Part shown: piece by piece, positions 1 to 64,000 of the stretch
Position numbering within the stretch: position 1 is the first letter of the stretch
How the letters are laid out: each line of letters starts with the position of its first letter
Assembly: GCA_950097015.1 (NCBI GenBank)
Contig: CATNEN010000039.1
Coordinates: forward strand, 19,840,001 to 19,904,000
Direction of reading: 5' to 3'
DNA length: 64,000 bases
Source: Macrostomum hystrix
Taxonomy: Eukaryota; Animalia; Platyhelminthes
Translations under genes and position numbers: made by a program
Notes under the pieces: model-generated
What the model saw: the letters and a program-made list of their open reading frames with translations, nothing else
Databases searched by the model: none
What the model was told of the DNA's origin: nothing

Positions 1-2192
1 TCCATAGACTGCAGACAAAAGCGAGACGCGTTTGAGAACCATATAAATATGTGTTAATCGTTGAAGGACCACTGTACCGATGATGTACATATAGCAGAAC
101 TACTTAATACCAGCGCGCGTGCAGTGGTCCTTATAAACTTCATTAGCTACATGAATAAGTACAAAAACAATATCACAGGTGTGTTAGGGATTCTTGAGAA
201 GCTTTTATTGCCATCGAGGAGGCAATTTGCTGACCCAGCAGACACCGACTTTTATAGCCACTATTACATACTACTAGTTTCTTGTATCTATATATGCGCA
301 TAGCTTCAGCCAGAGCACATACACTCACTGTACACCGTGAGCGTTGGCCTCTATGTATGTAAACTCCATTTTGGCCTTTTTTATTGTGGTTACTAACAAC
401 AATACCAACTAGTTATTGCATTTGCGGCATCGTCGCGGATTTGTGTTTTAAGATCAACAGCTTTGTTATAGCTAGCGCTCCGTTTCTTGGAAGTGATTCA
501 AGATTCTTGGTAATCTTCAATTCCAGACATGAAATCATACATGAAGGCTGAAATACGACATGCATGTCTAATTTATTTGTCTTGAAAGCCCTGTAAAGCT
601 TTAAATGATGAAACGTTTTTTGGACGTGCTTTTAGAAGATAAACTACTATATTTATTGTATCGTACTCGTACAATGAGGTAAAGGGCTCTTCTTGAACTT
701 TAATCCTTATTAAAAGTTCGAGTTTTAGTAGTTTCATAAAACTGTGCTCATATGCTAATGATTTTCAGAGGTGCTAGGTAAAAAATATAACATTTGTTCC
801 ATATACAACCAGTTTCTATGAAATTGACTTCCCTTTCACAGGATGACCACACTTTTTGGTGCAAGCCATATGTAATGTATAGGCCTAGCTATATTAATTG
901 TCAATTATTAACTAATAATAATATTATGTAGTTAGTGAGTAGGCCTAACAATCTTCGTAACTTCTAAATATATATTTCTTATTGAACTGAAGTTTTATCA
1001 AGGAGTCACAAACTGAACATAATGTATTATTATTTAGGCCTAATTTAATTCGTAGCACTATTAATTGATTAAAAACAAAGAATAGAGCCTACACAATTTT
1101 TTTCTCTACTAAACACAATATTAATACGCCACATATACATTTGAACTGCTCTAGTGAAAAAGTCAGTGAATTGTTTGTTAGTAGGTGTATCTACAGGTAG
1201 GTGTATATTTTACTAAATATTTTGGTGCACACAGCAGATTTTTTAGCCCACATGGCAAAATTAGTGTATACAAAACCATTTAGCCACCTACATGGTATAA
1301 TTTGGTGCATATGACACATCTCAAATTTCTGTGTTTAATTTTTAAGTTTAATTTTTTAAGATATTGAATATTTTATGAGAACCTTACAATTATCTACACA
1401 TGTACCTTCAACAAAAAATACAATAAGATAACTAGGCCTACTGTCATTGCACAAAGATTCACATTTTCACATTTTGTAATAATGTGATTACATCTTACTA
1501 TATCACTATATTGAAGTACACTTTTTTGACAAATAACAAACAATTTAACAAATTATAATGTTTCTTACATGTAATTTTTGCTGCACACATTCTCTTTAGC
1601 ATCATTTTTGTATGGTGCATAGCAAAAAATCCAAAGAGTTTTGTTTTGTTTGCATATACTTCCTGACTATGATCAGCAAGCTATAAATTTTTCATTTCTG
1701 ATTAATGCTTGGGTTTAGCCTCTGAATCAGATTGCTTCTCTGAGCATGAAACACAAAATAAAAAAGAAAGAAAAATTCAAAAAAGAATTAAAAAAAAAAC
1801 AAAGTATTGGAAAGAATTAAGCAAAAATGTATTTTAACAGGTAGCTTATTATAACTATAAGAGTATATTTTTCGAAATTGAATTGACAAATAATTATTAT
1901 TTATTGCTTTTAAATCAAATGGCTGTTATAGAATTGGGTCAAAACTAAAAGCACCAAACATTATTAAAAAAGAAACAAGTTAGTTGTGTTATCACACATT
2001 TATTTTGTAGGTTAAATAGGTTAAGTCAATTATCTTAACTTAACTTTATTATAACAATTTCAGCTAAAACTTATTTGATACTACAAAGTAAGCAGAATAT
2101 TAGAAAAATTCAGTAAAATCTGCATTTGTGGCTCCCTAAGTCGTTAGGAAGGTGAATTTTTTTAAATATAGGATACTAAAGAAACAATAATT

Positions 2193-5100
2193 ATGGCTGT
2201 GCCTACCTTTCCCTCGTTAGAGACATTGTCTTTAAAGAGGGCCAGGTTTGAGCGTAAACCACTAGGCCCTCCCGAGGTCTATCCGCAGATGCCCAATCAA
2301 GATGAGGACAAACTTGATCAGGTAAGTTAAAGTTTTTATTCAGTTGCTTTGCATCTTCCGATCTCCCTGTTTCTATTTCCTATCATTCTGATTCTCTCCC
2401 ATCCTTCTGACTCTCCCTTTCCCATCCATCTGAATCTTCCTTTCCCATCCATCTGACTCTTCCTTTCCCACCCATCTGACTCTTCCTTTCCCATCCATCT
2501 GACTCTTCCTTTCCCACCCATCTGACACTTCCTTTCCCACCCATCTGACTCTTCCTTTCCCACCCATCTGACTCTTCCTTTCCCACCCATCTGACTCTTC
2601 CTTTCACACCCATCTGACTCTTCCTTTCCCACCCATCTGACTCTTCCTTTCCCATCCATCTGACTCTTCCTTTCCCATCCATCTGACTCTTCCTTTCCCA
2701 CCCATCTGACTCTTCCTTTCCCACCCATCTGACTCTTCCTTTCCCATCCATCTGACGCCCCCTTTGCCATCCGTTAGTTTTAAACTTTCCCATTACTCTG
2801 TCTGCATTATATTTTTCGTAAGTGTATTCAAACCTGTGTCACGTATCACTTAAATTCTCCAGGTCAATGTTCGCGAAGGCTTTAAAGATATTCTTCAGAA
2901 TCGTTTCAAAAGCACCAAACTAGAGGAGTATTCCTCGATAGCAAACGATTTCAAATTCTCTACCGACGAAGTGCTGAATGCGTTCAAGAAGATTGTCCTA
3001 CGCAAAGTCGAGGCCAATATAATGCCTGACACTAGTAAGAAACGTGGAGCTATCAGCAAAGACATTTCACTGCCCATGGCTGGCCGGACTGCTAGCAAAG
3101 TTGAAGAATGGTTCAAAGATTTCAAATCTGGCGAACAGCTGACTAAATTGTCCGCTAAAGTGCCGCTATCTGTGAAGAAGGAGGACATACTCAAGGAGGT
3201 ATTTAAGAATCGTCTGCCAGTGCATCGTGCCATCTGGTACCTGAAGGTTTGGTGGCAGTTTAGCAGCAGCTTATCCGAGTCGTCTAAAAAGAAAAAGCCA
3301 TTTGACGCACCGGAAGTTCAGGTAGGTTGTTTAGTCGATACGGCGATATCAACCCAGACTTACTATTGTCCTAGTACTGACCCAGTATGACTCATAGATC
3401 TAACCTGACCTATTGCTGACCTATTACTGACCTAGTATGACCCATAGATCTAACCTGACGCATTTTTACCTCGTACGGACCCAGAATTACTCATTGTTGA
3501 CCTACTACTGACCCACAATGACTCATAGATCTAACCTGACCCATGGCTGATCTATTGCTGACCTAGAATGACTTATAGATCTAACCTGACCCAATTTCGA
3601 CCTAGCACTGTTCCACAATGACTGATAGATCTACCTGACCCATTTTTGACCTCTTACTGACCCAATATGACTCATTGTTGACCTAGTACTGACATAGAAT
3701 GACTCATTGATTTACCTGACCTAATTTGGACCTATTACTGACCCTAGAATGACTCATATATCTACCTGACACATTCTTGACCTAGTTCTGACCCAGTATG
3801 ACTCATAGATCTACCTCACACATTGTTGACCTAGTTCTGACCCAGTATGTCTCATAGATCTACCTGACACATGGTTGACCTAGTTCTGACCCAGCATGAC
3901 TCCTAGATCTAACCTGACCCATTGCTGTTCTAGTAATGACCTAGAATGACTCATAGTTCTAACCTGACATATTGTTGACTTGGTACTCATCCATATGACT
4001 CAATATTTTGAACCACCGCTGACCACTGTTAACTAAGCGGGTCCACACAAAATATGAACCTCGCAGGTAAAAAACGACATCTGCACCCACCTGAAAGACA
4101 CTTTTGAAGCCGCTGTCGACGGTGCAGACGAAGACGTTCAAGACGAATGGAACTACGTCTGGGACCTGCTAGTAGCCATGATAGATCAGAGCCTATTCGA
4201 ACAGTTGGAAATCCTTCGCTGGGTCACGGAATTTGTTGAACGATGCCGCAAATCAGATCGTCAATTAGCTTTCCTATTGCCGCATCTATTAGCCGTTGTT
4301 CAATATTTCTCTGCATCAGAATTGGAAAGCAGAAGATTTCTAGTGGTCTGTTGCAATGTTGTACGCGATTTGGGCACCGTTATTGATCTACAATTCGCTC
4401 ACAGAGCACAGTGCTCACAGCACTATCAGATTCTTCTATCGGTCACTAGCCTGATTGTAACAGCTGTTTTGCGCTGTCCCGAGAGTGCAATCTGGTCCGC
4501 CAGCGTCAGCTGCGACTCGCCACTGTACGGCTCGCCTCTAGACCGGCTGCCCTGCAATCTACTCGGCCTTCCAGTTCAACCGGAACTGTTAGATCAATTG
4601 CGTCAGCTAATGCTGGAGATTACTAATCGAAGCGCTGAGGCTGAGCAGCATTGGACTAGGCGGGTGGATACACCGACTAGTTTGAAACTCATTGAAGTGC
4701 TGGAACATCTGGATAAGCACGACTATATGTCTGAGGATAATAAAGTAAGAATTCCAAGAATAGGATACTTGATTTCAACTTGAATTGCGGAAGGAATCGT
4801 AGCTAAAATTCTAGAAGGAATCGTAGCTAGAATCATAGAAGGAATCGTAGCTATGATTGTAACCAGAATCGCAGCAGGAATCGTAGCTAGAATCATAGAA
4901 GGAATCGTAGCTAGAATTCCAGGAGGAATCGTAGCTAGAATCATAGAAGGAATCGTAGCTAGAATCATAGAAGGAATCGTAGCTATGTTTGTAACCAGAA
5001 TCGCAGCAGGAATCGTAGCTAGAATCATAGAAGGAATCGTAGCTAGAATTCCAGGAGGAATCGTAGCTAGAATCATAGAAGGAATCGTAGCTAGAATCAT

Positions 5101-8100
5101 AGAAGGAATCGTAGCTATGATTGTAACCAGAATCGCAGCAGGAATCGTAGCTAGAATCATAGAAGGAATCGTAGCTTGAATTCTAGAAGGAATCGTAGCT
5201 AGAATCATAGAAGGAATCGTAGCTATGATTGTAACCAGAATCGCAGCAGGAATCGTAGCTAGAATCATAGAAGGAATCGTAGCTAGAATTCTAGAAGAAA
5301 TCGTAGCTATGATTGTAACCGGAATCGCAGCAGGAATCGTAGCTAGAATCATAGAAGGAATTGTAGCAATACTTGTAGGAGGAACTGTAGCTGAAATTCT
5401 GGCATGAATTGGATCTAGAATACAAGAGGGAATCGTAGCTAGAAAACCAACTGGAATCGTAGCTAGAAACCCAACTGGAATCGGAGCTAGAAACTTAACA
5501 GGAATCGGAGCTAGAAACCCAACTGGAATCGTAGCTAGATACCCAACTGGAATCGTAGCTAGAATTTAGGAATCGTAGCTAGAGTTTTAGGTATCGTAGC
5601 TAGAATTTTAGGAATTTTAGCAAGAATTTTAGCGGGAATCGCAGCTACAATCCGCCAAATCTAATCCCTATCTCAAACAGGAGGCAGTTCAGCAGGGTGA
5701 GGCGGAAATGCCACTACAGGACAAGGACATCATGCACAATCTGTTTACCAAGTGCTTCGATCGCGAGGATCCAGAAAGCGACCTCCGAGTGGCTTATTTC
5801 CTCTGCCAGTGGGCGGTTCATCCAAGTCGTGGCGGCTGTCATCGTCCAGTTGTAGCCGCCGTACTCATGGAGAAGCTTCGCCTATTGAATCGGGTCAGTC
5901 CAATCAGGCTGCACGATCAGCTGGTCAATTTCTTGAATAGTGACTCGGCGCCTAGGCAGGATCGCGACTCCGGCCCTGATTGTCAGGAATCGTTTCGCAA
6001 TCTGGTGGCCCTATTCGGCGAACTGATCGATCGGGAGATCTTCGATCACGATAGTTACGCTAGGTGAGATTGACGGTGAATTGGAATCCCAATTGAGGAA
6101 TGTTTGTTGCTAAATTAGGAGATATGGGTTTGTGAAATTATGGGTTCATTGGATTAGGGGATTTGGGTTATTTGGGTTGGGGGATTTAGGTTCATTGGAT
6201 TAGGGGATTTGGGTTCATTGGATTAGGGATTTGGGTTTAGAGATCCTGATGAAACATGGGTTCATAAAATCGGGAGATTTTGGTTTATGGGATTAGTAAG
6301 TTTGCTTTACGTGGTTGCATCAGGAAAATTTAGTTTATTCGATTTTGAAATATGGGTTTATGGATTAGGAGATTAGGGTTTGTGGGATTAAGAGTTTTAG
6401 GCTTGGAGTTAAGCAGATTTTGGTTCGGGAAGTAGGAGATTTGAGTTTGTGGATTAGGATATTTGAGTTTGTGGATTAGGAGATTTGAGCTTGTGGATTG
6501 GGAGATTTGAGCTTGTGGATTGGGAGATTTGAGTTTGTGGATTAGGAGATTTGAGTTTGTGGATTATGAGATTTGAGTTTGTGGATTAGGAGATTTGAGT
6601 TTGTGGATTGGGAGATTTGAGTTTGTGGATTGGGAGATTTGAGTTTGTGGATTAGGAGATTTGAGTTTGTGGATTAGGAGATTTGAGTTTGTGGATTAGG
6701 AGATTTGAGTTTGTGGATTGGGAGATTTGAGTTTGTGGATTGGGAGATTTGAGTTTGTGGATTAGGAGATTTGAGTTTGTGGATTAGGAGATTTGAGTTT
6801 GTGGATTAGGAGATTTTTTATTTTGTATCGTGTGCGAAAATAACTAGCTAAATATCCTTGCATAAAATCCAGGTACCTAATAGCTCACGACATTCTGAGC
6901 TCAGAGACGGCGCCTCTAGTATTCTCCGACACTGAGTACAGCTTGCCTAACCTGACTAAGCAGTCCAAGCACATTCAATATCTGGCTCATTTCCCCCTAC
7001 CAGCCGATGACACCTACGCACACGAGGCAAGCCAACGACTTCACATGCTCTATGGTGTTGGCAAAAGTGAAGAGGCTCTAAAACGATTTTTAAGGCGCCT
7101 AGTTCGCGAGGTTAGCCGACTATTCACTAAGAAGCACAACCTGGTCGATGCCAACACCGGCATGTACGTCAAGCAGCGTCGGGCTGGCAGCGTTGACGAG
7201 GACGCCGAGTTGAATGATATTCGCCGCCGTTTCTCTATGCTGACCTTCTGCGAGATGGAGCTGGTCACTGCCCAGGTAGTTTCTTTATTAGTTCCTGGGT
7301 TCTTTAGATTCTTCCCCTCTTCCCTGATCCTCAAGATTCTTCCCCTCTCGTCTGATCCTCAAGATTCTTCCCCTCTTACCTGATCCTCAAGATTCTTCCA
7401 CTCTTCCCTGATCCTCAAGATTCTTCCACTCTTCCCTGATCCTCAAGATTCTTCCACTCTTCCCTGATCCTCAAGATTCTTCCCCTCTCGTCTGATCCTC
7501 AAGATTCTTCCCCTCTTCCCTGATCCTCAAGATTCTTCCACTCTTCCCTGATCCTCAAGATTCTTCCACTCTTCCCTGATCCTCAAGATTCTTCCACTCT
7601 TCCCTGATCCTCAAGATTCTTCCACTCTTCCCTGATCCTCAAGATTCTTCCCCTCTCGTCTGATCCTCAAGATTCTTCCCCTCTTTCCTGATCCTCAAGA
7701 TTCTTCCCATCCTCTCTGATCGTCAAGATTTTCCTTTCCATGATTTCTTAACAACCTTGGGCCTATTCACATTTGCCCAATAAAAATTCGATTAAAAACC
7801 CAATAAAAATCCCAGGGCAAACGCTGTCTAATGGAGTCGTTGCGTCAATTCTACGAAGATCCCAATTGTAACATTCTGCCGTCGCCAACGCGCGTCCTAT
7901 TCCTAATGAACCTCGTAGAATTGTCTGGCAATCTCACCGGACTTATCTACTTTCTAGTTGAGATTTCTAATGGTATTCTTCGGTGAGAAATGTTTCATTG
8001 TAATTAAAAGTATTTGATTTTGAATTGACGCCAAATTGATACTAATAATTATAACAAAACAAACAACAACAGGGTGGAGGGCAAGCCTAGTCCGGGCTCT

Positions 8101-11100
8101 GGCACAGCAGCGTCCGCCGTCTCGGCCGAAGAACAGCAGCGCAATAATTTCTTGCGAATGTGGAGCAATAAAGTAGTACTCAGAGTACTTGGTTACCTGC
8201 GGCAGTATCAGGCTATACTCATGACTATGCCGGCTGAGATGCGAGTACTATTCTCTAATCTTGTTCGCACCAATGTTAAAAAAGTTGGCAATCCAGAGCA
8301 GTGCTCGTGCGCCGATCGTTGCACTTTAGCCTACCTGTTCGATCTGTATTCGCAATCGATTTCGGTCAAGGCCGGCTATCACAATATCTTCTCTAGGGCT
8401 AGGCCGAAATTGAAGCAGGCAATCTATAAGAAGATTGAAGCATTCGAAATTCCGCTGGCAATGTTTCCGCCAACTCTGATGAATCTGACCCATCCCAGTG
8501 TTGAAGAACTGCTATTGAACGACGAAGAGGAGAGAAAGCGCGCCAATTTCATGGACGAAAGGAAGAGAGCAAATTTCTTCTCATACTTTCTCTACAATGT
8601 GCTCATGTGCGACACGGATGAGAAGGTTAGTATTTTTGATCGACTACTACTCGTAATACTAATTTCGAGACAGATTATTCCTTCTATATCGCTATAATGT
8701 ATAAAAATTGTTATTTAAGACAGTCATCATCATGGTTACTTTTTGACTATTCATTTTGGTGACCTAAATTTATGACAATTTTCTCGACCGTCCTATCGAT
8801 TAGAGTGACCATGGATAGTTTATGACCGTTTGCTATAGGATACCATTCTTATGACAGTCGATTAAAGTGACCATGGATGGTTTATGACCGTTTTCTCCAG
8901 AATCCTATCCTTATGACAGTCGATTAGAGTGACCATGGATGGTTTATGACCGTTTTCTCCAGAATCCTATCCTTATGACAGTCGATTAAAGTGACCATGG
9001 ATGGTTTATGACCGTTTTCTCCAGAATCCTATCCTTATGACAGTCGATTAAAGTGACCATGGATGGTTTATGACCGTTTTCTCCAGAATCCTATCCTTAT
9101 GACAGTCGATTAGAGTGACCATGGATGGTTTATGACCGTTTTCTCCAGAATCCTATCCTTATGACAGTCGATTAAAGTGACCATGGATGGTTTATGACCG
9201 TTTTCTCCAGAATCCTATCCTTATGACAGTCGATTAGAGTGACCATGGATGGTTTATGACCGTTTTCTCCAGAATCCTATCCTTATGACAGTCGATTAGA
9301 GTGACCATGGATGGTTTATGACCGTTTTCTCAAGGATCCTATCCTTATGACCGTCGGTTAGAGTGACCATGGATAGTTTATGACCGTTTCCTATAGGATC
9401 CTATCCTTATGACAGTCGATTAGAGTGACTATGGATGGTTTATGACCCTTTTCTCAAGGATCCTATCCTTATGACAGTCGATTAGAGTGACCATGGATCG
9501 TTTAAAACCGTTTTCTTGAGGATCCTATCCTTATGACAGTCGATTAGAGTGACTATGGATAGTTTATGATCGTTTCCTATAGGATCCTATCCTTTGGACA
9601 GTCGATTAGAGTGACCATGGATGGTTTATGACCGTTTCCTATAGGATCCTATCCTTTGGACAGTCGATTAGAGTGACCATGGATGGTTTATGACCGTTTC
9701 CTATAGGATCCTATCCTTTGGACAGACGATTAGAGTGACCATGGATGGTTTATGACCGTTTCCTATAGGATCCTATCCTTTGGACAGTCGATTAGAGTGA
9801 CCATGGATGGTTTATGACCGTTTTCTATAGTATCCTGTCCTTATGACAGTCGATTAGAGTGACCAAGGATAGTTTATGACCGTTTCCTATAGGATCCTAT
9901 CCTTTGGACAGTCGATTAGAGTGATCATGAATGATTTATGACCGTTTACTTGAAGAAATTACTAAATGAGCATTTTATTACTGTGACTTATCAGCTGTAT
10001 TATTTTTATGTCTAAACTCTTATTTGACTTACACCAGGTGCTGAAGACTTGTATCGAAGCCTGCGAATGTACAACATTCTGCGCCCACCTGCCGCCTAGA
10101 TGGCTATGGATTTTGCGAGCCCTGTTAAACTCGGCATCTGGCAATAAGGAGCTAGAACCTGTCCTGCCGCAGATGCTGTTCGATCTAGTCTGTAATTGTC
10201 CGAATCTGGCTGAGAAACTGTCCGTACTGTGCGGCCTGCTTTTGTCTAGAACGTGTTTCACAATTGCCGACTTCTTAACCAATGTTCTATTTCCTGTGGT
10301 TAGCGATTTCCTAAAGAATCCCAGCGCCGAACCGTCGGCAAGATTGGCCATTCACGTCTTCTACCTGATTGTGACACTGAAACTGCCGTTGAAATCTTTG
10401 ACTGACAAGCTACTGCTTCGTGGCGCCGTTGTTGATAAGATATCTACTAATTCGTTAAATTTCTTCTTCAAGGTATGTTTACTGAAGTACCACCCGAATT
10501 TATAGCTCTAATTAGTCACATTTTCCTTATTTATTTCAGTCTCTAATTAGTCACATTCCCTTATTTATTTCAGTCTCTAATTAGTCACATTCCCTTATTT
10601 ATTTAAGTCTCTAATTAGTCACAATAGCCTTATTTATTTAAGTCTCTAATTAGTCACCTTTCACTCACCCATTTCAGTCTCTAATTAGTCACCTTTCACT
10701 CACCTATTTCAGTCTCTAATTTGTCACCTTTCACTCATCTATTTCAGTCTCTAATTAGTCACCTTTTACTCACCCATTTCAGTCTCTAATTTGTCACAAT
10801 TCCCTTATCTATTTCAGTCTATAATTAGTCATCTTACCCTTAACTATTTCAGTCTCTAATTAGTCACATTTTCCTTATCTATTTCAGTCTCTAATTAGAC
10901 ACCTTTCACTTACATATTTAAGTCTCTAATTAGTCACCTTTCACTCACCTATTTCAGTCTCTAATTAGTCACCTTCCTGTTATCTTTTTCAGTCTATAAT
11001 TATAAACTTTTTTCCTTATCTATTTCAGTCTCAAATTTGTTACATTTCCCGTTTACCTATTTTAGTCCCTGATTAGTGACCTATCCCGTATCTATTTCAG

Positions 11101-14100
11101 TCTCTTACACTTTAATGACTAATCAAGTTAAAATTTCCCTTTAAACAGGTGCTGCTATTAATACCAGGCGAGTCATGGCTCGAATGTGTTCAACGCGAAG
11201 CAGCTCGCGAAACACCCGTCGATCTTCGCCAGTTGCGCTTCTCCGACTTTGCCGCCCGTGTCTACAAGGAGATCACCGATTCGGCCTGGATTAGGGAGAA
11301 ATTTCTGCGTCAACCATTCACCGAGACCCTGCTGAGCAAGGAGGCCCTACTAGACTCGTTCATTAACGACGCCCACGCCAGGTTTATCTTGCACAGCATC
11401 GCTTATCGTTGCCCTACGCCGCAGTCAGCAGCCGATACTGCGGTCTCCTCGGCTTCCACCGCGTTCACCGATCTTTGGCGTCAGACGCAGAATTTCGGTC
11501 ACCTATTTAAAGGCCTCTCATTGTGGCATTTAACATGGAGCCTGTTAGAGGTTGAGCTGAGCCTACTGCGTAGGCAGGACGATCTAGATTCTATCCAGCG
11601 TAGCTTCGCCAATTCTCTGTGCGAATTCTTTGCTAAACGTTCAGCGCCCGTGTTGAAATCTGACTCGACCGCCGCGTCTGGCTCCGGTCAGCAACAGCAG
11701 CAGCATCAGCAGCATCAGCAGATACCGCCGCCACCCGGCCTGCCACTAATTGAACCAGTTGAAACCGATTGGCTAGTTGGCTTACTAATTCGCAAGCTAA
11801 GCGCGCACAGTTTTGGCCCCAGTATTCGGGCTCAGATAGTTAAATCAGCTGGCAGTTTGTTAGACTGCGGCTCCAATCTAGGCAATGCCAAGGCGGATCA
11901 GGAGCGCGAGGATCTGCTTCGCCGCAGCTCTGTACTATTGGCTTATCCGCCGTTTCTCTGCTTACTACAGGAGGCCCTGTCTGAGGAGACCGTTAGGCAG
12001 GACATCCTGAGTCCTGGCGTACAGTCTAGCCTGTTTCAACAGGTCAATCGTTATATTGAGCACGCCGAGAAAGCATTGGATTCTGGTATTGAAGAGGATC
12101 TGCGAGTTCGCTGTCTGCTTGGACAGGTAAGGGAATTTTTTGAAGAATCGAAGCAAGAATCAAATATAGAATCGCTTTTAGAATCGTATGTAGAATCGAA
12201 GCAAGAATCGTATTTAAAATTGAAGCAGGAACCTGATGTTGAACCGAAGCAAGAATCTGATGTAGAATCGAAGAAAGAATCTGATGTAGAATCGAAGCGA
12301 GAATCGTATGTAGAATCGAAGCAAGAATCTGATTTAGAATCGAGGCGAGAATCGTATGTAGAATCGAAGCAAGAATCTGATTTAGAATCGAAGAAATTAT
12401 CGTATGTAGAATCGAAGCAAGAATCTTATGTAGAATCGAAGCAATAATCTTATGTGGAATCGAAGCGAGAGTCGTATGTAGAATCGAAGCAAGAATATAA
12501 TGTAGAATCGAAGCAAGAATATGATGTAGAATCGAAGCAAGAATATGATGTAGAATCGAAGCAAGAGCCGTATTTAGAATTGAAGCAAGATAATGTAGTA
12601 TCAAAGTATGAATCAAATTAGAATCTGATGTAGAATTGTAAATCATTGGAATCGACGCAAGAATTGTAGGAATTGCTCGTTGAGCCAGTAAGAATAGACC
12701 AAGAAAAAAATATCCCATCCCGCAGGCCCTTCGTCTCCGCCTGTCTCTAGTCGGGTCCCTGTTTAGCGTCCTGCTTCAGAGCACGAGCTTGTGCGCCGAG
12801 TGGTCCATTCTGCTAGCCAAACTGATCATCCACTCGCTAGTGGACATTGGCAGTAGTCGGGAAGATTTTCACCGTGTCATCGACATGCTGGTGGCGCTGC
12901 TGCACGCTGTGGCCACCGGTCCGCCAGATTCTGAGCGTCAGCCAACTCAAGACGACGAGCGCAAGAATCAACAGGGAGTGGTTAAAAAACTGCGCAAAGA
13001 GCTCAAGGAAAGCGACCTGCTACCGGCGCCGCTCCGGCCTCTGTTTGTCACTCCCCGGCTGATCTTTGAAGTGCCGGTTTGCCGCTCTTGTGAGAATTCT
13101 CTACATTTTTATGCGACTAGATTTCTTAAAATAATGACTCATTCATATTATCATGACCCCATCGACATCTTATCATGACCCCATCGACATCTAATCATGA
13201 CCCCATCGACATCTTATCATGACCCCATCGACATCTAATCATGACCCCTTGACTTACTTGACTTAGCTGCAGGGCGGTCCCATAGAGGGACACAGCGGGA
13301 AGACGATGCCGCCCATTCCGCTAGTCCCTGAACGACCGACGCACCGTCACGGACGAGGAGTTGGCGTCGCCCAGGGAGGTCCCTCCGAGTCGCTCTCCGC
13401 AGCCACGTCGCTCCCTGGAAGAGGGAGTTCAGCTCTGCGGGTGGCCCGAAGGTAGCGCATGAGCTGATTAAAGTTTTTGGGTTCACTTCCTGGATGGAAG
13501 TGTGTAGCCCGAGATAGGTAATTCTGTCCTGCATGAAGGCGGGGCAGATGCTGACAAAATGTTCAGCGGTTTCGTCACCTGAGTTGCAAAAACTTGCCCT
13601 GCAGGTATTGGTGCCTGGTGAAGCACCAATGCCCAGTCATGGTGGCCGCTTGGATGTCTTTGCGCGGGAGACGCAGAAGGAGGTTCCGGAGTTTGCGGGA
13701 GGGCTGCGGAATAGCCTCTCTAGATTGCCTGCAGTTGTTGCAGTTCGCCCAGAGCGAGTAGTGCTGTAGTTTCACCCACGCTTTGATGCGTGAGTTAATG
13801 ACACAGTTTGAGACCGGAACCAGAGGTTCGGGTCCCCAGGAGGATCCAGCGGCGCCGGCTTTCGCTAGAACGTCAGCCAGCTCGTTGCCCTGAAATCCCT
13901 CGTGTCCGGGCACCCATTTGAGGGTGACCTTGTTGGTGGAGGCCAACATGTTGAGATGCTTGATACAGTCAAGGACTGCTGCCGAGCCAATGCAGCGACT
14001 GCGGATGGCATACAGTGCTGCCTGACTGTCAGAGTGGAAGATGATATCCTTACCTTTCACGCCAGTAGCGAGCAGCTTTTAGAGCAGGAGCTGATGGCAA

Positions 14101-17100
14101 GGATCTCATTCTGGAAGACACTGGAGTTGACGCCAGTGTATTGGGCGTGGGTTGCAACCAGCTGCCCATTGTGAAAGATGCAGACACCGAAACCGGTGTT
14201 CTTTGACTGTTTGGATCCATCTGTGTAGCAATGAAGTTCACCGCGATTCCAGCTGTCATTGATTTCGTCGCATCGATGACTACGTCGTAGCCTTGTCTCG
14301 CGTTCGGTCTCGAGGCGATGTTATCCGTGAGGTCATTATGGGCATCGCACTTGTTGAGGATTTTGAGGCAAAGATCGCTCTGAGGGATAATTTTCCTCTT
14401 AGCGAATGCTCTCATAAACTTGAACTTGACGCATCAAGTAGACGCCTTTGGCAGCTTCGCCTCTGGTAAAGATGTCCAGAGGCGGAAGATCCAAGAAGGC
14501 CGCCCTACCAGCAAAGGGTGTTGATCTGGTGGCGTTGCAGATCAGTCGACATGCCCTTCCCTGGACCGTGTTGAGCAGATCAGCATGACTCTTGACCTGG
14601 ACCGTGTTGAGCAGATCAGCATGACTCTTGACCTGGGTAGCGCTGACCCAGATCAAGGAGGCGTAGGTGATGGCGGGTCTCACCACAGAGGTGTAGATCC
14701 ACCAAAGACGTTTTGGGCACCAACCCGAGCAGGTTCCCAGGGCACGCCGGAGCTGCGCTAGGATCGCAGAAGCACGTTGTGCTTTAGCCTTCACGTGGAA
14801 AGACCAGTTGAGTCTGTGGTCGAGCATGACCCCAAGACACCTGGTCCTTTGAGCAAAGGTGATGTCCTTGCCATAGAGTTGCAGAGGCTTTATGTACCAC
14901 CGGATCTTACTGGTGAACATAATGGCAACAGTTTTAGGCTCTAAAAGCCTTAAGCCGTTGTCCTCGGCCCAGGTCTCAGCTTTGCGGAGAAACGCTTCCA
15001 TAAGATCCCTGAGATTGCTAGGCGACGGTTCCGCAACAATGGCAGTGACGTCGTCGGCATACCCGATTTTTTGTACGGGGTCAGGTCTTGAACTGCTCAG
15101 GAGAGAGTCGATGACCATGTTCCAGAGGGTGGGAGTAAGGACTCCCCCTTGGGGGCCGCCTTTACAAACCCTGGTAGTGGCAGTCTGCCCAAGCAGATGA
15201 GCAGTAACTGTTCGGTTCGAGATCATGTACATAATCCACCGAATAAGACACGCGTGAGCTTTACGATCCCGGAGGGTCTTCTCAAACGCCTGGAACAGGA
15301 CATTGTCGAAGGCCCCCTCGATGTCGAGAAAAAGAGCAAGGGCATAGCCGTCACCCAGCGCAGCCTTCTCGATGATCTCCACGATCGCATGTAGGGCGCT
15401 CTCAGTCGACCTCCCAGTACGGAAGGCATGCTGATTGTCGCTGAGAGGTGTTGCAGTCAGCTCGCAGGATAGCAGCCGCCAGTGCACCAGCCTCTCCATC
15501 AGCTTGAGCAGGAAGGAAGCTAAGCTGATCGGCCTGAAGGCCTTAACGCTCTGGTAGTCTCCCTTCCCTGGCTTGGGTATGAAGACCACCCGAGCAATCA
15601 TGACCCCAATCGACATCTTATCATGACTCAATCGGCGTATTTAATTATGACCCCATCGACACCTAAGTATGATCTATGACACAATCAAAATTTGCTCGTA
15701 ACCAAGCCGAATTTAATCATGACGCACTGACCGACCCTCATGACCCACCGAAATTATTTATTGACCAGCCTCATTAATTAATGACCCAGTCCGATATCCA
15801 ACAAAAATAATAATCGAATCAATTTTTCGTCTATTTTCGCAGCTCGTCGACCAGCCAGCTGCATTCTGTACAGTCGGGAGCACATGAGCCCACTAGAGCT
15901 CATCGAAGGCATTAAAACCTTCCAGCCGTTGTCCCTGTCCTGGTACACAGCTATGCGTTACGACCTGCCGCCTAGCCGGCACGAGCTTGCCCACCTGGTG
16001 GCGCCGCTAACTCGCACCGGCGCCGGCGCTGGGCCATTGCGCAACGATAACTATTACCTGTGCAGTCCCGAACTGCCGGAGGAGGATCTGGAACCGGACG
16101 AGCCGAAAAAGTTGAAGATGTCCAATGGTAAACCGGCTGCTCCTAGTCAGCCATTTAACCAGATGCAGCATCGGCATCAGCCAATGCAGGTCCAGCATCA
16201 GCACCAGCACCAGCACCAGCATCAGGGCCAGCTTCCTTATCAGATGATGACACCGCATCAACAGCAGCATCATCAGCATCTCCTTCAGCAGCAACAGCAG
16301 CAGCTGCAGCATCAGCACCATGGCCATATTCAGCATCAGCATCCGCATCAGGCGCAGCCACCGCCGCACTCTCATCATCAGCCTCCGCTGCCGCCGCAGC
16401 ATCAGCACCTGCAGCATCAGCATCAGCACTCTCATCCGCACCAGCACCCGCATCAGCCTCCTCCTCCGCCGCCGCCTCCGCCGCCTCCGCCAACAACGGG
16501 TCGAAAGCAGACTGTGAAAAAGAAGGCTTCACTTCAGCAGATTCAACAGCAGCAACAGCAGCAGCAGCAGCAGCCGTCTTCTTCAGCAAGTTACGTCATG
16601 CCTCAACAACAGCCGCCTCCGCCGCCTCATGCACACGCTTATCTTCATCAGTCGCACGGCAGTGTACCCGCAGCTCCGGGTTACCCGCTGCAGCCTCCGC
16701 TGCCGCAGACTCCTGGTTCTTGGAGTAGCGCCACCGCCACAGTTGGTCCCGGCTTCAGTCATCCGCATCACATGCCGCAGCATCAAGCGGCTGGCTTCAG
16801 ACCGCAGCAACCGGGTCTTGGCGTTGTTCCACAACAGACGCAGCAACAGCAGCAGCAGCAGCTAACTCGACCCCGCAGCGTAGGAATGACCGCAGGCGGT
16901 GCCAGCGGTGGCGTCGGTCCAGCGATGATGATGCCAGTTGGCCAGCAGCGAGTCCAGCCCGGACCAATGCCCAACGAAGCATTGCCGCGCTCAATGGTCA
17001 GCCGACAGCCGTCTCAGCAGCAGCAGCAGCAGCAGCAGCAGCCGATGCACCAGCAGGTTGGCGGTATTTACGCTTCCAGACCGTCGGCGGTTCCGATTCC

Positions 17101-17227
17101 TCAAGGAACTTCGGCCAACGCTATGCACCCTCAGCATCAACTCCAGCACCAGCTCCAGCATTCACATTCGCAGCAGCAGCAGCCTCCGCCTCCACCTGAT
17201 TATTCGGTTTACAGCAGTCACCAACAC

Positions 17228-17259
<32 letters not shown>

Positions 17260-17326
17260 GCAGCAGCAGCATAATTCCTACATGTTTACTACTCATCATC
17301 AGGGGTACTACAATGCTCCGAGATAA
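2193..17326 (+). CDS. MED12: Mediator of RNA polymerase II transcription subunit 12, 11 coding exons
   Basis: Exons 2193-2321, 2863-3321, 4067-4744, 5681-6063, 6873-7275, 7816-7982, 8073-8625, 10038-10472, 11149-12126, 12726-13089, 15843-17326; all GT-AG and frame-consistent. MED12 motifs: LKRARFERKPLGPPEVYPQ..EDKL/VNVREGF, LSAKVP..KKE..RAIWYLK, LCQWAV..R.G.HR.VVAAVL, FRNLVALFGELI..IFDHDSY, HIQYLAHFP, ALRLRLSLVG, SPLELIEG, and a Q/H/P-rich tail. Confidence 0.95.
2385..2770. repeat. 23-bp minisatellite, MED12 intron 1
   Basis: Unit CCATCTGACTCTTCCTTTCCCAY. Confidence 0.95.
3370..4010. repeat. Degenerate ~50-bp tandem repeat, MED12 intron 2
   Basis: Recurring GACCTAGT.CTGACCCAGTATGACTCATAGATCTA. 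Confidence 0.85.
4790..5650. repeat. 24-bp minisatellite, MED12 intron 3
   Basis: Unit AGAATCATAGAAGGAATCGTAGCT. Confidence 0.95.
6436..6815. repeat. 22-bp minisatellite, MED12 intron 4
   Basis: Unit GGAGATTTGAGTTTGTGGATTR. Confidence 0.95.
7310..7730. repeat. 28-bp minisatellite, MED12 intron 5
   Basis: Unit TGATCCTCAAGATTCTTCCACTCTTCCC. Confidence 0.95.
8790..9945. repeat. 62-bp tandem repeat, MED12 intron 7
   Basis: Unit GTGACCATGGATGGTTTATGACCGTTTTCTCCAGAATCCTATCCTTATGACAGTCGATTAGA. Confidence 0.95.
10505..11105. repeat. ~35-bp minisatellite, MED12 intron 8
   Basis: Unit TATTTCAGTCTCTAATTAGTCACCTTTCACTCACC. Confidence 0.9.
12145..12640. repeat. 24-bp minisatellite, MED12 intron 9
   Basis: Unit GTAGAATCGAAGCAAGAATCGTAT. 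Confidence 0.9.
13148..15790. repeat. 22-bp minisatellite of MED12 intron 10, split by the LINE (13148-13248 and 15596-~15790)
   Basis: Unit TCATGACCCCATCGACATCTTA on both sides of the insertion. Confidence 0.85.
13249..15595 (-). mobile_element. 5'-truncated non-LTR retrotransposon with RT + RNase H (LOA/R1-like), in MED12 intron 10
   Basis: RT motifs RVVFIPKPGK, FRPISLASFLLK, FLDIEGAFD, PQGGVL, YADD. RNase H motifs HSDSQAAL, WVPGHEG..GNELAD. Frameshifts between 14050 and 14415. Short-repeat 3' tail (TAAGTCAAG-like). Flanked by AATCATGACCCC at 13237-13248 and 15596-15607. Confidence 0.92.
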
Positions 17327-17479
17327 ACAGAGCCATATCAAAGTATTATAGCATTGCCAATGTCAGAATTTTAGTGATTCACGAATTGCTAAAATTTTAT
17401 GTAAAAATTCAAATTTAGCCAAATGACAATAACGCGAGGTTCCTAAAAAATTAATCATAGATTATAAGAAAGCTCCACC

Positions 17480-17760
17480 CATCTAAAAATAGCTCCACGT
17501 TTCCAAAAAAAGCTCGTAAAATCTAAAAATAGCTTTTAGTTTCTAAAAATAGCTCTTTGTTTCTAAAAATAGCTTTTAGTTTCTAAAAATAGCTTTCAGT
17601 TTCTAAAAATAGCTTTTTGTTTTTAAAAGCTAAAGCTAAACAGACTAAAGCTACAAATAGCTTTTAGTTTCTAAAAATAGCTTTTCGTTTAAAAAAATAG
17701 CTTTTAGTTTCTAAAAATAGCTTATAGTTTCTAAAAGTAGCTCGTATAATCTAAAGATAG
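17480..17760. repeat. 20-bp minisatellite downstream of MED12
   Basis: Unit TTCTAAAAATAGCTTTTAGT. Confidence 0.9.
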
Positions 17761-18384
17761 CACTGCGTCTTTTGAATATTTAAGAAATTCTATTTCTACT
17801 GTTTGCATATTTTACACAGATTTTTGCGCAAAAATTATCAAAAGCACCTACTTTTAGTACTTTTTTAAAGGCTATTTGTCTTGTGAACTAGGTACTCTTA
17901 GGCTTTCTGTTAATTTAGGCACATTTATCCTGTTTAATTTATAACCAGTTTGTAAGTCTACTTTTTTGTTAATATATTTCAGTTGTATGTCAGGTTAAAT
18001 TTGTGACTCCAGCATGTATTTTTTGTCCCCTACTTACAGACCACGGGCGAGCCGTGTAGATTCGGAAGTTTAAAATCAACTTTGTTCTTGAATTTTAATA
18101 CAAACTTGACGTTTCGTATAGTACTGTTAATTGTAGTTTTTTGTTTGTATCTGTCATTAATACTTTAAAATGCGCGATTTACGTAAATTAATTAAAACAC
18201 TCTTTTAGTAGCTTAATAGCTTCATTATGATTGGCTCTAAAATTAGTGTCTTTTTAGCGTTTGTTAATTGAACAACACGAGAAAAGTTGCGTTAGGAAGG
18301 AACAAGTTGGGATGATTGCTGTAACGGGATGAGATTCTGCTGTTACATGTGGCTGTTTAGGCAGTGTTTTGATTTGGTTGTTAA

Positions 18385-19480
18385 ATGTTTGGATTAGGCT
18401 GCTACAGGTTGGTATTTGGAAGTAAATATTTAGGATTAGGCTGTTACAGGTTTGGATTAGGCTGTTTGAGGTTGGGATTAGGATGTTTCAGGTTGGGATT
18501 AGGATGTTTCAGGTTGGGATTAGGATGTTTCAGGTTGGGATTAGGATGTTTCAGGTTGGGATTAGGCTGTTTCATGTTGGGATTAGGCTGCTAGAGGTTG
18601 GGATTAGGCTGTTTGAGGTTAGGATTAGGATGTTTCAGGTTGGGATTAGGCTGTTTGAGGTTAGGATTAGGATGTTTCAGGTTGGGATTAGGCTGTTTGA
18701 GGTTAGGATTAGGATGTTTCAGATTGGGATTAGGCTGTTTGAGGTTGGGATTAGGATGTTTCATGTTGGGATTAGGCTGTTTGAGGTTGGGATTAGGATG
18801 TTTCAGGTTGGGATTAGGATGTTTCAGGTTGGGATTAGGATGTTTCAGGTTGGTATTAGGATGTTTCATGTTGGGATTAGGCTGTTTGAGGTTGGGATTA
18901 GGCTGTTTGAGGTTGGGATTAGGCTGTTTGAGGTTGGGATTAGGATGTTTCATGTTGGGATTAGGCTGCTAGAGGTTGGGATTAGGCTGTTTGAGGTTAG
19001 GATTAGGATGTTTCAGGTTGGGCTTAGACTGTTACAGGTTAGGATTAGGATGTTTCAGGTTGGGATTAGGCTGTTTGAGGTTAGGATTAAGATGTTTCAT
19101 GTTGGGATTAGGCTGTTTGAGGTTAGGATTAGGATGTTTCAGATTGGGATTAGGCTGTTTGAGGTTGGGATTAGGATGTTTCATGTTGGGATTAGGCTGT
19201 TTGAGGTTGGGATTAGGCTGTTTGAGGTTGGGATTAGGCTGTTTGAGGTTGGGATTAGGCTGTTTGAGGTTGGGATTAGGATGTTTCATGTTGGGATTAG
19301 GCTGCTAGAGGTTGGGATTAGGCTGTTTGAGGTTAGGATTAGGATGTTTCAGGTTGGGCTTAGACTGTTACAGGTTAGGATTGGGGATGTTACAGGTTGG
19401 TATTAGGATGTTACAAATTGGGATTGGGATGTCACAGGTTGGGGTTAGGATGCTACGGATTGAGATTAGGGTGCGCTACA
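18385..19480. repeat. 21-bp G-rich minisatellite upstream of PRIM1
   Basis: Unit GTTGGGATTAGGMTGTTTSAG. Confidence 0.95.
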
Positions 19481-19631
19481 TGTTGGGATAACGCTTTTAA
19501 AGTTATGATTAGACTGTTACAGGTTAGGATTTCTATAAGAATAGGTAATTTAAATAAAACCACAAATCTTAATTTTATCCCTCATCTATTTAGCTCCCTC
19601 AGACACCAAATCCCAACCAGTCGAACTGACA

Positions 19632-21663
19632 ATGTCTTCGGAGCTTCTGCCAGAGAATTTAGCCACTTATTACAAGCGTCTCTACCCCACCCACCTGATG
19701 GTGCAATGGCTGGCCTACCGGTCGCCATCCTACTTTGCTAATCGTGAATTCTCTATGACACTGCACGACGATATCTATTTGAGATTTCTCAGCTATAACG
19801 ATGAGTCCGAATTTAGGGCGGCCTTGCTAGATAGGCGACCAGAGAAGATTGACATTGGAGCAGTGTACTCATGTAGGCCGCGCGATCGGGCCACAGTTAG
19901 CGGCGGCGGCTTCCAAGCACGCGAGAAGGAGCTAGTTATCGATATTGATCTTACTGATTACGACGGTGTGAGAGTCTGCTGCTCGGAGGCTAAAGTCTGC
20001 TCAAAATGCTGGCTGTTCATGCGCATTGCTGTGCAGGTGAGCTGCCACACTCTACTATATCATCTAATCTCATCGCATGCCATCCCATCTTCCCATCTAA
20101 TCTCATCTCATACCATCCCATCTTCCCATCTATTCCATTTTCCCATCTAATCTCATCTCATACCATCTCATCGCATACCATCCCATCTTCCCATCTAATC
20201 TCATCTCAAACCATCCCATCTAATCTCATCTCAAACCATCCAGGCATCCCATCTAATATAATCTCAAACCATCCCATCTAATCTCATCTCCAACCATCCC
20301 ATCTAATCTCATCTCCAACCATCCCATCTAATCTCATCTCCAACCATCCCATCTAATCTCATCTCCAACCATCCCATCTAATCTCATCTCCAACCATCCC
20401 ATCTAATCTCAACTCAAACCATCCCATCTAATCTCATCTCCAACCATCCCATCTAATCTCAACTCAAACCATCCCATCTAATCTCATCTCAAACCACCCC
20501 AGCTAATCTTAAACCGTCCCATCTAATCTCATCTCATACCGTCCCATTCTATCCCATCCCACCCCATTCCTTATTATCTAATCTCAGCACAAGCCATCCC
20601 ATCTAGTCTCAAAACATCCTTATCATATCTTACTCCTTCCGTTGTCATATTGTATTTTTGTGTCTCATTTTATCTCAACAATCTATCCAGTCCTATCTTA
20701 TCTCTCAGTCTAATGAATATTTCTCTATCTAATATTATATTGCCTAGTGTATTTTCAGTTTTATTATCAAGCAACCACCTTCGCCTTCGTCGCCCACAGG
20801 TGCTAGATCGCGCTCTGCGCAAAGACTTTGGCTTTCGTCACCTACTTTGGGTGTACTCCGGCAGGCGAGGCATTCACTGCTGGGTCTGCGATCGTTCAGC
20901 CCGACAATTGTCTGCCAACGCTCGCAGCTCTGTTATAGAATATTTATCGTTGGTTCGTCGTCCTGGAGACAAGAATTCTCAGCAGCAGCAGCAGCAGCCA
21001 AAGTGTCACCCAAGCGTTACCGCAGCAGCCGACGCTATTCGTCGCCAATTCTCCGAATTAGTTCGTCAACAGAATCTATTCGGCACCGAGGAGCGCTGCC
21101 GCGGCCTCCTAGCTCAACTGCCCGACGATCTTAGGTGCGTAGCCGAATCGGCTGTGACAGCCTGGCTAGCCGATCCCGATTCCTATTCGTCGCTGAAGCG
21201 TTGGAAAACAATTAGCCAGTTTTTGATTAGCCGCGGTAGGCCGGATATTGAACAGCAGCTGCTAATTCACTACGCCTATCCAAGGCTTGACGTTGGTGTC
21301 AGTACAGGCCTAAATCACCTTCTGAAGGCGCCATTCTGCATTCATCCTAAAACTGGTCGAGTCTGCGTCCCATTTGATCCGGACATTGTTGACCAATTTG
21401 AGCCGGATTCGGTGCCAACACTGGCTAAACTGATGGATGAATTAGACAATGCCGCGTCTAGTAATACTGCCGTGGGCCAGCAGCAGCAGGCCAAGCCCCA
21501 TCTAGTAGCTTATAAATCTACTAGTCTTCGTACTGCTGTTGAATTGTTCACCAAATTTGTTGATCACCTGCGAGCCGATGCTGCTCAGTTAGCCGAGGGC
21601 CCGGTGGCGGCTGGGTTGCCGCCTCTGCGAGACTCTAGCAATCACAATGCCGAGATTATGTGA
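19632..21663 (+). CDS. PRIM1: DNA primase small (catalytic) subunit, 2 exons
   Basis: Exons 19632-20036 and 20800-21663. Motifs YYKRLYP, NREFSMTL.DDIYLRF, KIDIGAVY, EKELVIDIDLTDYD, WVYSGRRGIHCWVCD, YPRLD, NHLLKAPFCIHPKTGRVCVP. Confidence 0.96.
20058..20620. repeat. 25-bp minisatellite, PRIM1 intron
   Basis: Unit CCATCCCATCTAATCTCATCTCCAA. Confidence 0.9.
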
Positions 21664-21794
21664 TTAGTCACTGTGCTACTGCTTTAGAACTCTTACTACA
21701 CGTAAATTTTTACGTGATTTTTACACGTAAATTCCATACTATTATTCTAGGTGTAACTATGTATCATTGTGGGTTTCCCTGCTCCTAGTGTATA

Positions 21795-22080
21795 CCTCTA
21801 TCCATCTCTCCCCTCTCCTCTATCCATCTCTCCCCTCTCCTCTATCCATCTCTCCCCTCTCCTCTATCCATCTCTCCCCTCTCCTCTATCCATCTCTCCC
21901 CTCTCCTCTCTCTCTATCTCTCTCCTCTCCTCTATCCATCTCTCCCCTCTCCTCTATTCATCTCTCCCCTCTCCTCTGTCCATCTCTCTCTCCCTTTGTC
22001 TCCCTATCTCTCCCTTCATCTCCCGATCTCTCCCTTCGTCTTCCGATCTCTCCCTTCGTCTCCCGATCTGTCCCTTCATC
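21795..22080. repeat. ~22-bp pyrimidine-rich repeat downstream of PRIM1
   Basis: Unit CTCTCCCCTCTCCTCTATCCAT. Confidence 0.85.
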
Positions 22081-22399
22081 TTTATAACTCTCTCTATATT
22101 GCACGAGTAAATTATATTCTTATGTAAAATTGCAGCATTTCTTTTAATTTCCTATTTATTTTCTTAGTATTTGTCACAGTCTGCATTTGAAAGTTTCGAG
22201 GGAAAAAATTGTGCTTTGAATTTAGAAGTCTAATTAAGTTAAAAGTCTTCGTAAATGTCAAATTTATTGCATTTGTCTCGCGTTTCAATTCTATTATCAA
22301 AATAGCATTCAATATTGGTGCTTTAATTTAATAAACGTTTCAAATAATGTTTAATTATTAATGAAAAAAAGTTAATGATTTATTTTTTATTTTTTTCAC

Positions 22400-22481
22400 T
22401 TTTTTAGATTTCTTTTGTCTTTACTTTCTACTGTAAGTAATCGATCTCATTATATCAGTTCATAATTTAACTTTTTTCCAG
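22400..22481 (+). promoter_or_regulatory. Intergenic cassette: TTTTAG / 25 nt / TCTACT|GTAAGTA / TTCCAG acceptor before WDR36
   Basis: AG at 22406-7, GT at 22433, AG at 22480-1, ATG at 22492. PRIM1 candidate AATAAA at 22330-22335. Confidence 0.55.
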
Positions 22482-22491
22482 CTATTTTAAA

Positions 22492-25400
22492 ATGTCGCAC
22501 GTATTCTCGCCCTATCGATCGGTTGGGGTTGTGTGCGACAGTGTCCCACCAATTGTCCGCTATCATCCAGTTCACAGAGAATTTTACGTGTCTACTGTGG
22601 CTGAAAGGCGCCTGCTAACTTATAAGGTATGAGTGACATGTGTCTACCTGTTATTTGAATATAATACCATTTATAAATTGTTATGCATGATTTCCTAAAC
22701 ATGTTACAGTTGACTATACAACTGTTAGACAGGTTTCCTAACATGTTACAGTTGGCTATCAAACTGTTAGACAGGTTTCCTAAACATGTTACAGTTGACT
22801 ATACAACTGTTAGACAGGTTTCCTAACATGTTACAGTTGGCTATCAAACTGTTAGACAGGTTTCCTAACATGTTACAGTTGGCTATCAAACTGTTAGACA
22901 GGTTTCCTAACATGTTACAGTTGACTATACAACTGTTAGACAGGTTTCCTAACATGTTACAGTTGGCTATCAAACTGTTAGACAGGTTTCCTAACATGTT
23001 ACAGTTGGCTATCAAACTGTTAGACAGGTTTCCTAACATGTTACAGTTGGCTATCAAACTGTTAGACAGGTTTCCTAACATGTTACAGTTGGCTATCAAA
23101 CTGTTAGACAAGTTTCCTAACATGTTACAGTTGACTATACAACTGTTAGACAAGTTTCCTAACATGTTACAGTTGGCTATCAAACTGTTAGACAGGTTTC
23201 CTAACATGTTACAGTTGACTATCAAACTGTTAGACAGGTTTCCTAACATGTTACAGTTGGCTATCAAACTGTTAGACAGGTTTCCTAACATGTTACAGTT
23301 GGCTATCAAACTGTTAGACAGGTTTCCTAACATGTTACAGTTGGCTATCAAACTGTTAGACAGGTTTCCTAACATGTTACAGTTGGCTATCAAACTGTTA
23401 GACAAGTTTCCTAACATGTTACAGTTGACTATACAACTGTTAGACAAGTTTCCTAACATGTTACAGTTGGCTATCAAACTGTTAGACAGGTTTCCTAACA
23501 TGTTACAGTTGACTATCAAACTGTTAGACAGGTTTCCTAACATGTTACAGTTGGCTATCAAACTGTTAGACAGGTTTCCTAACATGTTACAGTTGGCTAT
23601 CAAACTGTTAGACAGGTTTCCTAACATGTTACAGTTGGCTATCAAACTGTTAGACAGGTTTCCTAACATGTTACAGTTGGCTATCAAACTGTTAGACAAG
23701 TTTCCTAACATGTTACAATTGGCTATCAAACTGTTAGACAAGTTTCCTAACATGTTACAGTTCACTATGCAACTGTTAGACAGGTTTCCTAACATGTTAC
23801 AGTTGGCTATCAAACTGTTAGACAGGTTTCCTAACATGTTACAGTTGACTATCAAACTGTTAGACAGGTTTCCTAACATGTTACAGTTGGCTATCAAACT
23901 GTTAGACAGGTTTCCTAACATGTTACAGTTGGCTATCAAACTGTTAGACAAGTTTCCTAACATGTTACAGTTGGCTATCAAACTGTTAGACAGGTTTCCT
24001 AACATGTTACAGTTGGCTATCAAACTGTTAGACAGGTTTCCTAACATGTTACAGTTGGCTATCAAACTGTTAGACAGGTTTCCTAACATGTTACAGTTGA
24101 CTATACAACTGTTAGACAGGTTTCCTAACATGTTACAGTTGACTATACAACTGTTAGACAGGTTTCCTAACATGTTACAGTTGACTATAAAACTGTTAGA
24201 CAGTTTCCTAACATGTTACAGTTGACTATCAAACTGTTAGACAAGTTTCCTAAACATGTTACAATAGCCAACCATGTTTTAAATGCGTTTCCAGATAGTA
24301 ACAATAGCAGGGGATTGTAGCGTAGTGATTAAAGCGTCGGACTCACTTCTTAAAGGTCGAGGGTTCGATTCCTGTTGCAGGTGTCAAACGCCGGCCTAAA
24401 AAGCGTCAGCGATCCGTTTCCCGAAGAGGTGACCTGCCTAACGCAGCACAAGGGTCACGTGATCGCGGGCGGCAGCCTAGGCGGCCTATTTGTAGTGCGA
24501 AATTCTCGAGAAATCGACAGCTATACCGGCGCTGAAGGAGGCGTCGGTTTGCGTTTCCTAGAATGCTTCGGTCATCTGCTAGTTGGCGTGACTGATAATA
24601 ATTGCCTAGTCACTTGGACAATGCTGCCGGATATTGCTATTGGCCAGCAGATTAACGCCATCCAATTAGACTCGGCCTCTTATCCAATCTCTGCATTGTG
24701 TCATCCGTTTCTTTACACAAATAAAATTGTTCTGGGTTCCGCCGGCTCCGGGGCGCATCTTCAACTGTGGAATGTGGTCAAGGCGCGACTAGTGCACGCG
24801 TTTCAGGCCTTGGAATCCGGCGTCACTTGTCTAGTTCAGGCTCCTGCTGAGGATGTTCTAGCTGTCGGACTGGCTAGTGGCCTCGTTATGCTGCAGCATC
24901 TGCGACGGGATGTTACTCTGGCTAGATTGCGGCAAGACTTTGGCCCCGTTGTCGGTTTGACATTTCGCACGGACGGTCAGCCTATAATGCTTAGCGGCTC
25001 CAGACAGGTGCGTGACTCTTTGTTCCAGCTTTTACCTGTTCCACCAAGTCTAAACCCGATAGATGATACCTGTTCCACCAAGTCTAAACCCGATAAATGA
25101 TACCTGTTCCACCAAGTCTAAACCTGATAAATGATACCTGTTCCACCAAGTCTAAACCTGATAAATGATACCTGTTCCACGAAGTCTAAACCTGATAAAT
25201 GATACCTGTTCCACGAAGTCTAAACCTGATAAATGATACCTGTTCCACCAAGTCTAAACCCGATAGATGATACCTGTTCCACGAAGTCTAAACCCGATAG
25301 ATGATACCTGTTCCACCAAGTCTAAACCCGATAAATGATACCTGTTCCACCAAGTCTAAACCTGATAAATGATACCTGTTCCACCAAGTCTAAACCTGAT

Positions 25401-28400
25401 AAATGATACCTGTTCCACGAAGTCTAAACCTGATAAATGATACCTGTTCCACGAAGTCTAAACCTGATAAATGATACCTGTTCCACCAAGTCTAAACCCG
25501 ATAGATGATACCTGTTCCACCAAGTCTAAACCCGATAAATGATACCTGTTCCACCAAGTCTAAACCTGATAAATGATACCTGTTCCACCAAGTCTAAACC
25601 TGATAAATGATACCTGTTCCACCAAGTCTAAACCTGATAAATGATACCTGTTCCACGAAGTCTAAACCTGATAAATGATACCTGTTCCACGAAGTCTAAA
25701 CCTGATAAATGATACCTGTTTCACCAAGTCTAAACCTGATAAATGATACCTGTTCCACCAAGTCTAAACCTGATAAATGATACCTGTTTCACCAAGTCTA
25801 AACCTGATAAATGATACCTGTTCCACCAAGTCTAAAGCTGATAAATAATACCTGTTCCACGAAGCCTAAACCTGATAAATGATACCTGTTTCACCAAGTC
25901 TAAACCTGATATATGATACCTGTTCTGCCTAGGCTAAACCAGTTTTTATGATATATTCTTATCACAATTCAGGGCCAGATAACGGTGTGGCACTTGGAAG
26001 ATCGCCGAGTTTGCGGCCTCCTCAACGAGGCTCATCCGTCGGCCGCGATCACCGGCCTGACCTGCCTGCATTCTCAGCCGCTCCTAGTTAGCGCCGGAGT
26101 TGACAATTGTCTGCGCATCTGGATCTTCGATCGGCCGGGCGACCATCTTCCCAGACTGTTGCATCAGCGCTCCGGGCATAGCAAACCTCCAACTGACGTG
26201 CACTTTTACGCCGGCTCCGGCGTAGGCGGCGTCTTCGGCGCCGACCTGCTGAGTGTCGGGCTCGACAGCGGTGTCAGATTGTTCAGCCTGGAATCGGAGA
26301 GTCTTAGCCGCTGCCTCGGCAAGGCTAAGCGCAGCGGAAAATCACTCGGTCAAATAATGCCGCCATTTAGCGCCATTTCCTGCGAACCTGCCAGGTTGGT
26401 GTGGGATTATCTTCCCGCCGATTTAGACGATTCCTAAATATTCGGACGATTCCTAACTCTTTAGACGATTCCTAACTCTTCAGACGATTCTAAAATATTC
26501 AGACGATTCCTAAATCTTCAGACTGTTCTTACATCTTCAAACGGTTCCTAAATCTTCGGACGATTCCTAAATCTTCGGACAATTCCTAACTCTTCCGACG
26601 ATTCCTAACTCTTCGGACGATTCTAAAATATTCTGATGATTCTAAAATCTTCTGACGATTCCTAACTCCTTGGACGATTCCTAACTATTCAGACGATTCC
26701 TAAATCTTCAGACTATTCTTACATCTTCAAACGGTTCCTAAATCTTCGGACGATTCCTAAATCTTCGGACAATTCCTAACTCTTCCGACGATTCCTAACT
26801 CTTCGGACGATTCTAAAATATTCTGATGATTCTAAAATCTTCAGACGATTCCGAAATCTTCTGACGATTCCTAACTCCTTGGACGATTCCTAACTCTTTG
26901 GATGATTCCTTACTCTTTGGACGATTCCTTACTCTTTGGATCCTTACTATTTGGACCATTCCTTACTCTTCAGACGATTCCAAACTCTTTAGACGATTCT
27001 AAAATATTTAGACGATTCCTAAATCTTCAAACGGTTCCTAAATCTTCGGATGATTCCTAAATCTTCGGACGATTCCTAACTCTTCGCATGATTCAGAAAT
27101 ATTCTGATGATTCTAAAATATTCTGATGATTCTAAAATATTCTGATGATTCTAAAATATTCTGATGATTCTAAAATCTTCAGACGATTCCTAAATCTTCG
27201 GACGATTCCTAAATCTTCGGATGATTCCTAAACCTTCAAACGATTCCAAAGTCTTAAGACGATTCCTAACGTTTCAAGCGATAGCAATTTTTTAGAGTAA
27301 AAAAATCGAACAAACAATTCTAATTGTACGGACGATTCTAAAATCTTCCTTCCGACGGCTCCAAATTCTTTGGGACGATTCCAAAATCTTCCGATCGATT
27401 CTAAAATCTTCGGACGATTCCAAAACTCTCAGATGATTGTGACAATCGGACGATATCGATGTTCGCAAACGATTACTAGATTTTATATAATTCAGAAATT
27501 TAAACTGTTCTATAATCGGTATTTAATATACTATTCATTAAAACAAATCGATAATTGACAGACACGGCGACTGGTGCACAATGGTGGCCTGCCACTCCGG
27601 CAGCCGTCTGGCAACCACCTGGGATGTGCGCAAAGGTTGCCAGGGTCAGCTGCGACTCGAGCCGCGTCACATGACCGCCAACGAGGCCGTCTATAAGTCA
27701 GCCGTAGCGGCCAGTGTCGACATTAGCGGCTGCGGCAATTTTGTTCTGATTGGCTACAGCACCGGTCACGTGATTCGTTACAATGTCCAATCCGGACGCG
27801 AAGCTAAGCGACCGTACGAGCCGACACTGCCGGCTGCCGCTCTCTGTGTTCGCTGCGACGCCTACAATCGCATGGCCCTGGCTGTGGATGTCAACGGCTG
27901 CGTCAGCGTCTACGCATTCAAACGCGGTCATCGGCTAGCCATGTTGAACGCTTTCAATCATAATGGCGACAGTTCGGCTGCGTCCTGTGCCACAGCGGCC
28001 GAGCTGCACCGACCGTCCGGTTTGGTGGCCGTGGCCTCTTCAACAGCCGAGATAGTAATCTACCAGTTGTCGCCGTCGATGTCCAGCCCGACTCGAGCTC
28101 TGGCCTGCGCTCGCGGCCCTATTAGTAGACTCAAATTTAGTCCCGATGGCGCCTGGCTTCTAGTCGCCGTTGAAAGCTGCCTGTACACCTACTCGGTTCT
28201 GCTGGGCTGCCTTATTGACAAGCTTGACTGCGGCCAGCAGCCGATTGAATGCTTCGATATGTCTCCTACTGGCGACCTGCTGGTCACCGGGCACAAGGAC
28301 CGGCTGGGCTTACAGGTGAGCTAGACTGCTTCTGTCTGTATATTATGGTCTTTGGTTTCTCTGCTGGATATGTGTACATGTCTGCTTGGCGATGCGTGTT

Positions 28401-30093
28401 CGTCCAATTAGTCTGTCCTAGGTGTGTCTGTCCTAGGTGTGTCTGTCATAGGTGTGTCTGTCCTAGGTGTGTCTGTCCTAGATGTGTCTGTCTGTCCTAG
28501 GTGTGTCTGTCCTAGGTGTCTGTCCTAGGTGTCTGTCCTAGCTGTGTCTGTCCTAATTGTGTCTGTCCTAATTGTGTCTGTCCTAATTGTGTCTGTCCTA
28601 ATTGTGTCTGTCATAGGTGTGTCTGTCCTAGGTGTCTGTCCTAGGTGTGTCTGTCCTAGATGTGTCTGTCTGTCCTAGGTGTGTCTGTCTGTCCTAGGTG
28701 TGTCTGTCCTGTTAGTTTTGTTATATCTATCAAATTCAATGGCCATCCAATCTCACCTAACTCATCTCATCTAATACAATCTCATCTAACCAGGTTTGGG
28801 TTAACAGCACGCTATTTAAGCCGCTAATTGGCGGCCTCACAGCCGACTCTGCTGCTATTCTACCGTCAAGCTCTTCGTCTAACGACAATACCGACGGTCT
28901 AGTGACCCTGACCGGCCTACCGCCGGGTCGTTGGCAGTGCCTCTCCGACCTGGACGCCATACGGGCTCGAAATGCCATCAGCCAACCCCTGATACCCAAG
29001 GCTGCTCCGTTCTTTTTAACCGGCGGCTCCTCTGCAGCCACCGCCGCTGCCGACGAGCCCGAAGGCGCCGGCTCCAAGCGGGCTCCATTGTTGCTAACTT
29101 CGGAGTTCTCTCGTCGACTACTAATAGCGACGACTGCAGACTCCGACGACGATGATAAGGATGCCAAACTGATTGAGTGTGTAGCCTATTTGGAAGGCCT
29201 AAATCCTACGGCCATCGATTCGGAGATTCGCGACTTGTCCGACGACGCGTTCGGCGCCTTCCTGACGGCTTCAGTGGCCTGCTTGAAGCGCGGAGTGCAC
29301 TTTGAAACTAGTCAGGTTAGCTGCAACCTGAGCTAGATTTTCTTTGAAATTGTGCCTTTGGAATCTTTCCAAGTACTTTAGAGTGGAATCTTCCCTAGTA
29401 CTTTTAAGTGGAATTTTCCCTAGTGCTTTAGAGTGGAATCTTCCCTAGTGCTTTAGAGTGGAATCTTCCCTAGTACTTTTAAGTGGAATTTTCCCTAGTG
29501 CTTTAGAGTGGAATCTTCCCTAGTACTTTTAAGTGGAATTTTCCCTAGTGCTTTAGAGTGGAATCTTCCCAAGTACTTTAGAGTGGAATCTTCCCAAGTA
29601 ATTTAGAGTGAAATCTTCCCTAGTACTCTAGGGAGGAATCTTCCCTAGTACTTTAGTGTGGAATCTTCCCAAGTACTTTAGTGTGGAATCTTCCCAAGTA
29701 CTTTAGAGTGAAATCTTCCTAAAGTACTTTAGAGTGAAATCTTCCCTAGTACTCTAGGGAGGAATCTTCCCTAGTACTTTAGTGTGGAATCTTCCCAAGT
29801 ACTTTAGTGTGGAATCTTCCCAAGTACTTTAGTGTGGAATCTTCCCAAGTACTTTAGAGTGGAATCTTACAAGATGTTGTCTTCAATTTCAGTCCTACCT
29901 TAACGTATTCCTCCGTCATCACGGCGTTGCTATGGCAACAGCCGCCTTAGACGAGTCTGAAGATTGCCGAACAGCGCTGGCTAATCTTCGACAAGTTCAG
30001 CGTCGAGTTTGGTCTCGAGTAGCGGACGCAATGCAGGAGACCGAGTGCCTGCTAGCCTACACGCGCGAGGGCCTGGTTGGCCACGCTATGTGA
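22492..30093 (+). CDS. WDR36: WD-repeat protein 36 / UTP21 (SSU processome), 6 exons
   Basis: Exons 22492-22626, 24381-25007, 25973-26394, 27562-28315, 28794-29315, 29893-30093. Motifs VFSPYRSVG, HPFLYTNKIVLGS, FRTDGQP, DNCLRIWIFD..RLL..RSGHSKPP, SGCGNF.LIGYSTG, Utp21 C-terminal LD.IRARN..PKAAPFFL and SQSYLNVFLRHHG. Confidence 0.93.
22690..24265. repeat. 42-bp minisatellite, WDR36 intron 1
   Basis: Unit CTGTTAGACAGGTTTCCTAACATGTTACAGTTGGCTATCAAA. Confidence 0.97.
24311..24374 (+). mobile_element. Family-A SINE head (tRNA-like part only) abutting the WDR36 exon 2 acceptor
   Basis: ATTGTAGCGTAGTGATTAAAGCGTCGGACTCAC...AAGGTCGAGGGTTCGATTCCTG matches the heads of the copies at 31084 and 31490. 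Confidence 0.75.
25033..25940. repeat. 34-bp minisatellite, WDR36 intron 2
   Basis: Unit TACCTGTTCCACCAAGTCTAAACCTGATAAATGA. Confidence 0.95.
26422..27430. repeat. ~19-bp degenerate minisatellite, WDR36 intron 3
   Basis: Unit GACGATTCCTAAATCTTCG. Confidence 0.9.
28410..28710. repeat. 15-bp minisatellite, WDR36 intron 4
   Basis: Unit GTGTGTCTGTCCTAG. Confidence 0.9.
29355..29870. repeat. 25-bp minisatellite, WDR36 intron 5
   Basis: Unit AGTGGAATCTTCCCTAGTACTTTAG. Confidence 0.92.
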
Positions 30094-30184
30094 CCCGCTG
30101 ACCTGCCTTTGATGACTCATTTTGGCTTGATTTACGAGTACTGCTGGCTCTTCCACTTTTTTAATAATTATTTTTGCCGCTAGA

Positions 30185-30780
30185 CGCATTGTAGATCCAC
30201 ACGGTTGACTCATTGTAGACCCACACGGTTGACTCATTGTTGATCCACACGGTTGACTCATTGTTGACCCACACGGTTGACTCATTGTAGACCCACAGTT
30301 GACTCATTGTTGATCCACACGGTTGACTCATTGTAGACCCACACGGTTGACTCATTGTTGATCCACACGGTTGACTCATTGTTGACCCACACGGTTGACT
30401 CATTGTAGACCCACAGTTGACTCATTGTTGATCCACACGGTTGACTCATTGTAGACCCACACGGTTGACTCATTGTAGACCCACACGGTTGACTCATTGT
30501 AGACCTACACGGTTGACTCATTGTTGACCCACACGGTTGACTCATTGTTGACCCACACGGTTGACTCATTGTTGATCCACACGGTTGACTCATTGTTGAC
30601 CCACACGGTTGACTCATTGTTGATCCACACGGTTGACTCATTGTTGATCCACAGTTGACTCATTGTTGACCCACACGGTTGACTCATTGTTGATCCACAC
30701 GGTTGACTCATTGTAGACCCACAGTTGACTCATTGTTGACCCACACGGTTGACTCATTGTAGACCCACAGTTGACTCACA
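30185..30780. repeat. 24-bp minisatellite downstream of WDR36
   Basis: Unit TTGACTCATTGTTGATCCACACGG. Confidence 0.95.
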
Positions 30781-31083
30781 GTACAAAAGTTTCCCTAGAA
30801 CTATAGACCCAAATAGCTGTCTATGGTCCCAATTAGTTAATGTTATCCGCCAAATTTTCTACCGCAGACTTCGACAGACAAGCTAGAAATTGTCATCAGC
30901 AGGACTAATTAAATCACTTTTTACAGCATTGGCATTTCAACTCTTATTGAAGCTGTTTGGTAAATTTGTTGCTTTTCTTTTTAAACTTCTTCTCTGTACT
31001 CTATTAAACTATGAATGATTCGTTGAATTTGGACAGAAAAAATTATGGAGTTTGTCTTGCATCAGTTTCTTTTCTTTTGTTGT

Positions 31084-31345
31084 AGGTTGTAGCCTAGTAG
31101 TTAGGGCGTCGGACTCACGACTTGAAGGTCGGGGGTTCGATTCCCGACTCCACTGGAACAATTTGTGTCCTTTAGCAAGACACTTAACTCTGCATTGCTT
31201 CAGTTCACCCAGCTGTTAAATGGGTACCAGCATCAGCTGGGATAATTGAAGGTGGATGCGGCGTCCCCCCAGTCCATGGACTGAACAGCTGTACGCAGCC
31301 TTCAGATGCGCCGCGCATTAGCTGCGGCTGTACTGTCGGCTGGGT
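31084..31345 (+). mobile_element. tRNA-derived SINE with CORE-like domain (family A)
   Basis: A-box TAGCCTAGTAG and B-box GGTTCGATTCC, followed by TGTGTCCTTTAGCAAGACACTTAACTC...CAGCTGTTAAATGGGTACC, which resembles the CORE-SINE domain. Confidence 0.8.
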
Positions 31346-31350
31346 ACCTA

Positions 31351-31490
31351 ATGCTGGTACCCATTTAACAGCTGGGTGAACTGTGGCAACGCAGAGTTAA
31401 ATGTATTTTGTTAAAGGACACTAATTTTCAGGAATCGAACCCCCGACCTTTCGGTCGTGAGTCCGACGCTTTAACCACAAAGCTACAATA
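31351..31490 (-). mobile_element. Second family-A SINE copy, inverted (tail-to-tail)
   Basis: Imperfect reverse complement of 31087-31233, e.g. ATGCTGGTACCCATTTAACAGCTGGGTGAAC and GGAATCGAACCCC..GTGAGTCCGACGC. Confidence 0.8.
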
Positions 31491-31539
31491 CTCAATCACA
31501 ACGTCCCTATTAATAGAATCCTGTCTTTTTGGCAATATA

Positions 31540-31857
31540 TTTTTAGATTATAAACTGTTTACTGCTCTACTGTAAGTAGACTAAACTGACCTGATTTTAC
31601 TGCAATTTCAAATTGAATATTTCCTGTTAAACACCTCGCGACACGAGACCATTGAGTTAGACTTTCTGCTTATAAAGAGAAAACCTCGTAAAGCGATTCG
31701 AACTCTCGACCTCTCAGTTAGAATTTCGAAACTCTAAACACTTGGCTGCAACCTCCATTCATCGGGAATTAGTTTTTTTGTTTTTTTAATTTCCAAAGTG
31801 CATACTTTTCTACTGTAAGTAGACTGATCGGATATTTTTCGATTATTTTAATTTCAG
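31540..31857 (+). promoter_or_regulatory. Two TCTACTGTAAGTAGACT motifs and a TTTCAG acceptor before BORCS5
   Basis: Motifs at 31566-31582 and 31809-31825; AG at 31545-6 and 31856-7. Confidence 0.55.
31690..31757 (-). mobile_element. tRNA-like SINE head (family B)
   Basis: Reverse strand reads GGAGGTTGCAGCC...CTGAGAGGTCGAGAGTTCGAATC, matching the copy at 34274. Confidence 0.6.
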
Positions 31858-31932
31858 TCTTCGCAACTAAGCACGTTTAGCAACTGAACTGTTCATTGAA
31901 TCAGTTAACAGTTATAGGCGTCTAAGGTTGCC

Positions 31933-33479
31933 ATGGGCAACGAGTCAAGCAGCGGCGGTTCGTCAGAGAAGCGACGAGAAGATCGTCATCTGTTTGCGTC
32001 GGCTTCCACCGCCGCCTACCCCGCCGGCTCGGCTGCCAAACTACCGGGCAATCACTACTCGGTCAATAGGCCCATTGGTAGCGATTCTAGTCCGCCGCAG
32101 TCCAATTTTAATCTCCGCTCCGTACAAGCTGGAGCGTCGGGCTCAATTGCCGCCGCCGCTTCGTCATCGACGTCATCGACAGTCGACGATGGCAAGCATC
32201 GAATTATTGTCGTCAATTCCGGTCCGCGCCAGGATGCCGCAGCCAGCGACGAATTGCGCGCCCTGGCCACCCTGCCAACTTTCATGCCGCTAATCAAATC
32301 TTCGGCATCGGCGACCAGTCATTCCGACGCCTCCTTGCCGCCGTCAGCCGAGCGGGTGGATCATCGCAGCCTGTTGCACTTCTGCGCTCGCTATCAGGAA
32401 CATCTGAAACAATGCGCCGAGGCTGTGGCCTTCGATCAGAATTCGCTGTGCGGCAGGATCAAAGAGTTGGAATCTAGCTCCAAATCTATTCAGGATGGCC
32501 TACAGGAGAGGCACAAGAAATTTCAAAGACTAGCCGAACAGATTCACAAGGTTACTGAGCTTCGCAGCATGCTGGCTAGGATGAGAAGTCACGCCAGGTG
32601 GGTTTGATAACGATAATTGGCTTGTGTATTGGCATGAGTAGAAAGTTATATTTAGTTTATATAATCTTTTAAAACTGTGTAATCTAGAAAAGAACTAAAT
32701 TGTAATTAATACTATAGTTCTGTATAGAAAAGTCAGTTGAATCAGGTAATTAGGGTGGTGTAATTTTGATTTTTAAATATTGTAATCAAGGTAATAGAAT
32801 GATGTAATCGACATAATGGAATGATATAAACAAGGTAATGGAATTGAGTAATCTAGACAATCGATTAGTGAAATGAATACAATGGATTGGCGTAATGAAG
32901 ACAAATGGTTGGTTTAATGAAGACAAATGGTTGGTGTAATGAAGACAAATGGTTGGTGTAATGAAGACAATGGACTGGTGTAATGAAGACAAATGGTTGG
33001 TTTAATGAAGACAATGGACTGGTGTAATAAAGACAAATGGTTGGTTTAATGAAGACAATGGACTGGTGTAATGAGGACAAATGGTTGGTTTAATGAAGAC
33101 AATGGACTGGTGTAATGAAGACAATAGATTGGCGTAATGAAGACAAATGGTTGGTTTAATGAAGACAAATGGTTGGTTTAATGAAGACAATAGATTGGCG
33201 TAATGAAGACAAATGGTAGGTGTAATCAAAACAATGGAAGGGTTTAATCGCATTGTTAATCGCAAGATAATTCGCATTGTTCACCGCTCCAGGCATCTCG
33301 GAGCTCTAATGGAAGAGATCAACTCAGGCCTGCCGGACGACTGTCAGTTGGAGCCATTTTCTTGGCAATCAACTTTGCCCCAGCAACAGCAGCAGCAGCA
33401 GCAATCGTCTGACAGTGTCCCTACAGCTTCAGGACCTACTGTCTCCTTGCCAAATAGCGCCGGTTCTGTCAATGAATAA
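31933..33479 (+). CDS. BORCS5: BLOC-1-related complex subunit 5 (myrlysin/LOH12CR1), 2 exons
   Basis: Exons 31933-32597 and 33293-33479 (phase 2). N-myristoylation-type start MGNESS; IIVV, LPTFMPLIK, RYQEHLKQCAEAVAFDQN.L..RIKE, C-terminal INSGLP..LEPF. Confidence 0.9.
32880..33230. repeat. 22-bp minisatellite, BORCS5 intron
   Basis: Unit TAATGAAGACAAATGGTTGGTK. Confidence 0.9.
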
Positions 33480-34273
33480 TTACATGCAGTACCAGTGTTT
33501 TGTTACCGAACAAGTTAATCGAAGAAAAAAATGGTCATTCGGATAATAGAGTTTTTGTTGCATAATAAATTTGATCAGTGATAAATTGTCAATAATTTAA
33601 GGCTTAATAATCAACAGTATATTATTACTGTAAAAATCGTAGTAAATGTATTTATGCCAATAAAATAAATCAACAACTTTTCGTTGCTACTTTAGTAAGT
33701 AGTAAGTAGTATATGCAGTTTTTTACATTGTTCTTCACGACTATAAAATGAGTTTATTTATAGAACCAATCCATTTTTAATTACGTCTGTAGATTTTTTG
33801 TAAAATCACCTGCTGATTAATAAAACTGAGAATGGTAAATTATTTGCATATGCTTTGTATTATAATCGTTACACATAATTCATATTTAAATACATTCAAT
33901 ATAGACACGATTTTTACTGCGTGTTTTTTCAATTAAATAAGTATTTTGTTTTGGTAAAAATTTCTTTTTAAGTAAGTCAGGTCTATTAAAAGTAAGAAAT
34001 TTCCAAACATATTTGCACCATTTGTGACGTTTCAAATCGTGACGAAAGTTTTTGTCCTTATGTGTAACAGTTTTTCGACACATATCGGATAGTTTGATTA
34101 TAATATCTCTATGGAATTTTAACATTTGATGTGAGGCAAAATGTAAACAATTATTGTGCAATTTTTCACTACATATCGGCATTTTTTATAAATCTACAAT
34201 TAATTGTAAATAAAGAGAAATTAAATGGATAAAAAGCAATTTTTGTTTACAGAAAAAGAATACTAACATATGA

Positions 34274-34352
34274 GGAGCTTGCAGCCCAACTGGTCAACCT
34301 TGTAGCTTCGGACTTCTGACTGAGAGGTCGAGAGTTCGAATCCCACCCCAGG
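34274..34352 (+). mobile_element. tRNA-like SINE head or pseudo-tRNA (family B)
   Basis: GGAGCTTGCAGCCC...CGGACTTCTGACTGAGAGGTCGAGAGTTCGAATCCC; B-box present, acceptor stem does not pair well. Confidence 0.6.
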
Positions 34353-34619
34353 AGCTGCACGTCCTTAAACATTTGTACACATGGGTAACATAAAGTTTTC
34401 GATGCATGTCGAATAGAAAATTATCATCTCGATATATTTGAAGCTGGAAAATCGTCTAAGGCAGTTAAATCTGTTTTCCTACAATTTGTTAATACATATC
34501 GGCAGATTTTTTAGGTATAGAAGTTAAGTAATAAGTTATTCTAATTTACCGGGACTAAAACAATATAAATAATTTCTTTCTTAAAGCCAGGCGCAAAACC
34601 GGTTTAAACTAGTCTCGGC

Positions 34620-37600
34620 ATGCCGCTAAACGTCAACATTGGCGTCCTGGGTCATGTGGACAGCGGCAAGACTTCGCTGTCTAAAGCGCTGAGCACTCAG
34701 GCCAGCACGGCCAGCTTCGATAAGAATCCGCAGAGTCAGGAGCGCGGCATCACTCTCGATTTGGGCTTCTCCACATTCAGCGTAGCCTTCGTTGACAAAG
34801 CCGACGACGATAGCAGCGAGACCAAGTCCTGGCGCGAGTTGCCCATCGCCCTATCCGAGCGTTGGGGCGGAGCCACCGAGCTGCAGTTCACCCTAGTTGA
34901 CTGTCCTGGTCACGCTTCGCTCATCAAAACTGTCATCGGCGGCGCACAGATCATCGACGCCGTTATGCTGGTCGTGGATGCTACCAAAGGTATTCAGACT
35001 CAAACGGCCGAGTGTCTGGTTCTGGCTGAGATCGTCTGCTCTAGTCTCGTTCTCGTCATTAACAAGGTTGGTCTAAAGTAGAACTCCTGTTCATTGAGCC
35101 TATGAACTTCTTGTTTGAGTTCTTCCAATCTGCTCCCCAATTCTCCCCATTCTGCTTCCCGATTCTCCCCAATTATTCTCCCCTATTTTCATTTTGTCTG
35201 CTCCCCAAATTCTCCCCATTCTGCTTCCCGATTCTCACGCATTTTGCTCCCCATATTTCCCCAACTCTCCCCAATTCTGCTCCCCTTAGTTACCCAATTC
35301 TCCCCCATTCTGCTCCCCATATTTCCCCAATTCTCCCAAATTATGCTCCCTATATTTCCCCAATTATGCTCCCCATATTTCCCCAATTCTCCCCCATTCT
35401 GCTCCCCATATTTCCCCAATTCTCCCCCATTCTGCTTCCTGATTTTCCACCATTCTGCTCCACAGTTTTCTCTCACTCTGCTCCTAAATTCTTCCCCGTT
35501 CTGCTCCCCGATTCTCCCCCTATTCGTCTTTACGATTCTCCCAAATTCCACCCCTAATTCTGCTCCCTAATGCTTCCTACTTGCAATTCAATTGATCGAT
35601 ATTTTTCCGCATCTCACTGTCCTTGGTCAGATCGACCTTCTGCCTGAAGCTGAGCGTGAGCGCTCTCTAGATCGACTCACTAAGCGCCTGCTCAAGACCC
35701 TAGCCGATTCTAGATTCGCCAACTGTCTAGTAGCCGCCGTAGCCGCCAGTCCCGCTTCAGCGGATGCCGCCGCCGACGCCCCATCAGCGTCTGCCCTCGG
35801 CCTAGCCAATCTAGTCCGGCTGCTGGTTGCCACGGCTCCCGTACCAAATCGATCTCCGGCCGGCCCGATGCTATTCGCTGTGGATCACTGCTTCGGCATA
35901 CGCGGCCAGGGCACTGTGCTCACCGGCACCCTGCTGTCTGGCTGCCTGCGCGTCGGCGACACTGTCGAAGTGGCACACGAACAACGCAAAGTCAAGGGCA
36001 TGCAGGTTGGTTAATTGAAACAGTAGAGAGACCACTGCCTTCTTCATGATAGCCCAAACCGAATGATACGATTTTCGTGAAATTCCTTCAAATGGATCGA
36101 AACTTTCCGCCCTTAACGACGAACCAACTTTCAAAGCCGTACGAGCATCGTCAAGATGTTCAGCGATTCTTGTCGAAGACCCTGGTGACAAGGACAGCTG
36201 ACATTGCTCAGTATAATCCATATTGGTTAAAAAATTAATTAATTAACAATAATAGCCGACATGGTAAAAAATGAAATTTGGTGAGCAGAAAAAATATGCC
36301 AATATTGGTGGTTTTTGTCACCAGACACCGACAAAAATCGTTGAATATTTCGACGATGCCGATGCTGGTGGGTATATGAAGTACCCCCGTACTTCATTCT
36401 GTTCTTCTGTTAATAAACTTGCAAGATTACTTCGTGTTTAAATGTCTTCCTCTCTCTCTTCTACCAGGGATGTACTGTAAAACATATGATATTAGCTGGC
36501 CCAACATGATTCAGCTTGCAAAAGGTAAATTCAACAATAGCAAGAGTGGCTGGAGTCACTTAAGATAGAGCAGTTAGCTCAAATTCTTAGTTATTCAGTT
36601 ATTCAACTTGAGAATATTCGAAAACTTGCTCACAGCAACCTGCGAGCTTGTCATCGCCAATTAGCATTCCTTCGCACGGCTTCCTTCTGCTTGCGCTTCT
36701 GAAGTTGCTCACGTTCCTTGTGTAGGTTTTCAATATCCTGCTCTGCGCGCTAAGCAGCAGTTGGTGTGCTGCCTCTTTCTCCTTTATCTTTACCTCAAGC
36801 TCCTTTCACCTTCTCAACCAGCTTCTCTTCGAGACTTGAGATCTGCTTGAACCGCTTAACGGTATGCACTTCTGCAAAAAAGAATGTCTTCAGCTCCCTT
36901 GCGCGCCTCTATTCCTCAGCGGCTACGCTAAGCCGCTTCTACGTTTGGCGTCGTCCCACGCGTCGCCGCAACAAAAAAACCGTCGTCGTTCGTCGACAGG
37001 GCAGTGCGAAGCACCCAATCGAGCACCAGAACGTACAGGAACGGCGTCAGCGTATCCCCTTAAAGCACCCGGGAGGATGTGTCAAAAGGATCCGTTAGAA
37101 CGTCCGGTGTCATCACAGCAGCTTTTGTTTCGTGGTACAGCGACATTACGGTGGAAACCATTCCGCTGCTCTGCTACGTTGTAAGCGCGAAACACTTGTA
37201 GCGCGGCCCTCAACACTGAGTCGAAAGCCTTCCTGAAATCGATGAAGATCAGGATGAGGGTCAGCTGACGGATTCGCGCTTCCTCGATGATTCAGCGAAA
37301 AGCTAGGATCTGCACCACTGTGCCGCGATGGGACCGGAAACCGTTCTGCTCAGACCGTAGGTACGGATCCAGCACGGGCTGCAACCGCGTTAGCTGTATC
37401 TGGTTAAACAGCTTCGCTGCGCAGGAATGCAGGCAGATGCGTCGGTGCTCCTCCAGCCATGTGGTGCTCGGCTTCTTAGAAATGGCGACGATGTGCGCCA
37501 TGCGCCACCGGACATCGTCTTTGATGACCGGTGCCACGCTAAAACTCTCTGTCTGCGTCTTCGGCGGCAGTCTCATGTTCTCGGGCAGCGGGGGTGGCGG

Positions 37601-40600
37601 CATTTTCACAGCGGCGGCGAATAACTCGGCAGCTTGTTGCGGCGCTCGTGCAGAGCGTCGCCAGTCGAATTCAGGTCAAGGCGCCGTTTTCGCCCGTCAG
37701 AGCGTTGATGGTGGACCAGGCCACTCGACCTTTAGCGTGAGGCCCGGCGGCAGATACGGCCTTAATAGTATCGCCTACGGCGGCTTGCTGCCGCTGCACA
37801 TAAAAAGTTACCAGGAACTCCTCTGCCTCGCGTCTAGGGGCCTAACCCTGGCCAAGTAAGGCATAAGCTAGAAAACTTGCTTTAACTGGATTGGCTCTTA
37901 AGTTAGGATATGCCTTATATGTAAATCAATATATCTTTATTATATTTGCATAAAATGTAATCAGTCTACAATTTCGAATATGCTAAACTTTAATCACTAC
38001 ACAAGCAATAACAACTAGCTATTTAGTGTCTTAGTGCGGACTTGCGGTTAGCGGCGGCGTTTTTGTTTGCAAGACTGAATGAGCGAGTGTGATTTAAACT
38101 TCTGCAAAGGAACGGTGTTTGTCAATTACGAACTTAACGATTGCCGTTACCAGCCTATTTACGAAAAGCAAAGATAATCGGTAGCAACTAAAAAGATACT
38201 TTGGGATTGAGATATAGATCAAATTGGAAGCAATAAGAAGTCATTTTACTTCAAGAGAAAAACGAAACAAACCTACATTTTCTAAATTTGTAAGTAATGC
38301 AACGCTCTTAATGTTTAACCCCCACGTCACAACTATATATCCGAGACACGATTACAAGTAAACTGTCAAAAAGCCCACAATTGAATCCCAAAAATATCAA
38401 ACTTGTAATATGAGTCTTTATTACCACATATGTTCGACTACAGCGTGCCGCTGTAAAAAATGCAAAACTTTAAACGTTACTTTTAAAGGACATGAAAATT
38501 TTTCTATTGCAACAAAAACTTGGACAAACTTCTAACGTGCAGTAATGCAACATTTAAAGTTATTCACTTTTGCTATAATTTTAATGCCCGTGAAAATTTT
38601 TGAGTTTAAAGTTTCCGGTAATTTTTTTGCAGGGAAATGCGTTAAGTGGTACAGTGGTACACTAGGGACAGTAGGCAAACGGAAATTTCGTTAAATGGAA
38701 TGGTTACGGATACACAAATTGGACGTCCCCTGGCCTAGCGCCCCCTAGGCGGCCACCATTCGGGCCTGGCTGAAAATGTGGGTGAAATTCGTGATAAATT
38801 CGCTTAAAATCGACCCAAAACTTTCCCAAAGTTGACCCGACTTTCAACTGGCACAAAGACAGCAAATTTCGGTGAAAATCATACCAATATTGGTAAAAAA
38901 TTGACCCGAACTTTAAAAACGCTGGAAATCGTATCGAAATCGTTCCAACGCGGGTCTAAAAACTTGAAAAATGTTGTACTTGGTTCCCACTGGAATATCA
39001 CTACAGTAAAACCAGTCCAAATATAATCTTGCATTTCTCATTTATAAAAAATCGTACATTCCTACTCTTATTAATTGATATCTTAAAAAGAAAAAATTCT
39101 AACCCTGTCGCTCTCTACAAGTGGACTGAAAACATTGCTGGCAGATCTTTCGCCGGCCAGTCGACTATGCCCAACAGGGCGATCGTCTGGGCCTCTGCGT
39201 CACCCAGCTGGATCCGCGCCTCCTGGAGCGCGGCCTAGTCTACTCGCCCGGCTCCGTGCCGACAATTCACGCCCTAGTGCTGCCTGTGTCACCTGTGCGA
39301 CACTTCAAACTGCCAATCAGATCCAAGGCTAAGCTGCATGTCAGCCTGGGACACGACACTGCCATGGCCAGCCTGCTGCTGTTCAGATCTCCGGAACCCG
39401 ATCGGCCCCTAGCTGAGCAGTTCTGCGAATACGTTGAAGAGGCCAGCATGCGAGAGTGCCCGCCTGGCCTCCACGCTCTGTTAGAGTTTGAGAGGCCGAT
39501 TCAGGTAACGACGCGCTATCTGTTTAGCATTAATAAATTGACCTACAACTTTGGATCCTTAATTATGACTTAACACTTTCAGTAACACCTTCATTTCCGA
39601 TTAATGATCACACCTTATCAGCTAAACAAGTGTTTCTTCTTACTTTAGAGCTTACTATCACTTGGACATGCACCATATTTTCTTAATTAATTATCACACC
39701 TGATCGTTTAAACTACGCGTGTTGCTAATTATGGCGCCTTATCAGTTTGACTCGATATTTTCGTAACTAATTATCACACCTTATCAGCTTGGGCAATGCC
39801 TATTACACGTATTAATCGGGTATCACACCTAATTTCGTGTGTTTGTAATTAAAACGTCTAATCATTTTGAATTTTATTGGGCAATTTTTCCCATAATTTA
39901 TTTAACCTTTCAACTTCGGCTTTTATGCCAGTTACCATTCCAAATCAGCCTTTTATTCCTAATTAGTAGTAACCCCAGGATCAAAGGTTTGAAAAGTTTT
40001 AGTACCACCAGTTTAAAACTCCTAAAGCGCCCCTACAATGACTTATCTCGTAGGCCCCTCCAAGCGCAATCGTGATCGTCTCCAAGCTTGACGTCGATAT
40101 CAACCAGAATGTGTGCCGGATCGCCATGCACGGCCGTCCGCTTGAGGTCTTTCAGTCTGCCGACTACAAAACCACCCAGCTGCCCAGACTGCTCAAAGTC
40201 TACCGTCCGAAATGTCGGCGCGGTCGACTGGATCGAGTTAAAGATGCGTACACAGTCATCGTCACAGGCCTATTTCGAAAAGAGACAAATCTGGATGCTT
40301 TTATCGGATTGCAGGTGAGAAGTCTTTTAGATGCTTCCGATAAAGTTTCTAGGATGCGATTTTGAAGTTTCGGGGTCGAAGCTCCTAGATTCATGTGTGA
40401 GATTTCAAAGCTTCGAGTCAATATTCTAGGGGGAGGTTTCAAAGCTTCGAGTCAATATTCTAGGGGGAGATTTCAAAGCTTCGAGTCAATATTCTAGGGG
40501 GAGATTTCAAAGCTTCGAGTCAGTATTCTAGGGGGAGATTTCAAAGCTTCGAGTCAATATTCTAGGGGGAGATTTCAAAGCTTCGAGTCAATATTCTAGG

Positions 40601-41062
40601 GGGAGATTTCAAAGCTTCGAGTCAATATTCTAGGGGGAGATTTCTAAGCTTCGAGTCAATATTCTAGGGGGGAGATTTCTAAGCTTCGAGTCAATATTCT
40701 AGGGGGAGATTTCTAAGCTTCGAGTCAATATTCTAGGGGGAGATTTCAAAGCTTCGAGTCAATATTCTAGGCCCTAGGGGGAGAAAGAAGGAGCAACTTT
40801 CTCACTCTGTCTAATTACCCGCCACTAACGGCATGTGCAGGTGTCGCTATCCTCAGGCCAGCTGGGCCGCATTGAAGGCTCCTTCGGTCAGAGCGGCAAG
40901 TGCACGGTGCGCATGATGCAGCCGTTGCCGGACGAGTTCTGCCAACGCTACGGAGGCGGCAAGCGAAGTAAAGGCGCCGCCGGGCCAACGGAACCAGTTG
41001 AAATCACTCTGAACTTTAAGCGCCTATTGTTTGATCCGTTGAGAAAGATGACTCAAACTTGA
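34620..41062 (+). CDS. EEFSEC: Selenocysteine-specific elongation factor (eEFSec/SelB), 5 exons
   Basis: Exons 34620-35066, 35631-36005, 39145-39504, 40054-40314, 40841-41062. NVNIGVLGHVDSGKTSL, FDKNPQSQERGITLDLGFS, LVDCPGHASLI, NKID, DHCFGIRGQGTV, QGDRLGLCVTQ, SKLD..CRIA.HG, GLFRKET, G.IEGSFGQSGK. Confidence 0.95.
35125..35570. repeat. ~33-bp degenerate minisatellite, EEFSEC intron 1
   Basis: Unit CCCCAATTCTCCCCCATTCTGCTCCCCATATTT. Confidence 0.85.
36900..37640 (-). mobile_element. Decayed non-LTR reverse transcriptase fragment (RTE-like) in EEFSEC intron 2
   Basis: Minus-strand translation: AAKLFN..L.RL.P.LDP.LRSEQNGFR..RGT..QIL, IIEEAR..IFIDFRKAFDSV, GVL*GDTLTPFL, with stops and frameshifts. 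Confidence 0.8.
40398..40772. repeat. 34-bp minisatellite, EEFSEC intron 4
   Basis: Unit AAAGCTTCGAGTCAATATTCTAGGGGGAGATTTC. Confidence 0.95.
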
Positions 41063-41149
41063 CAGACTTGACGGATTTAAACATTTGCAAAATATAATAC
41101 TGTCAATCGCAGTTTAAGTAGTAAAATTGTCGGGCTGTCAATCTTCACA

Positions 41150-41815
41150 AATCCCTCAGGTTGAGCAGTCCATTCTCCGAAATCCTCATATTGAGCTGCC
41201 GTTTCTTCCCAATCCTCAGATTAAGCTGTCAATCATCCCAGATCCTCAGGTTAAGCAGTCAATTCTCCTAATCCTCAGGTTGAGCATCCGATTCTCCCCT
41301 ATCCTCAGGTTGAGCAGCCGATTCTCCCCTATCCTCAGGTTGAGCAACCGATTCTCCCCTATCCTCAGCTTGAGCAGCCGATTCTCCCCTATCCTCAGGT
41401 TGAGCAGCCTATTCTCCCCTATCCTCAGGTTGAGCAGCCTATTCTCCCCTATCCTCAGGTTGAGCAGCCTATTCTCCCCTATCCTCAGCTTGAGCAGCCT
41501 ATTCTCCCCTATCCTCAGCTTGAGCAGCCGATTCTCCCCTATCCTCAGCTTGAGCAGCCGATTCTCCCCTATCCTCAGCTTGAGCAGCCTATTCTCCCCT
41601 ATCCTCAGCTTGAGCAGCCGATTCTCCCCTATCCTCAGCTTGAGCAGCCTATTCTCCCCTATCCTCAGCTTGAGCAGCCTATTCTCCCCTATCCTCAGCT
41701 TGAGCAGCCTATTCTCCCTATCCTCAGGTTGAGCAGCCGATTCTCCCCTATCCTCAGCTTGAGCAGCCGATTCTCCCCTATCCTCAGGTTGAGCAGCCGA
41801 TTCTCCCCTATCCCC
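41150..41815. repeat. 30-bp minisatellite downstream of EEFSEC
   Basis: Unit TGAGCAGCCTATTCTCCCCTATCCTCAGCT. Confidence 0.95.
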
Positions 41816-42309
41816 AGTTGTAGCTGACAATATCCCTAGATAATCATTATCAGAACTCAATCGTTCCTTTGTTTTCGTTTTGCGTTCTGAATTTGCGTTC
41901 GTTTTGCGCACTTTAAGGTAGCATTTCGATTGTCCTTCCTACTCACTAAGTAGTTAAGATAGCGCGTTTCTAAAATATTTTCATAATTATGCCCGATAAC
42001 AAAATGTTTTTGCTTTCTGTCACAGTATGCACTCTTAATTTTAGTAAATAGAAAAATTTTTGAATGCTTAAACTAATTACCTTTACCGGTTATTTTACTG
42101 GAATAATATTCAAGTTACGCGCACTGAATAACTTTTTTCCCTTTTTAACAACTTTATAAGCCACTAACGAAACTATAAAGTTGATCGCTAGGATTATATA
42201 ATGTGATTATATTGATCAAAATGCACAAAAAAGCCTTTACATTATATTTTTTAATCGCTGGTGTAGGCATGGAAACTCATGGAAACATAAGATTGGCTAG
42301 TCGGTTGAC

Positions 42310-42860
42310 CAATAGAAACGAAGGATTAGCTAGGCGATATCTATTGGCTGGAAACAAAGGATAGGCTAGGCAATATCTATTGGCTGGAAACGAAGGATAG
42401 GCTAGGCAATATCTATTGGCTGGAAACGAAGGATAGGCTAGGCAATATCTATTGGCTGGAAACGAAGGATAAGCTAGGCGATATCTATTAGCTGACCAAT
42501 GGAAACGAAGGATAAGCTAGGCGATATCTATTGGCTGGAAACGAAGGATAAGCTAGGCGATATCTATTAGCTGACCAATGGAAACGAAGGATAAGCTAGG
42601 CGATATCTATTAGCTGACCAATGGAAACGAAGGATAAGCTAGGCGATATCTATTGGCTGAAAACGAAGGATAGGCTAGGCGATATCTATTGGCTGAAAAC
42701 GAAGGATAGGCTAGGCGATATCTATTAGCTGACCAATGGAAACGAAGGATAAGCTAGGCGATATCTATTAGCTGAACAATGGAAACGAAGGATATAAGCG
42801 AGGCAATTTCCATTTTCTGACCAATTGAAATGAAGGACAAGCTAGGCGATTTCTATTGGT
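42310..42860. repeat. 34-41-bp minisatellite upstream of the XPF acceptor
   Basis: Unit GGAAACGAAGGATAAGCTAGGCGATATCTATTRGCT(GACCAAT). Confidence 0.9.
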
Positions 42861-42889
42861 CTATCGAAGCACACGAAGTATAAGCCAGC

Positions 42890-42907
42890 CAAATTCTTAA
42901 ATTGCAG
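42890..42907 (+). promoter_or_regulatory. Candidate trans-splice acceptor of XPF (TTCTTAAATTGCAG)
   Basis: AG at 42906-7 is directly followed in phase 0 by TCT ACA GAC GGC TTA CTG GAG TAC GAA. An in-frame TAA lies just upstream. Confidence 0.65.
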
Positions 42908-45900
42908 TCTACAGACGGCTTACTGGAGTACGAAAGCGCGCTGTTCCTGGATCTGTTCCACCAGGACGGCCTGGCAGTTCTCGGCGCGGGACTCTGTCCG
43001 CACCGTCTGGCTGCTCAGCTAATCCGGCTCTACTCTGACCCTGCTCACCTGGTCCTGGTTGTCAACGCCAGACCTGACGAGGCCGAATTCTACGCTGATT
43101 ATATTCAGGGCGCCTGCGAAGCAGCCGGCCAGCCGCCGGTGTCGCCACCTCCTCGCGCGCTGACCTCGGAGCAGCCGCAGTCGGAGAGGCGTCGCCTATA
43201 CAACGATGGCGGCGTGTTCTTCGCCTCGTCCGCTCAGATTCTTGTTGTAGACTTCCTGAGATCGATTGTGCCAGCCGAAGCTGTGACTGGGCTCATTGTG
43301 CTTCACGCTGACGAAGTGTTGGACCTCTGCCAGGTCGGCTATAGATCTCCTATGACCCAGCTAAAAATTCCCTATGACCTAGCTATAGATCCCCTATGAC
43401 CCAGCTATAAATCCCCTTTGACCCAGCTATAAATCCCCTATGACCCAGCTATAAATCCCCTATGACCTAGCTATAGATCCCCAATGACCCAGCTATAGAT
43501 CCCCTATCACCCAGCTATAAAACCCCCATGACCTAGCTATAGATCCCCAATGACCCAGCTATAGATCCCCTATGACCCAGCTATAGATCCCTATGACCTA
43601 GCTATAGATCCCCTATGACCCAGCTATAGATCCCCTATGACCCAGCTATAAATCCCCTATGACCCAGCTATAAATCCCCTATGACCCAGCTATAAATCCC
43701 TATGACCTAGCCATAGATCCCCAATGACCCAGCTATAGATCCCCTATCACCCAGCTAAGATCCCCTATGACCTAGCTTTAGATCCCCTATGACCCAGCTA
43801 TAGATCCCCTATCACCCAGCTATAGATCCCCAATGACCCAGCTATAGATCCCCTATCACCCAGCTATAGATCCCCTATCACCCAGCTATAGATCCCCTAT
43901 GACCTAGCTTTAGATCCCCTATGACCCATATGATTCTGATCCCTCACAAATCCAGGAGGCGTTCGTGCTTCGCCTGTACCGCGAGGCGAACCCCACTGGC
44001 TTCATCAAAGCCATCACGGACAGGGCGCAGGGGCTGACGCGCGGCGGCTTCGGCATCGAGCGAATTCTACGCACCCTGTTTGTGCCCGGCTTGTTCCTGC
44101 TGCCAAGATTTCACGAGAGCGTGGCTGCCTGTATGGACGCCTGCCCGCCTCAGGTGTGATCTAGGGATGGGGAAGAAAATATGGGATTTGGTGGGGGATA
44201 TTGATTGGGATTGAGTGGGGAAAAGAGAAGATAGGATTAAGTGGGGAATAAAGAATTAGATTGGATCGAAAAAACAATATGAGGTTTGATAGGATGGATG
44301 AGGAATACTATATGAGATTGGTTGGGGAAGACAGGATGGGTTGGGATCGGAAAGTCAGGATGGGATGGGATCGGAAAGTCATGATGGGATGGGATCGGGA
44401 AGACAGGATGGAATGGGATCGGAAAGTCAGGATGGGATCTGGTAGACAGGATGGGATAGGATCGGAAAGTCAGGATGGCATGGGATCGGAAAGTCAGGAT
44501 GGGATGGGATCGGAAAGTCAGGATGGGATGGGATCGGAAAGTCAGGATGGGATGGGATTGGCGAGACAAAATTGGATGGGATCGGAAAGTCAGGATGGGA
44601 TGGAATTGGCGAGACAAAATGGAATGGGATCGGAAAGTCAGGATGGGATGGGATCGGAAAGTCAGGATGGCATGGGATCGGAAAGTCAGGATGGGATGGG
44701 ATCGGAAAGTCAGGATGGGATGGGATCGGAAAGTCAGGATGGGATGGGATCGGAAAGTCATGATGGGATGGGATCGGGAAGACAGAATGGAATGGGATCG
44801 GAAAGTCAGGATGGGATCTGGTAGACAGGATGGGATAGGATCGGAAAGTCAGGATGGGATGGGATCGGAAAGTCAGGATGGGATGGGATTGGCGAGACAA
44901 AATTGGATGGGATCGGAAAGTCAGGATGGGATGGAATTGGCGAGACAAAATGGAATGGGATCGGAAAGTCAGGATGGGATGGGATCGGAAAGTCAGGATG
45001 GCATGGGATCGGAAAGTCAGGATGGGATGGGATCGGAAAGTCAGGATGGGATGGGATCGGAAAGTCAGGATGGGATGGGATCGGAAAGTCAGGATTGGAT
45101 GGGATTGGCGAGACAAAATTGGATGGGATCGGAAAGTCAGGATGGGATGGAATTGGCGAGACAAAATGGAATGGGATCGGAAAGTCAGGATGGCATGGGA
45201 TCGGCGAGACAGAATGGGATGGGATCGGAAAGACACAATGAAATGGGATCGGGTAGACAGGATGTGATTACCGTACTGTATGGGTATGAGAGGATAGGAT
45301 AGAGAACAGAAAGGGTAATAGAAGGGGGAAGTAATATAACAAGTTTTTATCCCTACGCCCTCAAACTCAGGTAGAGGAGGTTCGCGTTCGTCTAACTGAA
45401 CCGATGCTTCGCTGCCAGTCGGCCCTGGTGGACCTGCTGAAGGCCTGCATGCAGGAGCTGTCCCGTTCAGCGCCGGTTCTAGACGCCAACGAGCTGACGG
45501 TGGAGAACGCGCTGACTCGCGGCTTCGACCAGCTGCTTCGAGCCTACACTGACCCAGTCTGGCACCGGATGAGCTACCGCAGTCGGCAGCTGGTGGCCGA
45601 CATCCGCACCCTGCGCCGCTTCCTGCTGGCTCTGACTCAGGTTGACTCAGGGATCTGACTCAGGTTGACTCCGGGATCTGACTCATTTTGCTTCAGGGAT
45701 CTGACTCAGGTTGCTTCAGGGATCTGACTCAGGTTGATTCAGGGATCTGACTCATTTTGCTTCAGGGATCTGGCTCAAGTTGCTTCAGGGATCTGGCTCA
45801 AGTTGCTTCAGGGATCTGACTCAAGTTGCTTCAGGGATCTGACTCAAGTTGACTCAGGGATCTGACTCAGGTTAACTCAGGGATCTGACTCAGTTTGACT

Positions 45901-48900
45901 CAGGTTGACTCAGGGATCTGACTCAGGTTGCTTCAGGGATCTGACTCAGGTTAACTCAGGGATCTGACTCGGGTTGACTCCGGGATCTGACTCATTTGTT
46001 TCAGGGATCTGACTCATTTGTTTCAGGGATCTGTCTCAGGTTGACTCCGGGATCTGACTCGGGTTGCTTCAGGGCTCTGACTCATTTTGCTTCAGAGCTC
46101 TGACTCATTTTGCTTCAGGGATCTGACTCATTTGCTTCAGGGATCTGACTCATTTGCTTCAGGGATCTGACTCGGGTTAACTCAGGGCTCAGAGTGTCAT
46201 GATTCTTTCATTTTGAAAAGCGTTCTCAATTGCATCGCAGGAGGACCCAGCCGCATTTCACCGTCGCGTCGCCTCGGTCATCAGCAGCGAGAAAGCATTC
46301 GGCGCCAACTCCGGCTGGCTTTTTCTGGCCGAAGCTGACCGACTCCTGTCAGCCAGCAAGGCCAGACTTGGCGGCTCAGCCACTGGTCCAGCTTCCGGAT
46401 ACGAGATTCCGCCTAAGTGGCTGTCCTGTCGAGCTATTCTGAAGGAAATTGAGCAGCAGCAAGATGAACTGCCTTCAAGGTGTGAGACTTGCTTTAAGGC
46501 ACTGTTAGTTTGATTTCTTAGAGTTCTTTGAAGTTTATTTAGTCTATAGGATTGACCCCCTCTCTCTAGTGTTGACCCCCTCTCAGTGTTGGGTTGGCCC
46601 CCTCTCAGTGTAGGATTGACCCCCTCTCTCTAGGATTGACCCCCTCTCAGTGTAGGGTTGACCCCCTCTCAGTGTAGGGTTGACCCCCTCTCAGTGTAGG
46701 ATTGACTCCCTCTCAGTGTAGGATTGACCCCCTCTCAGTGTAGGATTGACCCCCTCTCTCTAGGATTGACCCCCTCTCAGTGTAGGGTTGACCCCCTCTC
46801 AGTGTAGGATTGACCCCCTCTCTCTAGAATTGACCCCCCCTCTCTCTAGAATTGACCCCTGTCTCTCTAGAATTGACCCCGTCTTCTGTAAAATTGACCG
46901 CAACGCTGTTCGGTTGACTCCATCTAATTTATTTCCTAATCAATTTTCTTAGGAAAATTTATTTATTTATTATTGACTTGCAATTGTAGCGGCTCAAATT
47001 CTGAGCAGCCGAACAGGCGTCAGCTCCGCACTCTGGTCCTGGTTCACGACGCAGCCACTCAGCGTCAATTATTTGCCTACCTAACTGTAGGCGCCGAGGC
47101 AGCGTTTGCCGCCGACAAGCAAAACAATTCCGATAATTCCGATTCGGAATCTGATGTCGGCGTTAAAACTGCCGCCGCCAACAACAACAACAACAAAAAG
47201 AAGAAGATTGCAAACAGGCAACGGAAACAAAATAAAAAGCCGACCGCACTAACACTCACCCAGATGCTGCGACCGCAGCAGGCGGAAGACCCCAAAGCTG
47301 AAACCGACGATGACGCTGATGAAGCAATTGACGAATCTAAAATCGACGAAATTGATTTAAAAAGACGATTCCCAAGTATTCGCTTATTCGAAGTCAATAA
47401 TAATACGAGCGATACTGTTTGTCGGCATGCAATATTTGCGATTAAAAACTATTTCGCTGGCGTCGGTCAAACCCGACGTCAGGCGTCGTCGATCGGACAT
47501 CAGCAGGCTTTGCCGCAGCTGCTAGACTGTTGGCAGCCGCATTGTGTACTGCTGTACGATGCAGATTCGACCAGCGTACGCCAGCTGGAGGTGTACAGTC
47601 TATGTCGAAGGCGTGTTAATAATCAACAGCCGAGTCCGCTGCTCATCTATTTCTTTGTCTACGAGAGTAGCGTAGAGGAGCAGCGCTACCTGACCCAGCT
47701 GCGCAAGGAGAAAGACGCTTTCGAATTTCTTATACGCGAACGCAGCGTCGCCGTGGTTACCAGCGAACCGGTTGTCAAGGGCGATTTAGCGCCGGCTGAA
47801 GAGCTAGAACCTGACATTGGTGGCATTGGAACTGTACCTGCCAGCCAAACTGCCGAGCAGCATCAGGTGTGATTGGATGAAGACTGGGATAAAACTCAGG
47901 GAAGAATATGATAGAACTCAGTTGGATAGAATATGATAGAACTCAGTTGAATAGAGTAGGATAGAACTCAGTTGAATAGAGTAGGATAGAACTCAGTTGG
48001 ATAGAATATGATAGAACTCAGTTGAATAGAGTAGGATAGAACTCAGTTGGATAGAATATGATAGAACTCAGTAGTATAGAACAGGATAGAACTCAGTAGG
48101 ATAGAACAGGATAAAATGCGGTTTCAGTTCGGAATCATATCTCCATCGTTGTCATCATTGTCGATCTTCTCGCCCCGTCGCCGTTCAGGTGATCGTAGAC
48201 GTTCGCGAGTTTCGCAGCGAGCTGCCATGCCTACTGCACAGGCGAGGCATCACCATCTTGCCTGTGACCATCGATATTGGCGACTACGTTCTCACTCCTG
48301 AGATCTGCGTTGAGCGAAAGTCTGTCAGCGATTTGATTGGCTCGTTAAACAGCGGACGGCTCTATAATCAGGTTAGGAAAATTTGATTCGTAACTGCTAA
48401 TGATCCTATACCAACTACCATCTTTGATCATCAATATACCCCCCTATAGTCTATGATCCTTTTCATTCGTCTTTCGACACTTCACATGATCAATGACTCT
48501 ATTTTATCATAATGACCCTCTTCTCTGATCAATGACCCTCTTCTACAATCAATGACCCTCTCTATGATCAATGACCCTCTTCTATGATCAATGACCCTCT
48601 TCTATGATCAATGACCCTCTTTTACAATCACTGACCCTTTTCTACAATCAATGATCCTCTTCTACAATCAATGACCCTCTTCTATGATCAATGACCCTCT
48701 TCTATGATCAATGACCCTCTTCTATGATCAATGACGCTCTCTATGATCAATAACCCTCTTCTACAATCAATGACCCTCTTCTATGATCAATGACCCTCTC
48801 TATGATCAATAACCCTCTTCTACAATCAATGACCCTCTTCTATGATCAATGACCCTCTCTATGATCAATGACCCTCTTCTATGATCAATGACCCCCTTCT

Positions 48901-49747
48901 ATGATCAATGACCCTCTTCTATGATCGATGACCATCTTCCATCATAAATGCCTTTTTTCTGCAATTGATGAGCATCTTCCATGATGAATGACCCTCTTTC
49001 GTGACCAGTCAATGACCCTCATGATCAATGACCCGCTCTCGTCATCGCTGAAGTCATTCGTGGCTCTCGCACCCTGCTTGCCAGGTCGTGAACATGACCC
49101 AGCACTATCGCACGCCGGCACTTCTCATTGAATTCGACGCAGAGCGCAGCGGTTTCGCGCTCTTTCACGGCCGCGCCGCCATGAGCTCCGAGCTGAACTC
49201 GTCCGACGTGATTTCCCGCCTCAGCCTGCTGACTCTGCACTTTCCACAGCTGCGCATTCTGTGGAGCCCGGCGCCTCACGCAACCGCCGAACTGTTCCAC
49301 GACCTCAAACGCGGCCGACCCCAGCCGCAGCTCCAACTGCTGCCGTCTGTCACCGCCGTCGTAGCTAACGACGCTGACACGGGCGTCGCTTTAGAAACAT
49401 TCGACGAACAGACTTCGTTGTCGTCGTCGGCGACCTCGTCGGCCGCAATGCGCCATGTGGCTCGCTCGATGCTGCTGAGAATGCCTGGCGTCGGGCATCG
49501 CAATGTCCGCTCGCTTGTCAAGGCGGCCGGTGGCAGCTTCGCCGGACTCTGCCAACTCGGCGTTGGCGAACTGCGCGAAGCTCTCGGCCAACGCGAGGCC
49601 GCTGAACGGCTACACGAGTTTCTTCACACTGACGGGCGCCGGGTCCAGCAACAGCAGCAGCAGCAGCCTAGCAGGGTAGGCACCGCATCGCGCAGACCCA
49701 ACATTCAACTGGCTACCAAACTGCCCACTGGATACAAGAAGAAGTGA
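42908..49747 (+). CDS. ERCC4: DNA repair endonuclease XPF, 7 exons; no genomic start codon in exon 1
   Basis: Exons 42908-43333, 43956-44153, 45371-45640, 46241-46479, 46990-47866, 48189-48371, 49085-49747. Motifs [67 protein letters not shown], nuclease [37 protein letters not shown], and HhH (MPGVG). Confidence 0.95.
43338..43930. repeat. 22-bp minisatellite, XPF intron 1
   Basis: Unit GACCCAGCTATAGATCCCCTAT. Confidence 0.93.
44325..45260. repeat. 24-bp minisatellite, XPF intron 2
   Basis: Unit GGGATCGGAAAGTCAGGATGGGAT. Confidence 0.95.
45631..46190. repeat. 23-bp minisatellite, XPF intron 3, starting inside exon 3
   Basis: Unit CTGACTCAGGTTGACTCAGGGAT. Confidence 0.93.
46548..46900. repeat. 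~22-bp minisatellite, XPF intron 4
   Basis: Unit GATTGACCCCCTCTCAGTGTAG. Confidence 0.9.
47900..48115. repeat. ~25-bp minisatellite, XPF intron 5
   Basis: Unit GATAGAACTCAGTTGAATAGAGTAG. Confidence 0.9.
48490..49035. repeat. 20-bp minisatellite, XPF intron 6
   Basis: Unit TCAATGACCCTCTTCTATGA. Confidence 0.92.
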
Positions 49748-50089
49748 CGAAACAAATCTCTGACCCTGGTGCGTGAAGCAGCGCCACAAAATTCCCAATT
49801 TGCTGCTAATTAATTCACTGAAACTTATTGTTTTCAACGCAAATGTCTGCATTTTACTACTGAATATTTTGTAATTAGTAGTGTATCGTTTTTGTAATAA
49901 TAGTTATGGATTATTGTAACAATAACTGTCGACTTTAAATTCTGACTTGTCTTAATAAAAGAAATTTTCAATTAGCTCGTTTATTTTTCATTCACGCTAT
50001 GCTGAAAAAATGAAACACCGTTTTTTATCACGGTTCATTGTTGATATTTGGGTTTCAAGATCACACAAAACGGCAGTGAAGTCAGTGAG

Positions 50090-50888
50090 TTTAAAGTAGA
50101 CTATTGGTCAGTGAGTGTACATAGACTATTGGTCAGTGAGTGTACATAGACTACTGGTCACTGAGTGTACATAGACTACTGGTCAGTGAGTGTACATAGA
50201 CTATTGGTCACTGAGTGTACATAGACTATTGGTCAGTGAGTGTACATAGACTATTGGTCAGTGAGTGTACATAGACTACTGGTCACTGAGTGTACATAGA
50301 CTATTGGTCAGTGAGTGTACATAGACTACTGGTCACTGAGTGTACATAGACTATTGGTCAGTGAGTGTACATAGACTATTGGTCACTGAGTGTACATAGA
50401 CTATTGGTCAGTGAGTGTACATAGACTACTGGTCACTGAGTGTACATAGACTATTGGTCAGTGAGTGTACATAGACTATTGGTCACTGAGTGTACATAGA
50501 CTATTGGTCAGTGAGTGTACATAGACTACTGGTCACTGAGTGTACATAGACTATTGGTCAGTGAGTGTACATAGACTATTGGTCAGTGAGTGTACATAGA
50601 CTATTGGTCAGTGAGTGTACATAGACTACTGGTCACTGAGTGTACATAGACTATTGGTCAGTGAGTGTACATAGACTATTGGTCACTGAGTGTACATAGA
50701 CTATTGGTCAGTGAGTGTACATAGACTACTGGTCACTGAGTGTACATAGACTACTGGTCACTGAGTGTACATAGACTTTATTGGTCACTGAGTGTACATA
50801 GACTATTGGTCAGTGAGTGTACATAGACTACTGGTCACTGAGTGTACATAGACTTTATTGGTCAGTGAGTGTACATAGACTATTGGTC
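50090..50888. repeat. 25-bp minisatellite between XPF and NAGS
   Basis: Unit CTATTGGTCAGTGAGTGTACATAGA. Confidence 0.95.
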
Positions 50889-51511
50889 GGAGTTTAACTC
50901 AACTGAGTATTCGCCGGTTAGCAACAAGTTCATTACTCTCCTATCCTCAGATTTAGACTGTTCAGTAAGTTGCAGATAATTTGGCTCTAGATCCAGACCA
51001 AATCTAGTCAAATCCTTGATATCTTTATCCAGTTTAGTCTCCATAGTTTTCAGATTGACTAGGCATGGTTCAGCAGTAATAGACTCCGATAGACTCTTTG
51101 AGCTGTTGTCCAACGATTTTTGCGGTACAGTTGCTTCTAGACCGTCGGGCGATGACTTTGACTGGTCTTTCGCTGAGGTCATGTTCCTCTGCCTTCTGAT
51201 CAGATCTCGGTTTATGCGGGATAATTTCCTCAAACGGGACTTGAGTCTATGGCTACAGCAGTAATTTATAGGAGTAAATCGATTTTTTGAAAGGTGAATA
51301 AATACAAGCACTAATGAACTGCGTTGCTGGGTTGGACAGATTTGTAGTTAATTAAATCACTAGCCTAGTCACTTCCTGTCTGCATTGACTAGGGCTTGGT
51401 TGGTAAAAGGTTGGGGCATGTACTTTTAGATTGCCCATTGACTGACTGTAATTAGTATGCCCTTAAAATATGCAGAGCTATAGTAGCTATGAATACAACG
51501 ATAGCCTGCCA

Positions 51512-53187
51512 CGTTTCTTCAGGTTGCAGCCCCCATTCCACCGTCTCTTCAGGTTGCAGCCCCCATTCCACCGTCTCTTCAGTTTGCAACCCCCATTCCA
51601 CCGTCTGTTCAGGTTGCAGCCCCCATTCCACCGTCTCTCCAGGTTGCAGCCCCCATTCCACCGTCTCTTCAGGTTGCAACCCCCATTCCACCGTCTCTTC
51701 AGGTTGCAGCCCCCATTCCACCGTCTCTTCAGGTTGCAACCTCCATTCCACCGTCTCTTCAGGTTGCAACCTCCATTCCTCCGTCTCTTCAGGTTGCAAC
51801 CCCCATTCCACCGTCTCTTCAGGTTGCAACCCCCATTCCACCGTCTCTTCAGGTTGCAACCCCCATTCCACCGTCTCTTCAGGTTGCAACCTCCATTCCA
51901 CCGTCTCTTCAGGTTGCAACCCCCATTCCACCGTCTCTTCAGGTTGCAGCCCCCATTCCACCGTCTCTTCAGGTTGCAGCCCCCATTCCACCGTCTCTTC
52001 AGGTTGCAACCCCCATTCCACCGTCTCTTCAGGTTGCAGCCCCCATTCCACCGTCTCTTCAGGTTGCAACCTCCATTCCACCGTCTCTTCAGGTTGCAAC
52101 CTCCATTCCTCCGTCTCTTCAGGTTGCAACCCCCATTCCACCGTCTCTTCAGGTTGCAACCTCCATTCCACCGTCTCTTCAGGTTGCAACCCCCATTCCA
52201 CCGTCTCTTCAGGTTGCAACCTCCATTCCACCGTCTCTTCAGGTTGCAACCTCCATTCCACCTTTTCTTCAGGTTGCAGCCCCCATTCCACCGTCTCTTC
52301 AGGTTGCAACCTCCATTCCACCGTCTCTTCAGGTTGCAACCTCCATTCCTCCGTCTCTTCAGGTTGCAACCTCCATTCCACCGTCTCTTCAGGTTGCAAC
52401 CCCCATTCCACCGTCTCTTCAGGTTGCAACCCCCATTCCACCGTCTCTTCAGCTTGCAAACCCCATTCCACCGTCTCTTCAGGTTGCAACCCCCATTCCA
52501 CCGTCTCTTCAGGTTGCAACCTCCATTCCACCGTCTCTTCAGGTTGCAACCTCCATTCCACCTTTTCTTCAGGTTGCAGCCCCCATTCCACCGTCTCTTC
52601 AGGTTGCAACCTCCATTCCACCGTCTCTTCAGGTTGCAACCTCCATTCCTCCGTCTCTTCAGGTTGCAACCTCCATTCCACCGTCTCTTCAGGTTGCAAC
52701 CCCCATTCCACCGTCTCTTCAGGTTGCAACCTCCATTCCACCGTCTCTTCAGGTTGCAACCCCCATTCCACCGTCTCTTCAGCTTGCAACCCCCATTCCA
52801 CCGTCTCTTCAGGTTGCAACCCCCATTCCACCGTCTCTTCAGGTTGCAACCTCCATTCCACCGTCTCTTCAGGTTGCAACCCCCATTCCACCGTCTCTTC
52901 AGCTTGCAAACCCCATTCCACCGTCTCTTCAGGTTGCAACCCCCATTCCACCGTCTCTTCAGGTTGCAACCTCCATTCCACCGTCTCTTCAGGTTGCAAC
53001 CTCCATTCCACCGTCTCTTCAGGTTGCAACCCCCATTCCACCGTCTCTTCAGCTTGCAAACCCCATTCCACCGTCTCTTCAGGTTGCAACCCCCATTCCA
53101 CCGTCTCTTCAGGTTGCAACCTCCATTCCACCGTCTCTTCAGGTTGCAACCTCCATTCCACCGTCTCTTCAGCTTGCAACCTCCATT
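51512..53187. repeat. 30-bp minisatellite between XPF and NAGS
   Basis: Unit CCGTCTCTTCAGGTTGCAACCCCCATTCCA. Confidence 0.97.
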
Positions 53188-53699
53188 GTCCGTTTCTTCA
53201 GGGTTTCTTCAGTCTGCTTTTCCCCATATTTTCATGTCGATTAAAGTGAGCAATATAATTTAGCTATTTACGATTTTAGAATTAAATAACCCTGTTTCTA
53301 TCCCCGCTATTGTTTTAATTCACAGATCGCATCCCTAACTAGTTAGATATATTTCCCATATGCTCTGTTTTCGTCTGCTTTCAGTCCTCGGGGTAAATAT
53401 TGAGTCTAAACAGCCTTTCAAAGCTAATTCCCAAAGTTTTCTAGATCAAATCATTAGCTTTAGCCATATAAGGCTGACTCATTTCCCAATGACAGCGCGT
53501 GTTTCAGTGGTGTCCCTGCATAGTGTATTGGATCGCAGAGGATATAGAAAATTCCAGAAGACTTAGCTGAGGGCTTGCTTACAACTGGTCTAGCCCACTG
53601 AGTCTAGTCATAAATAGCCCCGTTTTTTTAACTTAAGTCAGGTTTTAAGCTTCCAAAGCTTTAAGAAGTCAAGTTGCAGATAAGAACTGACCGCTGAGC

Positions 53700-56580
53700 A
53701 TGCTGGTTCGCTCAGCAGCTTCCATCATCGCCAGAACTTTAAATAGGCGTCGCCAATTGTCCTCGTATCTGTTCAGCGGCAACAGCTCGCCTTGGAACCG
53801 ACTGACCAGTCCGGAGGTTCCAATCGTCCCGTCTGCGGCGGCAGCTGCTCTAGCTGACAGTCCCGAAGATCCAGAACGCTTAGTTGGCACAGCCGGCCTT
53901 CGCAAATTTGTTGAGAACATCACCAAGAAGCCAAAGGAGGCCAGGCTATGGCTGAAGTACTTCAAGTATTTCTCGGCGAAGTCACCCGGCCGGGCGTTCG
54001 CTGTGATGCGCCTGGCGCCAGACGTCTTCAACGACACTCGCGAGCTTCGACGACTGGCCTGGTCCACGGCCTTCCTGTTTGAGCACGGCCTCGTGTCCGC
54101 GCTGATCTGTCGGATGGCCGGCGACGAGGACTGGCGCCGGGCTGAGCTGCTGAGCCAGCTGCTGTCCAGACACGGCGTACCGTCGCGCGTCCTGCTGATG
54201 AACGGTCTGGCAGATGCGGAGGACTCCGTCGGCTGCCTGTCGAAGCAACAGGGCGAGAATCTGCTGGCTTTGGCCCAGGTCTGCGTACCGATCGTCTGCT
54301 GTCCGGTGCTCGAGTCGACAGCCACCAACACCACGTCATGCTTCGCTGCAGATGCGGCCGATGGCAGATCTTCGGGTGCGGCTGACGCTGTCGACGCCTC
54401 TCTGATGCGTATCTGCCGCTCGCTGCGACCACTGAAAGTCATGCTGCTTAGCGGCCAAAGCGGACTGCCAGATCCGAGGGGCCGAATCATGAGCGACATT
54501 CATTTGCCAGGTGAGACTAGCAACTAGGCTTGGCTAGTTTACTAGTTACATGTCACTAGACCAACAATGACGGCACAAAACGTTCACAAAAACACCAATC
54601 ACAACGTTAAAAATCTCCCAAAAGTAACTAAACTTAATGAAACGTCATAAACCTACCTTACAATCCTGCAACAACGTCACCAACATTCAACAACATCGCA
54701 AACCTACAAAAACTTCAAAAACCAACAACAACGTCGCAAACATACTACAACGTCAAAAACCTACAACAACGTCACAAACCTACAACAACGTCACAAACCT
54801 ACAACAACGTCACAAACCTGCAACAACGTCGCAAACCTACAACAACGTCACAAACCTACAACAACGTCACAAGCCTACAACAACGTCGCAAACCTACAAC
54901 AACGTCACAAACCTACAACAACGTCACAAACCTACAACAACGTCACAAACCTACAACAACGTCGCAAACCTACAACAACGTCACAAACCTACAACAACGT
55001 CACAAACCTACAACAACGTCACAAACCTACAACAACGTCACAAACCTACAACAACGTCACAAACCTACAACAACGTCACAAACCTGCAACAACGTCACAA
55101 GCCTACAACAACGTCACAAACCTACAACAACGTCACAAACCTACAACAACGTCACAAACCTACAACAACGTCGCAAACCTACAACAACGTCACAAACCTA
55201 CAACAACGTCACAAACCTACAACAACGTCACAAACCTACAACAACGTCGCAAACCTACAACAACGTCGCAAACCTACAACAACGTCACAAACCTACAACA
55301 ACGTCACAAACCTACAACAACGTCACAAACCCACGTCGTAAAACTTGCCACAACATCACAAAAATTTTACTAACAAATCACAAAAGCTACCAAATCGGTA
55401 AAAAGCATGTCAACTATAGCACACACTAATAAAACAAAAAAATGCGTAAACTTTACCAAATAAAAACTAAAAAAACTCTTCTTTTTCTGATTCCAGGTGA
55501 TCTTGCGCCACTCGTAGGCAGCAGCAGTCATCTGAGCCACGAGCAGCGTCGACTCCTGCGTACCTCAGCGGGTTTATTAAACTGCTTATCAAGCGAAAGC
55601 CAGGTGATACTAACTAGCGCTGGCTGCGTTGTTCAAGAACTTTTCACCCATCACGGCTCGGGGACAATGGTCCGGTCTAGCGAACGCATCGTTCAACAAT
55701 GCACCCTGAAGGGTGTCAATCGGGCGGCCCTGTCGGCCCTATTAAATCGCTCATTTGTTAAAACACTGCGCGAAGACTGGTACACCCGGGTCGAGGGTCT
55801 CGTTGAGTCTGTCTACGTTAGCGAGAACTACAGCGCCGCCGCAGTGATACTTCGCCTGCCCAGCATTCGAGTTCCGTACTTAGACAAGATTGCGGTAAGA
55901 TCGCAAGACTGTTCAGTTCTTGAACAGGAATACATTTGTGTAACAGAAAATTACTCTAAAAGCTAGGCTATAATTCTTATTAGAATTTTGAAATAAAGTC
56001 TAATCGGAAGGATTTATATCTAAAAGGAAGGCTTCATATCTAACAGGACGGTTTCATATCTAACAGGACGGTTTCATATCTAACAGAAAGGCTTCATATC
56101 TAACCGGAAGGTTTCATATCTAACAGGAAGGCTTTATATCTAACAGGAAGGATTTATATCTAACAGGAAGGTTTCATATCTAACAGGAATGTTTCATATC
56201 TAACAGGAAGGTTTCATATCTAACAGGAAGGTTTCATATCTAACAGGAATGTTTCATATCTAACAGGAAAGTAAAATATCTAACGAGACTGCTCATATTT
56301 ATCATATTTATTGCTCAAACAGGTCAGCGAAGCTGCTCAAGGCTCCGGCTTAGCTGTGATGCTGTGGAGTCGCATTGTGGAAGACTATCCCGCACTGTTC
56401 TGGCGCGCCAGATACACAAACAAGGCTGCATTGGCCTGGTACAGCAGCCTAGCCCAGGGTAGCTGGAAGGCCGAAGCTGATTGGACAATATTCTGGTATG
56501 GCCTAAGCAATAGCGGCCTACTTGGCGCCCTCATCGACTATGCGGCTAAGAAACCTGCCGATTTTATTGATCCTCACTGA
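53700..56580 (+). CDS. NAGS: N-acetylglutamate synthase-like (AAK-like + GNAT/DUF619), probable mitochondrial presequence, 3 exons
   Basis: Exons 53700-54510, 55497-55894, 56323-56580. Arg/Ser-rich N-terminus without acidic residues; EARLWLKYF, ELFTHHGSGT, YVSENY.AAAV, PYLDK.AV..AQGSG..LW..YPALFWRAR..N..WY, WTIFWYG. Confidence 0.85.
54660..55335. repeat. 19-bp minisatellite, NAGS intron 1
   Basis: Unit ACAACAACGTCACAAACCT. Confidence 0.95.
56020..56285. repeat. 20-bp minisatellite, NAGS intron 2
   Basis: Unit TAACAGGAAGGTTTCATATC. Confidence 0.93.
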
Positions 56581-56894
56581 AGGTCGACTTGCGGATTCCC
56601 ACGATTCGCTTCCCACCGATTCAACGTGTTATTTTTCCTAAATGCGACTAATGTTTTGCTAATAATAACTTAATACATGTACATGGTGTCATACCTTTAT
56701 TCTACGAATATATCCCAAAAATCGACATACAACATTGATCTGCAGATTTCAATATCTTACTTCAGTAATTCGTTCGATTTGAGATAAAACTCTTTAGTTT
56801 TTTTTTTATTTTAAAGGACAGTTTTGAACAGACTGTCCTTTTAAAAGGTGGAATGGCAATTTCGAGAGCTCGAAGGAGATATTCAGGAAGACAT

Positions 56895-59062
56895 TGAGAG
56901 ATTAATAGAGACTGTGAGAGATTAACAGAGACTGTGAGAGATTAACAGAGACTGTGAGAGATTAACAGAGACTGTGAGAGATTAATAGAGACTGTGAGAG
57001 ATTAATAGAGACTGTGAGAGATTAATAGAGACTGTGAGAGATTAATAGAGACTGTGAGAGATTAATAGAGACTGTGAGAGATTAACAGAGACTGTGAAAG
57101 ATTAACAGAGACTGTAAGAGATTAATAGAGACTGTGAGAGATTAATAGAGACTGTGAGTGATTAATAGAGAATGTGAGAGATTAACAGAGACTGTGAGAG
57201 ATAATTAGAGACTGTGAGAGATTAATAGAGACTGTGAGAGATAATTAGAGACTGTGAGAGATTAATGGAGACTGTGAGAGATTAACAGAGACTGTGAGAG
57301 ATTAACAGAGACTGTGAGAGATAATTAGAGACTGTGAGAGATAATTAGAGACTGTGAGAGATTAATGGAGACTGTGAGAGATTAATAGAGACTGTGAGAG
57401 ATTAACAGAGACTGTGAGAGATTATTAGAGACTGTGAGAGATTAATAGAGACTGTGAGAGATTAATAGAGACTGTGAGAGATTAACAGAGACTGTGAGAG
57501 ATTAATATAGACTGTGAGAGATTAATAGAGACTGTGAGAGATTAATAGAGACTGTGAGTGATTAATAGAGACTGTGAGAGATTAACAGAGACTGTGAGAG
57601 ATTAATAGAGACTGTGAGAGATTAATATAGACTGTGAGAGATTAACAGAGACTGTGAGAGATTAATAGAGACTGTGAGTGATTAATAGAGACTGTGAGAG
57701 ATTAACAGAGACTGTGAGAGATTAATAGAGACTGTGAGAGATTAATATAGACTGTGAGAGATTAACAGAGACTGTGAGAGATTAACAGAGACTGTGAGAG
57801 ATTAATAGAGACTGTGAGAGATTAATGGAGACTGTGAGAGATTAATAGAGACTGTGAGAGATTAATAGAGACTGTGAGAGATTAATAGAGACTGTGAGAG
57901 ATTAATAGAGACTGTGAGAGATTAATAGAGACTGTGAGAGATTAATGGAGACTGTGAGAGATTAATAGAGACTGTGAGAGATTAATAGAGACTGTGAGAG
58001 ATTAATAGAGACTGTGAGAGATTAATAGAGACTGTGAGAGATTAATAGAGACTGTGAGTGATTAATAGAGAATGTGAGAGATTAACAGAGACTGTGAGAG
58101 ATAATTAGAGACTGTGAGAGATTAATAGAGACTGTGAGAGATAATTAGAGACTGTGAGAGATTAATGGAGACTGTGAGAGATTAACAGAGACTGTGAGAG
58201 ATTAACAGAGACTGTGAGAGATAATTAGAGACTGTGAGAGATAATTAGAGACTGTGAGAGATTAATGGAGACTGTGAGAGATTAATAGAGACTGTGAGAG
58301 ATTAACAGAGACTGTGAGAGATTATTAGAGACTGTGAGAGATTAATAGAGACTGTGAGAGATTAATAGAGACTGTGAGAGATTAACAGAGACTGTGAGAG
58401 ATTAATAGAGACTGTGAGAGATTAATAGAGACTGTGAGAGATTAATAGAGACTGAGAGATTAATACAGACTGTGAGAGATTAACAGAGACTGTGAGAGAT
58501 TAACAGAGACTGTGAGAGATTAATAGAGACTGTGAGAGATTAATGGAGACTGTGAGAGATTAATAGAGACTGTGAGAGATTAATAGAGACTGTGAGAGAT
58601 TAATAGAGACTGTGAGAGATTAATAGAGACTGTGAGAGATTAATAGAGACTGTGAGAGATTAATGGAGACTGTGAGAGATTAATAGAGACTGTGAGAGAT
58701 TAATAGAGACTGTGAGAGATTAACAGAGACTTGAGAGATTAACAGAGACTGTGAGAGATTAATAGAGACTGTGAGAGATTAACAGAGACTGTGAGAGATT
58801 AATAGAGACTGTGAGAGATTAATAGAGACTGTGAGAGATTAATAGAGACTGTGAGAGATTAATAGAGACTGTGAGAGATTAACAGAGACTGTGAGAGATT
58901 AATAGAGACTGTGAGAGATTAATAGAGACTGTGAGAGATTAATAGAGACTGTGAGAGATTAACAGAGACTGTGAGAGATTAATAGAGACTGTGAGAGATT
59001 AATAGAGACTGTGAGAGATTAATAGAGACTGTGAGAGATTAATAGAGACTGTGAGAGATTAA
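56895..59062. repeat. 20-bp minisatellite downstream of NAGS
   Basis: Unit ATTAATAGAGACTGTGAGAG. Confidence 0.97.
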
Positions 59063-59630
59063 GGAAGACTTTAAGGGATTAAGGGAGACTGGGTGATTAA
59101 TGAATAGTATGAGATTAAGGAGTGCATGAGATATTGAAGGCGCTTTGGAAAAAGAGAAGAGAGAAAACAAGTTGAGTAGTCACAGTGAGTAGGTCTGTGA
59201 GCCTTGAGGCAGAGAACAAATAATGAACGAATGAGTAGCGATGGTCGACTGAAAGAATGTGAGAGTGGCAGTAAAGATTGCAAATGTAGTCAATTGCTCT
59301 CAGTTAAAGCAATTCATTTTCAAACTCTATTTACCATTGCTAAATAGGCGTGCGCACAACTGGCAGCTTGAAGGCAGAATATTTAACATACAGTCGCAAT
59401 GCTAAATTGAAATATTTCTTCTTTCTTTAGAAATTTGCTTGCCCTGGTGTACAAACGAAGCAGAACAGTGCTCGGATAGCATAACCTACTCAATTCTGTG
59501 CGGAGTATAGAAGTGAAGCAAACTCCTATGTTAATTTATTTTGGCACATTTCACAGTGTCGTGCCATCGTGCCTACTTCCGATTCTAGTTTTGATTAATT
59601 TGATATTTTAGTGTTATTTGTCTTCTGCGC

Positions 59631-59816
59631 ATGGCTTCCTATAATTTGAAGCAGACTTTCCCGCCGCCGCAGCCGGAAACGGTTGAAAATGCCGGAGGAG
59701 CTTCTTGGCCGAGATTTCAGCAGCTGAATCTTGGCTCGCCGCAACAAAGGCTTAATTATCCTCAAATTATCCTCGATGACAAAGACTCGCCTGTGACCGC
59801 CATGACCGAGGAGGAG
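59631..59816 (+). CDS. Probable first coding exon of a further + strand gene (product uncertain; weak resemblance to SSUH2-like proteins)
   Basis: ATG at 59631, 62 codons with exon-like composition, ending at a strong phase-0 donor GAG|GTGAGT and followed by a minisatellite-filled intron. No downstream exon was identified in the window. Confidence 0.55.
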
Positions 59817-59864
59817 GTGAGTATGGAAGGCTGACGGCGCTCTATTGGGGCGTTTCAATGAGAG

Positions 59865-62590
59865 GGAGAGTGGTAGATGGGTAGTAGTAGATAGAGAGTG
59901 GTAGATGGGTAGTAGTAGATAGAGAGTGGTAGATGGGTAGTAGTAGATAGAGAGTGGTAGATGAGTAGTAGTAGATAGAGAGTGGTAGATGGGTAGTAGT
60001 AGATAGAGAGTGGTAGATGGGTAGTAGTAGATAGAGAGTGGTAGATGGGTAGTAGTAGATAGAGAGTGGTAGATGAGTAGTAGTAGATAGAGAGTGGTAG
60101 ATGGGTAGTAGTAGATAGAGAGTGGTAGATGAGTAGTAGTAGATAGAGAGTGGTAGATGGGTAGTAGTAGATAGAGAGTGGTAGATGGGTAGTAGTAGAT
60201 AAAGAGTGGTAGATGGGTAGTAGTAGATAGAGAGTGGTAGATGGGTAGTAGTAGATAGAGAGTGGTAGATGGGTAGTAGTAGATAGAGAGTGGTAGATGG
60301 GTAGTAGTAGATAGAGAGTGGTAGATGGGTATTCGTAGATAGAGAGTGGTAGATGGGTAGTAGTAGATAGAGAGTGGTAGATGGGTAGTAGTAGATAGAG
60401 AGTGGTAGATGGGTATTCGTAGATAGAGAGTGGTAGATGGGTAGTAGTAGATAGAGAGTGGTAGATGGGTAGTAGTAGATAGAGAGTGGTAGATGGGTAG
60501 TAGTAGATAGAGAGTGGTAGATGGGTATTCGTAGATAGAGAGTGGTAGATGGGTAGTAGTAGATAGAGAGTGGTAGATGGGTATTAGTAGATAGAGAGTG
60601 GTAGATGGGTAGTAGTAGATAGAGAGTGGTAGATGGGTATTAGTAGATAGAGAGTGGTAGATGGGTAGTAGTAGATAGAGAGTGGTAGATGGGTATTAGT
60701 AGATAGAGAGTGGTAGATGGGTAGTAGTAGATAGAGAGTGGTAGATGGGTAGTAGTAGATAGAGAGTGGTAGATGGGTAGTAGTAGATAAAGAGTGGTAG
60801 ATGGGTAGTAGTAGATAGAGAGTGGTAGATGGGTAGTAGTAGATAGAGAGTGGTAGATGGGTATTCGTAGATAGAGAGTGGTAGATGGGTAGTAGTAGAT
60901 AGAGAGTGGTAGATGGGTAGTAGTAGATAGAGAGTGGTAGATGGGTAGTAGTAGATAGAGAGTGGTAGATGGGTATTCGTAGATAGAGAGTGGTAGATGG
61001 GTAGTAGTAGATAGAGAGTGGTAGATGGGTATTAGTAGATAGAGAGTGGTAGATGGGTAGTAGTAGATAGAGAGTGGTAGATGGGTATTAGTAGATAGAG
61101 AGTGGTAGATGGGTAGTAGTAGATAGAGAGTGGTAGATGGGTATTAGTAGATAGAGAGTGGTAGATGGGTAGTAGTAGATAGAGAGTGGTAGATGGGTAG
61201 TAGTAGATAGAGAGTGGTAGATGGGTAGTAGTAGATAAAGAGTGGTAGATGGGTAGTAGTAGATAGAGAGTGGTAGATGGGTAGTAGTAGATAGAGAGTG
61301 GTAGATGGGTATTCGTAGATAGAGAGTGGTAGATGGGTAGTAGTAGATAGAGAGTGGTAGATGGGTAGTAGTAGATAGAGAGTGGTAGATGGGTATTCGT
61401 AGATAGAGAGTGGTAGATGGGTAGTAGTAGATAGAGAGTGGTAGATGGGTATTAGTAGATAGAGAGTGGTAGATGGGTAGTAGTAGATAGAGAGTGGTAG
61501 ATGGGTATTAGTAGATAGAGAGTGGTAGATGGGTAGTAGTAGATAGAGAGTGGTAGATGGGTATTAGTAGATAGAGAGTGGTAGATGGGTAGTAGTAGAT
61601 TAAGAGTGGTAGATGGGTAGTAGTAGATAAATAGTGGTAGATGGGTAGTAGTAGATAAAGAGTGGTAGATGGGTAGTAGTAGATAAAGAGTGGTAGATGG
61701 GTATTAGTAGATAAATAGTGGTAGATGAGTATAGTAGTAGATAAAGAGTGGTAGATGAGTATAGTAGTAGATAAAGAGTGGTAGATGAGTATAGTAGTAG
61801 ATTAAGAGTGGTAGATGAGTATAGTAGTAGATAAAGAGTGGTAGATGAGTAGTAGTAGATAAAGAGTGGTAGATGGGTAGTAGTAGATAGAGAGTGGTAG
61901 ATGGGTAGTAGTAGATAGAGAGTGGTAGATGGGTATTCGTAGATAGAGAGTGGTAGATGGGTAGTAGTAGATAGAGAGTGGTAGATGGGTAGTAGTAGAT
62001 AGAGAGTGGTAGATGGGTATTCGTAGATAGAGAGTGGTAGATGGGTAGTAGTAGATAGAGAGTGGTAGATGGGTATTAGTAGATAGAGAGTGGTAGATGG
62101 GTAGTAGTAGATAGAGAGTGGTAGATGGGTATTAGTAGATAGAGAGTGGTAGATGGGTAGTAGTAGATAGAGAGTGGTAGATGGGTATTAGTAGATAGAG
62201 AGTGGTAGATGGGTAGTAGTAGATTAAGAGTGGTAGATGGGTAGTAGTAGATAAATAGTGGTAGATGGGTAGTAGTAGATAAAGAGTGGTAGATGGGTAG
62301 TAGTAGATAAAGAGTGGTAGATGGGTATTAGTAGATAAATAGTGGTAGATGAGTATAGTAGTAGATAAAGAGTGGTAGATGAGTATAGTAGTAGATAAAG
62401 AGTGGTAGATGAGTATAGTAGTAGATAAAGAGTGGTAGATGGGTAGTAATAGATAAAGAGTGGTAGATGAGTATAGTAGTAGATAAAGAGTGGTAAATGA
62501 GTATAGTAGTAGATAAAGAGTGGTAGATGAGTATAGTAGTAGATAAAGAGTGGTAGATGTGATAGAGTGGTAGAGTGAGAGTGGTAGAGG
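59865..62590. repeat. 28-bp purine-rich minisatellite in the intron after exon 59631-59816
   Basis: Unit GTAGTAGTAGATAGAGAGTGGTAGATGG. Confidence 0.97.
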
Positions 62591-63115
62591 TAGACTGGTG
62601 GAAGGATATTGGTTGAGTAGTATAAAATGTCAATCAAATATTATTCTCTGAGCTGCCAGTCATGCAACGGCTTTCCTCTCGATAGTAAAAACTATAACTA
62701 CTCGTATTGATTTTAAAGTAACTATATGTAGCATTTGCAGACATTGAAACTATGCTCGTTACTTAACATAAACAGCGCTTGACATGCAAAAAAGGAGCTG
62801 TTAAAAAATTAAGTAATCGTTTATTCATTTGCTTAAAACGCCACCACAGCACGAAAAGTTGAGAAGGTCTCAGAACTCTGACAGTCGATCAGGCTATAAA
62901 TTAGTCTATTGTTAGCGGTGCTGGCAAATAGTTAAGTTTGATATACTAGTATACGTAGATTGCTGAGACAAACGCTGGTATTATACTTGTACTATTAAAA
63001 TCATTGTTACTTTGCTGGCTAGTGGAAATTTACTATTCTCACCACGTGGGTTTTTGGTTCATGTGTTTCAAATACGAGCGTATGATTTGCAATCAACACG
63101 GTGTCTGTTTTTTGT

Positions 63116-64000
63116 GGTCATAGAGTCTAGTTCCCTTCCGGTCATAGAGTCTAGTTCCCTTCCGGTCATAGAGTCTAGTTCCCTTCCGGTCATAGAGTCT
63201 AGTTCCCTTCAGGTCATAGAGTCTAGTTCCCTTCCGGTCATAGAGTCTAGTTCCCTTCAGGTCATAGAGTCTAGTTCCCTTCAGGTCATAAAGTCTAGTT
63301 CCCTTCAGGTCATAAAGTCTAGTTCCCTTCCGGTCATAGAGTCTAGTTCCCTTCCGGTCATAGAGTCTAGTTCCCTTCCGGTCATAAAGTCTAGTTCCCT
63401 TCCGGTCATAGAGTCTAGTTCCCTTCCGGTCATAGAGTCTAGTTCCCTTCCGGTCATAGAGTCTAGTTCCCTTCCGGTCATAAAGTCTAGTTCCCTTCCG
63501 GTCATAGAGTCTAGTTCCCTTCAGGTCATAGAGTCTAGTTCCCTTCCGGTCATAGAGTCTAGTTCCCTTCAGGTCATAGAGTCTAGTACCCTTCCGGTCA
63601 TAGAGTCTAGTTCCCTTCCGGTCATAAAGTCTAGTTCCCTTCCGGTCATAGAGTCTAGTTCCCTTCCGGTCATAAAGTCTAGTTCCCTTCCGGTCATAGA
63701 GTCTAGTTCCCTTCCGGTCATAGAGTCTAGTTCCCTTCAGGTCATAGAGTCTAGTTCCCTTCCGGTCATAGAGTCTAGTTCCCTTCAGGTCATAGAGTCT
63801 AGTTCCCTTCCGGTCATAGAGTCTAGTTCCCTTCCGGTCATAGAGTCTAGTTCCCTTCCGGTCATAGAGTCTAGTTCCCTTCCGGTCATAGAGTCTAGTT
63901 CCCTTCAGGTCATAGAGTCTAGTTCCCTTCAGGTCATAAAGTCTAGTTCCCTTCAGGTCATAAAGTCTAGTTCCCTTCCGGTCATAGAGTCTAGTTCCCT
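63116..64000. repeat. 24-bp minisatellite running off the window end
   Basis: Unit TAGAGTCTAGTTCCCTTCCGGTCA. Confidence 0.97.

Follow-up and report, generated by a model that had tools for sequence, protein, structure and literature searches.

A head-to-tail array of spliced-leader housekeeping genes in Macrostomum hystrix as candidate tandem operons

The window analyzed here, 64,000 nucleotides of the flatworm Macrostomum hystrix (contig CATNEN010000039.1, forward-strand positions 19,840,001 to 19,904,000), carries eight consecutive genes on the plus strand. Seven were identified by Pfam, with exons searched singly by reference rather than as joined (spliced) proteins, and the eighth is represented by its first exon only. 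The core observation of the initial annotation (co-oriented genes, the gaps between them, and AG acceptors) was reproduced on re-analysis. The genes and the minus-strand coding pieces among them are as follows, with Pfam domains in brackets.

2193-17326, plus strand: MED12 coding sequence, many exons (Med12, Med12-LCEWAV); the last, Q-rich exon (15785-17323) is putative
19632-21663, plus strand: PRIM1 (DNA primase small subunit) coding sequence (DNA_primase_S)
22491-30093, plus strand: WDR36/UTP21 coding sequence (both WDR36/Utp21 propellers)
31933-33479, plus strand: BORCS5 coding sequence, 283 amino acids (LOH1CR12)
34620-41062, plus strand: EEFSEC (selenocysteine elongation factor) coding sequence (GTP_EFTU with euk_SelB_III and eEFSec_4th), collinear with M. 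lignano Mlig023716g1
42908-49747, plus strand: XPF/ERCC4 coding sequence (ERCC4), collinear with M. lignano Mlig023716g3 and the fused models P0268 and P0134
53700-56580, plus strand: NAGS (N-acetylglutamate synthase) coding sequence (NAT domain), collinear with the NAGS part of M. lignano fused model P0134
59631-59816, plus strand: predicted first coding exon of gene 8, with acceptor AG at 59610-59611 and GT donor at 59817 (from the sequence)
13578-15640, minus strand: retroelement fragment (reverse transcriptase and RNase H) within a MED12 intron
37340-37838, minus strand: retroelement fragment within an EEFSEC intron

MED12 exons are collinear with human MED12 (8tq2_C) as far as window position 13175, and the BORCS5 exons were joined by script solely for locating the stop codon. 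Minus-strand coding pieces within the array are confined to retroelement fragments in introns, and the genes are adjacent on the same strand in the sense used for operons of M. lignano (PMC8629364). A plus-strand open stretch at 37269-37856 was considered as an EEFSEC exon and rejected, being the antisense of the retroelement fragment. In 40 kb of flanking sequence, Pfam searches of open reading frames returned nothing but a DDE transposase.

Stop-to-start gaps are 2305, 827, 1839, 1140, 1845, 3952, and 3050 nt, in agreement with the values first reported. Minisatellite tandem repeats make up 43% of the window and 0 to 68% of individual gaps. What had been called a SINE is a tRNA-like inverted-repeat element present in very many copies; ARAGORN found zero tRNA genes in the spacers. 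The AATAAA signals reported earlier at 22330, 33564, and 49954 are present, and another lies at 19553, upstream of PRIM1 and directly past a 1.1-kb minisatellite.

22330-22335, plus strand: PRIM1 AATAAA, ∼150 nt upstream of the WDR36 acceptor
30094-31000, plus strand: WDR36 3′ UTR, crossing a 0.6-kb minisatellite, with ATTAAA at 30908 and 31003
31087-31488, no strand assigned: tRNA-like inverted-repeat element, multicopy, in the WDR36-BORCS5 spacer

In M. lignano, transcripts are assigned to operons when they lie <1 kb apart after repeat subtraction (PMC8629364). Four of the M. hystrix spacers fall below that distance: PRIM1-WDR36 (∼130 to 150 nt measured from the poly(A) signal), WDR36-BORCS5 (≤860 nt from the mapped 3′ UTR, ∼450 nt without the repeat element), BORCS5-EEFSEC (929 to 985 nt from mapped 3′ ends), and EEFSEC-XPF (599 nonrepeat nt, EEFSEC 3′ UTR included). 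XPF-NAGS exceeds it at 1395 nonrepeat nt, a stop-to-start figure for a gene whose 3′ end is unmapped. All repeat-subtracted gaps are ≤1.4 kb; PRIM1-WDR36 alone is as short as the ∼100-nt intercistronic region typical of nematode SL2 operons, and the other spacers span 0.4 to 1.4 kb. Minisatellites and the SINE-like element have swollen 3′ UTRs and spacers, and distances that seem too long for an operon come to ∼0.1 to 1 kb without repeats and UTRs. The WDR36-BORCS5 and BORCS5-EEFSEC spacers, extending ∼0.85 to 0.95 kb past mapped 3′ ends, could accommodate promoters.

The M. hystrix genome contains 23 exact copies of the published M. lignano spliced leader (35 nt, with a terminal ATG), and the control contains 0. 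Downstream of one genomic copy lie GTAAG, an Sm-like site, and hairpins; an array of variant leader genes is also present. At each acceptor position previously listed there is a genuine AG, preceded by a pyrimidine tract, and the position given is that of its G. Of the two alternatives given for EEFSEC, 34586 is the one used in RNA contigs and 34590 is not.

2170-2171, plus strand: predicted MED12 acceptor AG; a leader AUG joined here would be in frame, adding 8 residues
19619-19620, plus strand: predicted PRIM1 acceptor AG (aaccAG/TCGAAC), 11 nt before the ATG
22480-22481, plus strand: predicted WDR36 acceptor AG (ttttccAG/CTATTT), fitting the M. lignano [T/C]TNCAG trans-splice motif
31856-31857, plus strand: BORCS5 acceptor AG (RNA contigs, four runs)
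34585-34586, plus strand: EEFSEC acceptor AG (RNA contigs, four runs)
42906-42907, plus strand: predicted XPF acceptor AG (aaattgcAG/TCTACA), at which the reading frame opens immediately
53678-53679, plus strand: predicted NAGS acceptor AG (gttgcAG/ATAAGA), from the sequence

Chance alone would place an AG within 75 nt of a start codon, and the acceptor evidence is therefore that of the two sites tested against RNA, BORCS5 and EEFSEC. As the initial annotation had proposed to check, contigs begin exactly at these two acceptors and carry extensions of leader length. Spliced BORCS5 contigs from four runs join 31857-32593 to 33289-33601/33657 and have 22 extra letters 5′ of the acceptor; EEFSEC contigs from four runs start at 34586, preceded by 22 to 23 unaligned, nongenomic letters. 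In both cases the alignment starts at the G of the AG, which fits a leader whose last letter is G. The contigs were built from 31-letter words, and there are ∼7,000 trans-spliced genes; a leader common to so many genes would cause a contig to be cut at 31 minus 7 to 8, or ∼23, letters. Trimming at that length would not be expected of a gene-specific 5′ exon, and no such exon occurs at BORCS5 or EEFSEC in any contig of the four runs. From their position and length, we infer that the extensions are the spliced leader.

31858-33657, plus strand: BORCS5 mRNA, starting right after the AG, with an intron at 32594-33288 and 3′ ends at 33601-33657

Trans-splicing at these genes, part of the original claim, is supported further by XPF and PRIM1. 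The XPF frame has no ATG of its own, and its M. lignano orthologues are annotated as partial and likewise lack an initial Met; the leader's AUG must therefore start the XPF frame. The M. lignano PRIM1 orthologue, Mlig020509.g1 {TRANSSPLICED}, is annotated TRANSSPLICED, i.e., as trans-spliced.

RNA in the spacers is uneven. A WDR36 contig runs on to 30223, depth persists through the repeat, and a separate piece covers 30749-30997; low-depth RNA also lies over 31446-31793, in the WDR36-BORCS5 spacer upstream of the BORCS5 acceptor. A unique AT-rich stretch of the BORCS5-EEFSEC spacer (33708-34055, plus strand) has zero coverage in 4/4 runs, and coverage returns at 34056, upstream of EEFSEC. This stretch is a candidate boundary or promoter region between two units, bearing in mind that coverage holes are weak proof and that RNA contigs cannot reveal transcription starts.

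Synteny in a related species, another check suggested at the outset, holds: the M. lignano orthologues lie in the same order, with BORCS5-EEFSEC-XPF-NAGS conserved. A single M. lignano contig encodes XPF (PAA81251), EEFSEC (PAA81252), and BORCS5 (PAA81253), and older fused gene models link EEFSEC to XPF and XPF to NAGS. One transcriptional-unit name is common to PRIM1 and BORCS5 (Mlig020509g3 and Mlig003993g4 for the latter) and another to EEFSEC (Mlig023716g1/g4) and XPF (Mlig023716g3/g5). On our reading of the methods text, a common Mlig prefix denotes a common assembled precursor transcript, although these names come from a short-read assembly of another species, in which read-through can merge adjacent genes. 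Evidence was taken from the prefix alone; the idea that the suffix gN gives rank within a unit was discarded, as three copies of a NAGS paralogue are g1 to g3 of one prefix. BOX15_Mlig021343 was rejected as the NAGS orthologue, being a more distant paralogue that adjoins a glutamate-receptor gene. In published supplementary tables searched for Mlig003993, Mlig020509, WDR36, EEFSEC, ERCC4, and MED12, the PRIM1 row alone was found, and a full-text literature search for Mlig003993 gave no match. About 15% of M. lignano genes are in operons; the M. hystrix genome paper gives trans-splicing rates and does not contain the word operon.

The array is best explained as tandem operons of the Macrostomum type, PRIM1-WDR36-BORCS5 and EEFSEC-XPF, a reading to which we assign a probability of roughly 0.58. 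MED12 may head the first unit, and NAGS may be an extension of the second; no test made here puts MED12, NAGS, or gene 8 in an operon. RNA polymerase II would read through several genes; each upstream mRNA would be freed by cleavage and polyadenylation, and each downstream mRNA would be freed and capped by splicing of the 35-nt leader to an AG a few to 75 nt before the start codon. The leader, with its terminal AUG, would provide XPF with a start codon, and elsewhere this AUG would open a mini-ORF of 3 to 11 codons. Three parts of this model are inferences: that the M. hystrix genes are co-transcribed, that a unit boundary separates BORCS5 from EEFSEC, and that the acceptors other than those of BORCS5 and EEFSEC are functional. 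The arrangement itself is not new, being already known for animals and for Macrostomum.

A single-leader system offers no SL2-like marker by which a downstream gene of an operon could be told from one that has an outron and a promoter of its own. The genes could be independent, each spacer supplying a promoter and a short outron and the leader merely trimming the 5′ end, as in nematode SL1-only genes, while co-orientation and order reflect the ordinary synteny of two congeners. We regard this as unlikely. It is consistent with the ∼60% of trans-spliced M. lignano genes that lie outside operons, with nonrepeat spacers of 0.5 to 1.4 kb that leave room for promoters, and with the lack of RNA at 33708-34055 before coverage resumes ahead of EEFSEC; the strong 5′ splice sites found close to acceptors might be a sign of nearby promoters, and transcriptional units built from short reads can fuse neighbors. 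However, the PRIM1 AATAAA is just ∼150 nt from the WDR36 acceptor, the XPF start is wholly leader dependent behind a gap of 599 nonrepeat nt that includes the EEFSEC 3′ UTR, BORCS5 and EEFSEC contigs show no gene-specific 5′ exon, and in M. lignano PRIM1 has a precursor-transcript name in common with BORCS5, as EEFSEC has with XPF.

At the other extreme, the initial annotation allowed for one or two polycistronic units. The widest form of that reading, a single operon of eight genes and 57 kb with one promoter ahead of 2170 and trans-splicing to separate the mRNAs, would suit the presence of all eight genes on one strand with no opposite-strand host gene between them, a plausible acceptor at every gene, repeat-subtracted gaps that never exceed 1.4 kb, the conserved BORCS5-EEFSEC-XPF-NAGS order, and the report of M. 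lignano operons with up to nine genes. Nevertheless, it is very unlikely: judged by its M. lignano names, the cluster comprises at least two units, which part between BORCS5 and EEFSEC, the coverage hole falls in the same spacer in 4/4 runs, the ∼1.4 kb of nonrepeat sequence between XPF and NAGS exceeds the 1-kb spacing limit used for M. lignano operons, and no evidence here ties MED12 or gene 8 to the other genes. Trans-splicing and the two-unit option of the earlier interpretation are therefore retained, and the single unit fits less well.

The tandem operons proposed here resemble the spliced-leader operons of M. lignano (Wudarski et al. 2017, PMC5730564; Ustyantsev & Berezikov 2021, PMC8629364) in their identical 35-nt leader ending in AUG, conserved housekeeping and stem-cell genes on one strand, [T/C]TNCAG acceptors, and repeat-inflated spacers, and the orthologues already belong to named units there (Mlig020509/Mlig003993 and Mlig023716). 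They differ in species, in M. hystrix spacers and 3′ UTRs dominated by locus-specific minisatellites, and in that co-transcription is deduced in M. hystrix. As in C. elegans SL2 operons, polycistronic precursors of unrelated housekeeping genes would be resolved by 3′ end formation and trans-splicing; unlike in C. elegans, no specialized downstream leader is known here, spacers are 0.1 to 1 kb or more rather than ∼100 nt, and donation of an AUG by the leader is a flatworm feature. Parasitic flatworms and tunicates (Schistosoma, Ciona, and Oikopleura) resemble the arrangement proposed here in using one leader class for single genes and operons and in trans-splicing downstream genes, but the intercistronic spacer is almost nil in Ciona and Oikopleura, whereas those of M. 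hystrix are long and repeat filled.

The locus would add a cross-species-conserved example of a spliced-leader operon in a second Macrostomum species, for which the genome paper includes no operon analysis. Such operons appear to tolerate kilobases of minisatellite in UTRs and spacers, and raw distance thresholds would therefore miss them. The array also includes a repair gene, XPF, for which a leader-donated AUG would be the sole start codon. These results can be used in M. hystrix annotation and in picking spacers for study in M. lignano, a species in which transgenesis is available.

Three successive spacers (after PRIM1, WDR36, and BORCS5) share a strong 5′ splice-site sequence, CTACT/GTAAGTAG, in five copies, all in the sense orientation.

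22427-22439, plus strand: first copy of TCTACT/GTAAGTA, 49 nt upstream of the WDR36 acceptor
31566-31578, plus strand: second copy of TCTACT/GTAAGTA, in the WDR36-BORCS5 spacer
31809-31821, plus strand: third copy of TCTACT/GTAAGTA, 43 nt upstream of the BORCS5 acceptor
33695-33709, plus strand: double GTAAGTAG (gCTACTttaGTAAGTAGTAAGTAG), just 3′ of the BORCS5 3′ ends

A wider cassette with an upstream TTTTAG acceptor proved not to be general (6/159 genomic copies), and in none of the contigs from the four RNA runs is the donor of the motif spliced to the BORCS5 acceptor. It is improbable that the motif is a functional intercistronic RNA element. It might, for example, be a place where U1 snRNP lands and so protects or defines the downstream cistron once the upstream 3′ end has been cleaved; such a site might be a flatworm counterpart of the Ur element of C. 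elegans, which is also intercistronic and resembles a 5′ splice site. It is the sole element here that might lead to something new, and it is enriched ∼13- to 20-fold genome-wide.

The window probably holds two spliced-leader operons in tandem (PRIM1-WDR36-BORCS5 and EEFSEC-XPF), a reading to which we give a probability of about 0.6; MED12, NAGS and gene 8 are left unassigned. The initial annotation had put eight genes head to tail on the plus strand, and protein-level searches made exon by exon bear this out. Pfam domains on plus-strand exons were Med12, Med12-LCEWAV, DNA_primase_S, both WDR36/Utp21 propellers, LOH1CR12 (BORCS5), GTP_EFTU, euk_SelB_III and eEFSec_4th (EEFSEC), ERCC4 (XPF) and the NAT domain of N-acetylglutamate synthase (NAGS). 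The MED12 exons are collinear with human MED12 (8tq2_C), matching residues 912-1024 at 8029-8694, residues 1074-1177 at 9987-10502 (weakly) and residues 1527-1652 at 12684-13175; the Q-rich terminal exon (15785-17323) had no match. Minus-strand coding pieces in the window are only intronic retroelement fragments:

13578-15640, minus strand: retroelement fragment (RVT_1 and RNase_H), antisense in a MED12 intron
37340-37838, minus strand: retroelement fragment (RT-related piece), antisense in an EEFSEC intron

Tandem repeats account for 43% of the 64-kb window, and nearly all introns, 3' untranslated regions (UTRs) and spacers each carry a distinct minisatellite (period of 15 to 62 nt, 0.2 to 2.7 kb). 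Gap lengths from stop to start, and the part of each that is not repeat, are listed here:

MED12 to PRIM1: gap 2305 nt, non-repeat 913 nt
PRIM1 to WDR36: gap 827 nt, non-repeat 529 nt
WDR36 to BORCS5: gap 1839 nt, non-repeat 1243 nt
BORCS5 to EEFSEC: gap 1140 nt, non-repeat 1140 nt
EEFSEC to XPF: gap 1845 nt, non-repeat 599 nt
XPF to NAGS: gap 3952 nt, non-repeat 1395 nt
NAGS to gene 8: gap 3050 nt, non-repeat 853 nt

All of the proposed acceptor positions (2171, 19620, 22481, 31857, 34586, 42907 and 53679) fall on the G of a genuine AG, and AATAAA is present at the three sites proposed after PRIM1, BORCS5 and XPF. The candidate acceptor of gene 8 is at 59611. The AG itself carries no weight alone, because chance should supply one this close (≤75 nt) to a start codon.

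Transcript evidence came from four sequencing runs of one 2020 study, in which 43 to 47% of the words of window positions 29880-35080 were present; no run is registered as RNA, but these four represent RNA, since their contigs are spliced. The BORCS5 contig joins 31857-32593 to 33289-33601/33657 across a GT..AG intron of 695 nt and, in all four runs, carries 22 additional letters 5' of 31857 that are absent from the genomic stretch. EEFSEC contigs start at 34586 with 22 or 23 additional nongenomic letters. Both alignments thus start on the G of an AG, which fits an added sequence ending in G. From their position and length, rather than from their letters, we infer that these extensions are the spliced leader. 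An extension of about 23 letters points to a shared leader because, with 31-letter words, a contig running into a sequence common to ∼7,000 trans-spliced genes becomes unique only after 7 or 8 gene-specific letters and should retain ∼23 letters of the leader; a gene-specific upstream exon is disfavored, as it would not be expected to end at one length for both genes in all four runs.

The WDR36 contig enters a minisatellite past the stop codon, and the persistence of RNA depth through the repeat, together with a piece at 30749-30997, places this minisatellite within the WDR36 3' UTR. Depth over 31446-31793, upstream of the BORCS5 acceptor, is ∼2 to 4 (two runs), compared to ∼22 for the mRNA. 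No contig from any of the four runs covers 33708-34055 in the BORCS5-EEFSEC spacer, and perfect-match contigs resume at 34252-34461, upstream of EEFSEC. This spacer region is unique in the genome except for a 60- to 80-nt tRNA-like repeat fragment (34275-34355). Another tRNA-like element, an inverted repeat (foldback or SINE pair) at 31087-31488, has an RNA word depth in the thousands; ARAGORN found no intact tRNA at either element.

The arrangement is already known from M. lignano, where it has been published and the orthologous units named, and the window adds an example from a congener. BORCS5 exon 1 matches BOX15_Mlig003993g4 (PAA81253, contig of 545,794 nt) and Mlig020509g3 (PAA67706) with 73% identity, and Mlig020509.g1 is PRIM1, marked TRANSSPLICED (supplementary table, PMC5816591). 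EEFSEC corresponds to Mlig023716g1 and g4 (PAA93091 and PAA81252) and XPF to Mlig023716g3 and g5 (PAA93090 and PAA81251), all collinear with the window exons by tblastn. PAA81251, PAA81252 and PAA81253 (XPF, EEFSEC and BORCS5) are consecutive on one contig. Older models fuse EEFSEC with XPF (P0268 and P0159) and XPF with NAGS (P0134, collinear with 43019-56463). M. lignano thus retains the gene order from PRIM1 through NAGS, with WDR36 not among the orthologues retrieved. A second, more divergent M. lignano NAGS gene (Mlig021343; proteins P0135 and P0154) adjoins an ionotropic glutamate receptor gene; the 20 kb downstream of M. hystrix NAGS contains no receptor gene of this kind.

The names bear on the number of units. 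Assembled “transcriptional units” are often multigene precursors, from which individual genes are separated at leader and poly(A) sites; a common name prefix is given to all units in one 95%-identity cluster (PMC5730564, PMC5816591). We interpret these methods to mean that unrelated genes sharing a prefix derive from one assembled precursor; the suffix gN was considered as a position within the unit and rejected, being a running number. One name covers PRIM1 and BORCS5 and a different one EEFSEC and XPF, and this break coincides with the M. hystrix RNA coverage hole. The initial annotation had proposed one or two polycistronic units; the name break and the hole at 33708-34055 favor two, and a single eight-gene unit is improbable, the least likely of the three readings. 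An independent promoter for every gene is unlikely, given the shared prefixes, but retains some weight because a single-leader system provides no marker of downstream operon genes and transcription starts are invisible in contigs.

In M. lignano, operons have been defined as same-strand neighbors, the second trans-spliced, at a repeat-subtracted distance of <1 kb; the modal distance is ∼100 nt, operons account for 15% of genes and they reach nine genes at most, with the authors' caution that repeat-rich spacers interrupt assembled units (PMC8629364). The PRIM1 AATAAA lies ∼150 nt from the WDR36 acceptor, the mapped WDR36 3' UTR ≤860 nt from the BORCS5 acceptor (∼450 nt without the inverted-repeat element) and the BORCS5 3' ends 929 to 985 nt from the EEFSEC acceptor. 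EEFSEC and XPF are separated by 599 nonrepeat nt, EEFSEC 3' UTR included, and XPF and NAGS by 1,395 stop to start, the XPF 3' end being unmapped. Compared to nematode operons, the spacers in the window are longer, no dedicated downstream leader is known and the leader is able to donate an AUG.

The published 35-nt M. lignano leader ends in ATG (PMC8629364). Joined at the acceptor, the leader AUG would open a frame that shuts after 3 to 11 codons in PRIM1, WDR36, BORCS5, EEFSEC, NAGS and gene 8; at MED12 it would read in frame into the coding sequence and extend the protein by eight residues, and at 42907 it is the sole possible start of XPF. The XPF entries for M. lignano in NCBI are labeled “partial” and have an N terminus lacking Met.

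Three exact window copies of TCTACTGTAAGTA, a strong 5' splice-site motif (TCTACT-GTAAGTA(G)), and a further copy lie as follows:

22427-22439, plus strand: exact copy
31566-31578, plus strand: exact copy
31809-31821, plus strand: exact copy
33695-33709, plus strand: motif copy in the BORCS5-EEFSEC spacer

Five of six plus-strand GTAAGTA sites fall in the three spacers that follow PRIM1, WDR36 and BORCS5 (binomial P of ∼0.001, spacers being 18% of nonrepeat sequence), and genuine intron donors in the window seldom match U1 this perfectly. The core, CTACT-GTA-AGTAG, is an inverted repeat of 5 bp that surrounds the donor. The genome contains 159 exact copies (reversed control, 12), which occur in diverse contexts and in part belong to repeat families; the upstream TTTTAG of a wider cassette accompanies only 6 of the 159 and is no general feature. 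No joints from donors 31572 and 31815 to BORCS5 appeared among those with sides of ≥20. The motif could be a spacer U1 binding site, a promoter-proximal donor or a decoy.

Past the window end by 6.4 to 7.4 kb, an open plus-strand stretch of 346 amino acids (L026:2379-3416) gave no sequence match in either Pfam or PDB; language-model features give a Mab-21 (cGAS-like) resemblance (score of 0.92), a lead only. It may be part of gene 8 or another co-oriented gene.

A conserved leader has been reported for M. hystrix, with ∼7,000 trans-spliced genes (PMC10468722). The whole assembly (220 Mb, 42 contigs) contains 23 exact copies of the M. lignano leader and 149 with ≤3 mismatches; the reversed leader gave no matches. 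Downstream of exact copy L001 and of copy L030 in an 11.6-kb repeat are GTAAGACACCG, an Sm-like ATTTTTAG and hairpins, which makes them real leader RNA genes. Dispersed copies L002, L003, L004 and L031 run straight into nonintron sequence and resemble retrocopies of trans-spliced mRNAs. Upstream of the 35-mer, they share 10 extra nt, GCC(G/A)TAAAGA, with the rDNA-linked gene L030 (G000:C17:14300-14700), and for this reason the mature leader may be ∼45 nt instead of 35. A 927-bp tandem array (L029, G000:C39:12667600-12669900) carries a variant leader RNA gene with exon end ...GACTCTCTTTTTTGCATG, the same GTAAGACACCG donor as the main leader and an Sm-like site.

Follow-up and report, generated by a model that had tools for sequence, protein, structure and literature searches.

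Introduction

Spliced leaders of flatworms end in AUG, which sometimes serves as the initiator codon of the trans-spliced messenger (Wiberg et al. 2023). A close parallel has been described in Schistosoma mansoni: according to the account of Cheng et al. (2006, J Biol Chem 281:733) cited in PMC9851317, 28% of trans-spliced transcripts have the leader AUG in frame, and over 40 cDNAs rely on it. In Macrostomum lignano, [T/C]TNCAG is the top motif at 21,754 trans-splice acceptors (PMC8629364). Operons were recognized in that species by a same-strand gene less than 1 kb away after repeat subtraction, and operon spacers are noted to be inflated by repeats (Ustyantsev and Berezikov, PMC8629364).

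Leader trans-splicing also serves the SL2 operons of nematodes, where it provides downstream genes of polycistronic transcripts with a cap and a 5' end. To our knowledge, nematode leaders have no AUG at their end and normally supply no start codon. In humans the gene for the DNA-repair nuclease XPF (ERCC4) encodes an AUG of its own, located 11-14 residues ahead of the conserved sequence LLEYE, and we know of no trans-splicing in humans. Here we compare these systems with the XPF locus of Macrostomum hystrix. The locus lies in a stretch of 64,000 nucleotides, referred to as the window, whose numbering is used for all coordinates, and ^ marks splice junctions throughout.

Results

The exons of XPF were set by tblastn with full-length homologues (P0004) followed by boundary reading, and they were joined in a script for counts only (Table 1). 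The resulting seven-exon model has 951 codons, and its sole stop is the terminal one. Exon 1 is matched by phmmer to residues 15-144 of human XPF (PDB 6SXA chain F, 6sxa_F) at E = 3.2e-21, with LLEYE lying on LLEYE, and it finds 464 homologues at E <= 0.001. The worm and human proteins are alike in the N-terminal helicase-like domain, which aligns from LLEYE, and in the ERCC4 nuclease motif GDXn-ERKX3D, which is present in exon 6 as IGDYVL...VERKSVSDL. In the exon-wise alignment the C-terminal end of P0004 is matched by exon 7, where the helix-hairpin-helix region that pairs with ERCC1 would be expected. The introns measure 322-1,217 nt, and all six donors (GTCGGC, GTGTGA, GTTGAC, GTGTGA, GTGTGA and GTTAGG) are non-consensus. 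Exon 1 occurs as a single copy in the 220-Mb genome, in which no processed retrocopy of leader plus XPF was found. The gene at 42908-49747 is an intact XPF/ERCC4 gene and, with its seven exons, single terminal stop and nuclease motif, it requires a start codon.

Exon 1 opens with the codons TCT ACA GAC GGC TTA CTG GAG TAC GAA, which encode STDGLLEYE. Translation of 42881-43333 places an in-frame TAA at 42881-42883, nine codons before the exon, and this stop closes the frame upstream. The codons between the two read ASQILKLQ; they include a TTG at 42902 and contain no ATG. Met is likewise absent from all 142 codons of exon 1, and the first Met of the seven-exon model is codon 202, in the sequence ...AACMDAC, so that 201 Met-less codons precede it. 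An earlier reading made from the DNA alone, hereafter the sequence-only reading, had stated that the N-terminus STDGLLEYE opens in phase 0 right after TTGCAG, at 42908, that an in-frame TAA lies just upstream, and that the first in-frame Met (ACM) comes about 200 codons in, within exon 2. Sequence and translation agree with each of these statements. The conserved N-terminus of XPF has no start codon encoded in the genome.

Translation could conceivably proceed with no AUG supplied at all. TTG 42902 and ATT 42893 are in frame downstream of the TAA and might act as near-cognate starts in an unspliced 5' region, and Met202 is present for a truncated XPF. However, initiation at a non-AUG codon is inefficient, and a start at Met202 would drop the N-terminal helicase-like lobe (human XPF residues 15-144), which is 95% conserved with M. 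lignano. We regard such starts as very improbable.

Table 1. Coordinates of the features of the eEFSec-XPF locus in the window.
Feature	Position	Strand	Basis
Last exon of eEFSec (selenocysteine-specific elongation factor), TGA stop at 41060-41062	40856-41062	+	Pfam PF21131 (C-terminal RIFT), E 5.5e-10; tblastn of M. lignano P0002
Intercistronic spacer or outron, 1,845 nt	41063-42907	+	eEFSec stop to XPF acceptor
Rival cis exon, ATG plus 13 codons, MHKKAFTLYFLIAG^GTAGGC, GC 0.29	42221-42262	+	In-phase enumeration
Rival cis exon, 16 codons, then GTATAA at 42878	42830-42877	+	Enumeration; absent from the sequence-only reading
Candidate trans-splice acceptor TTGCAG of XPF, immediately 5' of exon 1, phase 0	42902-42907	+	Fit to [T/C]TNCAG
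XPF exon 1, 142 codons, ending in CAG^GT at 43333/43334	42908-43333	+	tblastn and boundary reading
Second motif-like acceptor CTACAG^, 7 nt downstream	42909-42914	+	Read from sequence; absent from the sequence-only reading
XPF exon 2, contains first in-frame Met (codon 202)	43956-44153	+	tblastn of P0004 and boundary reading
XPF exon 3	45371-45640	+	tblastn and boundary reading
XPF exon 4, phase 2 at its end	46241-46479	+	tblastn and boundary reading
XPF exon 5	46990-47866	+	tblastn and boundary reading
XPF exon 6, first half of ERCC4 nuclease domain	48189-48371	+	Pfam PF02732, E 1.2e-16; 75% identity to P0004
XPF exon 7, remaining nuclease domain and C-terminal part, TGA stop at 49745-49747	49085-49747	+	

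The genome does encode an AUG that could be donated. The SL RNA genes of M. hystrix read CGGTCTCTTACTGCGAAGACTCAATTTATTGCATG^GTAAGAC, i.e., ...TTGCATG^GTAAG, with the ATG directly before the GT donor. Their layout is CGGTCTCTTACTGCGAAGACTCAATTTATTGCATG^GTAAGACACC..., then an Sm-like AUAUUUUUAG and then a terminal hairpin, and the 109-nt SL RNA adopts a three-hairpin fold at -32.6 kcal/mol (z = -3.6). At least 112 leader-like sites are present in the genome. The leader of a second SL family, which forms a 927-bp array on the same contig as the window, is a variant with the same GCATG^GT ending. The 35-nt leader of M. lignano (PMC8629364) was found unchanged in the M. hystrix SL RNA genes, and the RNA-assembled M. 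hystrix leader of Wiberg et al. 2023 has ...TTATTGC ATG at its end. The general statement of the sequence-only reading that flatworm leaders end in AUG is thereby borne out in this species, for the genomic SL RNA genes as well as for the RNA-derived leader. Leader copies that lack a following GT were inspected as possible fossils of leader-AUG messengers; the 12 inspected have frames of 1-43 codons from the ATG and were uninformative.

The candidate acceptor in front of exon 1 fits the M. lignano motif, and if all four bases were equally frequent, about 0.02 in-phase occurrences of [T/C]TNCAG would be expected by chance in the approximately 36 positions from the stop to LLEYE. A leader ATG placed before TCT ACA GAC... 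at 42907/42908 is in frame, without an intervening stop. With the leader AUG as the first codon, residue 6 would be the first Leu of LLEYE. The equivalent Leu falls within the first 10 residues in 23 of 50 phmmer matches to long M-starting homologues (a set that includes a few proteins matched twice), and therefore the predicted N-terminus is an ordinary one for XPF. Several homologues begin directly with MLEYE, MLEFE or MLDYE. Unlike the M. hystrix gene, the XPF model of Schistosoma spindale (P0022, MYELLEYE) carries an annotated Met start. A leader joined at the second motif-like acceptor (Table 1) would place its ATG out of frame, in a short frame that runs to a TAA. The residues STD are kept in M. 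lignano (STDGLLDYE), which argues that TTGCAG, and not CTACAG, is the productive acceptor.

The gene upstream of XPF encodes eEFSec. Two exons, at 39328-39481 and 40054-40197, precede its last one, as recognized by Pfam families PF21208 and PF21131, and the translation ends in ...RKMTQT at the stop. Tandem Repeats Finder reports two arrays in the spacer that follows, one with a 30-nt unit at 41154-41817 and one with a 36/43-nt unit at 42315-42896. Together the arrays occupy 1,246 nt, or two thirds of the spacer, and leave about 599 nt of non-repeat sequence. The arrays and the AT-rich spacer were found at this locus alone in the genome, and no Rfam family was recognized in 40800-43400. Once repeats are subtracted, the distance between eEFSec and XPF, which are on the same strand, is below the 1-kb limit used for operons in M. 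lignano. By this measure XPF appears to occupy an operon-like position behind eEFSec, and a clue to co-transcription comes from the naming of the transcriptional units in M. lignano.

In the RNA-based M. lignano annotation Mlig_3_7, eEFSec corresponds to Mlig023716g1/g4 and XPF to Mlig023716g3/g5, on the same two contigs. Shared unit names of this kind denote genes that were cut from one RNA-seq-assembled transcriptional unit by means of trans-splice and poly(A) signals (Wudarski et al. 2017). The two M. lignano XPF genes, BOX15_Mlig023716g3 and g5 (PAA93090.1 and PAA81251.1), resemble the M. hystrix gene in having eEFSec upstream, with a common transcriptional-unit prefix, and in coding sequences that are both 5'-partial and without Met. 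They differ in that the annotated coding sequence opens 11 codons into the exon, at LFLDLF, and this may reflect an incomplete transcript model or 5' end. The older ML2 model P0003 (UniProt A0A1I8FQ47) is 95% identical to M. hystrix XPF across the first 58 residues. Judged by gene order in the two assemblies, the eEFSec-XPF pair is conserved between M. hystrix and M. lignano. In the supplementary tables of the Macrostomum papers examined there is no entry for Mlig023716, ERCC4 or XPF. A search for an RNA-derived M. hystrix XPF protein that starts with MSTDGLL, over candidate lengths of 78-248, 150-478 and 559-1780 aa, returned none and matched only M. lignano models.

The older ML2 models (P0002, P0003, P0007, P0153 and P0161) fuse eEFSec to XPF, and none has a Met before STDGLLDYE. 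In P0161, P0002, P0007 and P0153 the eEFSec part is joined in frame to STDGLL, and an in-phase GT that would permit such a fusion by cis-splicing also exists in the last eEFSec exon of M. hystrix (CCA^GTTGAA, 40996/40997, phase 0, to 42908). However, the fusion junctions disagree among the M. lignano models (EPVE^, EPVAS^ and KRLL^), as expected of predictor artefacts in an assembly rich in indel errors. The two genes are separate in the later RNA-based annotation, and the fusion occurs in no other organism among the homologues searched. We give a fused eEFSec-XPF messenger scarcely any credence.

A start codon could also be contributed from the spacer itself. All ATG...GT frames in phase with 42908 were enumerated from the eEFSec stop to the acceptor, which yielded six: 41989-42018, 41989-42024, 42004-42018, 42004-42024, 42221-42262 and 42830-42877. 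Each has a negative coding log-odds, from -0.2 to -1.0 bits per codon, compared with +1.0 to +1.1 at the start of exon 1 (14-16 codons); these codon scores were trained on the XPF gene and the spacer themselves and are hence slightly circular. A GT[G/A]AG donor follows none of the six frames. As the six donors of XPF itself are equally without GT[G/A]AG, donor strength decides nothing among the upstream exons. The array segment 42315-42877 contains a single GT and thus offers almost no space for hidden exons. Neither an ATG^GTRAG mini-exon within the whole 64-kb window nor a ...TCTACT^GTAAGTA cassette near XPF was found.

The first five of these frames could each serve as a short cis-spliced ATG exon transcribed from a promoter of XPF's own. 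They do occur in phase 0, their donors are as non-consensus as those of the XPF model, and a TATATAA string near 42196, in the AT-rich unique part of the spacer, could belong to such a promoter. However, the candidates have a GC content of 0.29-0.36, as opposed to 0.58 in coding sequence, their codon usage resembles that of non-coding DNA, and they too are without a GT[G/A]AG donor. A Met-bearing extension of XPF is seen in no M. lignano model, and XPF homologues seldom need more than a few residues before LLEYE. The sequence-only reading had named the exon at 42221-42262 as its alternative. Its existence and phase were confirmed, and its codon log-odds amount to -2.9 bits, whereas the opening 14 codons of exon 1 score +15.2 bits. 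The weakness of its GTAGGC donor, noted in that reading, is no ground for setting it aside, given that the donors of XPF are equally non-consensus. On balance, a cis-spliced ATG exon of this type is unlikely, and it is nevertheless the least improbable of the rival origins considered here.

The sixth frame would place the start of XPF at ATG 42830 and remove the TAA with a 30-nt mini-intron, GTATAAG...TTGCAG (42878-42907). The ATG, the donor-like GTATAAG and the acceptor at 42907 are all in phase, and very short introns are known in some parasitic flatworms. However, this ATG lies within the degenerate final copy of a tandem repeat confined to this locus, and its frame is among those with negative codon log-odds. 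An intron of 30 nt is well below the range of the XPF introns and too short for a normal branch-point distance, and the M. lignano read-through model P0003 has no matching Met exon. Such a start seems most improbable.

Discussion

We infer that the start codon of M. hystrix XPF is probably supplied by the AUG of the trans-spliced leader, both the join and the initiation being deduced from the genome. The sequence-only reading had proposed as much, and the proposal is supported circumstantially: the leader ends in ATG, the junction is in phase 0, the acceptor fits the motif, the resulting N-terminus is typical, the position of the gene is operon-like, and the rival exons are non-coding-like. 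In the mechanism that we propose, XPF would follow eEFSec in a shared transcription unit, or would at least have a long outron. Trans-splicing at TTGCAG^ (42907/42908) would attach the Macrostomum spliced leader, which terminates in AUG, to the XPF pre-mRNA. In the mature mRNA the leader ...CAATTTATTGCATG would be joined straight to TCTACAGACGGC at 42908, to read leader-AUG-UCU-ACA-GAC..., and initiation at the leader AUG would produce an XPF of 952 residues.

The arrangement proposed for M. hystrix resembles that of S. mansoni in that the leader ends in AUG, this AUG leads in frame into a coding sequence without a start of its own, and it supplies Met1. The two cases concern other species and other genes, and in S. 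mansoni, as its account is cited in PMC9851317, join and translation are experimental, whereas for XPF they are predicted from the locus. The SL2 operons of nematodes are comparable in that a downstream gene would receive its 5' end from a leader. They differ in spacing, with a nematode spacer of about 100 nt compared with 1.8 kb, mostly tandem repeat, between eEFSec and XPF. Initiation at a leader AUG is a mechanism already published for flatworms (Cheng et al. 2006), and XPF would be an unpublished and unsurprising further instance of it that introduces no new mechanism.

On a broader reading, XPF would lie downstream in a conserved eEFSec-XPF operon, and its dependence on the leader AUG would be complete and older than the split between M. 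hystrix and M. lignano. We hold this to be possible and put it forward tentatively, with belief and doubt almost in balance. If it is true, XPF output would be tied to the efficiency of trans-splicing and to the expression of eEFSec, a factor for selenoprotein translation. An internal promoter might be added by the CCAAT-rich tandem array immediately before XPF.

The finding bears mainly on annotation. Where gene-finding software insists on an ATG in the genome, XPF will be truncated, joined to the gene next to it or flagged as partial, and the M. lignano orthologue has been so affected. If the start codon does come from the leader, XPF would add a core DNA-repair gene to the flatworm genes that are untranslatable without trans-splicing.

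Spliced leader genes and dispersed leader copies

The SL RNA genes of the M. hystrix genome fall into two families that differ in leader sequence, genomic location and spacing (table), and the leader ends in ATG at its 3' end in both. Scattered leader copies are also present in this genome, and the twelve that we inspected (L008-L019, for example C7:8556410, C24:365104 and C38:27887531) have a sequence different from GTAAG directly after the leader. In four copies, a shared sequence that reads MASTRFAS or similar follows the ATG, and none of the twelve opens a long frame. These dispersed copies are probably leader-bearing repeats and insertion targets.

SL RNA gene families and tandem arrays in and around XPF and eEFSec
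Feature	Location	Gene or region	Spacing
SL RNA family, canonical leader	contigs C15, C17, C42		about 11.6 kb
SL RNA family, variant leader (...GACTCTCTTTTTTGCATG/GT)	C39:12667890-12742923		dense array, about 927 bp
Tandem array	40399-40771	eEFSec	
Tandem array	41154-41817	eEFSec-XPF spacer	
Tandem array	43338-43928	XPF	
Tandem array	44328-45268	XPF	
Tandem array	45631-46187	XPF intron 3	

The eEFSec-XPF pair in Macrostomum

The same-strand order of eEFSec followed by the nuclease gene XPF (window 39328-49747) is kept in both M. hystrix and M. lignano. On two M. lignano contigs, the two genes carry one transcriptional-unit name (protein models P0154/P0152 and P0155/P0157), and five older UniProt models of this species (P0002, P0003, P0007, P0153 and P0161) represent eEFSec and XPF as a single fused protein, apparently an artefact. 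The two M. lignano XPF coding sequences that are based on RNA (PAA93090.1 and PAA81251.1, models P0152 and P0157) begin with the residues LFLDLF, and the distance from the conserved STDG to this start is exactly 11 codons in each. It is possible that the LFLDLF start reflects trimming or an incomplete 5' end.

Tandem arrays at splice sites and upstream of XPF

Tandem arrays with distinct units of 22-36 nt take up most of several XPF and eEFSec introns and of the intergenic spacer, and splice sites often lie only 4-30 nt from their edges. The array of XPF intron 3 begins within exon 3, repeating the last exon bases together with the donor. CAG/GTTGA occurs five times in 45631-46240, as the real donor at 45638 and four decoys, and because the array unit is 23 nt, use of a decoy would shift the frame.

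The XPF acceptor lies 11 nt beyond the end of another array (42315-42896), in which nearly every unit contains a CCAAT box. CCAAT occurs 15 times in the 611 nt of 42290-42900 (6 on the plus and 9 on the minus strand), compared with a window-wide density of 2.6 per kb, and a search of the whole M. hystrix genome found no further copy of the array. This CCAAT-bearing array might serve as an internal promoter, or might be a mere satellite.
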